Assembly: GCA_963789955.1 (NCBI GenBank)
Contig: CAWBMV010000016.1
Location: forward strand, 50,049-114,048
DNA: 64,000 nt
Direction of reading: 5' to 3'
From: an uncultured Candidatus Rokubacteria bacterium
GTDB lineage: Bacteria; Methylomirabilota; Methylomirabilia; Rokubacteriales; CSP1-6
Positions 1 through 64,000 of this stretch are shown here, one piece after another. A program made the translations under genes and the position numbers. Under the pieces are notes generated by a model, which was given only the letters and a program-made list of their open reading frames with translations, was not told the DNA's origin and made no database searches. Position 1 is the first letter of the stretch. The number at the start of each line of letters is the position of its first letter.

Positions 1-55
1 CGTTCGCGCCGCGTTCCCACACCGCGTTCGTCACTTTGGATCCGTTGTCGCTCAT
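1..55 (-). CDS. Start of the next gene coupled to kaiC (possibly KaiB); runs off the window
   Basis: ATGA overlap at 52-55, reading MSDNGSKVTNAVWERGAN. Identity inferred from position only. Confidence 0.3.
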   Translation of the reverse strand, partial: MSDNGSKVTNAVWERGAN

Positions 56-1730
56 GTCGGCCGCCGGCTCTCGGCAATGTCCTGACGCTCGTCGCTCAAG
101 CGCGTCGACCCGTGTTCATCTGCTCATCGATCCCGGTGGCCAGATCGGCCTGCTCCGCCTCGAACTTGGCCCGCATGGATGCCAGCTCCGCCTCGAACGC
201 GGCTCGCAGCCGGGCGAGCGTCCGCTCTTTGCGCTCGATCTCCTGCTGCTGCGCGAGCTCGGCCGCTCGCTCCTGGGCTTCCTGACGTCAAGCGCGCGGA
301 GCCCGTGAGCACGCCGCCGGCGCCGGCGTAGACGTCGACGAGCTCGATACCATGGTCGGTCAGGAGAAACTCGCGGATCTGATTGGAGTGACCCATCCCG
401 CGCGACTTGAGCACGTAGAGGCCGCGATTTCTCTCGCCGCTCGACTCGAGCGTGACCAGCAGGAGCCAGGTGTCGACGATCGACGAGATCTCCGCGTCCG
501 TCTGCTCGAGCTCGGTCTTCCCGTGGGAGAGGCTGGTCATGAGCGCGGTGATGCCCTGCGTCTTGAGGTGGTCCACGAGCCGGGTCAAGCGTCGACCGGA
601 CGTCTGCCGTCGCCGCCACCGACAGCAAGCTGCTCACCGGGTCGAGGATCACCACATCCGGATGGAATCGCTCGATCGCCCGGTACATCTGCGACAGGTG
701 CATCTCGAGCCCGTGCAGCGCGGGACGAGACGCGTGGTACTCCAGAAGACCACGGTCGATCCACGGCTGCAGGTCGAGGCCGATCGACCGCATGTTACGG
801 ACCACCTGCTGCGGCGATTCCTCGAACAAGAACACCAGGCAGCGTTCTCCGCGCCGGCAGGCCGCGTCGACGAAGTGGGCGCCCAGGCTGCTCTTGCCGG
901 CGCCGGCGGTGCCGGACACGAGGATCGTGCTGCCCCGGAAGTAGCCTCGGCCTCCGAGCATCGTGTCGAGCCGGGCGACACCGCTCGAGACGCGCTCGGA
1001 CGACGCGGCATGACTGAGACCCATCGAGGTGATCGGCAGCACCGCCATCCCGTCCTCGTCGATGAGGAACGGGTACTCGTTGGTCCCGTGGGACGAGCCG
1101 CGGTACTTCACGATGCGAAGGCGCCGCGTGGAGACCTGCTCGGTCACCCGGTGGTCGAGCAGGATCACCGCGTCCGACACGTATTCTTCGAGGCCCTGTC
1201 GCGTGAGGGCGCCGTCGCCTCGCTCGCCGGTGATCACCGCCGTCACGCCCTTGTCCTTGAGCCAGCGGAACAGGCGGCGCAGCTCGGCCCGTAGAATCGA
1301 CTCGTTGGCGAGGCCCGAGAAGAGCGATTCGACCGTGTCGAGCACGACGCGGCGGGCTCCGATGGAGTCGATGGCGAAGCCGAGCCGGACGAAGAGTCCC
1401 TCGAGATCGTAGTCACCGGTCTCCTCGATCTCGCTGCGCTCGACCCTGACGTGGTCGAGCACGATCTTCTTCTTCTCGATCAGCGCCGGAAGGTCGTAGC
1501 CGAGCGAGGCGACGTTCTTGGCGAGCTCGTCGTTGCTCTCCTCGAAGCTCATGAACACGCCGGGCTCGTCGAACCTGGTCGCGCCGTTGACGAGGAAGCT
1601 CATGGCGAAGAGGGTTTTGCCGCAGCCGGCCGAGCCGCAGATCAGGGTGGGCCGGCCGGTCGGCAGGCCTCCTCCCGTGATCTGATCGAAGCCTTCGATA
1701 CCGGTGGGCGATTTGGGTAGACGCGGTCAC
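52..1730 (-). CDS. kaiC: Circadian clock-like ATPase KaiC (KaiC2-type), split by frameshifts; ends approximate
   Basis: N-terminus reads RLPKSPTGIEGFDQITGGGLP..GSAGCGKT; second Walker A GTAGAGKS; GLEEYVSD and KYRGSSHGTNEYPF motifs. C-terminal EISSIVDTWLLL..KSRGMGHSNQIREF lies in another frame (ORF 124..588). Confidence 0.93.
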
Positions 1731-1782
1731 GATGCGCAAATCATGCCCAGAGGACTCTGTCAGACGCCATCAGGTGTTCACC

Positions 1783-3015
1783 TCATGAGCGGGCCTCCGC
1801 GATGACCTTCTGCGCCATCGGGGTGCCCTGCAGGTGGAAGAACGCGAGCATGTTGCCCGCCGCGATCTTGAACGCTTCGCCGGCCGGCACACCCGCGAAC
1901 AGCCGCTCGGCGAACGGCCGCGTGTTCGGCCAGTCGCATTCGATGTGCGGGAAGTCCGTGGCGAACATGATGCGGTCCACGCCCATGTGGTGACGCAGCT
2001 CGACGGCCACCCGCTCCACGTGCTGGACGCTGAAGAAGATGTGCTCGCGAACGTAGTCGCTCGGCCGCTGCTTGAGCGGCTTGAAGTTCAGCAGGCGCGC
2101 GGCCCAGTGGCGGTGCCGCTCGTACCAGTAGTCGGCTTCCTCCATCCAGAACGGCACCCAGCCCAGGCGTGTCTCGGCGAAGAAGATCTTGAGGTCGGGG
2201 AGGCGATCGAACACACCGGACAGGATGAGCTGGGCGAAGCTCATCGACGGCGCGATCCCGAGGAACGGCAGCGCCACCCACTCGACGAGCTTTCGCGGCC
2301 CGAGCTTGGCCAGCATCGCGGGATCGGCGCCGGGATACTCGAAGGTGGGCTGAGACGCGCGCGGTCCGAGACGGTCGAAGCCGACGTGGACCGTGAGCGG
2401 CATCTTCATGTCGATCGCCGCGGCCCAGAAGCGATCGTCCGCGGGAGTCGGATACGCCTTGCCGCTCGGGAACACGCCGAGGTTGACGCCTTTGAGGCCG
2501 AGCTTCGCGCAGTGCTCGAGCTCGGCGATGGCGTCGTCGACGTTGGTCCACGGGATCACGCCGAGCCCGATGAGGCGATCGCGCGACACCGCGCAGTACT
2601 CCTCGCCGAGCCAGTCGTTGTACGCGCGCACCGTCGCGCGATAGACGTCGTCGTCCGTCAGCGTGCGCCAGAGCCGCGGGCCCACCTGCATGTTGGGGAA
2701 GAGCACCTCGGCGTGCAGCGCGTCCATGTCCTGCTCGCGCAGGCGCTGCTCGGGCGGGCCGACGCCGGCCGTGTCGTCGACGGTCACGCCGATCGGCTCC
2801 CAGGTCTCGTTGGTCCGCCCGGCCCTGAGATCGAGGAACGGCGCGGGATAGGGCGGCTGGCCCTCGACGAGGATCGCGTCGCCGCCGTCGGGGAGCTTGA
2901 TCGTCCGCGGCGCCTTCTCACGAAGCTTCGCGGGCATGTGCGGCGTCCACCGCTCCGGGCGGACTTCCAGGTGACCGTCGCTCGAGATCAGGGGCGGAAG
3001 ACCGGAGGTGGTCAT
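1783..3015 (-). CDS. Amidohydrolase family protein (Amidohydro_2, decarboxylase/hydratase-like)
   Basis: ISSDGH metal motif, AYNDWL, HVG, ETRLGWVP and FATDFPH motifs. Confidence 0.88.
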   Translation of the reverse strand: MTTSGLPPLISSDGHLEVRPERWTPHMPAKLREKAPRTIKLPDGGDAILVEGQPPYPAPFLDLRAGRTNETWEPIGVTVDDTAGVGPPEQRLREQDMDALHAEVLFPNMQVGPRLWRTLTDDDVYRATVRAYNDWLGEEYCAVSRDRLIGLGVIPWTNVDDAIAELEHCAKLGLKGVNLGVFPSGKAYPTPADDRFWAAAIDMKMPLTVHVGFDRLGPRASQPTFEYPGADPAMLAKLGPRKLVEWVALPFLGIAPSMSFAQLILSGVFDRLPDLKIFFAETRLGWVPFWMEEADYWYERHRHWAARLLNFKPLKQRPSDYVREHIFFSVQHVERVAVELRHHMGVDRIMFATDFPHIECDWPNTRPFAERLFAGVPAGEAFKIAAGNMLAFFHLQGTPMAQKVIAEARS

Positions 3016-3083
3016 GGCGGCTCTCCTTTTCTCCGGGCGCGATGGTACCATCGGCCGCGGATACGATGTGAAGGGAGGCCGCT

Positions 3084-4149
3084 ATGGGCGCGATCCTGGG
3101 TCTCGGCGTCACCCACTACCCGCCACTCGCGCGGACAGGACGAGCACATGGCACGCATCCTCAAGCGCGTCATGCAGGATCCCGATCTTCCCGAGCGCTA
3201 CCGCCGCCCGAAGGCTGGCCGGAGCCGATGCGACAGCGAGTACGGCGCCGATCAGGGGCTGAGCGCGGCGCAAGCGCCACCGCGAGGCGCTCGTCGCCGG
3301 ATTCCGCGACGCGCGACGGCGGCTCGACGAGTTCGCGCCGGACGTCGTCCTGGTCTGGGGCGACGACCAGTACGAGAACTTCAAGGAAGACATCATCCCG
3401 CCCTTCTGCGTGCTGGCCTACGAGTCGATCGAGCACCGGCCGTGGGCGGAGGCACGCTGGCAGAAGGCGAAGAACGCGTGGGACGAGTCGAGCGACGCGA
3501 CGTTCGTCTACAAGGGGCATCGCGCCGCCGCCAAATCGCTCGTGACGGGGCTGCTCGACGCGGGTCTCGACGTGTCCTACGCGTACCGGCCGCTCCATCA
3601 TCCGCTCGGCCACGCCTTCATGAACACGCTGCTGTATCTCGACTACGACCGGCAGGGCTTCCCCTACCCGGTCGTGCCGTTCTCGATCAACTGCTACGGC
3701 CGCAAGGTCATCTCGCAGCAGGGCGGCGTGTCGAGCTTCGCCGATCTGCCGACCGAGGCGCAGCTCGACCCGCCGTCGCCGGCGCCCTGGCGCTGCTTCG
3801 ATCTCGGTCGCGCCACCGCGCGCGTGATGGCCGCAGAGCCCGTGGCGCGTGGCGCTGGTCGCGTCGTCGAGCTGGTCGCACGCGTTCCTGACGCCGAAGA
3901 ACCACCTGCTCGTATCCGGACGTCGACGGCCGATCGCGCGCTCTACGAGACGCTGCGGTCCGGCGACTACGAGGCCTGGCGCAAGACGCCGCTGGCGAGC
4001 ATCGAGGAGAGCGGCCAGCAGGAGATGCTGAACTGGATGTGCCTGGCCGGCGCGATGGCGGAGCTCGACCGGCGGCCCGACGCTCGACCAAGTTCATCGA
4101 GACCTACATCTTCAACTCGAGCAAGTGCTTCGCGTCGTTCCCGGCCTGA
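3084..4149 (+). CDS. LigB/MhpB-like extradiol ring-cleavage dioxygenase (frameshifted)
   Basis: GVTHYPPL N-terminus, WGDDQYENF, GHAFMNT, SSSWSHAF and ESGQQEMLNW motifs spread across frames. Confidence 0.8.
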
Positions 4150-4168
4150 CGGCCGGGAACGCGCGCGA

Positions 4169-5334
4169 TCACTTGCGGGTCGCGAAGTGCGGCTTGACCT
4201 CTTTCGCGAACCAGGCGAGCTGCTCCAGCATCACGCTCTGCGGCGTGCCCATGCTGTTGCTCACGTGGACGTACTCGAGGCCCGGGTACTTCTGCTCGAG
4301 CGATCTGAGGTGCGCCACGAACTCCTCGGGCGTTCCGGCGAACCACGCGCCGACCTTCGTGTAGTCCTCGACGGTCGGCACGCCGGCGGCGCCCCAGCCG
4401 CCGCGCTTCATCGCCACGCGCGTTCTGCTCGGCGGTCATGCCGGGCACGAAGCCGAGCGGACCGAACATCTTCACGTGCTCCTCGTACCACGGGCGTGAT
4501 CTCGCGCACCGCGCGCTCGCGCGACTCGGCCAGGTGGAAGAAGATGCCGAGGCTCAGCCCCTCGCCGAGCTTGTAGTTCGACGACCGGCGCGCTCCGACG
4601 CCTCCTGATAGGCGTGGATCGAGCTGCTCGGCCATCGTCGCGGCGCCGCCGCCGATCAGGCCCTTGATGCGGTGTTTCATCATGAAGTCGAGCCCGCGGG
4701 CGCTGGCGCTCACGACGGGCTGCCAGCACTCGACGGGCTGCCGCAGCGGGCGCGGCACGAGCGTCAGATCGCGGAGCTCGTACCCGCGGTACGGGACGGC
4801 CGGCGGCAGCGTGTAGTGCTGGCCCCGATGCGTGAACCGCTCGGAGTGGAACGACTTCATGAGGATGTCGACCTGCTCCTCGAAGAGCGCGCGGTTCGCC
4901 TCGGCGTCGAGCATCGGGCTGCCGAACGTCTCGACCTCCCGGCTGTGATACCCGCGGCCCACGCCGAACACCACGCGGCCGCCCGTGAGGATATCCGCGG
5001 TCGCGAAGTCCTCCGCGAGCCGCAGCGGATGCCACATCGGCGTGATGTTGAAGCCGCAGCCGATGCGAAGCCGCGTCGTGAGATGCGCCAGGTGGACGGC
5101 CACCATCATGATGTTCGGGATGCACTCGTAGCCCTCGTGCTGGAAGTGGTGCTCGGCCAGCCAGAGGATGCTGTATTCGTGCTCGTCCATGCACCGCGCG
5201 ATGGCCTCGGTCTTGTCGAACACCGACGCCAGATGCTCGTTCGAGTACCGCCGCTCGTTGGCCGGCGTGGCCATCTGGCCCATGTCCCCCAGATCCACGT
5301 GCCCGGCATACACCGTCGAGAACTTGCTGATCAT
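4169..5334 (-). CDS. LLM-class flavin-dependent oxidoreductase (luciferase-like; frameshifted)
   Basis: WLAEHHF, HPLRLAED and GVGRGY motifs; C-terminal GTPEE..LAWFAKEVKP in ORF 4169..4417. Confidence 0.88.
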
Positions 5335-5397
5335 CTCTCCCCCTCCGCGCGCGAGCCTATCAGCGGCGTCATTCCAACGTCAAACCCGGCGCCGTCA

Positions 5398-5563
5398 TTC
5401 CGGCGGGAGGCGGGTGGGGTGGCGGTGGGGGTCGTGCGACCACGCGGCACGCGTTCGCTGCTCCGGGGCGGCTGGGCTCCATCCCGGCGCGCCACTTCCG
5501 CCGCCGCTTGGAGGGAACGAGTCGCACGACCCCCGCCGCCACCCCACCCGCCTCCCGCCGGAA
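5398..5563. repeat. Hairpin element copy A (43-bp inverted arms, 80-nt core)
   Basis: 5398-5440 is the reverse complement of 5521-5563 with a single T.G mismatch. Confidence 0.9.
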
Positions 5564-5679
5564 CGTCTGCATCAGGCAGGACGCGTGAACCGCGATCATC
5601 CCTGCGCACCGAGGCCGAGCAGTGGTCGAGCTGGTCCTAGGCTCGGGCGCGATGCTCGCGCACATCCTGACCGCTGAGG

Positions 5680-5845
5680 CGCCGGGCGGGTGGCGGAGGT
5701 GGCGGGTGGGGGTCTCGGGACCCGTTCCCTCCAGGGGGGCAACGGACACTGCCGCGCCCAGATGGAGCCCAGCCGCACAGGCCACGCGAACGCGTGCCGC
5801 GTGGTCCCGAGACCCCCACCCGCCACCTCCGCCACCCGCCCGGCG
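5680..5845. repeat. Hairpin element copy B, inverted relative to copy A
   Basis: 5680-5722 is the perfect reverse complement of 5803-5845. On the opposite strand the core shares CACGCGGCACGCGTTCGC, GCGGCTGGGCTCCATC and TGGAGGGAACG with copy A. Confidence 0.9.
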
Positions 5846-5891
5846 TCGCAAAGCGAGTAGGATGGGCGCAGTGCGCCTAACGTCCCGGCCG

Positions 5892-7082
5892 ATGATGAAG
5901 CTGTGGCGACATCACGGCGTACGCTGTCTCGGCTTCTGCGTCTTCTTCCATTCGATCGGCATGGTCGGCGAGCAGGTCGTCCTCGGCTGGTACATCCTCG
6001 AGATCACCGACTCGGCGTTCATGGTGGGCCTGGCGCTGGGCGTGCGGAACTTGCCGCTGCTGTTCGCCGGCATTCCGGCGGGTGTCGTCGCCGATCGCGG
6101 CGACCGGGTGAAACTGCTCCAGATCTCCGGCGTCACGATGGCGGCGGGTTCCGCGCTGATGGGCGCGCTCGTCGCGGCGAAGCTCGGCGGAGTCGGGCCG
6201 GCGTTGATGCTGACCTTCGCCACGGGGTGTGCGCGCGCCCTTCATCAGACCGCGCGCCAGGGCTATGCGCACGATACCGCCGGGGGCGGCGGCGTGGTCC
6301 ACGCGCTCGCGCTCGTCGCCCTCACCTCGCGGCTGGGCGGCCTGCTCGGCTCGCTCATGGCGGGTGTCATGATCGCGCGCCTCGGCTCCGCGACGGCCTT
6401 CCTGATGGTCGCGGCCAGCTATCTCGTGAGCGCTCTCGCCATGCTGCCGGCGCGATCGAGCGGCCGCCCGAGCGAGGCCGCCGAGAGCTCGGTGCGCGAC
6501 GACGTGTTCGGCTTTCTCGGGACGATCCGGCACGATCGCGTGCTCCTGCACCTCATGAGCCTGACGGCGATCGCGGAGGTGCTGGGCTTCTCGCATCAAG
6601 CGCTGCTGCCGAGTCTCGCCCGCGACGTGCTCCAGGTGGGACCGGAAGGGCTCGGCGTGATGACGGCCGCGCGGCAGGTCGGCGGGCTGGCCGGGATCGC
6701 GTTCACCTCCGGGCTCGGCGGTGCGCGCTACGGGCCGCTCTTCCTCTCGGTGATCGTCGGCTTCGGCGCCTCGCTCGTGGCGCTCGGGTTCGCGCCGAGC
6801 TTCACGGTGGTCTTGCTGATCCTGGTCGGCGCCAACGCGCTCGGCGCGGTGACGGACGTGCTGGCGCAGACGTTGATCCAGCTCGCGGTGCCGAGCGGGC
6901 TTCGCGGCCGCGCGGGCGGGGCATGGGTGGTGTCGATCGGGATGGCGCCGCTCGGGCAGTTCCAGGTGGGAGCACTCGCGTCGCTCTTCGGCGTCAGCGC
7001 CGCGCTCGGGGTGAACGGCGTCGCGCTGATGGCGGTCGGTGCCGCCGCGGCGCTGCTGGTGCCGAGGCTTCGCCGACTCTGA
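5892..7082 (+). CDS. MFS transporter (start uncertain)
   Basis: About 12 hydrophobic segments; AGVVADRGDR motif A; VPSGLRGRA in the second half. Confidence 0.85.
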   Translation: MMKLWRHHGVRCLGFCVFFHSIGMVGEQVVLGWYILEITDSAFMVGLALGVRNLPLLFAGIPAGVVADRGDRVKLLQISGVTMAAGSALMGALVAAKLGGVGPALMLTFATGCARALHQTARQGYAHDTAGGGGVVHALALVALTSRLGGLLGSLMAGVMIARLGSATAFLMVAASYLVSALAMLPARSSGRPSEAAESSVRDDVFGFLGTIRHDRVLLHLMSLTAIAEVLGFSHQALLPSLARDVLQVGPEGLGVMTAARQVGGLAGIAFTSGLGGARYGPLFLSVIVGFGASLVALGFAPSFTVVLLILVGANALGAVTDVLAQTLIQLAVPSGLRGRAGGAWVVSIGMAPLGQFQVGALASLFGVSAALGVNGVALMAVGAAAALLVPRLRRL

Positions 7083-7870
7083 TGGCGGCGTCTCTCGAGC
7101 GCCGGGTGGCGATCGACGCCGCGCGCGCCGCCGGCGACATCTTAAAGATGCAGTTTCGCGCGGCGCATCGCATCGCGTTCAAGGGCCAGACGATCAATCT
7201 CGTCACCGAGATGGACGAGCGCGCCGAGGAGCTGATCGTCGGCCGGCTCGCGTCGGCGTTTCCCGACGACGCGATCCTCGCCGAGGAGCGCGGCGCGGCG
7301 CGCGGACGCTCGGGGCGGCGCTGGATCGTCGATCCGCTCGACGGCACGACGAACTACGCGCACGGGCTGCCGGTCTACGCGGTGTCGATCGCGCTCGAGG
7401 TCGATCGGCGGATCGCGCTCGGCGTCGCCTACGATCCGAGCGCCGACGAGCTCTACGTCGCCGAGCGCGGGCGCGGCGCGACCGTGAACGATGCGCCGCT
7501 CGCGGTATCGACGACGCCGACCCTCGAGGCGAGTCTGCTGACGACGGGCTTTCCCTACAACATTCGCGAGACGCCGGACACGAACCTGAAGGAATACGCC
7601 GCGTTCGCGCTCCGCTGTCGCGGCGTGCGCAGACTCGGCTCCGCCGTCCTCGACCTCGCGTGGGTCGCCGCCGGCCGGCTCGACGGCTTCTGGGAGCTCC
7701 GCCTCGGGCCGTGGGACGTGGCCGCGGCCAGCCTCTTCGTCGAAGAGGCCGGCGGGCGAATCACGAATCTGGTGGGAGGAGCTGTCGACGTCGACGCGCC
7801 CGCGGTGGTCGCGAGCAACGGGCGCATCCAGGACGAGATGCTGGCGGTGCTGAGAGGGGTCCGAGCCTAG
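7082..7870 (+). CDS. suhB: Inositol monophosphatase family protein
   Basis: WIVDPLDGTTNY, RRLGSAVLDL and PWDVAA motifs. Confidence 0.9.
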   Translation: MAASLERRVAIDAARAAGDILKMQFRAAHRIAFKGQTINLVTEMDERAEELIVGRLASAFPDDAILAEERGAARGRSGRRWIVDPLDGTTNYAHGLPVYAVSIALEVDRRIALGVAYDPSADELYVAERGRGATVNDAPLAVSTTPTLEASLLTTGFPYNIRETPDTNLKEYAAFALRCRGVRRLGSAVLDLAWVAAGRLDGFWELRLGPWDVAAASLFVEEAGGRITNLVGGAVDVDAPAVVASNGRIQDEMLAVLRGVRA

Positions 7871-8058
7871 TCGGTGACGCGGGGGCGAATCTCCAGACCG
7901 CCCAGCGGACCCGGCAGGCCGCGCAGGGTGATCTGCACCGAAGACCGTGAGTCCGGCTGGCCCTCGACGATCACGTCGACGTCGACGGCTTCGGCCGCGC
8001 TCAGGACTTCTCCGAGCCACGCCAACAGCTGGTCAGACCCGAACGGTGTGCGTGTCAT
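7867..8058 (-). CDS. Small hypothetical protein
   Basis: MTRTPFGSDQLLAWLGEVL... preceded by a GGGGGAGAG RBS; plausible composition. Confidence 0.45.
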   Translation of the reverse strand: MTRTPFGSDQLLAWLGEVLSAAEAVDVDVIVEGQPDSRSSVQITLRGLPGPLGGLEIRPRVTD

Positions 8059-8120
8059 GCTCTCCCCCGATTTTCTGTGAACGGCGGGAACTGTCATATA
8101 ATGCCGCCGGTTGCACTGCC

Positions 8121-8675
8121 ATGAAGTCCGCGTCTTCTGACTCGGCGCTCGAGCATCAAGGCCACGACGAGAGGTTCGCGCCGCTCTGGTACGTGCTGCG
8201 GACGCGCTCGCGTCACGAAAAGACGGTGCGCGATCAGCTCGTGCGCCGAGAGGTCGAGACTTTTCTGCCCATCGCCGAGCGCTGGAGCCGCTGGAAGGAT
8301 CGGCGCAAGAAAGTCGCCTTCCCACTTTTTCCCGGCTACTGCTTCGCGCGTTTCTCGCTCGTCGACCGCCTCCGGGTCCTGAACGTCGTCGGGGTCGCCG
8401 ATCTCGTCGGGATCAGCGGCCGGCCCGAGCCCGTCCCGGACGCCGAGATCGAAGCGATTCAACGTCTGGCGAGCACGACCTTGCAGTACGATCCGCACCC
8501 GTTCCTGGCCGAAGGCATGGACGTCGAGGTCGTGCGCGGCCCCCTCGCCGGCGTCCGCGGCAAGCTCCTGCGCAAGGACCGTGTGACGCGGCTGGTGCTC
8601 TCCGTCACGCTCATCCGCCAGGCCGCGGTCGTCGAAATCCATCCGGCTGACGTCGTTCACGTAAGCGGCCCCTAG
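8121..8675 (+). CDS. UpxY/RfaH/LoaP-like NusG-family transcription antiterminator
   Basis: NGN domain WYVLRTRSRHEK..PLFPGYCF; KOW domain GMDVEVVRGPLAGVRG. Confidence 0.9.
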   Translation: MKSASSDSALEHQGHDERFAPLWYVLRTRSRHEKTVRDQLVRREVETFLPIAERWSRWKDRRKKVAFPLFPGYCFARFSLVDRLRVLNVVGVADLVGISGRPEPVPDAEIEAIQRLASTTLQYDPHPFLAEGMDVEVVRGPLAGVRGKLLRKDRVTRLVLSVTLIRQAAVVEIHPADVVHVSGP

Positions 8676-9453
8676 TTCCGGAGCAACGCTCGCGCCTGGC
8701 GGGCCGCGGCACTCTGGGGATGCTCGCGGACCACTCGCTCCCACGATCGCTTCGCTCGCGCGCCGTCACCCAGGTCCTTCTGACATAGACCGATCTTCAG
8801 CAGCGCGTCGGGCACTTTCTCGCCGCGCGGCACCGCGGCGACGAGCGCCTCGAACTCGGCCAGCGCGCCGCGCCAGTCCTTCTGCTTGTAGTAGATGTCG
8901 GCCACCAGGAACTGCGCGCTCTCGCGCAGCGGGCTGTCCGGATACGTCGCGATGAGGTCGTAGAACGTGAGGATCGCCGCGTCGTCGGCCTTGGCGCGCA
9001 GCTGATCGACCCCTCGCCGGTAGAGGTCGGCCGCCGGCGTCGTGGTCGCCGAGCCGAGCAGCGGCGGCGCTGCGGGCGGCGCCGGGGCGGTGCGGCGCGC
9101 TCGGCGCGAACCCGCTCGGCGCGGCCGGCAGGCGACCGCGATTCGGCGACTCCGAGCTCTTCCACGCGACGACGCAAGTACGTCAGCTGATCATCCTGCT
9201 GTCGCGAGGCCGCGATGAGCTTGGCGACGGCGTTCTGGAGCTCGGCGAGCTCGCTGGCGATGCGCGCGACCTGCTCGTTGGAGCGATTCGGGTCGGCGGC
9301 GGCTCCCGACGGCTGGTTCGCGCCGGCGGCGGGTCGCGGCGAGTCGGCCGTCGCCGGCTGCTTGCCCACCTCGGCGCAGCCGGCAAGCATGAGCGCGACC
9401 ATCGCGGCACCGAGAAGCGTGCCGAAGCGGAGCGCCGGGGTCGCGGTAGTCAC
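8672..9453 (-). CDS. CpoB/YbgF-like TPR lipoprotein (frameshifted)
   Basis: Lipobox LAGC, coiled coil, C-terminal TPR with KVPDALLKIGLC..HPQSAAARQA. Confidence 0.75.
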
Positions 9454-9983
9454 GGGCTGTTCGCCGTCGTCACGGACACGAACGCGAGCGGCCATTGAGC
9501 GTGCGCCCGCACCTGGAGCGTCACGGTCGTCTCGCGGCTCAGCGGCACGTCGACGAGCCAGAGCCAGCCCTCCGGCACGTTCAACGACGGATAGCTCCGC
9601 ACGATCTCGCCGCGCGCGAACACATACTGGGCCTGCCCGGCGGCGCGCGTGTGCACGCGCTCCCCGAGGACCAGGGTCCCTCCGTTCGTGACGCAGAAGA
9701 GATAGTCGATCTCCTCTGCCGGAGAAGTCCGGATCACCCGAACGGGCGCCGTGCGTCGCGTGGACTTTCCGGCGATGCTCGTGGAGATCTGCTCGAGCGT
9801 CGAATACGCGACGGGCGCCTCGCGCATGGCGAAGAGCTCGTTGCCCTGGCTCTGGACGCGGATCATCGATTGATCCAGGGCCGCCACCGGCCGCGACTGA
9901 GGCTCTACGCGCGCGGCGACGATCAGGAGCGAGGCGACGGCGGCGAGCGTCACCACGGCCTGGAGCGCGGACCCGCGCGTCAT
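9450..9983 (-). CDS. Hypothetical exported protein
   Basis: N-terminal hydrophobic signal; overlaps both neighbours by 4 nt. Confidence 0.6.
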   Translation of the reverse strand: MTRGSALQAVVTLAAVASLLIVAARVEPQSRPVAALDQSMIRVQSQGNELFAMREAPVAYSTLEQISTSIAGKSTRRTAPVRVIRTSPAEEIDYLFCVTNGGTLVLGERVHTRAAGQAQYVFARGEIVRSYPSLNVPEGWLWLVDVPLSRETTVTLQVRAHAQWPLAFVSVTTANSP

Positions 9984-10888
9984 CCCGGCGCCGCCCGGCC
10001 CTGGAGCGCGATCCAGTCGCTCCGGCCGCCGATCCAGCCGCGCACCACTCTGGCGATGGGCAGCTCGTCACCCGCGGTGATCGCGCGCGCCGCGAGCTCG
10101 TCGAGTCGCGTGAGCCGCGCGCGCACCGCCGCGAGCTCCGCCAGGAATGCCGCGAACGTCGCGAGCAGCGCGCCGCCTTCCACCTCGGCGTGGAGCGTGA
10201 ACACGTTGATGCCCGGCCGCACCGCCTGCGCGAGCGCCTGCGGGACGTTCGCGACGCGGCCCATGACCTCGTCCATCGTCGGCATCGTCGTCGGCAGCTG
10301 GATGGTCTCGAGCGCGCCGTCGCCGACGCTCGGCCGGAACGGCGTGTCGCCACGCGTGTCGCTCGCGTAGCGGAAGCCGCGGCCGTCCTGGACCGTGAGC
10401 GCCAGCGGCGAAGTCCGCCACCCGGGCGCCGCGCTCGCGGATGGCGCGACGCCGACCGCGGCCAGGAACGACCGCGCGGCCAGATCCAGATCGGCGCGGA
10501 TCGCCACGTGGTCCAGTCGATGGATGCGATCCTGCCAGCCGACGTGGTCCCAGCCGTGCGGCGCGACCTCGTGCCCTTCATCGGCGATCTGACGGAGCAT
10601 CGCCGGCGCGCCGGCGCCGACCAGCCTCGCGGGCACGAGCGTGCCGGACAGCAACGTGCGGAGCCCGTAGAGCTTGAACGGGTTCGTGCGCCACATCTTG
10701 GCGAGAAAGCTCGGGCGCAGCGCGCGGCGGATCGCCCGCCCGGAGTGGTCCGGCCCCATGGTCACGAAGAAGGACGCGCGGACTCCGAGGCGCCGGAAGA
10801 GCTCGAGCAAGCGCGGGACCCCTTCGTCCAGACCACGGCGCGTGTCGACGTCCACGCGCAGGCCGACCGTCGCGCGATCGGTCAGCAT
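9980..10888 (-). CDS. arnD: ArnD-like deformylase (polysaccharide deacetylase fold)
   Basis: GLRVDVDT, MGPDHSGRA, HGWDHVGWQD, SAAPGW and TLHAEVEG match ArnD. Confidence 0.85.
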   Translation of the reverse strand: MLTDRATVGLRVDVDTRRGLDEGVPRLLELFRRLGVRASFFVTMGPDHSGRAIRRALRPSFLAKMWRTNPFKLYGLRTLLSGTLVPARLVGAGAPAMLRQIADEGHEVAPHGWDHVGWQDRIHRLDHVAIRADLDLAARSFLAAVGVAPSASAAPGWRTSPLALTVQDGRGFRYASDTRGDTPFRPSVGDGALETIQLPTTMPTMDEVMGRVANVPQALAQAVRPGINVFTLHAEVEGGALLATFAAFLAELAAVRARLTRLDELAARAITAGDELPIARVVRGWIGGRSDWIALQGRAAPG

Positions 10889-11819
10889 CAGAGACGCGTC
10901 CCCGGGCGCACAGCCCGGCGCGCCGCCCAGCGGTCGGCAGGCTCGGCGACGCCGCCGGCGCTTTGCACGCGCGTGATCAGGAGCATGCCCCGGCCCGTCG
11001 CCACGGCGATGCCGCGCGCCGGAACGATCTCGACCACGGTCCCCGGCGCGGCGTCGCTCGCCGAATCCTCGTGGATCGACGCGGCCCACAGGTGGACACG
11101 CGCCGGGCCGTCGCCGACGAACGCGCCGGGATAGGGCTCGGCGACCGCGCGAATCATGTTGAAGATCCGGGCGGCCGGCCAGGTCCATTCGATCCGGCCG
11201 TCCTCGGGACGTCGCCGCGGCATGGTCGTCGCCAGCCTCGGATCCTGTGGGATCCGCGGCGCCCGGTCGGCGAGCACCGCCGGGTAGGACTCGAGCAGCA
11301 GCTCCACGCCGATCTTCGTCATGCGCTCGTACACGGTGAAGGCGGTGTCGTCCGGCTCGATGTCGATCGGCCGCTGGGCCACGATGTCGCCCGCGTCGGC
11401 GGTCGCGGTCATGTGATGGAGGGTGATGCCGGTGCGCGACTCGCCGTGCACGATCGCCCAGTTGAGCGGCGCACGGCCGCGGTACGCCGGCAGCAGCGAG
11501 CCGTGCAAATTCAACGCCGCGATTCGCGGCAGCGCCAGAAGCGCGGGCCCCAGGAGCCGGCGATACCACACGGAGAGCATGAGTCGGGCGCGAGCTCGCG
11601 AACGTCTCGACGGTCGCGGGGCGATTCGGCGAAGGCGGCGTGAGACAGGGAATCCGATAGATGCGCGCGACGTCGGCGACCGACTCGAACCAGCTCCGTT
11701 CACCGGGATCGTCGGCGTGGGTCACCACGGCCGCGACGTGCTCGCCTCGTGACGAGCGCCTCGAGCACGCGCGCGCCGATCGTGTGATAGGCGAAGACGG
11801 CCCACCGCGCGCGCGTCAC
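10888..11819 (-). CDS. Stand-alone ArnA-type formyltransferase (frameshifted; no decarboxylase domain)
   Basis: AVFAYHTIG, VTHADDPGE..WF, NLHGSLLPAYRGRAPLNWAI, ADAGDIV and RRPEDG motifs. Confidence 0.85.
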
Positions 11820-12586
11820 TCGAGCACCTCGGCGATCACGTAGCGCGGCCCGCGCCGCGCTTCCTGATAGATCCGGCTCACGCGCGCGCCGATCGGCCGG
11901 AGTGCGAGCACCTGGACCGAGAGGTCGAAGGCCAGGCCGAGGAGCCGCAGCGGCCCGTACCGGGAGCGTCCGTGCTCGCGGGCGCGGTGGTCGACGGGAA
12001 TCTCGGTCATCGAGGACGCGAAGGCCGCGGCGAGCACCGGAAGGTAGCGCCGGGTGCCCCGGAACGCGAGGATCCGGTCGATCACCGATCGCCGGTACGC
12101 GCGCAGCATGCATCCGTAGTCGCGAAGCCGTACGCCGATCGCGGCCGACGTCACGTGATTGACGAGCCAGGACGCGGCCCGCCGGCCCCAGGGATCGCGC
12201 CGGCTCACGCGCCGCCCGCCGACGACGTCCGCGCCGGTTTCGAGCGCCGCGAGCAGCCGCGGAATCTCCTCGGGCGGATTCTGCAGATCGGCGTCGAGCG
12301 TCACGACGATCTCGCCGCGGGCGCGCTCCATGCCGGCGAACAGCGCGGCGTGCTGCCCGTAGTTGCGATTGAACCGGATCATCCGCACGGCCGCGTCGCG
12401 GGCGCGGAGCGCGCGAAGGACGTCCGCCGAGTCGTCGCGGCTCCCGTCGTCCACGAAGATGATCTCGTGCGGGCGGCCGATCTTCTCGAGCGTGCGCGCG
12501 AGCCGCTGATGGAGCGCGACGAGACTCGGCGCCTCGTTGAACACGGGGATCACGATCGACAGCGCCGGCCGCGCGCCGTCGCTCAT
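11816..12586 (-). CDS. arnC: ArnC-like GT2 polyprenyl-phosphate glycosyltransferase
   Basis: SIVIPVFNE, DDGSRD, RNYGQHAA, DADLQNPPEEIPRL and DYGCMLRAYRR motifs. Confidence 0.85.
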   Translation of the reverse strand: MSDGARPALSIVIPVFNEAPSLVALHQRLARTLEKIGRPHEIIFVDDGSRDDSADVLRALRARDAAVRMIRFNRNYGQHAALFAGMERARGEIVVTLDADLQNPPEEIPRLLAALETGADVVGGRRVSRRDPWGRRAASWLVNHVTSAAIGVRLRDYGCMLRAYRRSVIDRILAFRGTRRYLPVLAAAFASSMTEIPVDHRAREHGRSRYGPLRLLGLAFDLSVQVLALRPIGARVSRIYQEARRGPRYVIAEVLE

Positions 12587-13899
12587 CGCCCGGCCTCCCG
12601 GACCAGCAGGCAGTCGTTGTGGCCGCCGAAGCCGAACGAGTTCGAGATGGCGGCGCGGATGCGGGCGGGCACGGCGGTGTTGGGCACGTAGTTGAGGTCG
12701 CATTCGGGATCCGGCACGCGGTAGTTGATCGTCGGCGGGGCGATCTGGTCGCGCACCGCCAGCACCGTGGTCGCGAGCTCGATCGCGCCCGCGGCCGAGA
12801 TCGTGTGGCCGATCATGGATTTGGTCGAGCTCACCAGGAGCCGCGGGGCCTCGGCGCCGAACACGGTCTTGATCGCGGCGGTCTCCACACGGTCGTTCAT
12901 CGGCGTCGAGGTTCCGTGCGCGTTGACGTAGTCGACGTCGGGCGGGCTCAGCTCGGCGTCGGCCAGTGCCAGGCGCATCGCGCCGATGGCACCCCGCCCG
13001 TCCGGCGCCTCGTCGGTGACGCGATAGGCATCGCAGGTGGTCCCGTAGCCCGCGATCTCCGCGAGCGCCGGAGCCCCGCGACGACGCGCATGGTCGGCCG
13101 CCTCGAGGACGAGAAAGCCGGCGCCTTCGCCGATCACGAAGCCGTCGCGCCGAGCGTCGAAGGGCCGGCTCGCGGTCTCCGGCGTTCCGTTCTGGCGCGA
13201 CATGACCCCGAGCAGGCAGAAGAGCTGCACCTCGATGGGCGCGACGATGCACTCGGCGCCGCCGGCCAGCGCCACGTCGATCGTGCCGCGGCGGATCGCG
13301 CGGTACGCCTCGCCGATCGCCTGTGCCGACGACGTGCACGCGGTCTGGATCGTCGCCGTCGGTCCCTCGACCGCGAAGTGCCCGGCGAGCCGCGCGGCCA
13401 GGTACTGCGGCCACGTCCGGTAGGCCGCCCGGGCGGCGGCCCGGCGCGCGAACTCGCCGACGAATCCGGCGCGGGTCACGCCGCCGCCGGCATCGCGGCT
13501 CGCGTACGCGATGGCGCCGAGATCGCGCAGATCCTGGCGCTCGCCGCTGGTACCGACGAAGACGCCGGCGCGCCGCGACGCGAGCACCGCACGGGCGCCG
13601 GCCGCCGCGACGGCGCCGCGGGCGGCGCGCACACCCACCACGACGCCGCGGGGCTCCCGCGCATCGAGCGCTGCCTCGGCCCGGAGCTCGTCGATCAGCG
13701 CCCGATCGTCGAGCGAGGCGGCGATCTGGGTCGGAAGCCCTTCGGGATCGAAGTGGGAGATGCGCTTGACGCCCGACACGCCGGCGAGCGCGGCCTTCCA
13801 GAAGGTGTCCGCCTCGGCGCCGATCGGCGTCACCAGGTCGAGCCCGGTCACGACGACCCGCCGGCGCGCGCCCGCGTCAGGCGAGGAGCGAGTACCCAC
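12583..13899 (-). CDS. fabF: Beta-ketoacyl-ACP synthase (FabF-type, intact C-H-H triad)
   Basis: TACTSS, NAHGTST, KSMIGH and SNSFGFGG motifs. Confidence 0.92.
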   Translation of the reverse strand: MGTRSSPDAGARRRVVVTGLDLVTPIGAEADTFWKAALAGVSGVKRISHFDPEGLPTQIAASLDDRALIDELRAEAALDAREPRGVVVGVRAARGAVAAAGARAVLASRRAGVFVGTSGERQDLRDLGAIAYASRDAGGGVTRAGFVGEFARRAAARAAYRTWPQYLAARLAGHFAVEGPTATIQTACTSSAQAIGEAYRAIRRGTIDVALAGGAECIVAPIEVQLFCLLGVMSRQNGTPETASRPFDARRDGFVIGEGAGFLVLEAADHARRRGAPALAEIAGYGTTCDAYRVTDEAPDGRGAIGAMRLALADAELSPPDVDYVNAHGTSTPMNDRVETAAIKTVFGAEAPRLLVSSTKSMIGHTISAAGAIELATTVLAVRDQIAPPTINYRVPDPECDLNYVPNTAVPARIRAAISNSFGFGGHNDCLLVREAGR

Positions 13900-14629
13900 C
13901 GTCCACCGTCAGGACCTGCCCCTGGATCGCCTGCGCCGCCGGGCTCGCGAGAAAGTAGACGACGCCGGCGACTTCGTCCGCCGTCACGAGTGCCCGGCCC
14001 GGCGTGCGCTCGCGGATCGCCGCGAGCGCCGCCGTGCCGTCGGGCATCGCCTGCCACACGTCCGTCTCCACGGCCCCGGCCGACACCGTGTTCACGGTGA
14101 TGCCCTTCGCGCCGAGCTCGACGGCGAGGTAGCGCGTGAGTCCCTCGAGCGCGGCCTTCGACACGCCGATCGACGCATAGCCCGGAATGACACGCTGGCT
14201 GCCGAGGCTCGACAGCGCGATGATCCGGCCGCCCGGCGTCATGATCCGCGAGGCTTCCTGGGCCAGGATCAGCAGCGCGCGCGCGTTGGTCGCCATGACC
14301 CAATCCCACTGCTTGGGCGAGAGATCGAGCCCGTCCCGCAGCACGCCGGATGCGGCGTTGCTCACCACGACGTCGAGACGACCCGCGCGGTTCTTGATCT
14401 CGGCCACCAGCCGCTTGATCTCCGCCGGCTCCTTGAGGTCGGCCTGCAGCAGGTGCGGCACGCCGCCGCGCAGCTCCACGTCGTGCGCCGTCTTTTCCGC
14501 GGCCTCGCGATTCACGAAGAAGTTCACGAAGACCAGGGCGCCGGCCTCGGCGAAGCGCAGCGCGATCGCGCGCCCGATGCCGCGGCCGCCGCCGGTCACC
14601 AGCACGCTGCGCGGTGTCGCGTCACTCAT
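13877..14629 (-). CDS. fabL: FabL-like enoyl-ACP reductase (SDR)
   Basis: NAASGVLR, WDWVMATNARA and SSLGS..Y..IGVSKAALEGLTRYLAVEL closely follow FabL. Confidence 0.75.
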   Translation of the reverse strand: MSDATPRSVLVTGGGRGIGRAIALRFAEAGALVFVNFFVNREAAEKTAHDVELRGGVPHLLQADLKEPAEIKRLVAEIKNRAGRLDVVVSNAASGVLRDGLDLSPKQWDWVMATNARALLILAQEASRIMTPGGRIIALSSLGSQRVIPGYASIGVSKAALEGLTRYLAVELGAKGITVNTVSAGAVETDVWQAMPDGTAALAAIRERTPGRALVTADEVAGVVYFLASPAAQAIQGQVLTVDGGYSLLA

Positions 14630-14632
14630 GCG

Positions 14633-15112
14633 TCACGCGCCGCCGTCTCGCGGCGCGAGACCGGCGGGCACCGGCGTGAGCTCGCGCGCGAGCGCGCCGA
14701 GCCGCGCGGCATGGCGTTCCGCGTCGGTCCCGGGGGCCGCCGGCTCGAGCTCGTACTCGAGGGTCGCCGCCGCGACCCGGCGCGACTCGACCATCGCCGT
14801 CGCGTCGAGCACCCAGCCGTCGTCGCTTCGCCGCTCGCACCGGATCGCGAGCTGATCGCCGGGACGCACGGGATGCCGGAATGCGACGCGTGAGAGCCGG
14901 CGCAGCCGCCCGACCTCGGCGAACTCCCGGCTCAGCGCGATCAGGAGCTGGCACGCCTGCGCGAACGCCTCGACGACGAGCGCGCCCGGCAAGACCGGGT
15001 AGCCGGGAAAGTGGTCGGCGAACACGTCGTCGAGCCCGCTCACGTGCTTCGAGGTCTCGATCCGGCGAGGGACGTCGAGCTTCACGATGCGGTCCACGAA
15101 CACGAAGCGCAT
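14633..15112 (-). CDS. fabZ: FabZ/FabA-like 3-hydroxyacyl-ACP dehydratase
   Basis: MRFVFVDRI..DHFPGYPVLPGALVVEAFAQ..F..PVRPGD motifs. Confidence 0.88.
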   Translation of the reverse strand: MRFVFVDRIVKLDVPRRIETSKHVSGLDDVFADHFPGYPVLPGALVVEAFAQACQLLIALSREFAEVGRLRRLSRVAFRHPVRPGDQLAIRCERRSDDGWVLDATAMVESRRVAAATLEYELEPAAPGTDAERHAARLGALARELTPVPAGLAPRDGGA

Positions 15113-15144
15113 CCTGGTGGACGGCGCGCGGCGCCGTCGTCTCC

Positions 15145-15753
15145 TCAGGCTCCGGCGGCGAGCCGCCCGGCGGCCGCGAGCTGGCCCACGAGGTACTCGG
15201 TGACGGCGTGAACGGTCAGCCGGCTCATGACGGCCTCGACCGCGTCCGGCGAGTGCAGGTTCTTCTCGAGATAGCCGGCGAGCTGGTCGACCTCGAGGCC
15301 CGACAGGTCGAGCGGGGTCAGCGCGAGATCGTCGAGCATGCGGGTGACGAGCACCGTGACGACCTCGCGCGCGTCGCCGGAGACTCGGGCGATACCGTGC
15401 TTGGCGGCCATGTGCTCGAGCACCGCGCCGACCGTCGCCGGCGACACCATGCGCAGCTCCTCGGCCGCCACCGCGACGCGATACCGCGCCTCGAGCACGC
15501 GGGCCAGCACGCTCAGGTCGCGCCACTCGATCCGGCGCTCCTGGATCAGTCGCATCGGCAGGTCGACGCCGAAGGTCTGCTGACACTTGAAGCTCAGGTC
15601 GAGAAAGTCGATCGACTCGGCGCCGAGATCCGCGATCAGCGCGGCCTCCGCCGTCACGTTCCCCTCGTCGACGCCGAGTGATTCGACGATGAGCTTGCCC
15701 ACGCTCACGCGAACTTCGGGTCGAGTCCAGATCTTCCTGGTATCGGGCTCCAT
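15145..15753 (-). CDS. Oversized acyl carrier protein (202 aa)
   Basis: DLGAESIDFLDL phosphopantetheine motif near the N-terminus; terminal helix LTVHAVTEYL after a long insertion. Confidence 0.8.
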   Translation of the reverse strand: MEPDTRKIWTRPEVRVSVGKLIVESLGVDEGNVTAEAALIADLGAESIDFLDLSFKCQQTFGVDLPMRLIQERRIEWRDLSVLARVLEARYRVAVAAEELRMVSPATVGAVLEHMAAKHGIARVSGDAREVVTVLVTRMLDDLALTPLDLSGLEVDQLAGYLEKNLHSPDAVEAVMSRLTVHAVTEYLVGQLAAAGRLAAGA

Positions 15754-15769
15754 GCGCTCCCCGGCCTCC

Positions 15770-16516
15770 TCAGCCGATTCCGCCGTCGACGGCGATGACC
15801 TGGCCCGTGATGTAGCTCGCCTCCTCCGAGGCGAGGAACACGGCCAGCGCGGCCACCTCTTCGGGGCGACCCACGCGCCGCATCGGGATCCACTCCCGAA
15901 TCTTCGGCGCGGCCATGCCGATGAACGGACGGCTCATGTCGGTCTCGATCAATCCCGGCGCGATCGCGTTCACCGTGACGCCCCGGGCGCCGAGCTCCCG
16001 CGCCAGGGCCACGGTGAAGGCGTTGACGCCGCCCTTCGACGCCGCGTAGCCGACCTGGCCGCGGCCGGCCCGCGACGCCAGCACCGAGCTCACGTTGATG
16101 ATGCGGCCCCAGCCCTGGCGGAGCATGTGCCCGGCGCCCAGACGCGCACAGCGAAAGACGGCGTCCAGGTTGGTCTCGAGCACCGACGCCCACTCGTCGT
16201 CCGGCGTCTCGACGAACAATCCCTCGCGGCTGATCCCCGCGTTGTTCACCAGGACGTCGAGCCGGCCCGCGCGCTCGACGACCGCACCGATCAGCGCCTC
16301 GGTCTGGGCCCGGTCGCTCACGTCGGCCTGGTACACGAAGCCGTGTCCGCCGGCCGCCTCGATCGCCCCCAAGGTTTCCTTGGCGCGCTCGTGCTGCTGG
16401 CGATAGTTGATGCACACCGTCGCGCCCGCCCGCGCCAGCGCGATGGCGATGGCGCGTCCGATACCGCGCGAGGCGCCGGTGACGAGCGCGGCGCGGCCGG
16501 TCAACGCGATCTGCAT
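15770..16516 (-). CDS. fabG: 3-oxoacyl-ACP reductase
   Basis: TGASRGIG, NNAG, YAASK and ITGQVIAVDGG motifs. Confidence 0.88.
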   Translation of the reverse strand: MQIALTGRAALVTGASRGIGRAIAIALARAGATVCINYRQQHERAKETLGAIEAAGGHGFVYQADVSDRAQTEALIGAVVERAGRLDVLVNNAGISREGLFVETPDDEWASVLETNLDAVFRCARLGAGHMLRQGWGRIINVSSVLASRAGRGQVGYAASKGGVNAFTVALARELGARGVTVNAIAPGLIETDMSRPFIGMAAPKIREWIPMRRVGRPEEVAALAVFLASEEASYITGQVIAVDGGIG

Positions 16517-16523
16517 GCCGGCG

Positions 16524-17781
16524 CTAGCTCCGCATCATGAGCGCCGAGCACTCGCCGAAGAGCCCGAGCGTGAGCACCAGCACGGAGCGTAGCACCGGAG
16601 TCGTCGCGGGGCTGGGGCCCCGCCGGCCGAGGCGCGATTCTGGATCATGGTCCGACACGTCGGGCGGCACGGTCGCGTGGCGGAGCGCCGACGAGCACGC
16701 CAGGAGCTCGACGGGGCTCGCGGCGGCGCCGAGGTCGGCGTGAGCCGCCTTCAGCTTGAGCCGTGGCGCCGACGGCGTCACCGCGCCGAGCGTGCGCGCG
16801 AGCGCTGCATCTTCGGCCCGATCGTGGGCCGGGATGCCGTCGCCGTGCAAGCTCACCAGATCGGGAGCGGTCTTCGCTTCCTCGAGCACCGTGTCGATCA
16901 CTCGAGTGAGCCGGTCCGCCAGCCGCTGCGGATCGTCGCCGCCTCCGAGGCGGCCATCCCCGGCCGCCGAGGCGAAGCCGACCATCTCGCCGTGCACGCG
17001 CGCACCCCGTGCGATCGCGTGCTCGGCTTCTTCCAGCACGAGCAGGCCGCTGCCTTCACCCGGGACGAGGCCGGGCCGTCCATCGTCGCCGGCGATCACG
17101 CCGCCGCCCCAGTGCGTCGCGAAGAACAGCTCCTCGAGCTGGTCGTCGGCGCCGCCGCAGAGGGCGACGTCGAGATCGCCCTCGCTCGATGAGCCGCACG
17201 GCATCCCCCACCGCGCGCGCGCCGCCGACATGGCCCTCGGTCAGGGCCCGGCAGAATCCCTGCGCGTCATTCGCGATGGCCAGATGACCGGCGATCAGGT
17301 TCGGCAAAGTCTTCAGCGAGAAGTCGAGCGGGTTGATCGAGCGCATGCAGAAGGCGCTCGCGCGCGCCACGTCGAGCGTGCCCGGGGAGACCGTCGACTC
17401 CGACGCCGCGAGGTACTCCAGCATCGAGCCGAGATCCCAGGCGAGCATGTTCACCCCGAGCAGCACGCCGAAGCGCCGCGGATCACCGGCGCCCGCGACG
17501 AGCCCCGCGTCTTCCATCGCGAGCGCGCCGCCGAGCATCGCCAGGAGCGTCGCGCGGTTCCAGAGCTTCTGCTGCTTGCGCGGCAGGCGCGCGAGATGAG
17601 GCTGAATGGCGTCCGGCGCCACCTCGGCCCCGCGCGACGCCGGCAGCCCGAGCGCGGCGAGCCGATCCCGGCGGCCGACGGCCGAGCGCCCCGCGCAGAG
17701 CGCCTGCCAGTGCGGCTCGATCCCGACGCCGAGCGGCGAGACGACGCCGCGCCCGGTCAGCACGACGCCGCGCCCCCTCAT
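16524..17781 (-). CDS. Ketosynthase-like protein lacking catalytic residues (chain-length-factor-like; frameshifted near 17190)
   Basis: VVLTGRGVVSPLG N-terminus, LKTLPNLIAGH and PGEGSGLLVLE; the Cys motif reads TEGHVGG. Confidence 0.8.
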
Positions 17782-18063
17782 GCGCGGGCACCTCGCGCCG
17801 GGTCGCCGGCCGGCGGCTCGACGCACACGAACATGAGCGTCGCCCGCGCGATCGGCGTGCGCTCGACGTACACCTCGCTCTCCGTCTCGGCGACGCTCGT
17901 CCCGTCGGCCACCGACGTGAGCCCGCGGAGCGTGGCACGAGCGCAGCCGGTCGCCCGCGGCAGCGACGCCCGCGAGACGGCAGTCGGGCACCTTGAGGAG
18001 CAGCGGCAAGCGGCTCCGGCCGAGGTGACGGAAGACGATCTCGTCGACGAATTGGTAGCGCAT
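17778..18063 (-). pseudogene. Second FabZ-like hotdog protein, shortened and frameshifted
   Basis: MRYQFVDEIV start like the neighbouring FabZ, joined directly to FRHLGRSRLPLLLKV; the HFPG..PG..E core is missing. Confidence 0.55.
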
Positions 18064-18101
18064 GCAGAGACGGGTCGAGCGACCGGAGACGAGTGGTGGC
18101 G

Positions 18102-20711
18102 CTAGAACAGCACGGCCAGCGCCGCGATGCCCAGGAGCGCCGCGCCGATGGTCTGCGCGATATCGCGAACCGTCGGCAGGGTGCGGATCTTTTCCTCTTC
18201 CTTCGGTGGCACGATGACGGTGTCGCCGGCCTCGACAGTACGGATGTTCGTGAAGCTGGCGATGGCCGAGCCGTCGGCCTTCACGATGTGGGCTTCCTTC
18301 TTGTCCGCCTCTTTCGAGTAGCCGCCGACACGATTGATGTAGTAGTCGACGCCGGCGCCGTCCTTGTGCTGGACCGAGGTCGACGTGCGCACCGCACCGA
18401 TGACCAGCACCGAGTCGGGCGGCTCCGGCACGCTCAGCGTGTCGCCGTCGACCAGGGTGACGTCGTTCTCCGTACCCTTGAGCTTGTCGGGCTGGTCGAG
18501 GCGCACGACCATGCGGCCCACCACGACCTTCGCTGGCCAGGAGCCGCAGCGCCTCGCGGCGCGCCTGCAGCGCTTGCTGCTGGGCGGCGACTTCTTCCTT
18601 CTCGGCGCCGACGATCACCGTCGAGGCCGACGCGAGCATGCGCTGCTCCTGGGTCTTCATGAAGGCGTCGAGCTGCTCCTGCTCGATCCGCCGGAGCGAG
18701 GCGCGGGTGAACGCCGCACCCTTGAGGAACGCGCGGTCGGTGAAACCGCCGGCGCGCTGGAGCACCGAGGAGAGCTTCTCCCCTGTCGGCGATCGTATAG
18801 ATGCCCGGTCGCAGGACCTGCCCGCCCAGCACGATCGTCCGGGCGGCCTTGAGCTCGGTGCGCACCGTCACCTCGTCGAGCGGCCTCAGCAGCAGATCCT
18901 GGTTCAGGTCGCCGCCCCACGCCTTCTTCAGATCGACGGACAGCACTTCCATCGTCAGATCCGGACGCCGGCGCGCCACCTCGACGCGCTCGGTGTAGGC
19001 CTCGGGCAGGAGCTTGTCGGCCGGCAGGAGCTGGCTGATCCGCATCAACGGCTTGAGCTCGTACGCGCCGGGATACCGCACCGCGCCATCGACCTTCACG
19101 ATGTTGTACACACGCGGGTCGGCCGGGTGAATGAGCACGAGATCACCCGCGTTGACGAGCGGGTTGCTCGCCTCGTCGCCCTTCAGGTAATGCGCCGTCA
19201 GATCGACGTCGAGCGTCGCGCGCTCGGCGTTCGGCAGCGCGCGGACGATCTGGACCCGCTTGAGATAGCTGGTCGGAGTGACGCCGCCCGCGAGGGTGAC
19301 GACGTCGGCCAGACGGGTCCCCGTCTGGACTTCGTAGATCGCCGGCCGCTTGACCTCGCCCGCCACCGCGACCACGTCGCCGACCGTCGGCACGAAGATC
19401 GTATCGCCGGACTCGAGCCGGTAGTCGCGCGCCCGGTCGCCGCGCTGCAGGAAGTCGTAGAGGTCGATGCGCGCGACCTGAACGTTGCTGCGCAGCAGCC
19501 GCACCTCGCGGAGCGAGCCGAGCTTGGTCGGCCCGCCGGCGCTGTAGAGCGCGTTCGTCACGGTGGCGAGCGAGCTCAAGGTGTAGACGCCGGGCTGGCA
19601 GACCTCGCCGACGACGTGAACGCTGACGGTGCGCAGCCGCCCCATGGTCACGCTGGTCTGGAAGCCGCGGAAGAACCGGGAGAGCTCGTCCCGGATCAGA
19701 CGATCGGCCTGGGAGAACGTGAGCCCCCAGATCCGGAGGTCACCAACTTTCGGAAGCACGATCCGCCCGTTGCGATCGACCGTGCGGATCAGGGTGCTAT
19801 CGACCGCTCCCCAGACGTTGATCGTGAGATCGTCGCCGGGACCGAGCACGTAGTCGGGTCCGACCGGAATGTCGTCGACGGGCGCGAACGTCGAGACGTT
19901 CGCGGCGAACATCGCGTAGCCGTACTGCCGCAGCGGCGAGCCGAACGGCCCGAGGTAGGCCTGCGACGGCTGATCTTGATTGCTCGGCCGCTGCGATTGC
20001 GGGAGCTGTTGCAGGAGCGCGGCCTGCTGCGCCTGCTGCGACGATTGCGGCTGCTGCATCGCGAATTGCGCCTGGGTCTGCTGGAAGCTTCCGATCTGCT
20101 GGACGCGCACCGAATCCAGATTGAAGCCGGCCTCGATTCTCGAGAACTCGTCGACGTCGGACGCCGTCGACGGCACGCCCGCGTTGGACGTCCGCGGGTC
20201 GGCGAACTGCTGCGGCTGTTGTTGCTGCGGCGGCTGTTGTTGCGTGAGCGGGCTGACCCGGAGCGCCGAGGGCTCCCGGCGCGCTTTGCGTCACGGTGAC
20301 CTGCGTCACCGTCCCACCCTGGGCGACCTGCGGCCCTTGCTGGTACGGGAGCTGGTCCGCGGGCCGCGAGCGGGGAATCGAGACGGTCTGATACGGGCGG
20401 CCTCCGATACCGGGCTGGCAGATGTTCGGCCCCGCCGGCCCAGCCGGTCGCTGGATCATCTGGGGAGATTGCTGCATCTGGGGAAGCATTTGCGGCTGCT
20501 GCGGCACGCCGACGTAAGGAGCCGTCGTGCTCGGGCCTGGCAGCACACGGCCGTAGGCGCCGTCGCTTTGACCCAGGCTGGGCGTCATCTGGTACCCGTT
20601 GCCGTTGCCCGGGGTTGACGTCTGCGCGAGAGCAGGAGACACCGCGAGGACGAGGTCGGACCCGAGCAGGGCGACCATGGTCATCGTGGCCAGGAGTTTC
20701 CTCGACCGCAT
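18102..20711 (-). CDS. wza: Polysaccharide export protein (Wza/KpsD-like, multiple SLBB domains; frameshifted)
   Basis: Signal peptide, Q/P-rich linker, PDYVLGPGD (Poly_export), repeated GEV..PG.Y SLBB units and a C-terminal GDTVIVPP plus helix. Confidence 0.88.
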
Positions 20712-20715
20712 GTTC

Positions 20716-22188
20716 CTATCCTCTCCCGAGGCGCTCGATTTTACGCGAACGTTCCTCGAACCGAATGATCCGACTTCTGGCGATACTCGACGGACCGATA
20801 TCCAACAGGTGGTAGACGCTCACGATCGTGGACGCATCGCCGGCGCCGACGCTCGTCACCCAGGCCGGCGGCCCGCTGAGGCGCTCATCGACGAGCCGAA
20901 GGAGCTTGCGGCCCGTGCGAAGGGTCCCCGGCGCGACGAACACGACTTCCAGGTCGATCAGGCGTTGGCAGTAGGCCGACCAGGCGTCGGGCCGCGTGCG
21001 CTGGAGCGCGCCGAGCATCGCCTGGACGGCCCGCTCGCGGGCCGCGGCATCGCCCTCGAGCTCGAGGCGGAATTGCACGACGGTGGTGAGATCGCGCTCG
21101 TAGAGCCCGACCTGCCAGTCGTTCGGGAGCCGCGGCACCTCCGCGAGCAGCGGCTCGAAGAAGTCCGGGCGAAGATTGCCCCAGGCGCACGAGACCTGCT
21201 CGTCGAGCCTGCCCCGCAACGGCGAGAGCCGGCGGAACGGGAGCCCGCACGCGCAGGGCTCCGGAACCCAGCGCGCCACGTCGCCCGTGCGGTAGCGGAT
21301 CAGCGGCATCACCCGCCGGCTCACCGTCGTCAGGACGATCTCTCCGTAGCCGTCGGAGTCCGCATCGGCGAGCTCGACGCAGAAGTCGAACTCGTTCACG
21401 TGATAGCCCGCACGCTGCGTGCATTCGAAGCCGAGGATGGTCGCGGCCTCGGTCGACGCGTACGTCATACACACGAGCGCGCCCCAGAAGCTCTCGAGCT
21501 CGGCCCGCGTACGCGGCGTGATCCCCTCGCCGCCGCCGATCAGGACTTTCATCGGCCCGGGCCGTCCGCGCTCGCGCGCGATCTCGGTCAGCCGCGCCAG
21601 CCAGAAAGGATCGCCGACGATGACGTTGAAGCGGTACTCGGCGAGCCGCTCGTAGGCCTCGCGCGGATCGACGCGGCCCACGACCATCGAGAACATCGGC
21701 GTGTAGCGCATGAGGCGTTCGACGAGCAAGGAGCCGAGACCCCAGTCGAGCCCGAGCGTCGAGAGGAGCCGGTCTCCCCGCCCCAGGCCGTAGAGTCCGA
21801 GCATGAGGCCGCCCTGGCGGGCGTTGTACTCGAGCTCACGCCGGCTCAGGTAGACGCGCGTCACGTGGCCCGAGGTGCCGGAGCTCTCGATCGCGAGCTC
21901 GGCCGGCCCCGTCACGAGCGCCTCGGGGCGCGTCTTGAGGATCTCCGGGGTGAGGTAGAAGTCGCCGAGATCCTCGAGCCGGCGGAGGCCCCGCGCCTCG
22001 ATGCGCGCGGCCGCGAAGGCGTCGCGATACCAGGGTGCGCGCGCGGCGATCCGGAACGTCTCGCGCAGCCCCGGCGCGCGCAGCGTTTCCAGCACCGGCA
22101 GCGGCAGCGCGCGCAGGAACGCCAGCGGAAGCCGCGGGTAACGGCGGCCGAGCGCGAAGAGGACCTCGGAGCCGGCTCGGAGGTTCAT
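20716..22188 (-). CDS. Phenylacetate-CoA ligase (PaaK/CapK)-like adenylating enzyme
   Basis: ESSGTSG, YASTE, GEIVLT..MPLIRYRTGD, CACG and GRLD motifs. Confidence 0.85.
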   Translation of the reverse strand: MNLRAGSEVLFALGRRYPRLPLAFLRALPLPVLETLRAPGLRETFRIAARAPWYRDAFAAARIEARGLRRLEDLGDFYLTPEILKTRPEALVTGPAELAIESSGTSGHVTRVYLSRRELEYNARQGGLMLGLYGLGRGDRLLSTLGLDWGLGSLLVERLMRYTPMFSMVVGRVDPREAYERLAEYRFNVIVGDPFWLARLTEIARERGRPGPMKVLIGGGEGITPRTRAELESFWGALVCMTYASTEAATILGFECTQRAGYHVNEFDFCVELADADSDGYGEIVLTTVSRRVMPLIRYRTGDVARWVPEPCACGLPFRRLSPLRGRLDEQVSCAWGNLRPDFFEPLLAEVPRLPNDWQVGLYERDLTTVVQFRLELEGDAAARERAVQAMLGALQRTRPDAWSAYCQRLIDLEVVFVAPGTLRTGRKLLRLVDERLSGPPAWVTSVGAGDASTIVSVYHLLDIGPSSIARSRIIRFEERSRKIERLGRG

Positions 22189-23386
22189 CGCGCGTAGTGA
22201 GCGAAGACCTTGTCGAGGGCGCGCAGGACGTCATCCTGGTCGGCGTCGGTCATCGCGGCGAAGAGGGGCAAGGTCACCAGCCGCGGCTCAACGGCGTCGG
22301 CCGTTGCGCACAGTCCCTTCCCGTAATGGACCCGCTTTCGATAGAACGGGTGATTGTAGACGAGCGGATAGTGAACGGTGGCCCCGATGTTCTCGGCGCG
22401 CAGCGCCTCGACGATCGTGTCGCGTTCCACCACGAGACGCTCGAGGCGAAGCAGGACGACGAAGAGATGCCAGCCGTGCCGCCCGCCCGGCGGGAGCGCC
22501 GGGAGCTCGACGAACGGTGAGCCCCCAGCCGCTCGCGGTAACGCCGGGCGAGGCGATCTCGCTGTGTCCAGAAGCGATCCAGCTTGGCGAGCTGGGACAA
22601 CCCCAGCGCCGACTGGAAATCGGTAAGTCGATAGTTGTCGCCTGGCTCGTGAATCTCGTAGCGCCAGGGGCGCGGGCCGGCGGGCACGCGGATGCCGTGG
22701 TGGCGCGCCGCCCGCATCCGCTCGGCGAGGTCGTCGCGATCGGTCAGCACGGCTCCGCCTTCTCCGGTGGTGACGATCTTCGCGGGATGGAAGGAGACGG
22801 TCGTCAGATCGGCCAGCGCGCCGACGGGTCGATCTCCGGAGGCGCCGCCGAACGAATGCGCTGCGTCCGCGATCACGATCCAGCCGTGCTCGCGCGCGAT
22901 CGCCAGCAATCGGTCGTACTCGCACGGAAGCCCGGCGAAGTCGACGGCCAGCACAGCGCGGGTCCGGGACGTCGCGACCCGCTTGACCGCGCCGGGAGCC
23001 AGATTCAGGGTCGAGCCGTCGATGTCGGCGAAGACCGGCAGCGCGCCGCGATCGACGATCGCGTTCGCGGTCGCCGCGAACGTGAGCGGCGCCGTGATCA
23101 CCTCGTCGCCGGCGCCGAACCCCGCCGCCCGGCACGCGAGGTGAAGTGCCGCCGTGCCGCTCGCGACCGCGACCGCGTGACGCACCCCCGCGCGCTCGGC
23201 CAGGGCCCGCTCGAAGCGGACGACCGCCGGGCCCTGCGTGATCCAGTCCGCGGCGAGGGCGGCGCTGACCGCGGCGATGTCGTCGGCCTCGATCGTCTGG
23301 CGTGCGTACGGCAGCGGTGTGGCCCGAACGCGAGAGCCACCGTGGAGCGCCAGCGTGTCGCTACGGCGTCGAGGGGGATGGCTCAC
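22185..23386 (-). CDS. DegT/DnrJ/EryC1/StrS sugar aminotransferase (PseC/ArnB-like; frameshifted)
   Basis: LPYARQ, SGTAALH, DAAHS, SFHPAKIVTTGEGG and NYRLTD motifs. Confidence 0.9.
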
Positions 23387-23390
23387 GGGC

Positions 23391-24560
23391 TCAGCGCTTT
23401 CCGAACCGGCGACGGGCGTTGTTCTCGAGCATCACGGCGAGCGACACACCGAGCACGAGCATGATCACGCCGGCGATCGCGCCGTTTCGCGTCGCCCGGG
23501 GGCGCGAGTACCGTGCGGCCGGGACCGCCCGGTCGAGCACCTGCACCACCGGGGTGTCTCGCGCCTCGGCGATCCGCGCCTGCTCGAGCTGCTGGGTCAG
23601 CAAGGTCACGAGCACCTCTTGAATCTTCACCTCGCGTGCCAGCTTCACCAGCTCCAGCCCCAGCTCGGGGACGCGCGCGAACGGCACCATGAAGTCGCCC
23701 TTCTGGGCCCGACCGTCGGGGACGCTGCGCTCGCCGAATTGCATCTGCGCGTACTGCCGGTTCATCTCGTCGATGCGCCGGCGCAGCGCGACGATCTCGG
23801 GATTGGCCTCCGTCGCGAAGTTCCGCATGACCTGCAGCTGCACCTCCGCGGCCATGATCTCGCCCTTCAGCCGCGCCGCGGCCTCGATCGCGCCCTTGGT
23901 CTGGTCTTGCAGCACGATCGCGCGGTTCTGCTCCTGAAACCGGCGCAGCGACTGCTCGGCGGAATCCAGGTCGACCCGGGCTCGCGCGAGCTGGCCGGTC
24001 AGGAACATGCGCTGGCGCGAGGCCTCGCCGGTTCCGTAGCGCGCAATCTGCTGATCCAAGAGCTCGATGTAGTAGTTGGCGATCGCGGCAGCGGTCGCCG
24101 GATCTCGATCCTCGACCTTGACCGATATGACGCCCTCCCGCGAGGTGGCGATCGTGGTCAGGTCGCGCAGCTGCTTGACCGCGTCGTCGGGATAGCTGGC
24201 GCGGTAGCGAGCCTGAAGCCCGAAGCGCTCGACGATGGCCTGGGCGATCGTCCGGCTCTTGAGCACGCCGACCAGCAGATCGCGATTCGGCGTGAACGAG
24301 GGCAAGGTGGGCATGGCGACGCCTGGATTCTGCTGGAGCATACCGGACGCCAGCAGACCGCCGAGCACGCCGCCGCTTCCTTCTTTCGGCGTCACGAGGG
24401 TCGCCGTCGATTCGTACCACTTCGGCAGCAGCCTCGAGACACCGTAGGTGCCGACGCTGGCGACGACACACAGGGCGATGACGACCCACCGCTGTCGCCA
24501 GACCATCGACGTCAGATCGCCGAACGTCATCTCGCCGCCACGTTCTGACGAGTCCATCAT
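23391..24560 (-). CDS. wzz: Wzz/GumC-like chain-length determinant (polysaccharide co-polymerase)
   Basis: N- and C-terminal TM helices, central coiled coil, VQVLDRAVP..YSRP motif. Confidence 0.85.
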   Translation of the reverse strand: MMDSSERGGEMTFGDLTSMVWRQRWVVIALCVVASVGTYGVSRLLPKWYESTATLVTPKEGSGGVLGGLLASGMLQQNPGVAMPTLPSFTPNRDLLVGVLKSRTIAQAIVERFGLQARYRASYPDDAVKQLRDLTTIATSREGVISVKVEDRDPATAAAIANYYIELLDQQIARYGTGEASRQRMFLTGQLARARVDLDSAEQSLRRFQEQNRAIVLQDQTKGAIEAAARLKGEIMAAEVQLQVMRNFATEANPEIVALRRRIDEMNRQYAQMQFGERSVPDGRAQKGDFMVPFARVPELGLELVKLAREVKIQEVLVTLLTQQLEQARIAEARDTPVVQVLDRAVPAARYSRPRATRNGAIAGVIMLVLGVSLAVMLENNARRRFGKR

Positions 24561-26428
24561 TCGCTCGCTCTCCAGGGCCGGTACGTCGGCACCAGCTCCG
24601 CCAGCTTGGCGATCACGGCGGTGTCGTCTCCCGCGTCGGCGAGCCGCTCGAGCTCCGCGACCTGGCGCGTGAACGTCTGCCACTCGGGCGCCGTGGACAG
24701 CTGCACCCGCAGGATGCCCTCCGCCGGCGTGAGGTCCGCGGTCTCGTCCTTGCCGATCAGCTCCTCGGACAGTTTTTCGCCGGGGCGCAAGCCCACGAAG
24801 GCGATGTCGATGTCCTCCTCGGGAACGAGCCCGGACAGGCGGATGAGGTTTCGTGCGAGGTCGAGGACCTTGATCTGCTCGCCCATCTCCAGGACGAACG
24901 TGTCGCCGCCCTTCGCGAGCGTGGCCGCCTGCAGGACGAGGTGCACGGCCTCGGGAATCAGCATGAAGTAGCGGCGCATCTCGGGATGCGTCACGGTCAC
25001 TGGGCCGCCAGCTTCGATCTGGGCGAGGAACTGGGGCACGACGCTGCCGTTGCTGGCCAGTACGTTGCCGAAGCGGACGGCCGAGTAGATCCCGGTCCCG
25101 TCGGCGCCCATGCTCTGGACGAGCAGCTCCGCCACTCGCTTGGTGGCGCCCATCACGCTCGACGCGTTCACCGCCTTGTCGGTGGAGATCAGGATGAACC
25201 GCTCGACGCCGAAGCGGAGCGCGGCCTCCATGATCGCGCGCGTGCCGCCGACGTTGTTGCGGACCGCCTCACAGGCGTTGCTCTCCATCAGCGGCACATG
25301 CTTGTGTGCCGCCGCGTGAAAGACGATCTCGGGTCGATGCGCGGCCAGCACGCCGGTCACGCGCGCCGCGTCGGAGACGTCCGCGACGACCGAGTGCGGG
25401 CGGCACCGTGTGTTCCGCCAGCACGGCTCGATCGTCAGCGAGTGCAGCCCGTTCTCGTATCGGTCCAGCAGAACGACGGCCGCCGGTCCGAGCGCCGCGA
25501 CCTGCCGCGCCAGCTCGGCGCCGATCGAGCCCCCGGCGCCGGTGATCATGACGCGCTTGCCCGCGATCAGGTGGCGGACCGGCTGGACGTCGAGCCCCAG
25601 CGGCGCTCGCTCGAGCAGATCCTCGACGGCCAGCGTGCGGATCTGGCTGACCGTCACCCGGCCATCGATCAGGTCGGGAAGGCTCGGCAACGTCTGGATC
25701 GGCACCGTGTAGGGCTCGAGCGCGCGGACGATCTCGCGGATCGCGGAGGGTCGCGCGCGGGGAATCGCCACGACGACGGCATCGGGCTTCTGCCCCGCCA
25801 TGATCTTCGGCAGCGCGGCGCGCGTGCCGAGCACCTTGACGCCGTGGATGCGGCGGCCCACCTTGGCCGGGTCGTCGTCGATGAAGCCCATCGGCTCGTA
25901 GCTGTAGAGCTCGTTTTGCCTCATGTCGCGCACGATCATCTCGCCGGCGTCGCCGGCGCCGTAGACGAGCACGCGCTTTTCCGGCACCAGGCGCGCCAGC
26001 TCCCGGTGCGTCCTTCGCACCAGGCGGATGCCGCCCATGAACGCGATGAGGAGCAGCGAGTCGAGCAGGTAGACGGACGGCGGGTAGACCGCCGCATCGA
26101 ACACCCACCGCAGCACGACGTAATATCCCCACGAGCTGAGCGACACCGCGGCCACGATGTTGAGGAGGTCACCGAGGCTCGTGTATCGCCACATCCCCTC
26201 GAAGAGCCGGAACGGGATGAATACGAGGATGCGGATGGCGACCAGCCACGGCAGCATCTCCAGATAGCGCGGAAAATCCAGGACCGACTGGGACGGCTTG
26301 AGATGCAAGAAGACCGCGAGGAAGTTCGACAGCAGGACCAGCGCCGCGTGCAAGATCACGATACTCGGGCGACGGTAGCGATAGATGAACCGGGCCACCG
26401 CTCCCCGGTGCTCGAGCGGCTCGATCAC
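24557..26428 (-). CDS. CapD/PglF/WbpM-type membrane UDP-GlcNAc 4,6-dehydratase
   Basis: Four TM helices, GAGDAG, TGAGGSIG, HAAAHKHVP, STDKAV, RFGNVLASNGSV and GLRPGEKL motifs. Confidence 0.93.
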   Translation of the reverse strand: MIEPLEHRGAVARFIYRYRRPSIVILHAALVLLSNFLAVFLHLKPSQSVLDFPRYLEMLPWLVAIRILVFIPFRLFEGMWRYTSLGDLLNIVAAVSLSSWGYYVVLRWVFDAAVYPPSVYLLDSLLLIAFMGGIRLVRRTHRELARLVPEKRVLVYGAGDAGEMIVRDMRQNELYSYEPMGFIDDDPAKVGRRIHGVKVLGTRAALPKIMAGQKPDAVVVAIPRARPSAIREIVRALEPYTVPIQTLPSLPDLIDGRVTVSQIRTLAVEDLLERAPLGLDVQPVRHLIAGKRVMITGAGGSIGAELARQVAALGPAAVVLLDRYENGLHSLTIEPCWRNTRCRPHSVVADVSDAARVTGVLAAHRPEIVFHAAAHKHVPLMESNACEAVRNNVGGTRAIMEAALRFGVERFILISTDKAVNASSVMGATKRVAELLVQSMGADGTGIYSAVRFGNVLASNGSVVPQFLAQIEAGGPVTVTHPEMRRYFMLIPEAVHLVLQAATLAKGGDTFVLEMGEQIKVLDLARNLIRLSGLVPEEDIDIAFVGLRPGEKLSEELIGKDETADLTPAEGILRVQLSTAPEWQTFTRQVAELERLADAGDDTAVIAKLAELVPTYRPWRASE

Positions 26429-27534
26429 GCGTCACCGAAGAACCGCCGGATCGCGGCGGTCGTGAATTCGACGTGCTCGGCTGTCGTCTCCGCGCTCATC
26501 GGGAGCGAGAGGACCTCGTCGCACAGACGGCTCGTCTCGGGCAGGCCGGGGTCGGACAGGCCGAGCCCCTTGTGCTCCCACATCGGTTTGGGCCAATGCA
26601 GGAGCGTCTCCACGCCCTCGGCCCGGAGAAACGCGCGGAGCGCGTCGCGCCGGCCGGTGCGGATCACGTAGTTCTGGAAGCTGTCGAAGTGCCGCGTATC
26701 GGGAAAATTCGGCAGCCGCAGGTCCCCCACCCCGTCGAGCGCCCGGCCGTAGAGCGCGGCGATGTGGCGCCGGTGGTCGATCCACGCCGGAAGGTGCCGG
26801 AGCTTCACGTCGAGCACCGCGGCGTTGACGTTGTCGAGCAGCGCGGTATAGCCGTGCAGGTGAAACTCGCCCGTCTCGCGATCCTCGCCGTTGAAGCGTA
26901 GGAGCGTCACCTTGCGGGCGATCTCCGGGTCGTTCGTGGTCACGGCGCCGCCGTCGCCCAGCCCTCCGAGCGCCTTGAGCGGATAGAAGCTGAAGCAGCC
27001 GGCAGCACCGAAGCCGCCGGCCATGCGCCCTTCGAATCGTGCGCCCAGGGCCTGCGCGGCGTCCTCGATGACGGCGAGCCCATGCGTCTGCGCCAGCGCC
27101 ATGATGCGCCGCATGTCGCACATCCGGCCGTTCAGATGGACCGGCATGATCGCGCGCGTTCGGGGCGTGATCGCGCGCTCGAGCAGCGTCACGTCCATGT
27201 TGTGGTCCGATCCGACGTCGATGAGCACCGGAGTGGCACCGGCGTGGACGATCGCGGACACGCTGGCGACGAACGTGTGTGCCACGGTGATGACCTCGTC
27301 GCCCGGACCGATCCCGGCCGCGAGCAAGGAGAAGTGCAGCGCGTGATAGCCGCTGTTCACTCCGACCGCGAACGCGGTTCCCACGAACGCCGCCAGGTGA
27401 CGCTCGAAGCTCGCGAGCTGCTCGCGGAGCACGAGATCGCCCTTCGCCAGGGTCTCGGTGACCGCCGCGTCGACCTCGGTCTTCAGGCGCCGGTAGTGCT
27501 CGCGCGGATCAACGAACGGGACGCGATACGCCAT
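26425..27534 (-). CDS. DegT family sugar aminotransferase
   Basis: EDAAQA, SFYPLKALGGLGDGG and LSLPM motifs. Confidence 0.9.
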   Translation of the reverse strand: MAYRVPFVDPREHYRRLKTEVDAAVTETLAKGDLVLREQLASFERHLAAFVGTAFAVGVNSGYHALHFSLLAAGIGPGDEVITVAHTFVASVSAIVHAGATPVLIDVGSDHNMDVTLLERAITPRTRAIMPVHLNGRMCDMRRIMALAQTHGLAVIEDAAQALGARFEGRMAGGFGAAGCFSFYPLKALGGLGDGGAVTTNDPEIARKVTLLRFNGEDRETGEFHLHGYTALLDNVNAAVLDVKLRHLPAWIDHRRHIAALYGRALDGVGDLRLPNFPDTRHFDSFQNYVIRTGRRDALRAFLRAEGVETLLHWPKPMWEHKGLGLSDPGLPETSRLCDEVLSLPMSAETTAEHVEFTTAAIRRFFGDA

Positions 27535-27535
27535 G

Positions 27536-28532
27536 CTATCTCCTGTAGGAGCACACCTCGCGCGCCGCGGCCTCGATATCGTCGGCTCCCACGTAATACG
27601 CCGACTCGAGGGACGCGCTCATCGGCGCCGGAGCGTCTGGCAGGCAGACTCGCGCGACGGGCGCGACCAGGGTGTCGAAGCAATCGGCCGCGATCGTGGC
27701 GGCGATCTCCGCGGCCACGCCGCAGGTCCGCCAGGCTGCGTCGGCGACGACCAGACGGCGCGTCTTGCGCACGGACTCGACGACGCACGCGCGATCCCAG
27801 GGCTTGATCGACCGCAGGTCGATCACCTCCGCGTCGATCCCGTCCGCCTCGAGCGCGGTGGCCGCACGGGTCGCCTGGGGCGCCATGAACGAGGTCGCGA
27901 CGATCGTGATCTGCCCTCCGGACCGGCGTATGGCCGCGGTGCCGATCTCGACCGCATACTCGACGGTCGGCACGTCGCCGACCTCCTCGTAGAGCCAGCG
28001 ATCGTCGATATAGAGGACCGGGTTTCCGTCGTTCACCGCCGCGACGAGGAGTCCCTTGGCGTCGTGTGGCGTGCTCGGCATGACGACCTTCAGGCCGGGC
28101 ACGTGCGTGAACATCGCCTGCAGCGCCTGCGAATGCTGTGCGGCCTGCTCGCCGCCGCGGTTGATCACGGTCCGGATCACGATCGGCACGCTCGTCCGTC
28201 CGGCGAACATGTACGCCCAGTTCGCGGCCTGATTCACGATCGGGTCGACCGCGAGCAGCATGAAGTCCATCCGCGGGTGAAACACGATCGGGCGCATGCC
28301 GGCGAGGGCGGCACCGACGGCGGCGCCCGTCATCGCATTCTCGGAGACCGGCGAGTCCAGCACGCGATCGCGCCCGAACTCGCTTGTCGATGTCCTGAAG
28401 GCTAGCTCCCGCGTACCACGGGCTCCACAGGCCCTGCCCGATGACGAACACGCGCGGGTCCGAGGCCAACAGCTGCGCGAAGGCCTCGCGGATGGCCTGA
28501 GCGTAGGTCAGCGATCGCATCTCAGGGGGCAT
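27536..28532 (-). CDS. TPP-dependent dehydrogenase E1 beta-like subunit (frameshifted)
   Basis: YAQAIREA, DSPVSEN, AAQHSQ, DAKGLL and EVIDLRSIKP motifs. Confidence 0.88.
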
Positions 28533-29507
28533 GCTTCGCGAGGCCGAACACGTGGGAAGCGACTCCTTTCGGGTCGGGGCGCGGCGACTCGCGAGCAAAC
28601 TGCACCGAGCGCTCGATCTCTGTCGTGACGAGTGTCTTCTCGCGGGCGAGCTCCTCGTCGGGTATGCCGAGCGCGGCCAGCCGCCGGCCGAGCGACGCGA
28701 TCGGGTCCTTGTCCAGCCACGCGTGCAGTTCGTCCTTCCGCTTCACACCGACGTCCTCGTCCCACGAGGGACCGACGTGCCCGCGCCACCGATACGTGTC
28801 GCAAACCAGCAAGGTCGGTCCCTGGCCGGCGCGGGCGCGCGCGACCGCCGCCACGGCGCCGTCGTACACGAGGTCAGCGGCATTGCCGTCGACGCGCCAC
28901 GACGAAACGCCTTGAGCGTGACCGGCGCTGCTCGAGTCGGTCGATCGCTCGCCGCTCGAGCAACCCCATGTGGCTCGCGTAGAAGTTGTTCTCGCACACG
29001 AAGATAACTGGAAGGCGATAGAGCGCCGCCAGGTTGAGGGACTCGTGAAAGTGCCCTTCCTCCATCGCGCCGTCCCCGAAGAAGGAGACGGAGATCCGCG
29101 TGGTCCCGTCGGAGCTTCGACGCCAGCGCCGTCCCCACGGCGAGCGGGATCGTGGCGGCGACGAGTGGCACGGTGCCGAGGATGCCGACCTCCGGGGCGA
29201 TCAGGTGCATGGACCCGCCGCGTCCGCCGGCGCAGCCGGTCTCCCTGCCGTACAGCTCGGCCATCAGCGCCGGAAGCTCGCCGCCCTTCGCGATGTAGTG
29301 CCCGTGAGACCGGTGCCCGCCCCAGACATAGTCCGTGGTCGCGAGCGCCGCGCACACGCCCGCCGCGATCGCCTCCTGACCGATGCACAGGTGGCAGGGA
29401 CAGCGGATCTCGCCAGCTTCCATGAGCTCCGCGGCGCGCTCCTCGAAGAGGCGGATCCGAAGCATCGTCACATAGAGACGACGCAGCACGGCGGCGTCAG
29501 CGGGCAT
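28522..29507 (-). CDS. TPP-dependent dehydrogenase E1 alpha-like subunit (frameshifted)
   Basis: IRLFEE, GQEA, HRSHGH, GRGGSMH, FFGDGA..CENN TPP motif and TYRWRGH. Confidence 0.88.
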
Positions 29508-30157
29508 GCGGCGGCGCTCCTTGCCGTTCCGGGATTCCGGCGTTCGCCACGAGACGCCGGACGACACGCGAGATCACGTGGCGGAGCGTGGCGCCGAGGA
29601 TGAGAAGATCCACCACGAGCGAGTGCCGGGAGACGTACTCGAGCTGAAGGCGCATCTTCTGCGGGCGAATTTCCTCGAGGTACACGCGTTCGGGATCGAC
29701 GCGACCTCGGAGCAACGACTCCTTCATCTGGATTGCTGAGCGTCGCCCAGTCGGTGATGCCCGGTCGAACGTCGAGGATGCGGCGCTCCTCAGGCGAGAA
29801 CATCCGGACGTACGCTTCCACCTCGGGCCGCGGCCCCACGAGACTCATGTGCCCGGCGACCACGTTGAAGAGCTGAGGAAGCTCGTCCAGCTTGTACCGG
29901 CGGAGCACGCCGCCGATGCGGGTGATACGCGGATCGTCGTCAGCCGTCGAAGAGCCTCCGAGCCGCTCGGCGTTCACGACCATCGTGCGAAATTTGCACA
30001 TGCGGAACGGCCGGCCGTGCCGGCCGATCCTGACGCCCCGGTACAGCACGGGCCCATGATCCTCGCGCTTGACCAGGACCGCGATCACGACGAGCAGCGG
30101 CGCCAGGACCAGAAGCCCGACGACCGCTGCGATGAGGTCCACGGTGCGCTTGACCAC
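29497..30157 (-). CDS. Initiating polyprenyl phosphoglycosyl transferase (Bac_transf, PglC-like; frameshifted)
   Basis: KRTVDL, KFRTM, DDPRITRIG, KLDELPQ, MSLVGPRP and RPGITD motifs. Confidence 0.92.
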
Positions 30158-31041
30158 TACGCCAGCCCGCTCCCCGCGTTTCGCGCCGCGTGCAGCTGGT
30201 GCCCACCATTCAGGTCCTCGAGCACGGCCGAGACGTAACCGAGCTCCAGAACGCCATCGATGAAGGCCCCCAGGGCCGTGAGGTGGTGCGGCCCGAGGCC
30301 GCGTCGATGCCGTGTCGGGTTGTCCGCGGGGATCACCTGGTCCGCGCCGTCGACGAATTCCGCCGGATGCGCGTAGAAGACGAGGATCGAGCTTCGCGAC
30401 CTGAGCCGATGGACGGCCCATCGGAGCGGAGCCAACCCCAGGACACGGAGCGCGCTCATGTTGAGTGGAAGCAGGAAGGCTGACGGCGGAACCTCGAGCA
30501 CGGTGCTGGCGCCTCGGTCGTTCAGATCATCGAGAGATGGATGATATGGCTCGAGCGGCGCCCGGTAATATCGCGTCCGCCTCACCCCCGCCGGTCCGAC
30601 CGAGAGCCGACGCGGCGACACCGACGAATCGTAGGAGTATCCGACGTCCTGCAGGACACGAACCGTCGTCTCGCTGACGAGGAGGTTCGGGGCCCGGAAT
30701 GCCTTCGGCGACACGCCGGAGGCGTCTTCGACGGCGCGCGAGGCGTCCACCAGCCACGTCCGCTGTCGCTCCGCCGGCGCCAGACCGAAATTCTCGTCGT
30801 CGGTCGCGCTGAGCGAGCCGTGCTCCCACCCGTGGGTCCCGAGCGCGTGTCCGCGATGGGCAACCTCTCGGACGACGTGCGGATAACGCTCGGCGAACCG
30901 GCCGGCCACGAAGAACGTGGCCCGGATGCCCAGGCGATCGCAGAAATCGCACAAGCGCAGGACTCCGGTCTCGGAGCCAACGACCCAATCGACGTCCACC
31001 GTGAACAAGAACCGCCGCGCGGGCAGGCCGGTCGGGTTCAT
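30157..31041 (-). CDS. Polysaccharide deacetylase
   Basis: FTVDVD, ATFFV, HGWEH, FRAP, YDSS and YAHP motifs. Confidence 0.85.
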   Translation of the reverse strand: MNPTGLPARRFLFTVDVDWVVGSETGVLRLCDFCDRLGIRATFFVAGRFAERYPHVVREVAHRGHALGTHGWEHGSLSATDDENFGLAPAERQRTWLVDASRAVEDASGVSPKAFRAPNLLVSETTVRVLQDVGYSYDSSVSPRRLSVGPAGVRRTRYYRAPLEPYHPSLDDLNDRGASTVLEVPPSAFLLPLNMSALRVLGLAPLRWAVHRLRSRSSILVFYAHPAEFVDGADQVIPADNPTRHRRGLGPHHLTALGAFIDGVLELGYVSAVLEDLNGGHQLHAARNAGSGLA

Positions 31042-31586
31042 GGATGCTCGGCCGCGGCGGTGAGCGCGAAATACCCGAGCGCGCGCACGCGCAGTCGATC
31101 CTTGCGAATGCCTTCGGCCACGAGCGACAGGCCGGCGCGCTTCGCGGCCCGGACCGATGCCACGTTGCTCTCTTCGGTCAGATACCAGAATCGACGGCCC
31201 GGGCGACCGAGCCGGCGGACGATCTCGCGGATCGCGAAGGTCGCCAGACCTCGTCCCCGATGCGTCTCGTCCGTCGCGGTATATCCGATCTGAAGGTCGC
31301 CCGGGCCCATGAACGGAAAGACGAAATAGGGTGGCAGCACCAGCGCGCGATGGGCGACGTGCCGGCCGGCGCGAATGATCAGCGCCCCGTACTCGCGGTT
31401 CCGGAAGCATTGCGTCTCGTGCATGAGCCAGCACACGTAGAGTCGCGCCGCGCGCTCGCCCGGCGGCACCGGATGCGCCCACGAGGGCCGCCACAGCTCG
31501 ACTCGGTATTCGCTCGGGAGCGGCGCCTCGGACCATGCCTCGCCGCTCTCGGCCGTGAACACCAGATAGCGTTCTAACGGGCGCAC
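31038..31586 (-). CDS. GNAT-family acetyltransferase
   Basis: HRGRGLA acetyl-CoA motif; NVASVRAAKRAG. Confidence 0.8.
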   Translation of the reverse strand: MRPLERYLVFTAESGEAWSEAPLPSEYRVELWRPSWAHPVPPGERAARLYVCWLMHETQCFRNREYGALIIRAGRHVAHRALVLPPYFVFPFMGPGDLQIGYTATDETHRGRGLATFAIREIVRRLGRPGRRFWYLTEESNVASVRAAKRAGLSLVAEGIRKDRLRVRALGYFALTAAAEHP

Positions 31587-31593
31587 GCCGCCC

Positions 31594-32283
31594 TCACGCG
31601 AATGCGGTCACGAAGTAGCACCCGCCTGTGTAGTCGAGATGCTTCACGTCGATCCTGGTGAACCCGGCTCGCGCCAGATAGTCGCGGGTCTCGGTCTCCG
31701 AGTGGTGGAAGACCTCACAGCGCCCCAGCAGCCGATACCGGATTCTGCGCATCGGCCAGCGCAGCGCGTCTTTGAACGGAACCGAGATGACCGCTGACCC
31801 GCGAATGTGCTTGCGCAGCGCCGCCAGGAACGCCACGGGCTCCGCGACATAGTCGAGGACGCCCATCACGATAGCGAAATCGAACGGCTCGTCGAGCTCG
31901 GCGACGCCGCGCACCGTCGGAAACGGCGAGCAGACGAAGCGGCACTGCTCGGCGAGACCCCGTCGGGCGGCTTCCTCACGCGCTCGCGCGATCATCGGCT
32001 CAGCGATGTCGAGCCCGACGATCTTCCGGGGACCCCACCGGGCCGCCTCGAAGCAATACACGCCCGATCCGCAGCCGATATCGAGCACCGACTTGCCATG
32101 CAGGAGAGGTCCGAGCGTCTTGAACGTGAGATCGTAGCGGTCGTAGATATCGCGCCGGAGCATCGCGTCGAGCGTACGCAACAGTCGAGTCCGCTTGCCG
32201 CCGTAGATCGAGTCCCACTGCTCCGAGAAGTCGGAAAAGAAGCGACGGACGTTCTCGCTCTGCGCCGGCGAGTGATGGCTCAT
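31594..32283 (-). CDS. Class I SAM-dependent methyltransferase
   Basis: VLDIGCGSG, GLDIAEPMI and FDFAI motifs. Confidence 0.88.
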   Translation of the reverse strand: MSHHSPAQSENVRRFFSDFSEQWDSIYGGKRTRLLRTLDAMLRRDIYDRYDLTFKTLGPLLHGKSVLDIGCGSGVYCFEAARWGPRKIVGLDIAEPMIARAREEAARRGLAEQCRFVCSPFPTVRGVAELDEPFDFAIVMGVLDYVAEPVAFLAALRKHIRGSAVISVPFKDALRWPMRRIRYRLLGRCEVFHHSETETRDYLARAGFTRIDVKHLDYTGGCYFVTAFA

Positions 32284-33531
32284 CGGCGCGGGCCCGTGGT
32301 CTCGGCCACGCGCCGCAGCAACGCCTCGGTGAGTGGCGCACCGACCTCGAGCGACATTCGCTCGAGGTAGTATGCGCGGCCGCGTGCGCCCATGGCGTCG
32401 AGCTCTTCGCGATCCGTCTCGAACAGCTTCCGCATCGCGTCGGCCAGCTCCGCGGGATCCTCGGGACCGCAGGTCGCCCCCGCGCCGGCGTCACGAACGA
32501 TATCGGACGCGTCGCCGCGAACCGCCATCAGGATCGGGCGGGCGCTGGCCAGCGACACCTGCGTCTTGCTCGGGATCGTGCCCCGCAGGAACGGCAGGTC
32601 ACGCAGGTGAACCAGCAGCACATCGGCGAGCGCGTTGATCCTGGGCATCTCCGAGTACTCGCGATGCCCGAGGAAGCGGACGTTGTCAGCCCCCAGCTCC
32701 CGGGCCAGCGACTTCAGCTGAGCCTCGCACTGCCCGGTCCCGCTTAGCACCACCTGGATTCTCGACTCGCCGCGGATCATGGCCGCCGCCCGGATGACGG
32801 TGTCGAGCCCCTGGAACGCGCCGAGGTTGCCCGCGTAGACGATATTGAACCGGCCCGTCAGACCCAGCGCGGCCGCCAGCGCGGGGTCGCGCTCGACGGG
32901 CTTGAATACCGTCTCGTCGGTCCAGTTGTAGATCACTTCCATCTTCTGGGACGGGACGCCGCGGGCGAGCAGCAGACGCTTGAAACCGGGAGAGAGAACC
33001 GACAGTGCGCCCGCCTGCCCGTAGGTCAGGCGGCACCAGCCCGCCAGGAGACGCTCGACGACGCGCCGCGCGGCGTTGTCGCCCAGCATTCCCGAGGCGA
33101 CCACCGCTTCGGGCCACATGTCTGCGATGTGATACACGAACGGCATCCCGCGAAGCGCCTTCAACATGATCGCGGGCAGGCCAACGGTGGCCGGAGGGTG
33201 ATAGACATACGCGACGTCGGCCTGCTCCACGAGCGCGGCGCCGAGTGTCGCCGCCGAGAGGGCGAATGTCGTGTAGTTCGCCACGCGGCCCAGCGCCGAC
33301 GCATCGTGGCTCGGGTAGAGCGGCACGCGCAGTACCGGGATGCCGTCCATCACCTCGCGCTGCCAGAGCCGGATGCGGTAGCCCGGGTAGACGCGGCCGC
33401 CCGGATAGTTCGGGACCCCTGTGAGCACGCTGGACCTCGTGCCCGCGCGCCGCGAGCCATCGCGCGAGCGGCAAGCCGCGGATGGCGCCCGGCTCGGGCT
33501 CGAACCATTGGGTCACGAAGAGGATCTTCAT
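32280..33531 (-). CDS. GT4 glycosyltransferase (WbuB-like; frameshifted)
   Basis: TQWFEPEP, TGVPNYPGG, DMWPE, YAGNLG..QGL and IPSK motifs. Confidence 0.88.
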
Positions 33532-35260
33532 CGCGCGGCATACCGGTTGAGCCACAGGTCGAGCATCAGCAGTCCGAAGACTTCGCGGGAGAACTTCGTC
33601 TCGGCGGTGAAGTTCACTCGCCGCAGGTCGTAGTGATCCCGGAAGCGCGAATCCATGATCCGCTCGCGGATCAGGTGCGAGGCGCGGTTCACGAACGTCC
33701 CGATCGGCGTCGTGAAGCCCATCTTGTCCTTCCGGTGCGTGATGGTCTTCGGCACGACGCCGGCCGAAATCTCTCGCAGCACGGGCTTGAGGTCGCCGTT
33801 CTGGAGAAACCGCGCCGAGCTCACTCTTTGCAGGTGACGCACGAGCCGCTGATGGAGGAGGCTCGGCCGGCTCTCGAGTGAGTGACGGCCGGCCATCTTG
33901 TCGTCGATGTTGAGGAGCCCCGGGAGAAAGTGACGGCGGTCGAACCGCAGCATCGTGTCGAGCTCGTCATCGCCGGCTCGGCAGGCCTCGTAGGCGGCTT
34001 CGAACGTCTTCTCGACATCGGGCTCATAGAAGCGGTAGAGCGACGGGTCGCCCTTGCGGTGGGTGAACTCGAAGCGGTCGGCGGCCGCGCGTCAGCTCCT
34101 GCATGCGCTGGTAGAGCGCGCGGTACGAATCCTGGTAGCACTCACCGAGCGCCAGCTGGTATCGCACGTAGCCCGCGAACAGCTCGTCGCCTCCGGTCCC
34201 GGTGAGCATCACCTTGTAGCGCCGCTTGACCTGAGCCAGCAGGTCGTCGAGCGGGAGGATGACCGAGCCGATCGTCAGCTCGTCGAAATCCTCGACGATG
34301 TCGGTGAGCCGCGCCACCAGATTGAACGACTCCTGAGCGTTCACCACGAACAGGCGCGTGGGGGTTCCCCGCACCGCCTGCTGTGCGAAGAACGTCTCGT
34401 TGCACTCCGGGTCGGAGTAGTTGCAGTGATAGGCGACCTCGGGCCTGGCGATGCGCGTGATGAGGCTCGAGTCGAGCCCGCCGCTGCACAAGGTGGTGAA
34501 CGACGTGTCGCCGATCGTGGACGCGAGCACGCACTCGGTCACCAGCTCCCGCGTCTTCTCGACCCACTCCGCGGTCAACGGCTGCGTCGACCCACCCGGC
34601 GTCGAAGATGTCCTCGTAGCACACCAGCCGTGATGGGCCGCCATCGAGATCGAGCTCGACGACATGGCCCGGCGGCACCTTCTGGATCTGCTTCACGAAC
34701 GTCTTGTCGCCGAAGGTGAACTGGTAGCGGACGTACTCGGAGATCGCCTCGTAGTCGAGCTCGGGCGGCTCCGGCACCGCGTCGAGGATGGCCCCGATCA
34801 ACGACGACACGCAGAGGACGTCCTTCGAGCGCCAGTAGTAGAGCGGCTTCACGCCGAACTGATCGCGGACCAGGAACAATCGACGCTGGGACTTGTCGTA
34901 GACGACGAAGGCCCAGAATCCGTCGAGGTCGGGAAGGATCCGGCTGCCCCAGCGGGTCCAGGCGTGGAGCAGCACCTCGGCGTCGTTGGCGGCCGTCACC
35001 GCGACGCCCTCCGCCCTCAATCGCGCCGCGATCGCGTTGAAGTTGAAGATCTCGCCGTTGTAGGCGAGCACGTGGGTCGCGCTCTCGAGCGGCTCGGTTC
35101 CGCGATCGTCGAGCCCGATGATGGCCAGACGCGCGTGACCGATCTGCACCGTCCGATCCGACCAGAACCCGATGTCGTCGGGTCCGCGCCGCCTCAAGGA
35201 CCGGAGCAGGCGATGGTGAAACGGCCGATCGACGCCGGAGATCGCGAGGATGCCGCACAT
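33528..35260 (-). CDS. Asparagine synthetase-like glutamine amidotransferase (frameshifted)
   Basis: MCG N-terminus, RGPD, YNGEI, RDQFGVKPLY, SGGLDSS and GTGGDELFAGY motifs. Confidence 0.88.
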
Positions 35261-35270
35261 ATCGCGGGTG

Positions 35271-36303
35271 TTACGCGCCCTGACCGAACGCCATGCGGAC
35301 ACCGTCCTTGAACGACAGGGGCTCGCGACCCAGGAGCGCGCGAAGGGCGGACGGGTCGCCTAAACAGTGTCGCATGTCCCCCGCCCGATACCCGCCGACA
35401 ACCTCAGGCGGGCAATCGACCCCGAGCGCCTCGGCGATCCGCTCGCAGGCCTCGCCGAGCCGGGTGGGGACACCTGAGCAGACGTTGGTGACCGGCTGGC
35501 GCCGGTCGCGCCGCCCAAGCACGGCCAGGATGGCGGCCACGACGTCGCCGACGAAGACCCAATCGCGGATCTGCCGCCCGTCCTCGAAGAGCTTCGGCCG
35601 CTCACCCGCCCGCGCCCAGCCCGGCGATCCGCGCGATGATGGTGGCCTCCCCATCGTCCAGCCGCAGGCGGGACCCGTACACGGACGAGAAGCGCAGAAT
35701 CGAGACCGGGCACGCGGTAGAGCCCCTGAAGCAGAGCTCCTGCATGTACTTCGAGGCGCCGTACGTCTCGAGAGGATCCGGCGCGCGCCGTCTCCGTGAT
35801 CGGCTGGATCTCCATGTCGGCGCCGCACTCGCGGCAGCGCACCTCGAAGCGCCCAGCGTCGAGGTCGGCCGGGCTTCGCGTCCCGTCGCCCTCGCGCGCG
35901 CACCGCGCGCACCGATACGTGTAGTTGGCCCCGTAGACGCTGAAGCTGGACGCCAGCACGACGCGGCGCAACCGGGTCCAGCGCCGCGCGGCCTCGACGA
36001 GCCGTCCCGTGCCGGCGCAATTCGCCTCCAGGATGTTGGCGGGCTCGCGCGCCGCGCGTGCGACGCCGCCGAGCGCCGCCAGATGCACGACGGCCTCGAC
36101 GTCGTCGAAGCCGTGCGTCCGGCTCGAAGTCGGCGCAGGTCGACGATGCGATAGTCGACATCCGCGCGAAGGTAGGTCGGCCGCTCGCGATGGACGCCGG
36201 GATCGAGGCTGTCGACGCAGACGACGGCGGCGCCCGCCTCGCGGAGGGCATCCACGACGTGCGAGCCGATGAAACCGGCGCCGCCCGTCACCAGGACTTT
36301 CAT
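35271..36303 (-). CDS. NAD-dependent sugar epimerase with CxxC..CxxC insert (frameshifted)
   Basis: TGGAGFIG, CARC..CREC, YGASK, DGRQIRDWV and YRAGDMRH motifs. Confidence 0.85.
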
Positions 36304-37269
36304 GCGCGTGCGCTCAAGGTCGCGGCGATCCGCTCACGATGCTCGCGAAACCAGTCGACCGTTCGCTCGATGCCCTCGCGAACGCTCACCGCTGGCGCGA
36401 ATCCCAGTGTGGCCCGCGCCTTGCCGATGTCCGCCTCGCGGTGGGTCGAGCGGTCCCAGGGCCGCCGCGGCGCGAACTGGATCGGGCTCGCGGAGCGGCA
36501 CGCCTTGACGATCATCTCCGCCAGATCGATGACGCGGGTCTGAACACCGGTCCCGAGGTTGAACGCGTCGCCGCGGGCCGCGGGCATCTCGGCGCTCGCG
36601 AGCAGACCGTCCGACGAGATCGTCGACGAAGATGAAATCGCGCGTCTCTTCTCCGGTCCCGGTGATGACCAGCGGCTCGCCGTGCAGCGCGCGCCAGATG
36701 AAGTTCGGGATCACGTTTCGGTAGGCGCCGGGCACTTCGCCCGGACCATACGAGTTGAAGAAGCGGCAGCGCACCGTGGTGCACGCGGGCATCGAAGTAA
36801 TTGCAGTAGAGCTCGCCCAGCGCCTTCGTGATCTGGTAGGGCGTGTCGAGCGCGAGGCTCACCGGCATGTCCTCGCGAATCGGCCCGTCGACGCCGTGAC
36901 CGGCGATCGAGCAGCCGGCCGACGCGTAGACGAAGCGTTCCGCCCGGCGCGCCTCGGCCCACATGAGCGCCGTGAGCGTGCCGAGACCGTTCGTGTGCAG
37001 ATCGTCGCGCGGATGATCCACGCTGTTCTGATTCGCGAAGAAGGCGGCGAGGTGGAAGACCAGCGGGCCATCCGCCCGAGGCCCAGATCGAAGATCCGGC
37101 ACACGTCGCCTCGCGTGAGTCGGACTCGCGGATCTGAGGGGAGCAGCCACTCATACCCCGACGACAGGTCGTCGACGACCTCCACGTGCGCGACGTCACG
37201 CTCCAGCAATCGCCGGACGAGCCAGGATCCGATCGCGCCCGCGCCTCCGGTGACGACGACGGTCTTCAT
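36300..37269 (-). CDS. NAD-dependent sugar epimerase/dehydratase (WbmF-like; frameshifted)
   Basis: TGGAGAIG, HLAAFFANQNS, SAGCS, TPYQITK, RFFNSYGPGE and TRDFIFV motifs. Confidence 0.82.
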
Positions 37270-38375
37270 GCTCGTTCGACTGCGGGCGCGCGGCCGGCGC
37301 GCCACGCCGCTTCGTGGATCGCGCGCGCGTACCGCGGCCACACACGCTCGATGTCGCAGCGCTCGACCACCGTCTGGCGTCCGCGCCCACCGATCTCGCG
37401 CGCCCGATCGGGTCGTGAGAAGAGCTCGACGACGCGCTTCGTCATGCCGGCGACATCGCCCACCTCGACGAGGAATCCGTTATCTTCGTGACGAATCAAG
37501 TCCGGAAGGCCTCCCACTCCGGTCGCGACGACAGGCAGCCCGACGGCCATCGCCTCGATTACCGCGTTCGGAAGCCCCTCGGAATGGCTGGGAAAGAGAA
37601 ACACGTCGCTCTCGCCGAGCACGCGTTGAACCTCGTGACGGCCGAGCCAGCCCGTGGTGCGCGCCGCGCCCGACAATCCCGCGCTGGCGACGCTCTCGCG
37701 GAATGCGTCCAGATCGCGGCCGCCACCGACGATGGTGAGCGTCGCCGAGGGGTGAACCGTTCGAACGCCAGCAAGAACCTCGAGGGCCTCGAAGACCCCT
37801 TTCTCGCGCGTCACCCAGCCGACGAAGACGATGCGGCCCCCGGGAGCATGCGGGACGGCAGGGTCGCCGAGCCTCACACCATTCGAGACCTCGATGACCT
37901 TGTCGCCGCCCGCGAAACGACCGAAGTAGGTCGTCCAGTACCCGCTCTGCGTGCACACGCAGTGAGCGCTCCTGAGCACCAGCCGCAGCCAGGTGCGCAG
38001 CACCGGCCACCGGGCACACTGCTCGGGAACATTGCCGCCGCTGATTCGCAGCACCACCCCGCGACGAGCCAGGCGCGCGAGAATGCACATCCATCCCTTC
38101 TCGAGCAGGCTGACCGCGTCCGCCGCGAAGACGAGTACGACGTCGGCCGCCCAGAGGCGCCTGACGAACCGAGAGAGCCTGGCGACGGCCCTCGCGGCGC
38201 GTCGAGGCAGTGCCGGTGGCGGCACGGACGGCAGGGCCGTGGACAGCAATTCCAGCTCGACCGCGGAGGCCAGGCTGCTCTCGAAGAGCGCGTTGGCCGC
38301 GACAGCCTGGCCTCCGGTCGCGCCGCCCGCGCCCGCCGCGACCGAGGCGACGAAGAGGACGCGCAGCCGGCTCAC
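37266..38375 (-). CDS. GT4 glycosyltransferase
   Basis: FVGW..EKG and FPSHSEGLPNAVIEAMA..PVVAT motifs. Confidence 0.88.
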   Translation of the reverse strand: MSRLRVLFVASVAAGAGGATGGQAVAANALFESSLASAVELELLSTALPSVPPPALPRRAARAVARLSRFVRRLWAADVVLVFAADAVSLLEKGWMCILARLARRGVVLRISGGNVPEQCARWPVLRTWLRLVLRSAHCVCTQSGYWTTYFGRFAGGDKVIEVSNGVRLGDPAVPHAPGGRIVFVGWVTREKGVFEALEVLAGVRTVHPSATLTIVGGGRDLDAFRESVASAGLSGAARTTGWLGRHEVQRVLGESDVFLFPSHSEGLPNAVIEAMAVGLPVVATGVGGLPDLIRHEDNGFLVEVGDVAGMTKRVVELFSRPDRAREIGGRGRQTVVERCDIERVWPRYARAIHEAAWRAGRAPAVERA

Positions 38376-40287
38376 GTCGTGGACGGCGGTTCCACTCGAC
38401 CGAGAATGCACCGCCGCCAGCGAAAGAACGTGTACAGCAGGAACGACCGATGAAGCGCTCGATAGCTGTCGTGGCGCCGGCACCGTTCCATGTCGGCGCG
38501 GACCTGTCGTTCCAGGGCGACGCGGTTGAGCTCCGCGTCCGGGTCGCGCGCGTAAGCATCCACCTCCCGGCGGAGCGCGGTCCAGAAGCGCTCGCCCAGC
38601 CATCGCGAAACCGGGAGCGTGAAGCCGCGCTTGGGCGCCGCCGAGGACGGGCTGAGGCAGACGGCCGGCCAGCGCCTCTCGAAGTACGCGCTTGCCGAGG
38701 CCTCCACGGACCTTGAGATGCCCAGGCAACGCGAGCGCGTACGCCGCCAGGCGGGAATCGAGGAACGGGGCGCGGACCTCGAGCGATTCGGCCATCGACA
38801 TCCGATCGACCTTCGTGAGGATGTCTTGCGGCAGTGAGACGCGGAGCTCGTGAAGTGACATGGCGAGCAAGGGATCCTTCACGCCCTGCCACAGCCGGCG
38901 CGACTCCTCCCGCATCACATCGATCTGCTCTCGCGCCTCGCACTCCCAGGGCGTCGCGCGAAAGAGCTCGAGCAGGGCGTCATCGCTAAAGAGCCCTTCC
39001 ATCGAGTGCGGCAGCAAACCCGCTGGGACGGCGCCGTTGAGCTGAAAGGCCCTTTGAACTCCTTCCCACCGCCCGTGGTCTGGGAGCATGCGGGACAGGA
39101 CTCCGGAGGTACACGCGCCCAACCAGCCTCCTCCCAGACGCCGGAGGCGGTCCGTCCGCAGGTGCGACAGGTAGCCGCCAAAGAGCTCGTCGCCGCCGTC
39201 ACCCGACAGCACCACGCGGAAGTGACGCCGAGCCGCCCGCGACACCGACCTGGTCGGGATCGCGCTCGTGTCGTGGAACGGCTGCCCGAAATGCTGCAAG
39301 AGCTCGTCGACGACCACTTCCGAAAAGGAGGCCGTCTGAGCGCTCTCCTCGTGAAGCTCGATCCCGAGGCGGGCGGCCGTCTGCCGAGCGAGCGGGCGTT
39401 CGTCGTGCGCGGCGTCATCGAATCCGACTGTGACGGCGGCGATGCTCGATGTCGCTCGAACGGCGGAGGCGGCGATCGCGCTCGAGTCGATCCCGCCGCT
39501 CAGGAAGAGCCCGACGGGCACGTCGGCGACCAGCCGCTCGCGGACACTCGCGTCCAGCAAGGCCAGGATCTGCGAGCCGCACCGCTCGAGCCGAGCCACA
39601 TTCCTCGTCGACGCGGTCGGGCAAGCACCAATAGTGCCCGGACTCCTCGGCTCCGGCGGACGATCGCCGCAGCCAGGTCCCGGGACGCAGCTCCGAGATG
39701 CCCTCGACGGCGCTGATCCCCGGCCAGGGGTAGCCGGCCCGAAGAATCGCGGCGAGCCCGCGAGCGGACGGCCGCCGGGCCGAGCGGGCCGTGAGCACGA
39801 GCGGCGCGAGCTCGCTGCAGAAGGCGAAGCCATCGCGCCGATCGACGTACAGCGGCTTCTCGCCGAATCGGTCACGAGCCAGCCACAGATCACCGGCGGG
39901 GATGTCGACCGCGGCGAAGCTGAACATGCCCTCGGCCGACGCGAGCGCGCCGGGGACCCCGCGCTCGGCGATCAGCTCGAGCAGCACTTCCGTGTCGGAG
40001 GCGGTCCGGAACCGGACGCCTCGTGACGCCATCTCGGCGCGGAGCCGGACGAAGTTGTAGATCTCGCCATTCAGGACCAGACACCAGCGCCCATCGGCGC
40101 TCGTCATCGGCTGGAGTCCCCGCCGAGGGTCGATGATGGCGAGCCGAACCATGCCCAGGCGCCACGTCACGCCACGCCATTCGCCCGAGTCGTCGGGGCC
40201 GCGATGCTGGAGCATCCCGAGCATCTTGGAGACGTCCGGGCCTCCTGCGTCCAGTGCTCGTCGATCGGTCCCGGCGATACCGCACAC
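38372..40287 (-). CDS. Second AsnB-like amidotransferase (frameshifted)
   Basis: MCGIAG, HRGPD, LNGEIYN, RDRFGEKPLY, LSGGIDSS, SGDGGDELFGGY and KVDRMSMAESLEVRAPFLD motifs. Confidence 0.9.
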
Positions 40288-40291
40288 GGGC

Positions 40292-41734
40292 TCAGCGCTC
40301 CCCGCCGGTCATCGACTCGACGGTCGGCGACGGCAATCGCCGGCGACGACCGAGCCACGCCGCGACGAAGACCGCGGGGACCAGCGAGCCGACGATGCCC
40401 GCTTTCAGGAGCGAGGCGAAATCGCCCCGGATCATCATGATCGACAGCGACACGACGACGGCGTAGACGAGGATGCGGCTCTTGCTGAACGGCGCGAGAC
40501 GTCGATAGGTCACGGCGGCCCGGACCACGATCCCCTCGACGAAGGCCACGGCGGCCGCCCCCAGGATTCCGAAGTTCAGGTACCCCTCCGCCAGCAACGC
40601 GTAGCTGTATCCGCCTCCGGCGGCCGCGATCCCCGGATCGATCAGATTTACGAACCACTGGCTCGGCGCGATCGGTCGCTCCGGGTGCAGCGGCAGCGGA
40701 ATCAGGATCTCGAAGGCGTCGACGAAGCTCCGGCCCAGCCAGAACGGCTCCTGCGCGGGAACTTGATAGATCGTCTCGGTCAGCGCGAGCAGGACCGTGA
40801 CCGGCTCGGCCATCAGATTGACGAGTTCGTCGAGACCGAATTGCTCCACCAGACGCGTCAGGATGCCGCCGAAACCTTCGGCGAGATAGGCGCGAGCGAG
40901 CCCCACCGCGGCGAACACCGGCAGCGCCAGGGCCGCGCCGATAACCAGCGTTCGTAGCCGGATCCGACGCGTGGAGAAGTGATGCGCAACCAGGAGCGCC
41001 AATATCGTCTCGAGCACCACGCGACGACGGCCGATGCGCAGCATGAGCAGGGCGAAGACCGAGAACAGGATCCACGGAAGGATCGGCGTGCGGCGGCCCC
41101 ATTCCGCCGTCGTCAGATACAGCACGACGAGTCCGGTTTGCGCCAGCATCACGCCCGCGGCCAGAACGCCGAGTCCCGCGATGGCCTCGTATCCTCGCGC
41201 GTATGCCGACTCGACCAGTGTCTCGACACCGACGGTCCCGACCAGGGTGCCGACCAGCGCGGTCCCGAGGATCAGGAGCCCCGACGAGATCGCGAGACCC
41301 TCGCCTCGCGTCCAGTCGCCTTCGGCCCGCGGCATGAGTCCGGCGAGCGCGGGTCCGGCGGGGCTCGAATAGCCGAACAAGAAGGCGAAGAGGGCGATGA
41401 GCGCGACACCGATGATGCCGGACTCGAGGTGGAGGACCAGGCCGATGAAGCGTGGCACCTCTCCGACCGCCAGCCAGAAGAACGCCACCACCGGAACCAC
41501 CACGTAGATACCGAAGAAGACGAGGAACACCGTGTCCATCTCGACGAGGTCGCGGGGATGGGTGGCGCAGCGATACCAGAGCGCCGCGAAATACGCGATG
41601 ACCAGCACGGTCAACCAGATGTCGACCGGGCTCAGCACATCGGGCATCGCGAGCGCCACGATACCCGCCGAGAGCACGAGCACGTTCAGGACAGCGAGCG
41701 AGCTCAGCCACGGCGACGACAGCACGGCTCTCAC
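40292..41734 (-). CDS. wzy: O-antigen/polysaccharide polymerase
   Basis: About 11-12 TM helices, GRRR, periplasmic loop and EGYLNFGILG motif; operon context. Confidence 0.75.
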   Translation of the reverse strand: MRAVLSSPWLSSLAVLNVLVLSAGIVALAMPDVLSPVDIWLTVLVIAYFAALWYRCATHPRDLVEMDTVFLVFFGIYVVVPVVAFFWLAVGEVPRFIGLVLHLESGIIGVALIALFAFLFGYSSPAGPALAGLMPRAEGDWTRGEGLAISSGLLILGTALVGTLVGTVGVETLVESAYARGYEAIAGLGVLAAGVMLAQTGLVVLYLTTAEWGRRTPILPWILFSVFALLMLRIGRRRVVLETILALLVAHHFSTRRIRLRTLVIGAALALPVFAAVGLARAYLAEGFGGILTRLVEQFGLDELVNLMAEPVTVLLALTETIYQVPAQEPFWLGRSFVDAFEILIPLPLHPERPIAPSQWFVNLIDPGIAAAGGGYSYALLAEGYLNFGILGAAAVAFVEGIVVRAAVTYRRLAPFSKSRILVYAVVVSLSIMMIRGDFASLLKAGIVGSLVPAVFVAAWLGRRRRLPSPTVESMTGGER

Positions 41735-43212
41735 GAGGTCGCCCACAGGCGGCGGCGCAAGGGGCGCGTCCATTCCATCCCGGTCGCCGTCATGCTCCCG
41801 ATGAACGCGAGCGCCGCGAGCGGCACGTACACGATCATTTCGACGGCGCTGTACTGGGCCGGAAGCAGACTCCGCAGCGCAACGGCTCCGGCGCCGAGCA
41901 GCGCGCCCGACGCCAGCGCAGTCCAGGGGCGCAGGGCCGAAAAGCTCACGCGATAAGCATGAGCGACGTACCGCAAAGTCAGGACGGCCAGCGTGACGCG
42001 CGACAGCAGGTAGGCGAGGCCAAGGGCTGCCATCCCGGCCAGACGCAGCCAGCCCAGCAGTGCCGAGGCGACGCCGAAGACGAGGATGGCGGCACAGAGG
42101 TTGCGGGTATTCACCGCCCGCTCTGTCTCGCCGTCGATCAGACCTCTCAGACAGGCGAAGAGGAACGAGGGGGTCAACGAGAGGCACACCATCGCCGCGA
42201 CCCCGGCCGCCGCGTCGTACTCGGGGCCGAGCCAGACCCGGATCAGCACGTCAGCCCAGATGACCATCTGGAAGGTCGCGAACGTGCCGCCGTGCAGCGC
42301 CCACTGGGCAACCTGGCGAGCCCGGGCTGCATGCGTATGGAAGTCTCCCCGTGCGATCGCGGCGGCCGACGCCGGGATCAGCACCTGGCTCAAGGCGCCG
42401 CTGATCGGATTGAGTGGCCTCATGAGCGCCAGGCCGATCGCCAGATAGCCCGCGCCGATCAGGCCCGCGCCTGACACGACGGCGATCCACGGCAAAGTCA
42501 GATCGAGAGCCGGCTCGAGGGCGCTGGCCGGCACTCTGCGCAGGCCGTATCGCAGCAGGACGGCGGCTTCGCGGAACGGACTCGGCCCGACTTGACTCCA
42601 GATCCAGCGGGCGATTCGCAGCAGCGACGGCAGCGTCGTGACGCCAGTGGCCACCGCGGTCCACGTGATGACGGTCGAGAGGCTCGTATCACGGAGCAGC
42701 AGAACACACACCAGTGGCGACAGCCCGAGCGCGGCGACCGCCGTCCCCACCGACTCCAGCACATGCTCGCGCGCGAGCTGAATCAGGCTCACCATCGTAG
42801 TGAAGGCCTGAGCGTACGTGAGCCATATGAATGCCCGCCACAGATGTTCGGCTCCGGGATGATCGAGAAGCCGGGCGATCGGCTCCGCGAAGACCACGCT
42901 CACGGCGCACCCAGCGGCGAGGCTCGCTCCCGCGAGGACGAGACCAGTCAGCGCGGCACCGGCGGCACGATCCGGCTTCGAGCCGAGGTACGCGACGGTC
43001 CGCTGCAGCGCGATCGGCAGTCCGAGCGCCGCGCACGCGAGCAGCAGTGATCCGTACAGCCTGAACAGGAGCACGGCCGAGAGGTCGAGGCCTCCATACC
43101 TTTGGGTATAGGCACGCGTGACCAGCAAGGTGAACCCGGCGATGAGCAGGCTGCCGGCACTGACGAGACAGGTCCGGCTGAGCAGTCGCTTCGAGGAGAA
43201 GGTCAATTTCAA
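41731..43212 (-). CDS. wzx: Polysaccharide flippase (MOP family)
   Basis: About 12-14 TM helices, LGLPIALQRTVA and LIRVWLGPEY; first gene of the operon. Confidence 0.75.
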   Translation of the reverse strand: MKLTFSSKRLLSRTCLVSAGSLLIAGFTLLVTRAYTQRYGGLDLSAVLLFRLYGSLLLACAALGLPIALQRTVAYLGSKPDRAAGAALTGLVLAGASLAAGCAVSVVFAEPIARLLDHPGAEHLWRAFIWLTYAQAFTTMVSLIQLAREHVLESVGTAVAALGLSPLVCVLLLRDTSLSTVITWTAVATGVTTLPSLLRIARWIWSQVGPSPFREAAVLLRYGLRRVPASALEPALDLTLPWIAVVSGAGLIGAGYLAIGLALMRPLNPISGALSQVLIPASAAAIARGDFHTHAARARQVAQWALHGGTFATFQMVIWADVLIRVWLGPEYDAAAGVAAMVCLSLTPSFLFACLRGLIDGETERAVNTRNLCAAILVFGVASALLGWLRLAGMAALGLAYLLSRVTLAVLTLRYVAHAYRVSFSALRPWTALASGALLGAGAVALRSLLPAQYSAVEMIVYVPLAALAFIGSMTATGMEWTRPLRRRLWATS

Positions 43213-43319
43213 ATTGAAAAGGGCAGTAATCTGGCGAGGAGAAAGCTTCGCCCTCCCGGTCCCATTGAAGAGGGCGCCGCCTCAGATTGCATTCTAGTCC
43301 GGTCCCAGGAGGGTAAACA

Positions 43320-44862
43320 ATGTATTTCCGGGTTCGCAGAGACCGCACGCGAGACGGCAGCTGGAGGGCAAGCATCGCGCCACGCCTACTCGCGGTCATC
43401 GTCGCCGTGGCGGCCGGCGTCACTGGCGACGTCTCGGGTCAACCGACCGCGCCATTTACCGGGGTCGCGAACGTCAGGGACTTCCGCGCGACGGGCGACG
43501 GGGTGACGGACGATACCGCGGCGGTCAAGCAGGCGCTGGCCGCCGCCCTCCGCGCGAAGGGCACGATCTACTTCCCGCCCGGCACCTATCTGATTAGCGA
43601 CACCTTGATGGTGACGGATACGGTCGCCTTCGTCGGGAGCGGCTGGGGCTCGGTCATCGCGCTGAAGGACGGAGTGCGACGGATCATGATCCTCGTGCAG
43701 GGCGCATCGCCATCGGGCGAGACGATCGGATTCCAGGCGTCGAATCTCGTGCTCGACGGCAAACAAGGGGGGCAGCTGGATGGCGGCCTGCTCCAGATCA
43801 ACAGCTCGGTGGGCTTCGTCGTCGACCATCTATGGGTTCGCAACGGCGGACGACCCGGCGAGTCGCGGACGCAGGGGGTTGACGGCATCGCCGTCGCCGT
43901 CAAGTCACCGACGAACCTGGTCGCGAGCCGCGGGGTCATCATGAACTCGATGATCGAGGCGACGACCAAGCCCGGGATCCTCTGGAGCACTCACGCCACC
44001 GACGGGCTGATCTCGGGGAACATCATCCGCGGTCTTCGCGGGAACTCGCAAACTCCGTGCCTCGCCGTCTCCGAGGGCCGGAACGTGACGGTGAGCGGCA
44101 ACTCGGTCAGCGGCTGTGAAGCTTCTGGGATCTCGATCGCGAACGGGGGGAACAACGTCGCTCCCGTGCACGCCATCATCGCCAACAATCACGCATATGG
44201 AAACGGTACGGGGACGGTCGAGGGCAACGGCATCCAGGTCGTCAATGCCTTTCCTGATCGGCGCGTCTTCGTCGAGATCACCGGCAACGTGCTCTACGAC
44301 AATCGCGGCGCCGCCGACGGGTACGGCATCCTGGTTCAGAACGTCGATCACGCGATCGTCAGCGGGAACATCGTCAGGAACAACAAGCGCAGCGGGATCG
44401 TTCTGTACAACGTCAGCGGCGCCCTGGTCGAGGGCAACTACATCCTCGGCAACAATGCACTGGGAACTCCGGAGCACTCGGGGATCATGCTCCATCAGGT
44501 CAGTCGGGTGCACGTGACCGGCAACTTCGCTTTCGACGACGGCCCGACGCCGACCCAGGCCTACGGTCTCTTCTTCAGCGGGACCAGGCCGAGCGATCGA
44601 ATCTCCGTCACGAACAACGTGCTGTACCCGAACAAGCTCGGCCCCTGGCACGGCCACGCGCCGCCGACCAACACCGTGTTCGTCGCGAATCGGACGGGCG
44701 ACGATACTCATCTGGCCATCGGCTCGGGGACCCCCTGACGGTTCGCTGGAGCTGACGGCCAACGCCTCCGCTGCCGCGTCGGGGCCGGAGTCGCCACCGG
44801 CGCTGTATGTCGACGTCAAATACAAAGGGAGGATGTATCGACTTCCGCTCTACGCTCGGTGA
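43320..44862 (+). CDS. Secreted right-handed beta-helix protein (Pectate_lyase_3/tailspike-like); ORF ends at 44738, probable frameshifted tail to 44862
   Basis: NVRDFRATGDGVTDDTAAV, YFPPGTYLI and many I..N beta-helix repeats; a tail ending YRLPLYAR follows a C homopolymer. Confidence 0.8.
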
Positions 44863-44864
44863 GG

Positions 44865-44902
44865 AAAAACGATCGGCCCTCCGGTAGCTGGAGGGCCGAT
44901 CG
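44865..44902 (-). terminator. Intrinsic terminator between convergent genes
   Basis: CGATCGGCCCTCC / GGAGGGCCGATCG stem flanked by AAAAA, a U-tract on the minus strand. Confidence 0.75.
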
Positions 44903-44932
44903 CCGTTTCGCTGATATCGCGTCGCGACGAGG

Positions 44933-45724
44933 CTATTGCAAGGTCAACAGCACCAGCACCTCGCCCTGGCCGTCGGCGAGCGACTCGAGCGCCTTGCCGA
45001 TCAGCGTCCCGGGCTGATGAATCGCGGCGGTGCCGATCGTCACGGGCTCCGAACGCATCGCGTACCCCGGAGTCGCGCTCGTGACCAGCAGGTCACCGAT
45101 CTGAACCGGGCCGTACTTTGCGTCCACCTTGACCTTCACCCGGCCGATGTGGGCGACCTTCACCTGATTGTCGCCGCCCTCGCCCAGGATCAGGCCTGGC
45201 TTGTCCGATACGACGCCGGCCACCCGCGTGTCGTACGCCTTCTGGCTCTCCATCACTTCGTTCGGCTTGATACCCCCGAGGATCACCACGGTGCCAGGAG
45301 CGAGCTTGCTGGCTGCGGGCACCCACTCGGCCACGTCCTGGTACTTCGCCGCGATGTTGCCATCGACCTGGACGTTGCCCGCCACGTGAAGCGTGGCGGC
45401 CGGCGTCGTCGTTCCGATCCCGACGTTTCCGCTCGGGAGGACGAGCAGCTGTGGCGCGCTGCTGTTCGTGTACAGCCCGACCGGCATATTCGTCCGCGAG
45501 CCAAGGTGCAAACCCATGACGCCGCCGGAGCTACCGGTGAAGAACTCGCTGAAGTTCGAACTTTGCGACATCCGGATCCGTCCGTTCACGTCCAGCTCTG
45601 ACCCGGGCGCGATCGTGCTGATCCCGACCCAGCCCGCGTTCTGGAGTAGATTCTGCGCCCAGGCCTGCGATGCGCTGAACGCGCCAACAACGACGAGCGC
45701 CACGACCAACCAGTTTTTCCTCAT
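44933..45724 (-). CDS. Secreted tail-fibre-like protein with putative chaperone/autoproteolytic C-terminal domain
   Basis: Signal peptide AWA-Q; GWVGIST and GNVGIGTTTP..LHVAG repeats; DVAEW..GDLLVTS..IGKALE tail. Confidence 0.65.
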   Translation of the reverse strand: MRKNWLVVALVVVGAFSASQAWAQNLLQNAGWVGISTIAPGSELDVNGRIRMSQSSNFSEFFTGSSGGVMGLHLGSRTNMPVGLYTNSSAPQLLVLPSGNVGIGTTTPAATLHVAGNVQVDGNIAAKYQDVAEWVPAASKLAPGTVVILGGIKPNEVMESQKAYDTRVAGVVSDKPGLILGEGGDNQVKVAHIGRVKVKVDAKYGPVQIGDLLVTSATPGYAMRSEPVTIGTAAIHQPGTLIGKALESLADGQGEVLVLLTLQ

Positions 45725-46078
45725 CACCGGCCTCCCTCGGCTGTGACGGGGGCTCCAGGTGCCCCCAGTTGTACCGCCCACATCGCAATCTCGCCTGAGA
45801 ATTGGCGAATCTCTTTCAGAGTGTCCGCCCGACAACACTGACGTGTCCTTTTGGCTGCCGCGCGATCATTCACGTACACTCCCTGAAGCGGCGTCGCCCC
45901 TCGAATCGCTCTGCTAGTCAGCGCCATTTCGTCGATAACTGCGCTTTCTCACCGGCGACTCATTCGAGGCCTCTCGCCTGTCGTGAGAAGTGAGCAGGAC
46001 CCATGCCAATACTCACCACCCGCAGTTCGTGCTCTCTCGTCGGTGTGTCTCTCGCGGCGGGATGTTGATCTCTCGGAG

Positions 46079-47128
46079 CTATGCAGCGGATGACGGATTG
46101 GGTTTTCTCGCATGCTCTGCTATCCGAGAGGTCTCCCATATCCTCAGCCGAGTTACCAGAGCCAGCAGCGGGTAACAACTGAGCGCGATAACGAAATACC
46201 CGGATACCACGAAAAATACAAGCCGGTACCACTGCGCATGGCCCACGTACTCGGCGGCAAACGAATCCGCGAGAACGAGCAGATGCGGCTTGGTCGCTGA
46301 TGCATACAGGAGCAGCTGACGTGCTTCCCACGGGAGAAAGGCCACGGACTCCGATCGACTGGCCTCGGTCAGCACATTGTTGCCGTAGGTCAGCACGTAC
46401 CGCTTGAATCGTGAGGCGTCCCCGTAGAGCGCGCGAAATCGCGGATCCTCTTCGGACTTGATCGTTGCATCCGCGGTGCCGAAAAACATGAAGCGCACGG
46501 GAAGTCCGGTCAACCGCCTCTGTCGGAGCTCCAGAGACGACAGATAGGTCCCTGCCTCGTCGGTCGCCAGGATCCCGTATTGCGGATCGACGAATATCCA
46601 CTTCGATCGCGTCCGCGAGAAGAAGTCGGCGAATCCATGCACGTCGTTCTGGACCTCTCGCGCGATCAGGCCGTTCACGGCCGAGAGGGCGAGGAAGATT
46701 TCGACGTAGTCGGAGCAGAACCCGCTACCCCGTTGCGTCTCGACAACTTTGTCCAGGAGAGCCATCCGATAGATCGGACGGTTGTCCCCGCTTCGCGCGA
46801 AGCTGAGCGCGACCGCTTTGGCGCGATCGACCTCGTCGCGCAGGCTCGCAACGCCCGCCGTCGGTACCACCGCGCCCAGGCGAGGCCGCCACGCCGCGAT
46901 CATCGCCGGCGAGTCGGTATAAAAATCGTGACTCAGCAGATCGTCCGGGGCCGAGCTGAACACCCGGGCATTCGAGGCTGACCGCATCATCAGGCTGTTG
47001 CGGAATTCGACGAGAAGTCCCCGGATGCGCGCTTGCGATTCGTGCAGACCGAACCCAATACCGCCGAGACAGACCACGAGGCCCAGGTTCGCCCAGAAAA
47101 CGAGCCGGCACCAGCGAAGCACGGTCAC
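46079..47128 (-). CDS. Membrane-anchored transglutaminase-like protein
   Basis: GFCSDY (Cys), HGF (His) and WIFVDP (Asp) triad pattern; TM helices at both ends. Confidence 0.65.
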   Translation of the reverse strand: MTVLRWCRLVFWANLGLVVCLGGIGFGLHESQARIRGLLVEFRNSLMMRSASNARVFSSAPDDLLSHDFYTDSPAMIAAWRPRLGAVVPTAGVASLRDEVDRAKAVALSFARSGDNRPIYRMALLDKVVETQRGSGFCSDYVEIFLALSAVNGLIAREVQNDVHGFADFFSRTRSKWIFVDPQYGILATDEAGTYLSSLELRQRRLTGLPVRFMFFGTADATIKSEEDPRFRALYGDASRFKRYVLTYGNNVLTEASRSESVAFLPWEARQLLLYASATKPHLLVLADSFAAEYVGHAQWYRLVFFVVSGYFVIALSCYPLLALVTRLRIWETSRIAEHARKPNPSSAA

Positions 47129-47349
47129 GCCGGGAGCTCTCGAGGACTTGGCGGTCTACGGCGAACGCTGAAATCGGCAGTCAAAAGCGAGGTCGGGCGA
47201 CGAAGATCGATCCTGGGGGAACGGTGAAGGACGCTTCAGTGTGCGCATGAATACGCCGGCGCTTGAAACCCCGGACGAGGCTCAAGGGGCCAAGCTCATC
47301 GCTGAAGACGCTAATCTGGCGCCGGTCCACCTGTCAAGGATCCGTCAGC

Positions 47350-47721
47350 CTATTTCACTTCCTCGTATTGAGCGGACCTACCGTTGTCATCGCGGACGGC
47401 CTTCAAGGTCCGCTTGCCCTTGGAGTCGACGGCCACCGAGACGGCGCCCGCGCCGCCATCGGAGCTTCTGAAACGGAACTTGCCGTCGACAATCTCCAAT
47501 CTCCCCCTGGCGCTGCGCGGCGGCTGCGTATAGAGAACCGTCGAAAACGAGCCGTCCCGCTGCACCGTGATCTCGACGGGGGTGCTCTTTCCCCCTTCGG
47601 CCACGTATGTCCGCCACTTGCCGACGAATGGTTTGAGCTCCGCGGCATCCTGGCCGGGCGCTGCCGACGCGAACAGAAGCACGCCTCCGAGAACGAGGAT
47701 CGACGCGATACGCACTGTCAT
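47350..47721 (-). CDS. Small exported hypothetical protein
   Basis: Signal peptide, FVGKW beta-rich domain; GGGAGG RBS. Confidence 0.6.
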   Translation of the reverse strand: MTVRIASILVLGGVLLFASAAPGQDAAELKPFVGKWRTYVAEGGKSTPVEITVQRDGSFSTVLYTQPPRSARGRLEIVDGKFRFRSSDGGAGAVSVAVDSKGKRTLKAVRDDNGRSAQYEEVK

Positions 47722-47855
47722 GCCGAGCCTCCCTGCACTAGAGCGACGACGGTAGAGTGAGCTGGGCAAACGTCCAGATCCCGTCAACTTTGAAACTATC
47801 ACGGACCGCCCCCGACACGACAATAGCCAAGTCGCCGAGCCCGAGGGACCGAGCG

Positions 47856-49505
47856 CTACCGGAACGACGCCGTGAACTGCACTCGCAGGAGTTGGTCGAT
47901 TCCATTGTCGCCGGCCCTGAAGTTTCGGTTCTTCACATCGCTGACCAGGTATTGCGCGAAGACCGAAAAGCGGTCCGCGAAGCGATAGGACACGTCCAGG
48001 CTCCCGCCGAGGCGCTCCTCCTGCGGACCGGAGAAATTGAACGTGGTGCTGCCGATGATGGCCCGGTCGAAATTGACGCCAAACATCAAGTTCGGTGTGA
48101 GGCGCGCGCCGACGCGAGCGAAGTAGTCCCGGCCGTTCGTGCCGATGAAGTCGCCGATCACATGGCCCCGCGTCCAGTACCCGCTGGTGAACTGATCGTT
48201 GTTGTACGACTGGGGCGAGGTTCGGGCGTATTCGAACCGGAAATCCAGCCAGTCTTGCCCGAAGAGACCGAGCAGATGCATGCCGCCTACAGCGCCGACC
48301 GTGCTGCCCTTGGGCAGGAGGTTCGACGCCAGGAAGTGGCCGATTCCGCTACTCGGGCCGCATTCGCCGCAGGTGTCGTCCCAGTAGAACTCGCCGTAGA
48401 GTCGCAGATCCCGGCTCGGAAAGTAGTAGTGATCCACGTTTCGAAAGCGCAGATCGCCGTCGACGCTGAACACATTGTTGGTGCGGTTCTCCGGGTGTTG
48501 GTTCGCGTCGTCGCCGAACGACGGATTAAAGATCGCCGCCAGATATTTGTCCGCCGAAAGGTACGGTGAGCCCCCGTCGAACATGACCGCTCGGCTGGCC
48601 CCAAGCTCCAACCACGTGGCCGGCGTAAAGGTCAGACGCATGCCCGACACCTTGGTGTAGGGGTGATCCCGGCGCTCCTCGAGCTGCGCCAGGAAGATCA
48701 GCGCCTTCATGGGCCCGACCCACTCGCCGATCCACGGCAGCAGAAAGGGCTCCGCGGACCCGAGCCGGACCTGATCCAGCGGCGCCGCGTTGTTCGAAAA
48801 GATCATGAAGTTACGGTATCCCGGCCCCCACTGGAGGCTGTCACGGCCGAACATGAGCTCGATGTTCCAGAACGTGAGCTTCGCGTAGCCGGTGATGAGG
48901 CGCGCCGCCGTATAGTCCTGGTTCGCGAGCAGCTCGGGCTGGATATAGAAGGTCAGATAGTCCCAGAGCTGCGCACGGCTCTCGAACGTCAGCCCCATGT
49001 TGAACGTCCGCTTGACCGAGCTCCCCTGCTCGTTGACGAGTGAGAAGCCATGCGTCGCCAGACCGTTGAACGCCTGCGCGCGATCGATGGGGGTGAAGGA
49101 GAACGCGCCCGGTGGCGAGACTCCGTCGGGAACCTGGACGCCCAGCGAGGCCAGCTCGACCTTGAACTCGTCCATCAAGCGGTCGAGCACCGGCTCGAGG
49201 TCGCGGCGCATGTTGAGGCCCTCGGGATCGTCCCGGCGGATCCGTTCGATTGCGCGGGCGACGACCCGCGCGGCCTCGATGCGGTTGAGCGGCTTCGTGT
49301 TCAGCAAGGTCCGGTCGGCGAGCCCAGCGGTGACCAGGCGCTCCAGATCGTCGTACGCCGCGTCGCGATACTCCGAGAATCCGCCCCAGTTCTTCAACGG
49401 CACGTTCGTGCGATCGAAGGCAGCTGCAGTATTGACGGGTAAGAGCGCGGCGACGAAGGCGAGCACTGCCGCAAGACACGATGGTACCCGGCTCCAGCCA
49501 AACAT
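47856..49505 (-). CDS. wzi: Capsule assembly outer-membrane protein Wzi
   Basis: Signal peptide, FGRDSLQWGPG..SNNAAP, LELGASR and a beta-barrel C-terminus. Confidence 0.82.
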   Translation of the reverse strand: MFGWSRVPSCLAAVLAFVAALLPVNTAAAFDRTNVPLKNWGGFSEYRDAAYDDLERLVTAGLADRTLLNTKPLNRIEAARVVARAIERIRRDDPEGLNMRRDLEPVLDRLMDEFKVELASLGVQVPDGVSPPGAFSFTPIDRAQAFNGLATHGFSLVNEQGSSVKRTFNMGLTFESRAQLWDYLTFYIQPELLANQDYTAARLITGYAKLTFWNIELMFGRDSLQWGPGYRNFMIFSNNAAPLDQVRLGSAEPFLLPWIGEWVGPMKALIFLAQLEERRDHPYTKVSGMRLTFTPATWLELGASRAVMFDGGSPYLSADKYLAAIFNPSFGDDANQHPENRTNNVFSVDGDLRFRNVDHYYFPSRDLRLYGEFYWDDTCGECGPSSGIGHFLASNLLPKGSTVGAVGGMHLLGLFGQDWLDFRFEYARTSPQSYNNDQFTSGYWTRGHVIGDFIGTNGRDYFARVGARLTPNLMFGVNFDRAIIGSTTFNFSGPQEERLGGSLDVSYRFADRFSVFAQYLVSDVKNRNFRAGDNGIDQLLRVQFTASFR

Positions 49506-49730
49506 GGCCGACAGCATAGCCCAGCGAGGGGTGTGATCCCGAAATCCGCCGCAGCCTACAGGATCAAGGGGTTGCGCGCCCTGTTCGCCAGGATGGGGCG
49601 CAGTGGGGTGTTTGGGGCCTTCACGAGAGGTACTTATCCAGGCGACCCCTTCGTGGCGGCCCGGACTTGCCAGGAGCGGCCCCCACACGCCGTCGAGGAA
49701 ATGCGGGGCGAGTCGGCGACATCCTCCGGC

Positions 49731-49997
49731 TCAGACGCCGAAAAGATAGCGCGACCACCCGGCCAGCAAGTAGTAGATCAGCACGAGGAAGATGAGCAGG
49801 GCCAGAAGCGCGGCCACGAGGCCGACGCCGACCCGGACCAGCCGTCGATAGAGATGGCTCGCCTGCTCCTGCTGCACGACAGCGCGTCGCTGGAGCTCGA
49901 GCACGCGATCCATCACGCCCCGATGCTCGGCCAGCTGCTCGCGCTGAGCATCGCGAATGTCGCGCAAGAGCTGCCTGACGTCGTCGTCGCTTTGCAT
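49731..49997 (-). CDS. Small membrane protein
   Basis: Coiled coil plus C-terminal TM helix. Confidence 0.55.
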   Translation of the reverse strand: MQSDDDVRQLLRDIRDAQREQLAEHRGVMDRVLELQRRAVVQQEQASHLYRRLVRVGVGLVAALLALLIFLVLIYYLLAGWSRYLFGV

Positions 49998-50125
49998 TCG
50001 TCGAAGTCCGAGCTTCCCCGCCCTTCGCGCCATCCTAGCACCGCCGGCGCGTGAGTCCGCACCAGCCGCGATGCTTCGCTGCGCCGCTCGGTCCGCAGTC
50101 CCCGGTGCCCAGGCGGCCGCGCCGC

Positions 50126-51364
50126 CTACTTCCGTTTGACGAGAGGTTCGATCACCAGGGCGACGTATTCACCATAGAATTTGATGCCCTCGAGGTTTGG
50201 GTGGGCATTGTCGGGCTGCAGATCAATGGTGCGCGGCGTCGGCGGACGACGCTCCATCTCTGCGAGCGTCACGATGTGCGTCCCGAGGTCTCTCTCGAGC
50301 TGCGTCCAGATGGACTCGGCCTCCCGCCCTCGAAATGGGCGGCCCACGATTATTTCCGCCTTGTTCGGAAGATGCACCAGAAGCACCGGCACGCCGAACT
50401 TCTTGAGTTTCTGGACCGCGTCGGAATAGCCCGGATCGGCCGAGAATTGTTTCGCCGTCACGCGTGGCATCAGGCTGAACGCTGTCTGCGAATAGAACGG
50501 CCGGTCAAAGAATGTGCCCCATACGGCTTCGAGCAAATACGATTTCGTCAGCGCGAAAGGATCGAAGGCGATGCCTTTCGAACGAAGATAGGCGCGATGG
50601 AAGGCGACCGAGTTCTTCACGACCAGGTCCTGCTGCGAGGCGAGGAGCTGTTGCTCACACCACGCCTCGGTCGCCCGCTCATCGACGACGTCCTCGTCGT
50701 TCGTGATTCGAGGATCCTCGAACCCGTTCGGCTGCGGCGACATCTGTGACCGCGTGCGCCCGTCGATCACCGTCTCACGGGTCCACCACCGTCCCCGAGT
50801 CAAATCATCGCTGATGAACTGGACGACGACGAGATGAGGCTTCAGGGTTGGATACATTTCGGCGGCCAATGTCAGCATCTGCAGGAGACCGTACGTTCCA
50901 CGCGCAAAATTCAGGTTCACGACCTTGAGTCCGGTGCGCTCGCGCAGCAGGGTCTCGACCACATCGGGCACAGTCAGCGCCGAGCGCTTCCAGTAGCTGA
51001 ACGAGTCACCTGCGGTGAAGATCACATAGTCGGCCTTCCGGGCGTCCGCCAACGTGCTCCGGCCGCCGAGCCCGTCGTCATTGGCACTGGCCACGACACC
51101 GGGGCACCACACGACGCGGCCGTTGCTGACCAGCGAGAGAATCTTCTTCGAGTTTGGCCGAAATCGTTGGCCGAATTGTTCGTCGTATTGTCCGAACACG
51201 GCGTTCACGATGTGGAACGAGGCGGGGCGACTTCCGACCTGAGCGCGAACCGCGATTTCGGCGAGCGCCAGGCTCAGCAAGACACTCGTGGCGACCAGGA
51301 CCACACGCCCGACCAGCGATGGTCGGTATGAGCTGTCGGGCTCGTCAGAGCGGGACGTTGCCAT
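50126..51364 (-). CDS. SGNH/GDSL hydrolase-fold protein (possible polysaccharide O-acyltransferase/esterase)
   Basis: N-terminal TM, GDSF block I, NFARGTYG block II, DNAHPN block V. Confidence 0.7.
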   Translation of the reverse strand: MATSRSDEPDSSYRPSLVGRVVLVATSVLLSLALAEIAVRAQVGSRPASFHIVNAVFGQYDEQFGQRFRPNSKKILSLVSNGRVVWCPGVVASANDDGLGGRSTLADARKADYVIFTAGDSFSYWKRSALTVPDVVETLLRERTGLKVVNLNFARGTYGLLQMLTLAAEMYPTLKPHLVVVQFISDDLTRGRWWTRETVIDGRTRSQMSPQPNGFEDPRITNDEDVVDERATEAWCEQQLLASQQDLVVKNSVAFHRAYLRSKGIAFDPFALTKSYLLEAVWGTFFDRPFYSQTAFSLMPRVTAKQFSADPGYSDAVQKLKKFGVPVLLVHLPNKAEIIVGRPFRGREAESIWTQLERDLGTHIVTLAEMERRPPTPRTIDLQPDNAHPNLEGIKFYGEYVALVIEPLVKRK

Positions 51365-51385
51365 CGAGCCAGAACCTGGCTGTTG

Positions 51386-51560
51386 CTAGAAGACCGTGTA
51401 GAAGAAGGAGATGACCGCGGAGCTTTGCACGAACACGATGAAGAACCCGAGGATCAACAAACACGCGGCCAGCGGGGCGTGAGCCATCACCACCTGTTCT
51501 GCCAGAAGAAGGCGAGCAGCTCTCCGGCGATCCCGAGCCGCTGGACGACAGCAGTTTCAG
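51386..51560 (-). pseudogene. DUF5989-like small membrane protein with in-frame TGA and frameshift
   Basis: GELLAFFWQNRW*WLTP, then in a shifted frame LAACLLILGFFIVFVQSSAVISFFYTVF. Confidence 0.55.
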
Positions 51561-51825
51561 CACGTTGCGCGTAACTGGCTGAAGCTGCTGGGCCCGGATC
51601 GGACTGCCTCACCCTCCAAGCGACCCGCACAGACAGCACTCTCGCGCTCCACAGCAAGGAGACAGCAAGCAGAGCCGCCCTCGCGCCGCAGCGGCGCGAG
51701 GGCGTCACGAAGGGTAACACGGCGATGATCTTCTGAGCAGCGGGGTGCGGACTTCTTTGGACTCTTGGGGCGCCGCGGGGCGCGGCGTGCTACGTTCTGC
51801 CACGGTCTGCACACCAGCCGTGGCT

Positions 51826-53553
51826 ATGTTCCTGCGCGATAAAACGCGTCGGCGTATGATCCTGCAATCCGTCGTGTACATCCTGCTGGCGCTGGGTCTC
51901 CTGCTGTTCGTCCCCAAGCTCGGCATGCCCCTGCTCGACCCGGACGAGGGCCTCTACGCCGACATCGCGCGGGAGATGCTGGCGTGCGGCGACTGGGTGA
52001 TCCCCCATATCAACGGGCTCCCGTATCTCGAGAAGCCGCCCCTCTACTTCTGGCTCACCGCGCTGACTTTCCAGCTGTTCGGCCCGTCGGAATGGGCGAC
52101 CCGGCTCTGGTCGGCGATATCCGCGCTCGGCACGGTGCTCCTGACGTGGCGCATCGGACGCCGGCTCTACGGGGGGTCGGCAGGGCTGCTGGCCGGCGTC
52201 GTCGTGGCGACGGTGGTCGGCAACGCGCTCTACGTTCGGCGGGCGTCGACGGATCAGCTGTTCGTCTTCTGTCTCACGCTCGCGATCTACGGATTCCTCC
52301 GCGATGCCGAGCGCCCGGACCGGGGGCGCGCGCGATTCTTGCTCTTCTATGTCGGCGCGGCGCTCGCTGTGCTGGCCAAGGGGTTCATCGGCGTCGTGTT
52401 CCCGGTGCTGATCGTCGGGGTCGCCCTGGTCACGGTGCGACGGCTCGGGTGGCGCGAGCTCAATCTGGCCCGGGGCGCCGCCTTGTTCGCTGCGATCGCG
52501 GTCCCCTGGCACGCGCTCGTGGCCTGGCGTTCACCGGCGCTGTTCAACTTCTACGTCGTGGACAATCACCTGCTGCGGTTTCTCGACGCGCGCCGCTATG
52601 TGGAAGACGACGTGCCGAGCTCGACCCCGGCCTTCCTCATCGCGAGCTTCCTCTGGGCCTTTCCGTGGAGTGTCTTCACTCTCGCGCGCCGGGAGCCTGA
52701 TCGATCCCCCCGGGCGCGGTGGCGGCCGGTCGTCGCGATCTGGCTGGTCGCCATCGTCGGGGTCTTCGCCCTGTCGCGGTTCAAGCACGAGTACTACGCG
52801 CTCCCGGCATTTCCCGCGCTGGCCGTCCTCGTCGGGGCGGCGTGGACGAGCGGGCGCGATATCGGGCGCTGGCTCGTCGTCGGGCTCGTCGGGTGCGGCG
52901 CCGTCGGGCTCTGGGCCCTCTGGGTCGGCGCCGGCCTGACTGCCGCGCAGGCGTTGAGTGGTCTGGCGGAGCTCAACGCCTACTACCGCATCCTGCGCGA
53001 CCAGGGCGCGCCATTCCCTTTTCCCTCGGCCCAGCCCTTCGGCCAGCTGCTGCAAGGGCTGGGGCTCGTCCTCCTCGTGGGCTGGGGGCTGGCGACTCTC
53101 TGCTGGTTCCGGACCCGGCGGTGGGGGGCGTTCGTGGCGCTGGTCGGCACCGCGAGCGCGATCACGGTGCTGATATTCAGGCTCCTGGACGTCGTCGAGC
53201 CGATCCATTCGGTCAAGGAGACGGCACGGGTCATCACCGAACAGGCGGGCGCGGCCGATGTGCTCGTGGTCGAGGGAACGCTCGAATACAGTCCGGCGTT
53301 GCCTTTCTACACTCGCCGCCGGTTCGCGATGGTGAACGGCGCGCTCAACTACTTTTCGATCGCCGCGTCGCTCCCTGAAGCCCGCGGGCTCTTTCTGAAC
53401 ACGGCGGATCTCGTCCGTCTCTGGGAAGGGCCGCAGCGCGTCTTCCTCGTCGTCCGTCGGCCGCGCAGCGAGAGCGTCGTCGCCGCACTTCCGGCCTCGC
53501 GCGTTCACGAAGTGGGACGCTACGGCTCTCGCTGGCTCTACTCGAATCGCTAG
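51826..53553 (+). CDS. arnT: ArnT/PMT-family polyprenyl-phosphate-sugar transferase
   Basis: DPDEGLYA, YLEKPPLYFW, EWATRL, LAKG, PWS and YALPAFP motifs; about 13 TM helices. Confidence 0.88.
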   Translation: MFLRDKTRRRMILQSVVYILLALGLLLFVPKLGMPLLDPDEGLYADIAREMLACGDWVIPHINGLPYLEKPPLYFWLTALTFQLFGPSEWATRLWSAISALGTVLLTWRIGRRLYGGSAGLLAGVVVATVVGNALYVRRASTDQLFVFCLTLAIYGFLRDAERPDRGRARFLLFYVGAALAVLAKGFIGVVFPVLIVGVALVTVRRLGWRELNLARGAALFAAIAVPWHALVAWRSPALFNFYVVDNHLLRFLDARRYVEDDVPSSTPAFLIASFLWAFPWSVFTLARREPDRSPRARWRPVVAIWLVAIVGVFALSRFKHEYYALPAFPALAVLVGAAWTSGRDIGRWLVVGLVGCGAVGLWALWVGAGLTAAQALSGLAELNAYYRILRDQGAPFPFPSAQPFGQLLQGLGLVLLVGWGLATLCWFRTRRWGAFVALVGTASAITVLIFRLLDVVEPIHSVKETARVITEQAGAADVLVVEGTLEYSPALPFYTRRRFAMVNGALNYFSIAASLPEARGLFLNTADLVRLWEGPQRVFLVVRRPRSESVVAALPASRVHEVGRYGSRWLYSNR

Positions 53554-53614
53554 ATCGGCGCAGAATCGAAGAAACCAACATCGAGCTCTCGCAAAGTTGT
53601 GAGAGCTTTAGATT

Positions 53615-53628
53615 TCTCAATCTTGAAA
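53615..53628 (+). promoter_or_regulatory. Putative enhancer-binding-protein site
   Basis: TCTCA-ATCT-TGAAA, ending 150 bp upstream of the -24 GG; resembles the site at 56027. Confidence 0.4.
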
Positions 53629-53776
53629 TGTCAAAATAGTCCGGCGCATTGTCGAACCGACGAGGACGTGACACCCAGTCATCGTTTAAGTCTGCGATTC
53701 TCACTTTGAATAGCGACGTGAGTTCCCTACGATTCATAGGTACTTAGAACGGTTCTGACTCGAATCTCGCCACGCT

Positions 53777-53792
53777 TGGCACCTCCCGTGCA
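53777..53792 (+). promoter_or_regulatory. Sigma54-type (-24/-12) promoter
   Basis: TGGCAC-CTCCC-GTGCA with canonical GG-N10-GC spacing just upstream of the riboswitch. Confidence 0.65.
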
Positions 53793-53815
53793 AAATCTTC
53801 TTCTCACAGGGAAGA

Positions 53816-53906
53816 CCCCTTCTCGATAAGGGCAAACTCGTCGCGAGACGGGGACGCAAAGCCACGGGTCAGGTAGAGCCTGATAGCCGGGCTACCGAAG
53901 GAGGGG
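53816..53906 (+). ncRNA. Cyclic di-GMP-I (GEMM-I) riboswitch
   Basis: GGGCAAAC..GCGA loop..GGGACGCAAAGCC..GGGTC..GATAGCCGGGCTACCGA, closed by P1 CCCCTTCTCG / CGAAGGAGGGG. Confidence 0.92.
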
Positions 53907-53954
53907 TGGCGATCACCCCCCGGGACCGGTGGTCTTCCTCAAGGGAGATCACGC

Positions 53955-55697
53955 ATGTTCGATCGGCGGTGGCTCCTGCGTCTGACTGCGGGTGTGGTTC
54001 TGGGCCTGGTTGCAGTTTTCGGTGCGGCCGTTCCGGCGAGCGCCGGAGTGTTGGATGCAACATGGACCGCTCCCACGACGAACTCCGACGGGAGCGCGTT
54101 GTCCGATCTCGGGTCCTATCGCATCTACTATTCGACCTCGGCCACGCCCTGTCCGGGTCCGACCTTCTTCACGGTCGCCTCCTCGACCACCGCTCCGGCG
54201 CCGAATCAAACAGTTAGCTTCCGCCTCACCGGCCTGACGACCGGCTTGACCTACAACGTCGCCGTCAGCGCCGTCGACACCAGCGGCAACGAGAGCGCGT
54301 GTTCGACTGTGGCCAGCGCCGTCGCCCAGGTCGACTTCGCCGTCACGCCGACCACCACGGTGGCGTTCGGCAACGTCAACATCGGAACCTCCGCCACCCA
54401 GACGTTCACCGTGCAGAACACACGCGGCGGCACGGTCACCGGCACGGCTTCGGTCGGAGCGCCGTTCGGTATCGTTTCAGGCAGTCCCTTCACCCTCGTC
54501 GGATCCGGCACGACCGCGACAGTGACCGTACGATTCACGCCAACCAGCACGGCGGCCGCAAGCACCAACGTCAACTTCACGGCCGACGGCGATACGCAGT
54601 CGCGCCTCGTGACGGGCACCGGCGTGTCGACCGGCGGGACCACGTTGACAGTGTCCAAAGCCGGCGCCGGCAGCGGCACAGTGACGAGCGCCCCGGCGGG
54701 CATCTCGTGCGGCGCGACCTGCTCCGCTTCGTTCACGAGCGGCTCGTCGGTCACTCTGACGGCCGCCGCGGGGGCCGGGTCGACGTTCACCGGCTGGAGC
54801 GGCGGCGCCTGCACGGGCACCGGCTCCTGCACCGTCACGATGAACGCGGCGACCTCTGTCACCGCCACCTTCATGCAGTCGTCCTTCACGCTGACCGTGG
54901 CGAAATCCGGGAACGGCACCGGAACCGTCACCAGCTCGCCGGCCGGCATCTCCTGCGGAGCCACCTGCTCCCAGGCCTTCACGAGCGGCACCATGGTCAC
55001 CTTGACCGCGGCGCCCTCGGCCGGCTCCACGTTCACGGGCTGGAGCGGCGGCGGCTGCACCGGCACCGGTACCTGCACCGTCACGATCAACGCGGCGACT
55101 TCGGTCACGGCCACGTTCATCTTGCCGTCCTTTACGCTCACCGTGACCAAGTCGGGCGCCGGTAGCGGCACCGTTACCAGTACGCCCGCCGGCATTTCTT
55201 GCGGCGCCACCTGCTCGGCCTCGTTCACGAGCGGCGCCGCCGTCAGCCTCACCGCCGCGCCGGCCACGGGCTCCACCTTCACGGGCTGGAGCGGCGCCTG
55301 CACGGGGACCGGAGCCTGCAGCGTCACCATGAGCGCTGCGCGGGCCGTCACCGCGACCTTCGCCATCACCAGCACGAGCTTCACCGACAACCCGCTGGTT
55401 GCCCAGACCACCGTCGTGAAGGCAGTACACATCGTCGAGCTGCGGACGGCGATCAATGCGGCTCGGACGCGCAACGGTCTCGCGGCAGCCACCTGGACCG
55501 ATCCGACGCTCACGGCCGGATCGACCACGCTCAAGGTGGTGCACATCGCCGAGCTGCGCAGCGCGCTGAACCAGGTCTACACGAAGCTGGCCAGAACGCT
55601 GCCGACGTACACCGACCCGACGCTCCTCGCCGGCCAAACCGTCTCCAAGGCGGCGCACGTGCAGGAGCTTCGCACCGCCGTCAACGCGCTGCCGTAG
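53955..55697 (+). CDS. Secreted adhesin-like protein: FN3 + Ig-like domain + 3 InlB-B-like repeats + C-terminal KAxHIxELR repeats
   Basis: Signal peptide ASA-G; W.AP..Y.IYY FN3; 82-aa GxGTVTS.PAGISCGATC..FTGWSG repeats. Confidence 0.85.
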   Translation: MFDRRWLLRLTAGVVLGLVAVFGAAVPASAGVLDATWTAPTTNSDGSALSDLGSYRIYYSTSATPCPGPTFFTVASSTTAPAPNQTVSFRLTGLTTGLTYNVAVSAVDTSGNESACSTVASAVAQVDFAVTPTTTVAFGNVNIGTSATQTFTVQNTRGGTVTGTASVGAPFGIVSGSPFTLVGSGTTATVTVRFTPTSTAAASTNVNFTADGDTQSRLVTGTGVSTGGTTLTVSKAGAGSGTVTSAPAGISCGATCSASFTSGSSVTLTAAAGAGSTFTGWSGGACTGTGSCTVTMNAATSVTATFMQSSFTLTVAKSGNGTGTVTSSPAGISCGATCSQAFTSGTMVTLTAAPSAGSTFTGWSGGGCTGTGTCTVTINAATSVTATFILPSFTLTVTKSGAGSGTVTSTPAGISCGATCSASFTSGAAVSLTAAPATGSTFTGWSGACTGTGACSVTMSAARAVTATFAITSTSFTDNPLVAQTTVVKAVHIVELRTAINAARTRNGLAAATWTDPTLTAGSTTLKVVHIAELRSALNQVYTKLARTLPTYTDPTLLAGQTVSKAAHVQELRTAVNALP

Positions 55698-55717
55698 CGC
55701 CGGCCCGATCTGGCGAA

Positions 55718-55755
55718 GAGGCGCAGGGTCCTCCGTGAAGAAGGCCCTGCGCCTC
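55718..55755 (+). terminator. Stem-loop downstream of the first adhesin gene
   Basis: GAGGCGCAGGG / CCCTGCGCCTC stem; no U-tract. Confidence 0.4.
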
Positions 55756-56026
55756 AGCCAGCGACGAGCGCCGGATCGCACTCCGTAAAGCCGATCCCAG
55801 CGTCCTGATCGGGCTCCGTTCGAATCGCTCGCGCACGATCTCCTCGAATCCGAGAGCTACCGTCCTGCCGATCGACGCAATGGGCGCGTCTGCCCATCGA
55901 ATCCGCCATCACCGACGTCGTCGTCGCCCCGATCAGCTCGCCGTGGCGCCAACGCTCGCGGGCTCGCGCGAAACCCAACGCGATCGTGCGCGTGACTCTC
56001 ACCGAGAAGATCACGCGCGTCGCGAC

Positions 56027-56040
56027 TCTCAAAAATGAGA
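56027..56040 (+). promoter_or_regulatory. Putative enhancer-binding-protein site
   Basis: Palindromic half-sites TCTCA-AAAA-TGAGA, ending 148 bp upstream of the -24 GG. Confidence 0.45.
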
Positions 56041-56186
56041 TGCCACATTCGCTGGCGTGTTGGCGTAAGTGACGAGCATCTGACAGTCGACGCGTGTGCC
56101 GTTTAGGTCTCGCGCTCGCCGAGGCGATCGAGTTGGCTCCAGTTCCCGATCACTTAACCGCGATGTGACGCGCATCGCGCATCGCG

Positions 56187-56202
56187 TGGCACTGGCTGTG
56201 CA
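56187..56202 (+). promoter_or_regulatory. Sigma54-type (-24/-12) promoter
   Basis: TGGCAC-TGGCT-GTGCA, GG-N10-GC; same half-sites as 53777. Confidence 0.6.
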
Positions 56203-56219
56203 CCGCGTGCAACGCACAT

Positions 56220-59200
56220 ATGCGTGGGCGATTGACTCTCGGACTAGCGATCGCTGCAATGCTCTTCGCGGTGAATCAGAGCGCGGCCGGCGTTCTGGAC
56301 GCTTCATGGACCGCTCCGACCACCAACTCCGATGGAAGCCCCCTCAACGACCTGGGGCTCTATCGCGTGTACTACAGCACCTCGGCGTCGCCGTGTCCGG
56401 GCGCCACCTTCTTTCCAGTCGCCACTTCGACAACGACGCCACCGGCAAATCAGACGGTCAACTTCCGACTCACGGGGCTGACGACCGGCTCGACCTACAA
56501 CGTCGCGATCACCGCCGTGGACACCTCCGGCAACGAGAGCGGCTGCTCGGGCGTCGCCAGTGGCGTCGCGCAAGTCGATATCGCCGTCACGCCCACGACC
56601 ACCGTGAATTTCGGCAGCGTCAATATCGGCAGCTCGGCCACCCAGACGTTCACCGTGCAGAGCACGCGCAGCGGCACCATCACCGGCACGGCGTCGGTTC
56701 CCGCGCCCTTCAGCATCGTGTCCGGCAGTCCGTTCACACTCGTCGGCTCCGGCGCGACCGCGACCGTGACCGTGAGATTCACGCCGACGAGCACCGCAGC
56801 CGCCAGCACCAACGTCAACTTCACGGCCGACGGCGACACGCTGTCGCGGTTGGTCACTGGTACGGGCGCGTCGGTGAGCTCGACCTTGACGGTCTCGAAG
56901 TCAGGCGCGGGCACCGGAACGGTGACGAGCAGCCCCGCCGGGATTTCGTGCGGCGCGACGTGCTCGGCTTCCTTCGCGACCGGCACCGCCGTTACCCTGA
57001 CCGCTTCGCCGGCCACCGGCTCCACCTTCACCGGCTGGAGCGGCGCCGGCTGCACGGGCACCGGCTCCTGCACTGTGACCATGAGCGCGGCCCAGGCCGT
57101 GACGGCGACCTTCGCCCTTCCGAGCTTCTCACTCACTGTGAGCAAGGCCGGCGCGGGCGCCGGAACCATCTCCAGCACGCCGGCCGGCATCTCCTGCGGG
57201 GCGACCTGCTCCGCCTCGTTCGCGAGCGGTAGCGCCGTCAGCTTGACCGCGACACCGGCCGCCGGATCCACCTTCACCGGCTGGAGCGGCGGCGGCTGCA
57301 CCGGCACCGGCACTTGTACCGTCACGATGAACGCGGCCGCCTCCGTCACCGCGACGTTCGTGCAGTCCTCGTTCACGCTCACCGTCGCGAAGTCGGGTGC
57401 CGGCAGCGGCAGCATCACCAGCGCACCCGCCGGTATCACCTGCGGCGCGACCTGCTCGACCGGCTTCACGACCGGTACCGTGGTGACCCTGACCGCGACG
57501 CCTGCCGCCGGCTCGACGTTCACCGGCTGGAGCGGTGGTGGCTGCACCGGCACCGGCACGTGCAGCGTGACGGTGAGCGCCGCCACGTCGGTCACCGCGA
57601 CGTTCGCTCTTCAGCCCTTCACACTCGCGATCACGAAGGCCGGCACCGGCACGGGCACCGTCTCCAGCGCGCCCGCCGGCATCACCTGCGGCGCGACCTG
57701 CTCCGCCACCTTCGCCAGCGGTACCGCCGTCACCCTCACCGCCACGCCCGCCGCCGGCTCGACCTTCACCGGCTGGAGCGGCGGCGGCTGCACCGGCACC
57801 GGCGACCTGCACCGTCACCTTGAGCGCGGCCCAGACCGTGACCGCGACCTTCGCCCTGCAGCCCTTCACACTCGCGATCACCACGGCCGGCACCGGCACC
57901 GGAACCGTCTCCAGCGCGCCCGCCGGCATCACCTGCGGCACGACCTGCTCTGCCGCCTTCGCCAGCGGCACGGCCGTCACCCTGACCGCCACGCCCGCCG
58001 CCGGCTCGACGTTCACCGGCTGGAGCGGCGGCGGCTGCACCGGCACCGGCACCTGCGCCGTCACCATGAGCGCGGCACCACCGTGACCGCGACCTTCGCC
58101 CTGCAGCCCTTCACGCTCGACCGTCACGCAAGGCCGGCACCGGCACGCGGCACCGTCACCAGCGCGCCCGCCGGCATCACCTGCGGCGCGACCTGCTCCG
58201 CCGCGTTCGCGAGCGGCACAGCCGTCACGCTGACCGCGACCCCGGCCGCCGGCTCGACCTTCACCGGCTGGAGCGGCGGCGGCTGCACCGGCACCGGCAC
58301 CTGCACCGTCACGCTGACCGCGGCCGACCTCCGTCACCGCGACGTTCGCCTGCAGTCCTCGTTCACGCTCACCGTCGCGAAGTCGGGCGCCGGCAGCGGC
58401 ACCGTCACCAGCGCGCCCGCCGGCATCACCTGCGGCGCGACCTGCTCGACCGGCTTCACGACCGGCACCGCGGTCACCCTCACCGCCACGCCTGCCGCCG
58501 GCTCGACGTTCACCGGCTGGAGCGGCGGCGGCTGCACCGGCACCGGCACGTGCACCGTCACCATGAGCGCGGCACCAGCCGTGACCGCGACGTTCGCCCT
58601 ACAGCCCTTCACGCTCGCCGATCACCACGGCCGGCGCCGGCACCGGGACCGTCTCCAGCGCGCCCGCCGGCATCACCTGCGGCGCGACCTGCTCCGCCGC
58701 GTTCGCCAGCGGCACCGCCGTCACCCTGACCGCCACGCCCGCAGCGGGCTCGACCTTCGCCGGCTGGAGCGGCGGCGGCTGCACCGGCACCGGCACGTGC
58801 AGCGTCGACGGTGACCGCCGCGACGACGGTCACCGCCACCTTCGCTGCAGTCGTCCTTCGCGCTCACCGTGACGCAAGGCGGGGACCGGCAGCGGCACGG
58901 TCACCAGCGCGCCCGCCGGCATCACCTGCGGCGCGACCTGCTCGACCGCGTTCCCGACGGGCACCGTCGTCACGCTGACCGCCACGCCCGCCGCCGGCTC
59001 GACCTTCACCGGCTGGAGCGGCGGCGGCTGCACCGGCACCGGCACGTGCGTCGTGACGGTGAGCCGCCGCCACGACGGTCACCGCGACGTTCGCTCTTCA
59101 GCCCGTCACGCTCACGATCACGCAAGGCCGGCACCGGCACCGGCACCGTCACCAGCGCGCCCGCCGGCATCACCTGCGGCGCGACCTGCTCCGCCACCTT

Positions 59201-60909
59201 CGCCAGCGGCACCGCCGTCACCCTGACCGCGACCCCGGCGGCCGGCTCGACGTTCACCGGCTGGAGCGGCGGCGGCTGCACCGGCACCGGCACCTGCGCC
59301 GTCACCATGAGCGCGGCACCAGGCCGTGACCGCGACCTTCGCCCTGCAGCCCTTCACACTCGCGATCACCAAGGCCGGCACCGGCAGCGGCACCGTCTCC
59401 AGCGCGCCCGCCGGCATCACCTGCGGCGCGACCTGCTCCGCCGCCTTCGCCAGCGGCACCGCCGTCACCCTGACCGCCACGCCCGCGGCCGGCTCGACGT
59501 TCACCGGCTGGAGCGGCGGCGGCTGCACCGGCACCGGGACCTGCGCCGTCACCATGAGCGCGGCCCAGGCCGTGACCGCGACGTTCGCCCTGCAGCCCTT
59601 CACACTCACGATCACGAAGGCCGGCACCGGCACCGGAACCGTCACCAGCGCGCCCGCCGGCATCACCTGCGGCGCGACTTGCTCCGCCACCTTCGCCAGC
59701 GGGACGGCCGTCACCCTGACCGCCACTCCCGGCGCCGGCTCGACGTTCACCGGCTGGAGCGGCGGCGGCTGCACCGGCACCGGGACCTGCGCCGTCACCA
59801 TGAGCGCGGCCCAGGCCGTGACCGCCACGTTCGCCCTGCAGCCCTTCACACTCACGATCACGAAGGCCGGCACCGGCATCGGAACCGTCTCCAGCGCGCC
59901 CGCCGGCATCTCCTGCGGCGCGACTTGCTCCGCCGCTTTCGCCAGCGGGACGGCCGTCACCTTGACCGCCACACCGGCCGCCGGCTCGACGTTCACCGGC
60001 TGGAGCGGCGGTGGCTGCACCGGCACCGGTACGTGCAGCGTGACAGTGAGCGCCGCGACGTCGGTCACCGCGACCTTCGTGCAGTCGTCCTTCGCACTCA
60101 CCGTGACGAAGGCGGGGAACGGCACCGGTACCGTCACCAGCGCGCCCGCCGGTATCGCCTGCGGCGCGACCTGCTCGACCGCGTTCACGACGGGTACCGT
60201 CGTCACCTTGACGGCTACGCCGACCACCGGCACGACGTTCTCGGGCTGGAGTGGCGGTGGATGCACGGGCACGGGCGCCTGCACCGTCACGCTCAACGCG
60301 GCCACGTCGGTCACGGCGACGTTCATCTTGCCGTCGTCCTTCGCGCTCACCGTGACCAAGTCCGGGACGGGGACGGGCACCGTCACCAGCGCGCCCGCCG
60401 GCATCTCCTGCGGCGCGACCTGCGCGGCCTCGTTCACCAGCGGCACCGCCGTCACGTTGACGGCCACGCCGGGAACGGGTTCCACCTTCACGGGCTGGAG
60501 CGGTGCCTGCACGGGGACCGGCGCCTGCAGCGTCACCATGGGCGCGGCGGCGGCAGTCACGGCGAGCTTTGCCACCAGCGCCGGCGGCGGCTTCACCGAC
60601 AATCCGCTCGTTGTCGGGACTACCGTCGAAAAGGCGACGCATATCAATGAGCTGCGCACGGCGATCAACGCGGCCCGGACGCGCAATGGGCTCGCGGCTG
60701 CCGCGTGGACGGATCCGACCTTGACGGCGGGGTCGACCGTGATCAAGGCGGTTCACATCACGGAGCTGCGGACCGCGGTGAACGCGGTCTACACGAAGCT
60801 GGGAAGAACGCTTCCCACGTACACGGACCCGACGATCGTACCGGGCCAGACCGCGTCCAAAGCTGCGCACGTCCAGGAGCTGCGCACCGCCGTCAACGCC
60901 CTGCCGTAG
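56220..60909 (+). CDS. Giant paralog of the upstream adhesin with about 15 InlB-B-like repeats (frameshifts in the repeat core)
   Basis: N- and C-terminal domains nearly identical to 53955..55697; 15 CG(A/T)TC units counted between ~56950 and ~60420. Confidence 0.85.
56885..60580 (+). repeat. Intragenic tandem array of ~246-bp units (about 15)
   Basis: Recurrent CCCGCCGGCATCACCTGCGGCGCGACCTGCTC and TTCACCGGCTGGAGCGGCGGCGGCTGCACC. Confidence 0.9.
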
Positions 60910-60978
60910 GCCCACAGAGGAACGGTCTCGGTTTTCTTGACTCGCTCGGCTGGGGGGCGCTAGCGTGAAAGTCTGGCG

Positions 60979-61752
60979 ATGCGCACCTTCCTCTACTACC
61001 TCTACGGGCGACTTCTGCTGCGACAGGTCCGCGGACGAGACGTCCCGCGGCACCTGGGCATCATCCTCGACGGCAACCGTCGCTACGCGCTCGAGCGCGG
61101 TGTCCCCGACATCCGCGAGGCGTACGCGCTGGGCGCCGAGAAGCTCGACGAGGTGCTGGAGTGGTGTGCCGAGACCGGGATCCGCGCGGTAAGTCTCTGG
61201 GTCTTCTCGACCGACAATTTTCACCGATCGGCGACGGAGGTCTCAGGAATTCTGTCGGCGGTCGAGTCCAAGCTCACTCGGCTCGCTCGCCATCCGAGCT
61301 CGCATCGCCTCGGCCTCCGCGTCCGAGCCGTCGGAAAGCTCGATCTCCTGCCGGACTCGACGCTCGCGGCTATCCGCGACGCCGAGGAAGCGACCGCGGG
61401 CAATCGGGCGATGGTCCTGACGTTCGCGGTGGCCTACGGAGGGCGCCAGGAGATCATCGACGCCGTCCAGGCGATGCTCCGCGAGAAGAGCAAGCAGGGC
61501 GAGGATCTCCAGACGATCATCGACGGCGTGACGGAGGAAACGATCGCCCAGTACCTCTATGCGCCCGACCTGCCCGACCCGGACCTCATCATTCGCACGA
61601 GCGGCGAGATCCGACTGTCCGGCTTCCTCTTGTGGCAGAGCGCGTACAGCGAGTTCTATTTTTGCGACGCGCACTGGCCGGCTTTCCGCAAGGTGGACTT
61701 TCTCCGCGCCGTTCGCGCGTACCAGCAGCGCGTGCGGCGCTTCGGCAGCTGA
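60979..61752 (+). CDS. uppS: cis-isoprenyl diphosphate synthase (UppS family)
   Basis: HLGIILDGNRR, FSTDNF, YGGR and PDLIIRTSGEIRLSGFLLWQSAYSE motifs. Confidence 0.9.
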   Translation: MRTFLYYLYGRLLLRQVRGRDVPRHLGIILDGNRRYALERGVPDIREAYALGAEKLDEVLEWCAETGIRAVSLWVFSTDNFHRSATEVSGILSAVESKLTRLARHPSSHRLGLRVRAVGKLDLLPDSTLAAIRDAEEATAGNRAMVLTFAVAYGGRQEIIDAVQAMLREKSKQGEDLQTIIDGVTEETIAQYLYAPDLPDPDLIIRTSGEIRLSGFLLWQSAYSEFYFCDAHWPAFRKVDFLRAVRAYQQRVRRFGS

Positions 61753-61815
61753 GCGCCTCGAGCCCTCACGGTTCCCCGCCGTCCTGGTCCGTTCTGCGCT
61801 AAGCTTGCGCCTGTC

Positions 61816-62568
61816 ATGAGACTCGCGGGAAAGGTCGCGTTGATCAGTGGAGGCTCGCGCGGCATGGGCGCCGCCGAGGCGCGGCTGTTCGCGCGGGAAG
61901 GCGCCCAGATCGTCGTCGGTGACGTGCTCGAAGCCGAGGGCCGGGGTGTCGAGGCGGAGATCAACGCGAAGGGCGGCAAGGCCGTCTTCGTGCATCTCGA
62001 CGTCACGAGTGAGGCCGACTGGCAGAAGGCCGTCGGCGCCGCCCAGAGCCACTTCGGGCGGTTGAACGTCCTCGTGAACAACGCGGGCATCGGTGGCGGA
62101 GGGCGCATCGAGGACACCACCGTCGAGGACTGGGATCGCATGATGGCGATCAACGCCAAAGGCGTCTTCCTCGGCACCAAGACCGCGATTCCGGCCATGC
62201 GCCGGGCCGGCGGCGGCTCGATCATCAACATCTCGTCGCAGCTCGGTCTGGTGGGAACGGACAACAGCAGCCCGCAGTACCAGGCCTCGAAGGGCGCCGT
62301 CCGTCTCCTGACGAAGGCCACCGCCATCCAATACGCCCGCGAGGGTATCCGCGCGAACTCCGTCCACCCCGGGCCCATCGTCACGGCGATGACCGAGCGG
62401 CGCCGCGCCGATCCCGCCCAGCGCCAGTTGATGATTTCGAGGATCCCGCTCGGCCGTTACGGCGAGCCGGACGAGGTCGCCTATGGTGTCCTGTATCTAG
62501 CCTCGGACGAGTCCGCCTATGTCACCGGCAGCGAGCTCGTCATCGACGGGGGCTGGACCGCGCAGTAG
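61816..62568 (+). CDS. SDR oxidoreductase (hydroxysteroid/cyclopentanol dehydrogenase-like)
   Basis: SGGSRGMG, NNAG, YQASK and NSVHPG motifs. Confidence 0.88.
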   Translation: MRLAGKVALISGGSRGMGAAEARLFAREGAQIVVGDVLEAEGRGVEAEINAKGGKAVFVHLDVTSEADWQKAVGAAQSHFGRLNVLVNNAGIGGGGRIEDTTVEDWDRMMAINAKGVFLGTKTAIPAMRRAGGGSIINISSQLGLVGTDNSSPQYQASKGAVRLLTKATAIQYAREGIRANSVHPGPIVTAMTERRRADPAQRQLMISRIPLGRYGEPDEVAYGVLYLASDESAYVTGSELVIDGGWTAQ

Positions 62569-62618
62569 CTCCGCAAACCTTTCCCTCCGGAGCGAACCCG
62601 CGTAGGTTAGGGCTAGCA

Positions 62619-63029
62619 ATGAGTCCGGCCGGCGCAACGATTCTGGTGGTGGACGACGAGCCCACCGTGCTCGACACCGTCCGGGATGGCCTCACGGCTC
62701 ACGGATACCAGGTGCTGAAGGCCTCGGGCGGTGAGGAGGCGCTTCAGGTTGTCCAGGGTCATCAAGGCTCGATCGCGCTGGCGCTCGTGGACGTCGTGAT
62801 GCCCGGCATGAGCGGCCCTGAGGTCGTGCAGCGTCTGCACGAGGTCCGGCCGGACCTTAAAATATTGTTCATGTCCGGCTTCTCGACGGAGGTCGTGGTC
62901 GTGCACGGGCTCACCGCCGGCGACCCGTTGCTCGTCAAGCCGTTCAGTCTGGAGAGTCTCGCGCGGAAGGTCCACGAGATCCTCGACTACCGCTCGCCGT
63001 TCTCCCGTCCTCCGCAACCGCCACGCTAA
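62619..63029 (+). CDS. Single-domain response regulator
   Basis: ILVVDDE, DVVMPGMSG, MSG and KPF motifs. Confidence 0.9.
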   Translation: MSPAGATILVVDDEPTVLDTVRDGLTAHGYQVLKASGGEEALQVVQGHQGSIALALVDVVMPGMSGPEVVQRLHEVRPDLKILFMSGFSTEVVVVHGLTAGDPLLVKPFSLESLARKVHEILDYRSPFSRPPQPPR

Positions 63030-63106
63030 CTTACAGAGCACTCGCTTTCTCGATCACTTGACAATACCTCGCAGCCGCCGCAAAGTCCTATACCCAGGAG
63101 GGCGGC

Positions 63107-63361
63107 GTGGCGACGCAAGGCGAACGGTTATTGACCGCGATCGAAGCTGAGATCAAGAACATCTCGAAGCTGGAGCACACGCTGGCGCGAACGAAGCTCG
63201 TGTTACAGGAGCAGGCGAGCCGGCTCCGGCTCGGCACCAATCCCGAGCTCGTGATGACGTCGCTGCGGCTGACCGTCCCTCACGAGACGACGCTCGCCCT
63301 CATCGAGCGCGTCGACCCGGTTCTCTCCCCTCCGGTCGAGCAACAGCTCCCCAAGAAGTAA
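63107..63361 (+). CDS. Small hypothetical protein
   Basis: AGGAGG RBS before GTG; helical composition. Confidence 0.55.
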   Translation: MATQGERLLTAIEAEIKNISKLEHTLARTKLVLQEQASRLRLGTNPELVMTSLRLTVPHETTLALIERVDPVLSPPVEQQLPKK

Positions 63362-63413
63362 GACGACAGCCCAGTAGCGGCTCGCGAAACGCGCTCGGCG
63401 GAGCTCTCTCTGG

Positions 63414-64000
63414 TTACTGGCTTCGGGGATTGAGCAGCCAGTCGATCACGGCACGCGTATCCTCCGTCTCGGTCGACGGCGCCGGCTGCTGCGGCGCTGA
63501 CGGCGTCTGCGGCGTTTGAGGCGTCTCTCGACGCTCGGCCCTCGGCGCCGCGGGCGCGGTCGCCTGAGACGGTGGAGCAGCCGGCCGCGCAGGCGTCGTG
63601 ACCGCCGGTGCGGGCGGCGCAGCGGGTGCTGCGGGCGGCGCAACGTTGGGCGCCAGTGGCGTGGTCGCGCGGACCGGGGGAGCCGGCCGGACGTCTGGCG
63701 TGGCAGCCGCCGCCGGCGGACGTGGCGCCGCCGGTGCGCGCTCGACGGGCGGCGTGGACACCGCGGGCGCACCTGGTCTCGCCGTCGGGGCGGTCGACTC
63801 CGGGGCACGGACGGTCGGCGGCGGAGTCTCGGTCACCGGCGCCCGGCCCGTCTCGCGCGGCGTGGCAGCCGGCGGCGCGGTCGGCTTTCGGGTCTCCGTC
63901 GCGGGCGGAGTCGGGACGGGAGATTCGATCGCTGGGCGCGCGGTCGGCTGCGCCGGCACCGAGCCGGTCGGCGTCCGCAGCGCCAGCGCGCCCCAGACCA
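63414..64000 (-). CDS. Pro/Ala/Thr-rich C-terminal part of a protein that starts outside the window
   Basis: Low-complexity open frame ending DTRAVIDWLLNPRSQ. Confidence 0.6.
   Translation of the reverse strand, partial: VWGALALRTPTGSVPAQPTARPAIESPVPTPPATETRKPTAPPAATPRETGRAPVTETPPPTVRAPESTAPTARPGAPAVSTPPVERAPAAPRPPAAAATPDVRPAPPVRATTPLAPNVAPPAAPAAPPAPAVTTPARPAAPPSQATAPAAPRAERRETPQTPQTPSAPQQPAPSTETEDTRAVIDWLLNPRSQ

Follow-up and report, generated by a model that had tools for sequence, protein, structure and literature searches.

A gene cassette built on a ~200-residue acyl carrier protein within a cell-surface super-locus of Methylomirabilia: a candidate envelope-lipid pathway

The combination of an acyl carrier protein (ACP), FabZ, paired ketosynthases (KS) and a ligase appears, in the portions of the literature drawn on here, in aryl polyene (PMC8253772), rhizobial very-long-chain (PMC11901934) and cispentacin (PMC10698177) systems. 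In the first of these, a ligase, a KS/chain-length-factor (CLF) pair, two dehydratases and Lol-like carriers serve an outer-membrane lipid (PMC8253772). The rhizobial cluster is given as acpXL-fabZXL-fabF2XL-fabF1XL-adhA2XL-lpxXL (PMC11901934), and in cispentacin synthesis an adenylating enzyme loads the starter (PMC10698177). A first-pass annotation of the locus analysed here had taken the same combination as the composition of the anammox ladderane cluster; anammox Cluster I is, in the part of its description used here, presented without a ligase. The locus lies in a window of 64,000 nucleotides on contig CAWBMV010000016.1 (C16) of an uncultured Candidatus Rokubacteria genome (G000).

Layout and state of the locus

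Pfam and NCBIfam profile searches identify 32 co-directional genes on the minus strand, in the order in which they had first been named. Nineteen of the 31 junctions overlap by stop and start positions, 15 being the 4-nt ATGA/GTGA overlaps already noted and 4 being of other kinds. No measured gap exceeds the 38 nt between wza and fabZ1, and the pdhA-pdhB junction was taken from translations only. The genes of the super-locus are probably co-transcribed. Two further genes of the system, wzi and an ArnT-like transferase, lie outside 8672..43212.

51745..53553 (about), plus strand: ArnT-like GT-C membrane glycosyltransferase (67% to the G027 cassette copy; 5ezm, E 2.5e-41)
47856..49505, minus strand: Wzi-family outer-membrane beta-barrel (PF14052, E 8e-64; 53% to the G027 cassette-flanking gene)
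41731..43212, minus strand: Wzx-like flippase, a weak family match (TIGR02900, E 3e-6 only)
40292..41734, minus strand: Wzy polymerase (PF14296, E 1.6e-7, above cut-off)
24557..40287, minus strand: variable sugar block with two AsnB, two GT4, two epimerases, a methyltransferase, GNAT, a deacetylase, a sugar (phospho)transferase, an E1 alpha/beta pair (pdhA-pdhB), DegT and CapD
23391..24560, minus strand: Wzz chain-length protein (PF02706)
22185..23386, minus strand: DegT-family aminotransferase (PseC/ArnB-like), frameshifted in the assembly; position directly before paaK conserved
20716..22188, minus strand: PaaK-like adenylate-forming ligase (NF045666, 156 bits, below cut-off; PaaK 4r1l, E 1e-29)
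18102..20711, minus strand: large multi-SLBB Wza (OPX) of about 860 aa (PF02563, PF10531), frameshifted in the assembly
17778..18063, minus strand: FabZ1, FabZ-like without the catalytic His; 147-nt deletion and frameshift here
16524..17781, minus strand: Cys-less, CLF-like ketosynthase; one frameshift near 17186
15770..16516, minus strand: FabG-like ketoreductase (Pfam, NCBIfam)
15145..15753, minus strand: 202-aa ACP, with Ser47 in GAESIDFLD
14633..15112, minus strand: FabZ2 dehydratase with His and Glu (Pfam; active-site alignment)
13877..14629, minus strand: FabL-like enoyl-ACP reductase (best match NF005975, 286 bits, cut-off 328)
12583..13899, minus strand: active ketosynthase, Cys-His-His (NCBIfam; alignment and tree)
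11816..12586, minus strand: ArnC-like GT2, lacking about 55 aa of the C-terminal membrane part found in intact relatives
10888..11819, minus strand: ArnA-N-like formyltransferase; lacks the ArnA-C-like gene that comes next in relatives
9980..10888, minus strand: ArnD-like deformylase (NF011923, 250 bits, cut-off 382)
9450..9983, minus strand: conserved secreted 177-aa protein of unknown function (no Pfam or NCBIfam match)
8672..9453, minus strand: CpoB/YbgF-like TPR lipoprotein (NCBIfam), frameshifted in the assembly
7932..8675, plus strand: UpxY-family antiterminator (NF033644, above cut-off), convergent with the operon end

The ArnT-like gene is displaced from the cassette and lies on the opposite strand; in the tree it groups with the cassette copies of G027, G237 and G248 at 98/100. 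The UpxY-family gene is kept at the operon end in 10 of 34 loci. In the window, wzi is orthologous to the wzi found at the edge of the cassette elsewhere among the lineages, and the 177-aa secreted protein has a DUF6805 look-alike at 0.90, which serves as a lead only.

Frameshifts of one or two bases interrupt many operon genes, and since several of these indels are absent from the contigs of a close relative (run X4), they are probably assembly errors. A misjoin around 18063-18102 had been raised as a concern. This wza-fabZ1 junction has an aligned counterpart in G004 and G015, and a single contig of an independent soil assembly (run X9) spans it; we therefore take it to be genuine. The system genes are present as first named, but that set was incomplete: intact copies hold further genes, and the copy in the window is reduced, with a deletion in FabZ1, a shortened ArnC and no DUF1571, ArnA-C-like or MIPS gene found for it. 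It may no longer make the full product.

The acyl-chain genes

Our best reading of the fab genes is a dedicated type II fatty-acid/polyketide cassette, vertically inherited in the class Methylomirabilia. The cassette KS forms a clade of 13 rows (SH-aLRT 100) separate from that of housekeeping FabF (10 rows, 99) and does not group with the housekeeping fabD-fabG-acpP-fabF locus in the tree, in agreement with the first-pass proposal of a dedicated acyl chain. It is 42% identical to the FabF of its own genome. The KS and CLF trees each split by family, and dN/dS values of 0.09-0.29 for KS, CLF, ACP and FabL in all tested pairs show, at the level of sequence, that these four genes are under purifying selection.

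The active KS has a Cys-His-His triad, and the aligned Cys is absent in 25 of 25 cassette CLF rows; the active enzyme and its triad-less partner are thus both present and would form a heterodimer. The Cys-less KS resembles canonical FabF more closely than it does any solved chain-length factor, suggesting that a CLF arose here independently. The two dehydratases also differ, with the catalytic His absent from FabZ1 (8/8 aligned rows) and present in FabZ2 (5/5). The KS scores 292 bits on 9s5h_B, which we guess to be from the anammox KS pair, versus 322 on canonical FabF.

The 202-aa ACP is predicted to comprise an ACP core with a helical insert of ~110 aa before the last helix. The top structural match of the model is the anammox ACP 7auf (Z 10.7, rmsd 2.4, 87 aligned, 21% identity), which has 89 aa and is tied with a generic ACP chain, 8xqx_J (Z 10.1). 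That match, and the pairing of a KS with an inactive KS as partly described for anammox Cluster I (bioRxiv 10.64898/2026.05.19.726425), are what would favor a cassette making ladderane or ladderane-like cyclobutane lipids. We consider such a product scarcely credible. None of the 32 PF04055 (radical SAM) matches of the genome lies on C16, in keeping with the first-pass observation, and no CxxxCxxC-type motif occurs in coding-like ORFs of 34 loci (control detected, 2/2). Pfam and NCBIfam searches of the operon proteins return no phytoene-dehydrogenase homolog, and an enoyl-reductase-like gene is present. D. psychrophila, moreover, has a similar cluster and, in the portion of the report drawn on here, no ladderanes (PMC2649909). 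The label "ladderane-type" is therefore dropped for the product, which is largely refuted.

Linkage across relatives and the Arn-like module

Of the 251 genomes of the phylum, 42 carry the giant (~200-aa) ACP, and gene order is conserved over three families. Among 34 fetched stretches, many of them cut by contig ends, ACP is found in 34, FabL in 33, CLF, FabG and FabZ2 in 32 each, KS in 30, PaaK in 23, Wza in 21, ArnC in 19, AcpS in 15, DUF1571 in 14 and the ArnT-like gene in 12. A geranylgeranyl-reductase-family FAD enzyme lies close to the cassette in 3 of the 34 loci. The PaaK ortholog occurs in 32/251 genomes, 31 of which also have the giant ACP, and DUF1571 in 28/251, 20 of them with the ACP; such counts among kin overstate linkage.

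In intact copies the set is extended by a periplasmic DUF1571 protein, AcpS, the ArnT-like transferase and Wzi, and also by an inositol-phosphate synthase (MIPS, in just 4/34 stretches) and an aminotransferase. G077 and G070 have no ArnT-like gene next to the cassette, and no DUF1571 was found in G000 or in most members of its genus. The start of DUF1571 resembles a signal peptide and the protein matches the MucB/RseB domain (E 2e-7); in G185 it adjoins an aminotransferase-GNAT-PAP2 lipid cluster.

The cassette forms part of a cell-surface super-locus that also includes Wza, Wzi and Wzz, and its linkage to wza and arnC, noted at first pass, is kept in many relatives. In 16 genomes of family f1, the wza gene is located within the cassette, with paaK/DUF1571 on one side and acpS/fabZ1 on the other; wza-wzi borders it in G077, G068 and G070 (f7) and G107 (f11); and 20 of the 22 genomes with this Wza carry the giant ACP. 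These observations could indicate that the lipid anchors the capsule, as originally proposed, with the GT-C enzyme moving polymer or primer onto a special lipid that is surface-held via Wza/Wzi; how Wzy-dependent capsules are retained is, in the passages considered, not fully known (PMC12220298). In one version, to which we attach similarly low probability, a long acyl chain made on the 200-residue ACP would be amide-linked to amino-inositol, the ArnT-like GT-C would attach the Wzy capsule, and Wza, Wzi and DUF1571 would export it. If true, the capsule would have its own, non-lipid-A anchor, a new glycolipid. A capsule anchor is possible but improbable, and less likely than an amino-sugar-decorated envelope lipid. 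In G081 (98% complete, 6 contigs) and G069 (100%) the cassette looks complete, yet nothing matches this Wza at E 1e-20; G080 (98%, 7 contigs) combines Wza and Arn genes but lacks the giant ACP; and in f7 the ACP is present in 5/9 genomes with Wza. The sugar block varies freely, being partly common to G248 and different in G015, and Wza and Wzi are commonly paired without fab genes in the loci described in PMC9603273, as far as consulted here. The Wzx/Wzy sugar block is thus an interchangeable neighbor. Its adjacency to the cassette holds in the window, but the claimed fusion of the two is weakened, because the block varies and near-complete genomes separate the cassette, Wza and Arn modules.

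The Arn-like genes score below their curated cut-offs (ArnC 241/341 of 529 bits, formyltransferase 299 of 316, ArnA-C-like 163 of 294, ArnD 250 of 382, ArnB 319 of 631, ArnT 125 of 567). These cut-offs are tuned to proteobacteria, and we therefore retain the wording "works like" Arn. A complete Arn set was not found in G000 (87% complete), the ArnA-C-like ortholog being missing (best 36%), and the cassette transferases of three families form no single supported clade apart from arn-linked ArnT in the tree. Lipid A tailoring, in which the cassette would make an extra-long secondary acyl chain for lipid A, as in the rhizobial acpXL-lpxXL cluster, Arn and ArnT would add an amino-pentose to it and the capsule genes would be co-regulated neighbors, deserves weight here, since lpxC occurs in 57/61 genomes, two LpxL-family acyltransferases (PF03279) lie elsewhere in G000, Arn genes occur without the cassette in 8/16 f7 genomes, and the ArnT-like gene matches 5ezm. 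The alignment of the ACP model with RPA2022, a specialised ACP that we take to be an AcpXL, also extends through the insert. We nevertheless judge this explanation unlikely. The PF03279 matches are on C1 and C37 and none is on C16, and neither the genes of the window nor the mapped cassette genes of relatives include an LpxXL-type acyltransferase. The ACP reaches 36 bits against a cut-off of 83 on NF005079 and the KS 334 against 629 on NF005076, presumably models of XL-type proteins, both far under. The PaaK-like ligase and DUF1571, which are the closest partners, are not known to act in the lipid A pathway. The XL cluster itself, as given in the part of PMC11901934 used here, does have LpxXL. 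In f7, the giant ACP is found in only 8 of 16 ArnD-bearing genomes, and in G080 the arn genes are interspersed with hopanoid-type radical SAM and GT21 genes, so the target of the Arn module may be lipid A or a different lipid.

Proposed pathway and comparison with known systems

Gene content, active-site residues, the separate KS clade, purifying selection and linkage are direct observations. The explanation we favor, at roughly even probability, is that the cassette makes, on its ~200-residue ACP, a special acyl chain, probably a saturated one, destined for an envelope lipid that would bear an amino sugar or aminocyclitol; the dedicated acyl chain of the first-pass annotation is retained in it. 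The cassette's own AcpS would activate the large ACP. The PaaK-like ligase likely loads the starter acid or forms the final amide; the proposed pathway has it load a non-standard starter, as the cassette is without FabH or FabD. The putative KS/CLF-like heterodimer, FabG, the FabZ1/FabZ2 pair and the FabL-like reductase would elongate and reduce the chain, for which the ACP insert may provide room if long or bulky. The chain would then be joined to an amino head group, supplied by MIPS and the DegT aminotransferase where present. The Arn-like module would make an undecaprenyl-phosphate amino sugar, the ArnT-like transferase would add it periplasmically, and DUF1571, which we infer to be a Lol-like carrier, would take the lipid to the outer membrane. 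No acyltransferase, thioesterase or inner-membrane exporter is recognisable within the cassette as a candidate for chain release.

A released small acyl-aminocyclitol or aryl-acyl metabolite or pigment, with incidental envelope genes, is very unlikely. The KS/CLF, ligase, MIPS and aminotransferase do resemble highly reducing type II PKS clusters, as partly described in PMC10698177, but the cassette has no thioesterase, exporter or regulator, it is inherited vertically through the whole class within an envelope locus, and the FabL-like reductase speaks against a polyene.

The analysis suggests that an abundant, uncultured soil lineage makes an envelope lipid not described so far, and it lists the genes required to reconstitute that lipid in a laboratory host; we found no description of a giant-ACP envelope-lipid system in print. 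The ACP is free-standing, has a large insert and lacks a solved relative covering its entire length, so it is relevant to the way in which such carriers accommodate long or bulky chains. As a caution, loci labelled "ladderane-type" in soil genomes can be envelope-lipid cassettes that have no ladderane chemistry. Close relatives of the window genome show repeated, independent deletions, which suggests the shedding of a surface structure, as expected if it is costly or phage-exposed.

The locus resembles Wzx/Wzy capsule loci in having Wzy, Wzz, Wza, Wzi, an initiating sugar transferase and a weakly matched flippase, but Wza has moved into the fab cassette and no Wzc kinase domain or Wzb is seen in the operon. 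With anammox Cluster I (kuste3603-3608), as partly described (bioRxiv 10.64898/2026.05.19.726425), it shares a special ACP, FabZ and an active KS with an inactive CLF-like partner; here there is no cobalamin radical SAM or phytoene dehydrogenase, KS and CLF are five genes apart, and FabG, a FabL-like reductase and two FabZ are present. The rhizobial acpXL-lpxXL cluster likewise combines a special ACP with insert, FabZ, paired FabF and an envelope-lipid target in the part of its description used here (PMC11901934), whereas this locus lacks LpxXL and AdhA2XL, has an ACP twice as long and adds a ligase, FabG, a FabL-like reductase, a second FabZ and DUF1571. Compared with the Arn (L-Ara4N) pathway, intact copies hold ArnC-, formyltransferase-, ArnA-C-, ArnD-, ArnB- and ArnT-like genes, but all score below curated cut-offs, the aminotransferase is closer to PseC and no ArnE/F is seen. 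The aryl polyene (ape) system, so far as its description was drawn on, shares the adenylating ligase, KS/CLF, two dehydratases, FabG and, in intact relatives, the presumed Lol-like carrier. In contrast to ape, the locus has one 202-aa ACP rather than two small ones and two KS rather than three, no ApeD/ApeJ acyltransferase, ApeK thioesterase or ApeM RND transporter, and in addition a FabL-like reductase, its own AcpS and GT-C and Arn-like genes. By analogy, the best reading of the cassette is an aryl-polyene-like logic that would make a likely saturated, amino-sugar-decorated envelope lipid.

Carrier protein, ketosynthases and descent of the cassette

The unusual carrier protein of the cassette is a 202-aa ACP with a conserved serine in the motif GAESIDFLD. 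Its predicted model (pLDDT 89.5) pairs with whole ACPs over residues ∼10 to ∼200, with 75–90 residues aligned. Because these are only part of the stretch spanned, the core probably comprises helices I–II and the last helix, with ∼110 residues forming an insert. An ordinary ACP chain (Z 10.1) ties with the top structural row, the anammox ACP 7auf (Z 10.7, rmsd 2.4, 87 aligned), and a Foldseek search with the full model returned partial ACP matches only, with nothing at E 0.001. The ACP profile has matches in 42 of the 251 genomes of the phylum, spread over three families of the class Methylomirabilia (f1, f7 and f11), and a single-sequence search matched 1018/3720 candidate proteins. Similar 200-aa ACP clusters occur in the Atlas, where the few classified members are mostly Myxococcota; among distant full-length relatives, one of ten clusters has a taxon attached. 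The motif also occurs in FabZ-ACP-FabZ-KS cassettes (588/599 stretches), which are widespread in metagenomes, so the cassette core is of an already-known type. A related ∼200-aa ACP in relative G206 (L087:105-15373) lies in a different cluster, with at least four KS genes, FabD, ABC/FtsX and a LolA-like protein; this gene set was excluded from the 34 loci compared below.

The active ketosynthase (KS; 12583–13899) retains Cys-His-His. In its putative partner, the chain-length-factor-like protein (CLF), Cys is absent at the aligned column in all 25 cassette rows. The CLF profile scores 257 bits for canonical FabF versus 162 bits for 1tqy_B, the best solved chain-length factor among those listed; a single-sequence model of the protein (mean pLDDT 35.8) was excluded from our reading. 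The dehydratase FabZ2 has both His and Glu, and His is missing from the FabZ-like subunit FabZ1 in 8/8 aligned rows. The SDR preceding KS is FabL-like, at 286 bits against a cut-off of 328. Within the fab block there is no FabD, FabH, thioesterase or acyltransferase.

The first-pass annotation inferred a dedicated acyl chain, and the tree of 34 active ketosynthases is in keeping with this: 13 cassette rows form one clade (support 100), separate from that of 10 housekeeping FabF rows (99). The KS and CLF trees each split by the three families, which is compatible with vertical descent. A recent horizontal island is unsupported, since the trees track the families; the fab-arn part and the genome have GC contents of 0.73 and 0.68, respectively. 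All matches in a plasmid search with CLF fall below 60% identity, the best 15 at 30–33%. Between the window's genome (G000) and its relative G004, dN/dS is 0.11–0.19 for Wza, CLF, FabG, ACP, FabZ2, FabL, KS and ArnC, and 0.48 for FabZ1.

Operon layout and the reduced copy in the window

The gene order originally read at 8672–43212 was recovered, with 32 minus-strand genes in that same order. The reported ATGA/GTGA overlaps are borne out by stop and start positions at 15 of the 31 junctions, with another 4 overlapping otherwise, and the widest measured intergenic gap is 38 nt. The operon is likely a single transcript. RNA-library contigs from sequencing runs X15 and X17, which are uninformative on strand, level or single transcript, give depth in 30/30 bins of 8000–25000; promoter and terminator scans over 7000–26500 gave signals at chance level.

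The genome has a GC content of 68% and is 87% complete, and the window assembly contains numerous short frameshifts. Those at 9149, 11582, 11600, 11744 and 17186 are not present in contigs from a related soil run and are therefore probably sequencing errors. The misjoin at 18063–18102 that the first-pass annotation had allowed for can be rejected: the wza-fabZ1 junction aligns with relatives G004 and G015 and is crossed without a gap by one contig of run X9.

Two further genes lie beyond wzx:

47856–49505, wzi
about 51745–53553 (+), ArnT-like gene (GT-C membrane glycosyltransferase), placed in one group with its cassette-borne counterparts from G027, G237 and G248

Several neighboring genes were also noted. 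Divergent from wzx is a secreted pectate-lyase-like β-helix protein (43320–44738, +), possibly a capsule-trimming enzyme; a similar gene lies between wzz and paaK in relative G006. A large frameshifted surface protein (54251–60746, −) has many VPVPVQPPPLQPVKVEPAAGVAVRVT-like repeats and two pieces without a Pfam match. An undecaprenyl diphosphate synthase-family gene (60979–61752, +) is close to the locus, and a KaiC-family protein over the PRK09302 cut-off is encoded at 116–1603 (−).

The window's copy is reduced. A search of the 87% complete genome gave no match to MIPS or DUF1571, and the second DegT, ArnA-C-like and cassette AcpS genes were likewise without an ortholog. ArnC is ∼55 residues short, likewise in G004, G006 and G010, and 147 nt are missing from FabZ1. 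Run X9 contains the same short FabZ1 plus an additional 121-nt deletion, and run X15 contains the long form of the gene, so the 147-nt deletion is a real polymorphism. Other parts are gone from close relatives: G006 is without FabZ1 and FabZ2, has little left of FabG and an incomplete CLF; among other stretches, FabZ1 and most of FabZ2 are gone from L136, FabZ2 from L133, and the arn genes from L132. The simplest reading is cassette decay within the window's subclade, where a reduced KS-ACP-FabL function may persist.

Gene sets and linkage in relatives

We fetched the cassette locus from 34 of the 42 ACP-positive genomes, many of the stretches stopping at contig ends. The fullest order (G248) runs ArnT-like, MIPS, DegT, DegT, paaK, DUF1571, wza, acpS, then fabZ1, CLF, fabG, ACP, fabZ2, fabL, KS, and finally arnC, formyltransferase, ArnA-C-like, arnD, unknown and cpoB, with upxY convergent. 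The usual f7 unit comprises ArnT-like, paaK, DUF1571, acpS and the fab genes; wza-wzi flanks it in G077, G068 and G070, and arnC follows KS in G073 and G083. In the f11 genome G107 the order is wzz, wza, a reductase gene, wzi, ArnT-like, DegT, paaK and the fab genes. In several relatives a Phd/YefM antitoxin and adjacent PIN-like ORF lie between paaK and DUF1571/wza (L026:18750-19043; L035:12179-12891; L034:4075-4434). The 177-aa protein of the operon could be assigned to no family, its DUF6805 look-alike falling under the recognition line, and DUF1571 had no match at E under 0.02 in solved structures.

The ACP is present in 31/32 genomes with the PaaK ortholog, 20/28 with DUF1571, 30/43 with ArnD (f1, 22/25; f7, 8/16) and 27/38 with the window-type Wza (f1, 20/22; f7, 5/9). 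These counts are descriptive, because the genomes are kin and often incomplete. The proposed fusion of the fab genes to a Wzx/Wzy pathway is weakened: linkage of the cassette to wza and arn recurs in relatives, but it is not fixed, since G081 and G069 have the cassette with no match to the window-type Wza, and G080 has Wza and Arn genes but gave no match to the ACP. At 40% identity, orthologs of the window's wzx and wzy were not found in the remaining 33 stretches; just four of these (G015, G248, G077, G107) extend at least 20 kb upstream. G248 shares capD, one DegT and the E1 pair with the window's sugar block (43–68%), and the sugar genes of G015 differ. This E1 alpha/beta (transketolase-like) pair (27536–29507, −; G248 counterpart at 67–68%) is of a kind that can make branched-chain sugars. 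The tie to a Wzx/Wzy glycan is looser than first thought, and we regard a capsule anchor as an improbable product.

Other ketosynthase clusters were seen. On contig C3 of the window's genome (L116:3830-16157; also in G009, L228), a second cassette encodes an oversized ACP of 191 aa, homologous in the first 70 residues only, with MsbA-like ABC, PAP2, epimerase, GNAT, FabL-like, KS, FabZ, FabG, FabZ and Cys-less KS. Its GNAT and PAP2 recur in G185, adjoining a PLP aminotransferase and DUF1571, a grouping that presumably resembles bacterial sphingolipid genes. A third cluster (C37, 218481–232400; L117, L219) contains an LpxL-family acyltransferase, radical SAM, ArnT-like GT-C, ABC permease, GT2, CLF-like and two KS genes. 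In G080 (L217:1-13049), two genes that we take to be of the hopanoid HpnJ/HpnI type, one a B12 radical SAM and the other a GT21, lie among Arn-like genes, and arnD and a separate ArnT follow.

Proposed product and described systems

The cassette is real, class-wide and selected, probably serves an envelope lipid, and combines an unusual carrier protein with a gene set that can be tested. From families and linkage we infer, as the likeliest reading though one about evenly poised between right and wrong, an aryl-polyene-like cluster with an added enoyl reductase. The PaaK-like ligase would load a starter, and KS/CLF, with FabG, the FabZ pair and FabL, would elongate it into a saturated long or bulky chain to be joined to an amino head group. 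The ArnT-like enzyme would decorate this lipid from an undecaprenyl-phosphate amino sugar, and the periplasmic DUF1571 protein would carry it outward. No enzyme was identified for release, unless the PaaK-like ligase makes an amide. A released metabolite is a very unlikely alternative product. Replacement of lipid A by this lipid is rejected, as lpxC is present in 57/61 genomes; the same count, with two LpxL-family genes elsewhere in the genome, speaks for lipid A tailoring (acpXL-like plus Ara4N), a possible but doubtful alternative to the envelope lipid proposed here.

The suggestion that the system is undescribed stands for the literature searched, in which subscription content was thinly covered and supplementary tables were outside scope: we found no description of the cassette, a 200-aa ACP of such type, or DUF1571. 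Partial texts on capsule attachment (PMC12220298), OPX classes (PMC9603273), XL (PMC11901934) and cispentacin (PMC10698177) also served for comparison; excerpts of PMC7750434 contained nothing pertinent. The "ladderane-type" label is not supported. Besides ACP, FabZ and two FabF, anammox Cluster I as described encodes a homolog of phytoene dehydrogenase and a radical SAM enzyme of the cobalamin type (bioRxiv 10.64898/2026.05.19.726425), whereas the window locus has neither radical SAM nor phytoene dehydrogenase; ladderanes are almost certainly not the product. According to the portion seen of PMC2649909, phenylacetyl-CoA ligase belongs to wider clusters common to anammox and D. psychrophila, which made no ladderanes, and an excerpt of PMC7298704 already records soil "ladderane" clusters without an assigned product for Verrucomicrobia. 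The cassette would work in the manner of the aryl polyene cluster (PMC8253772, in part), with an enoyl reductase added.
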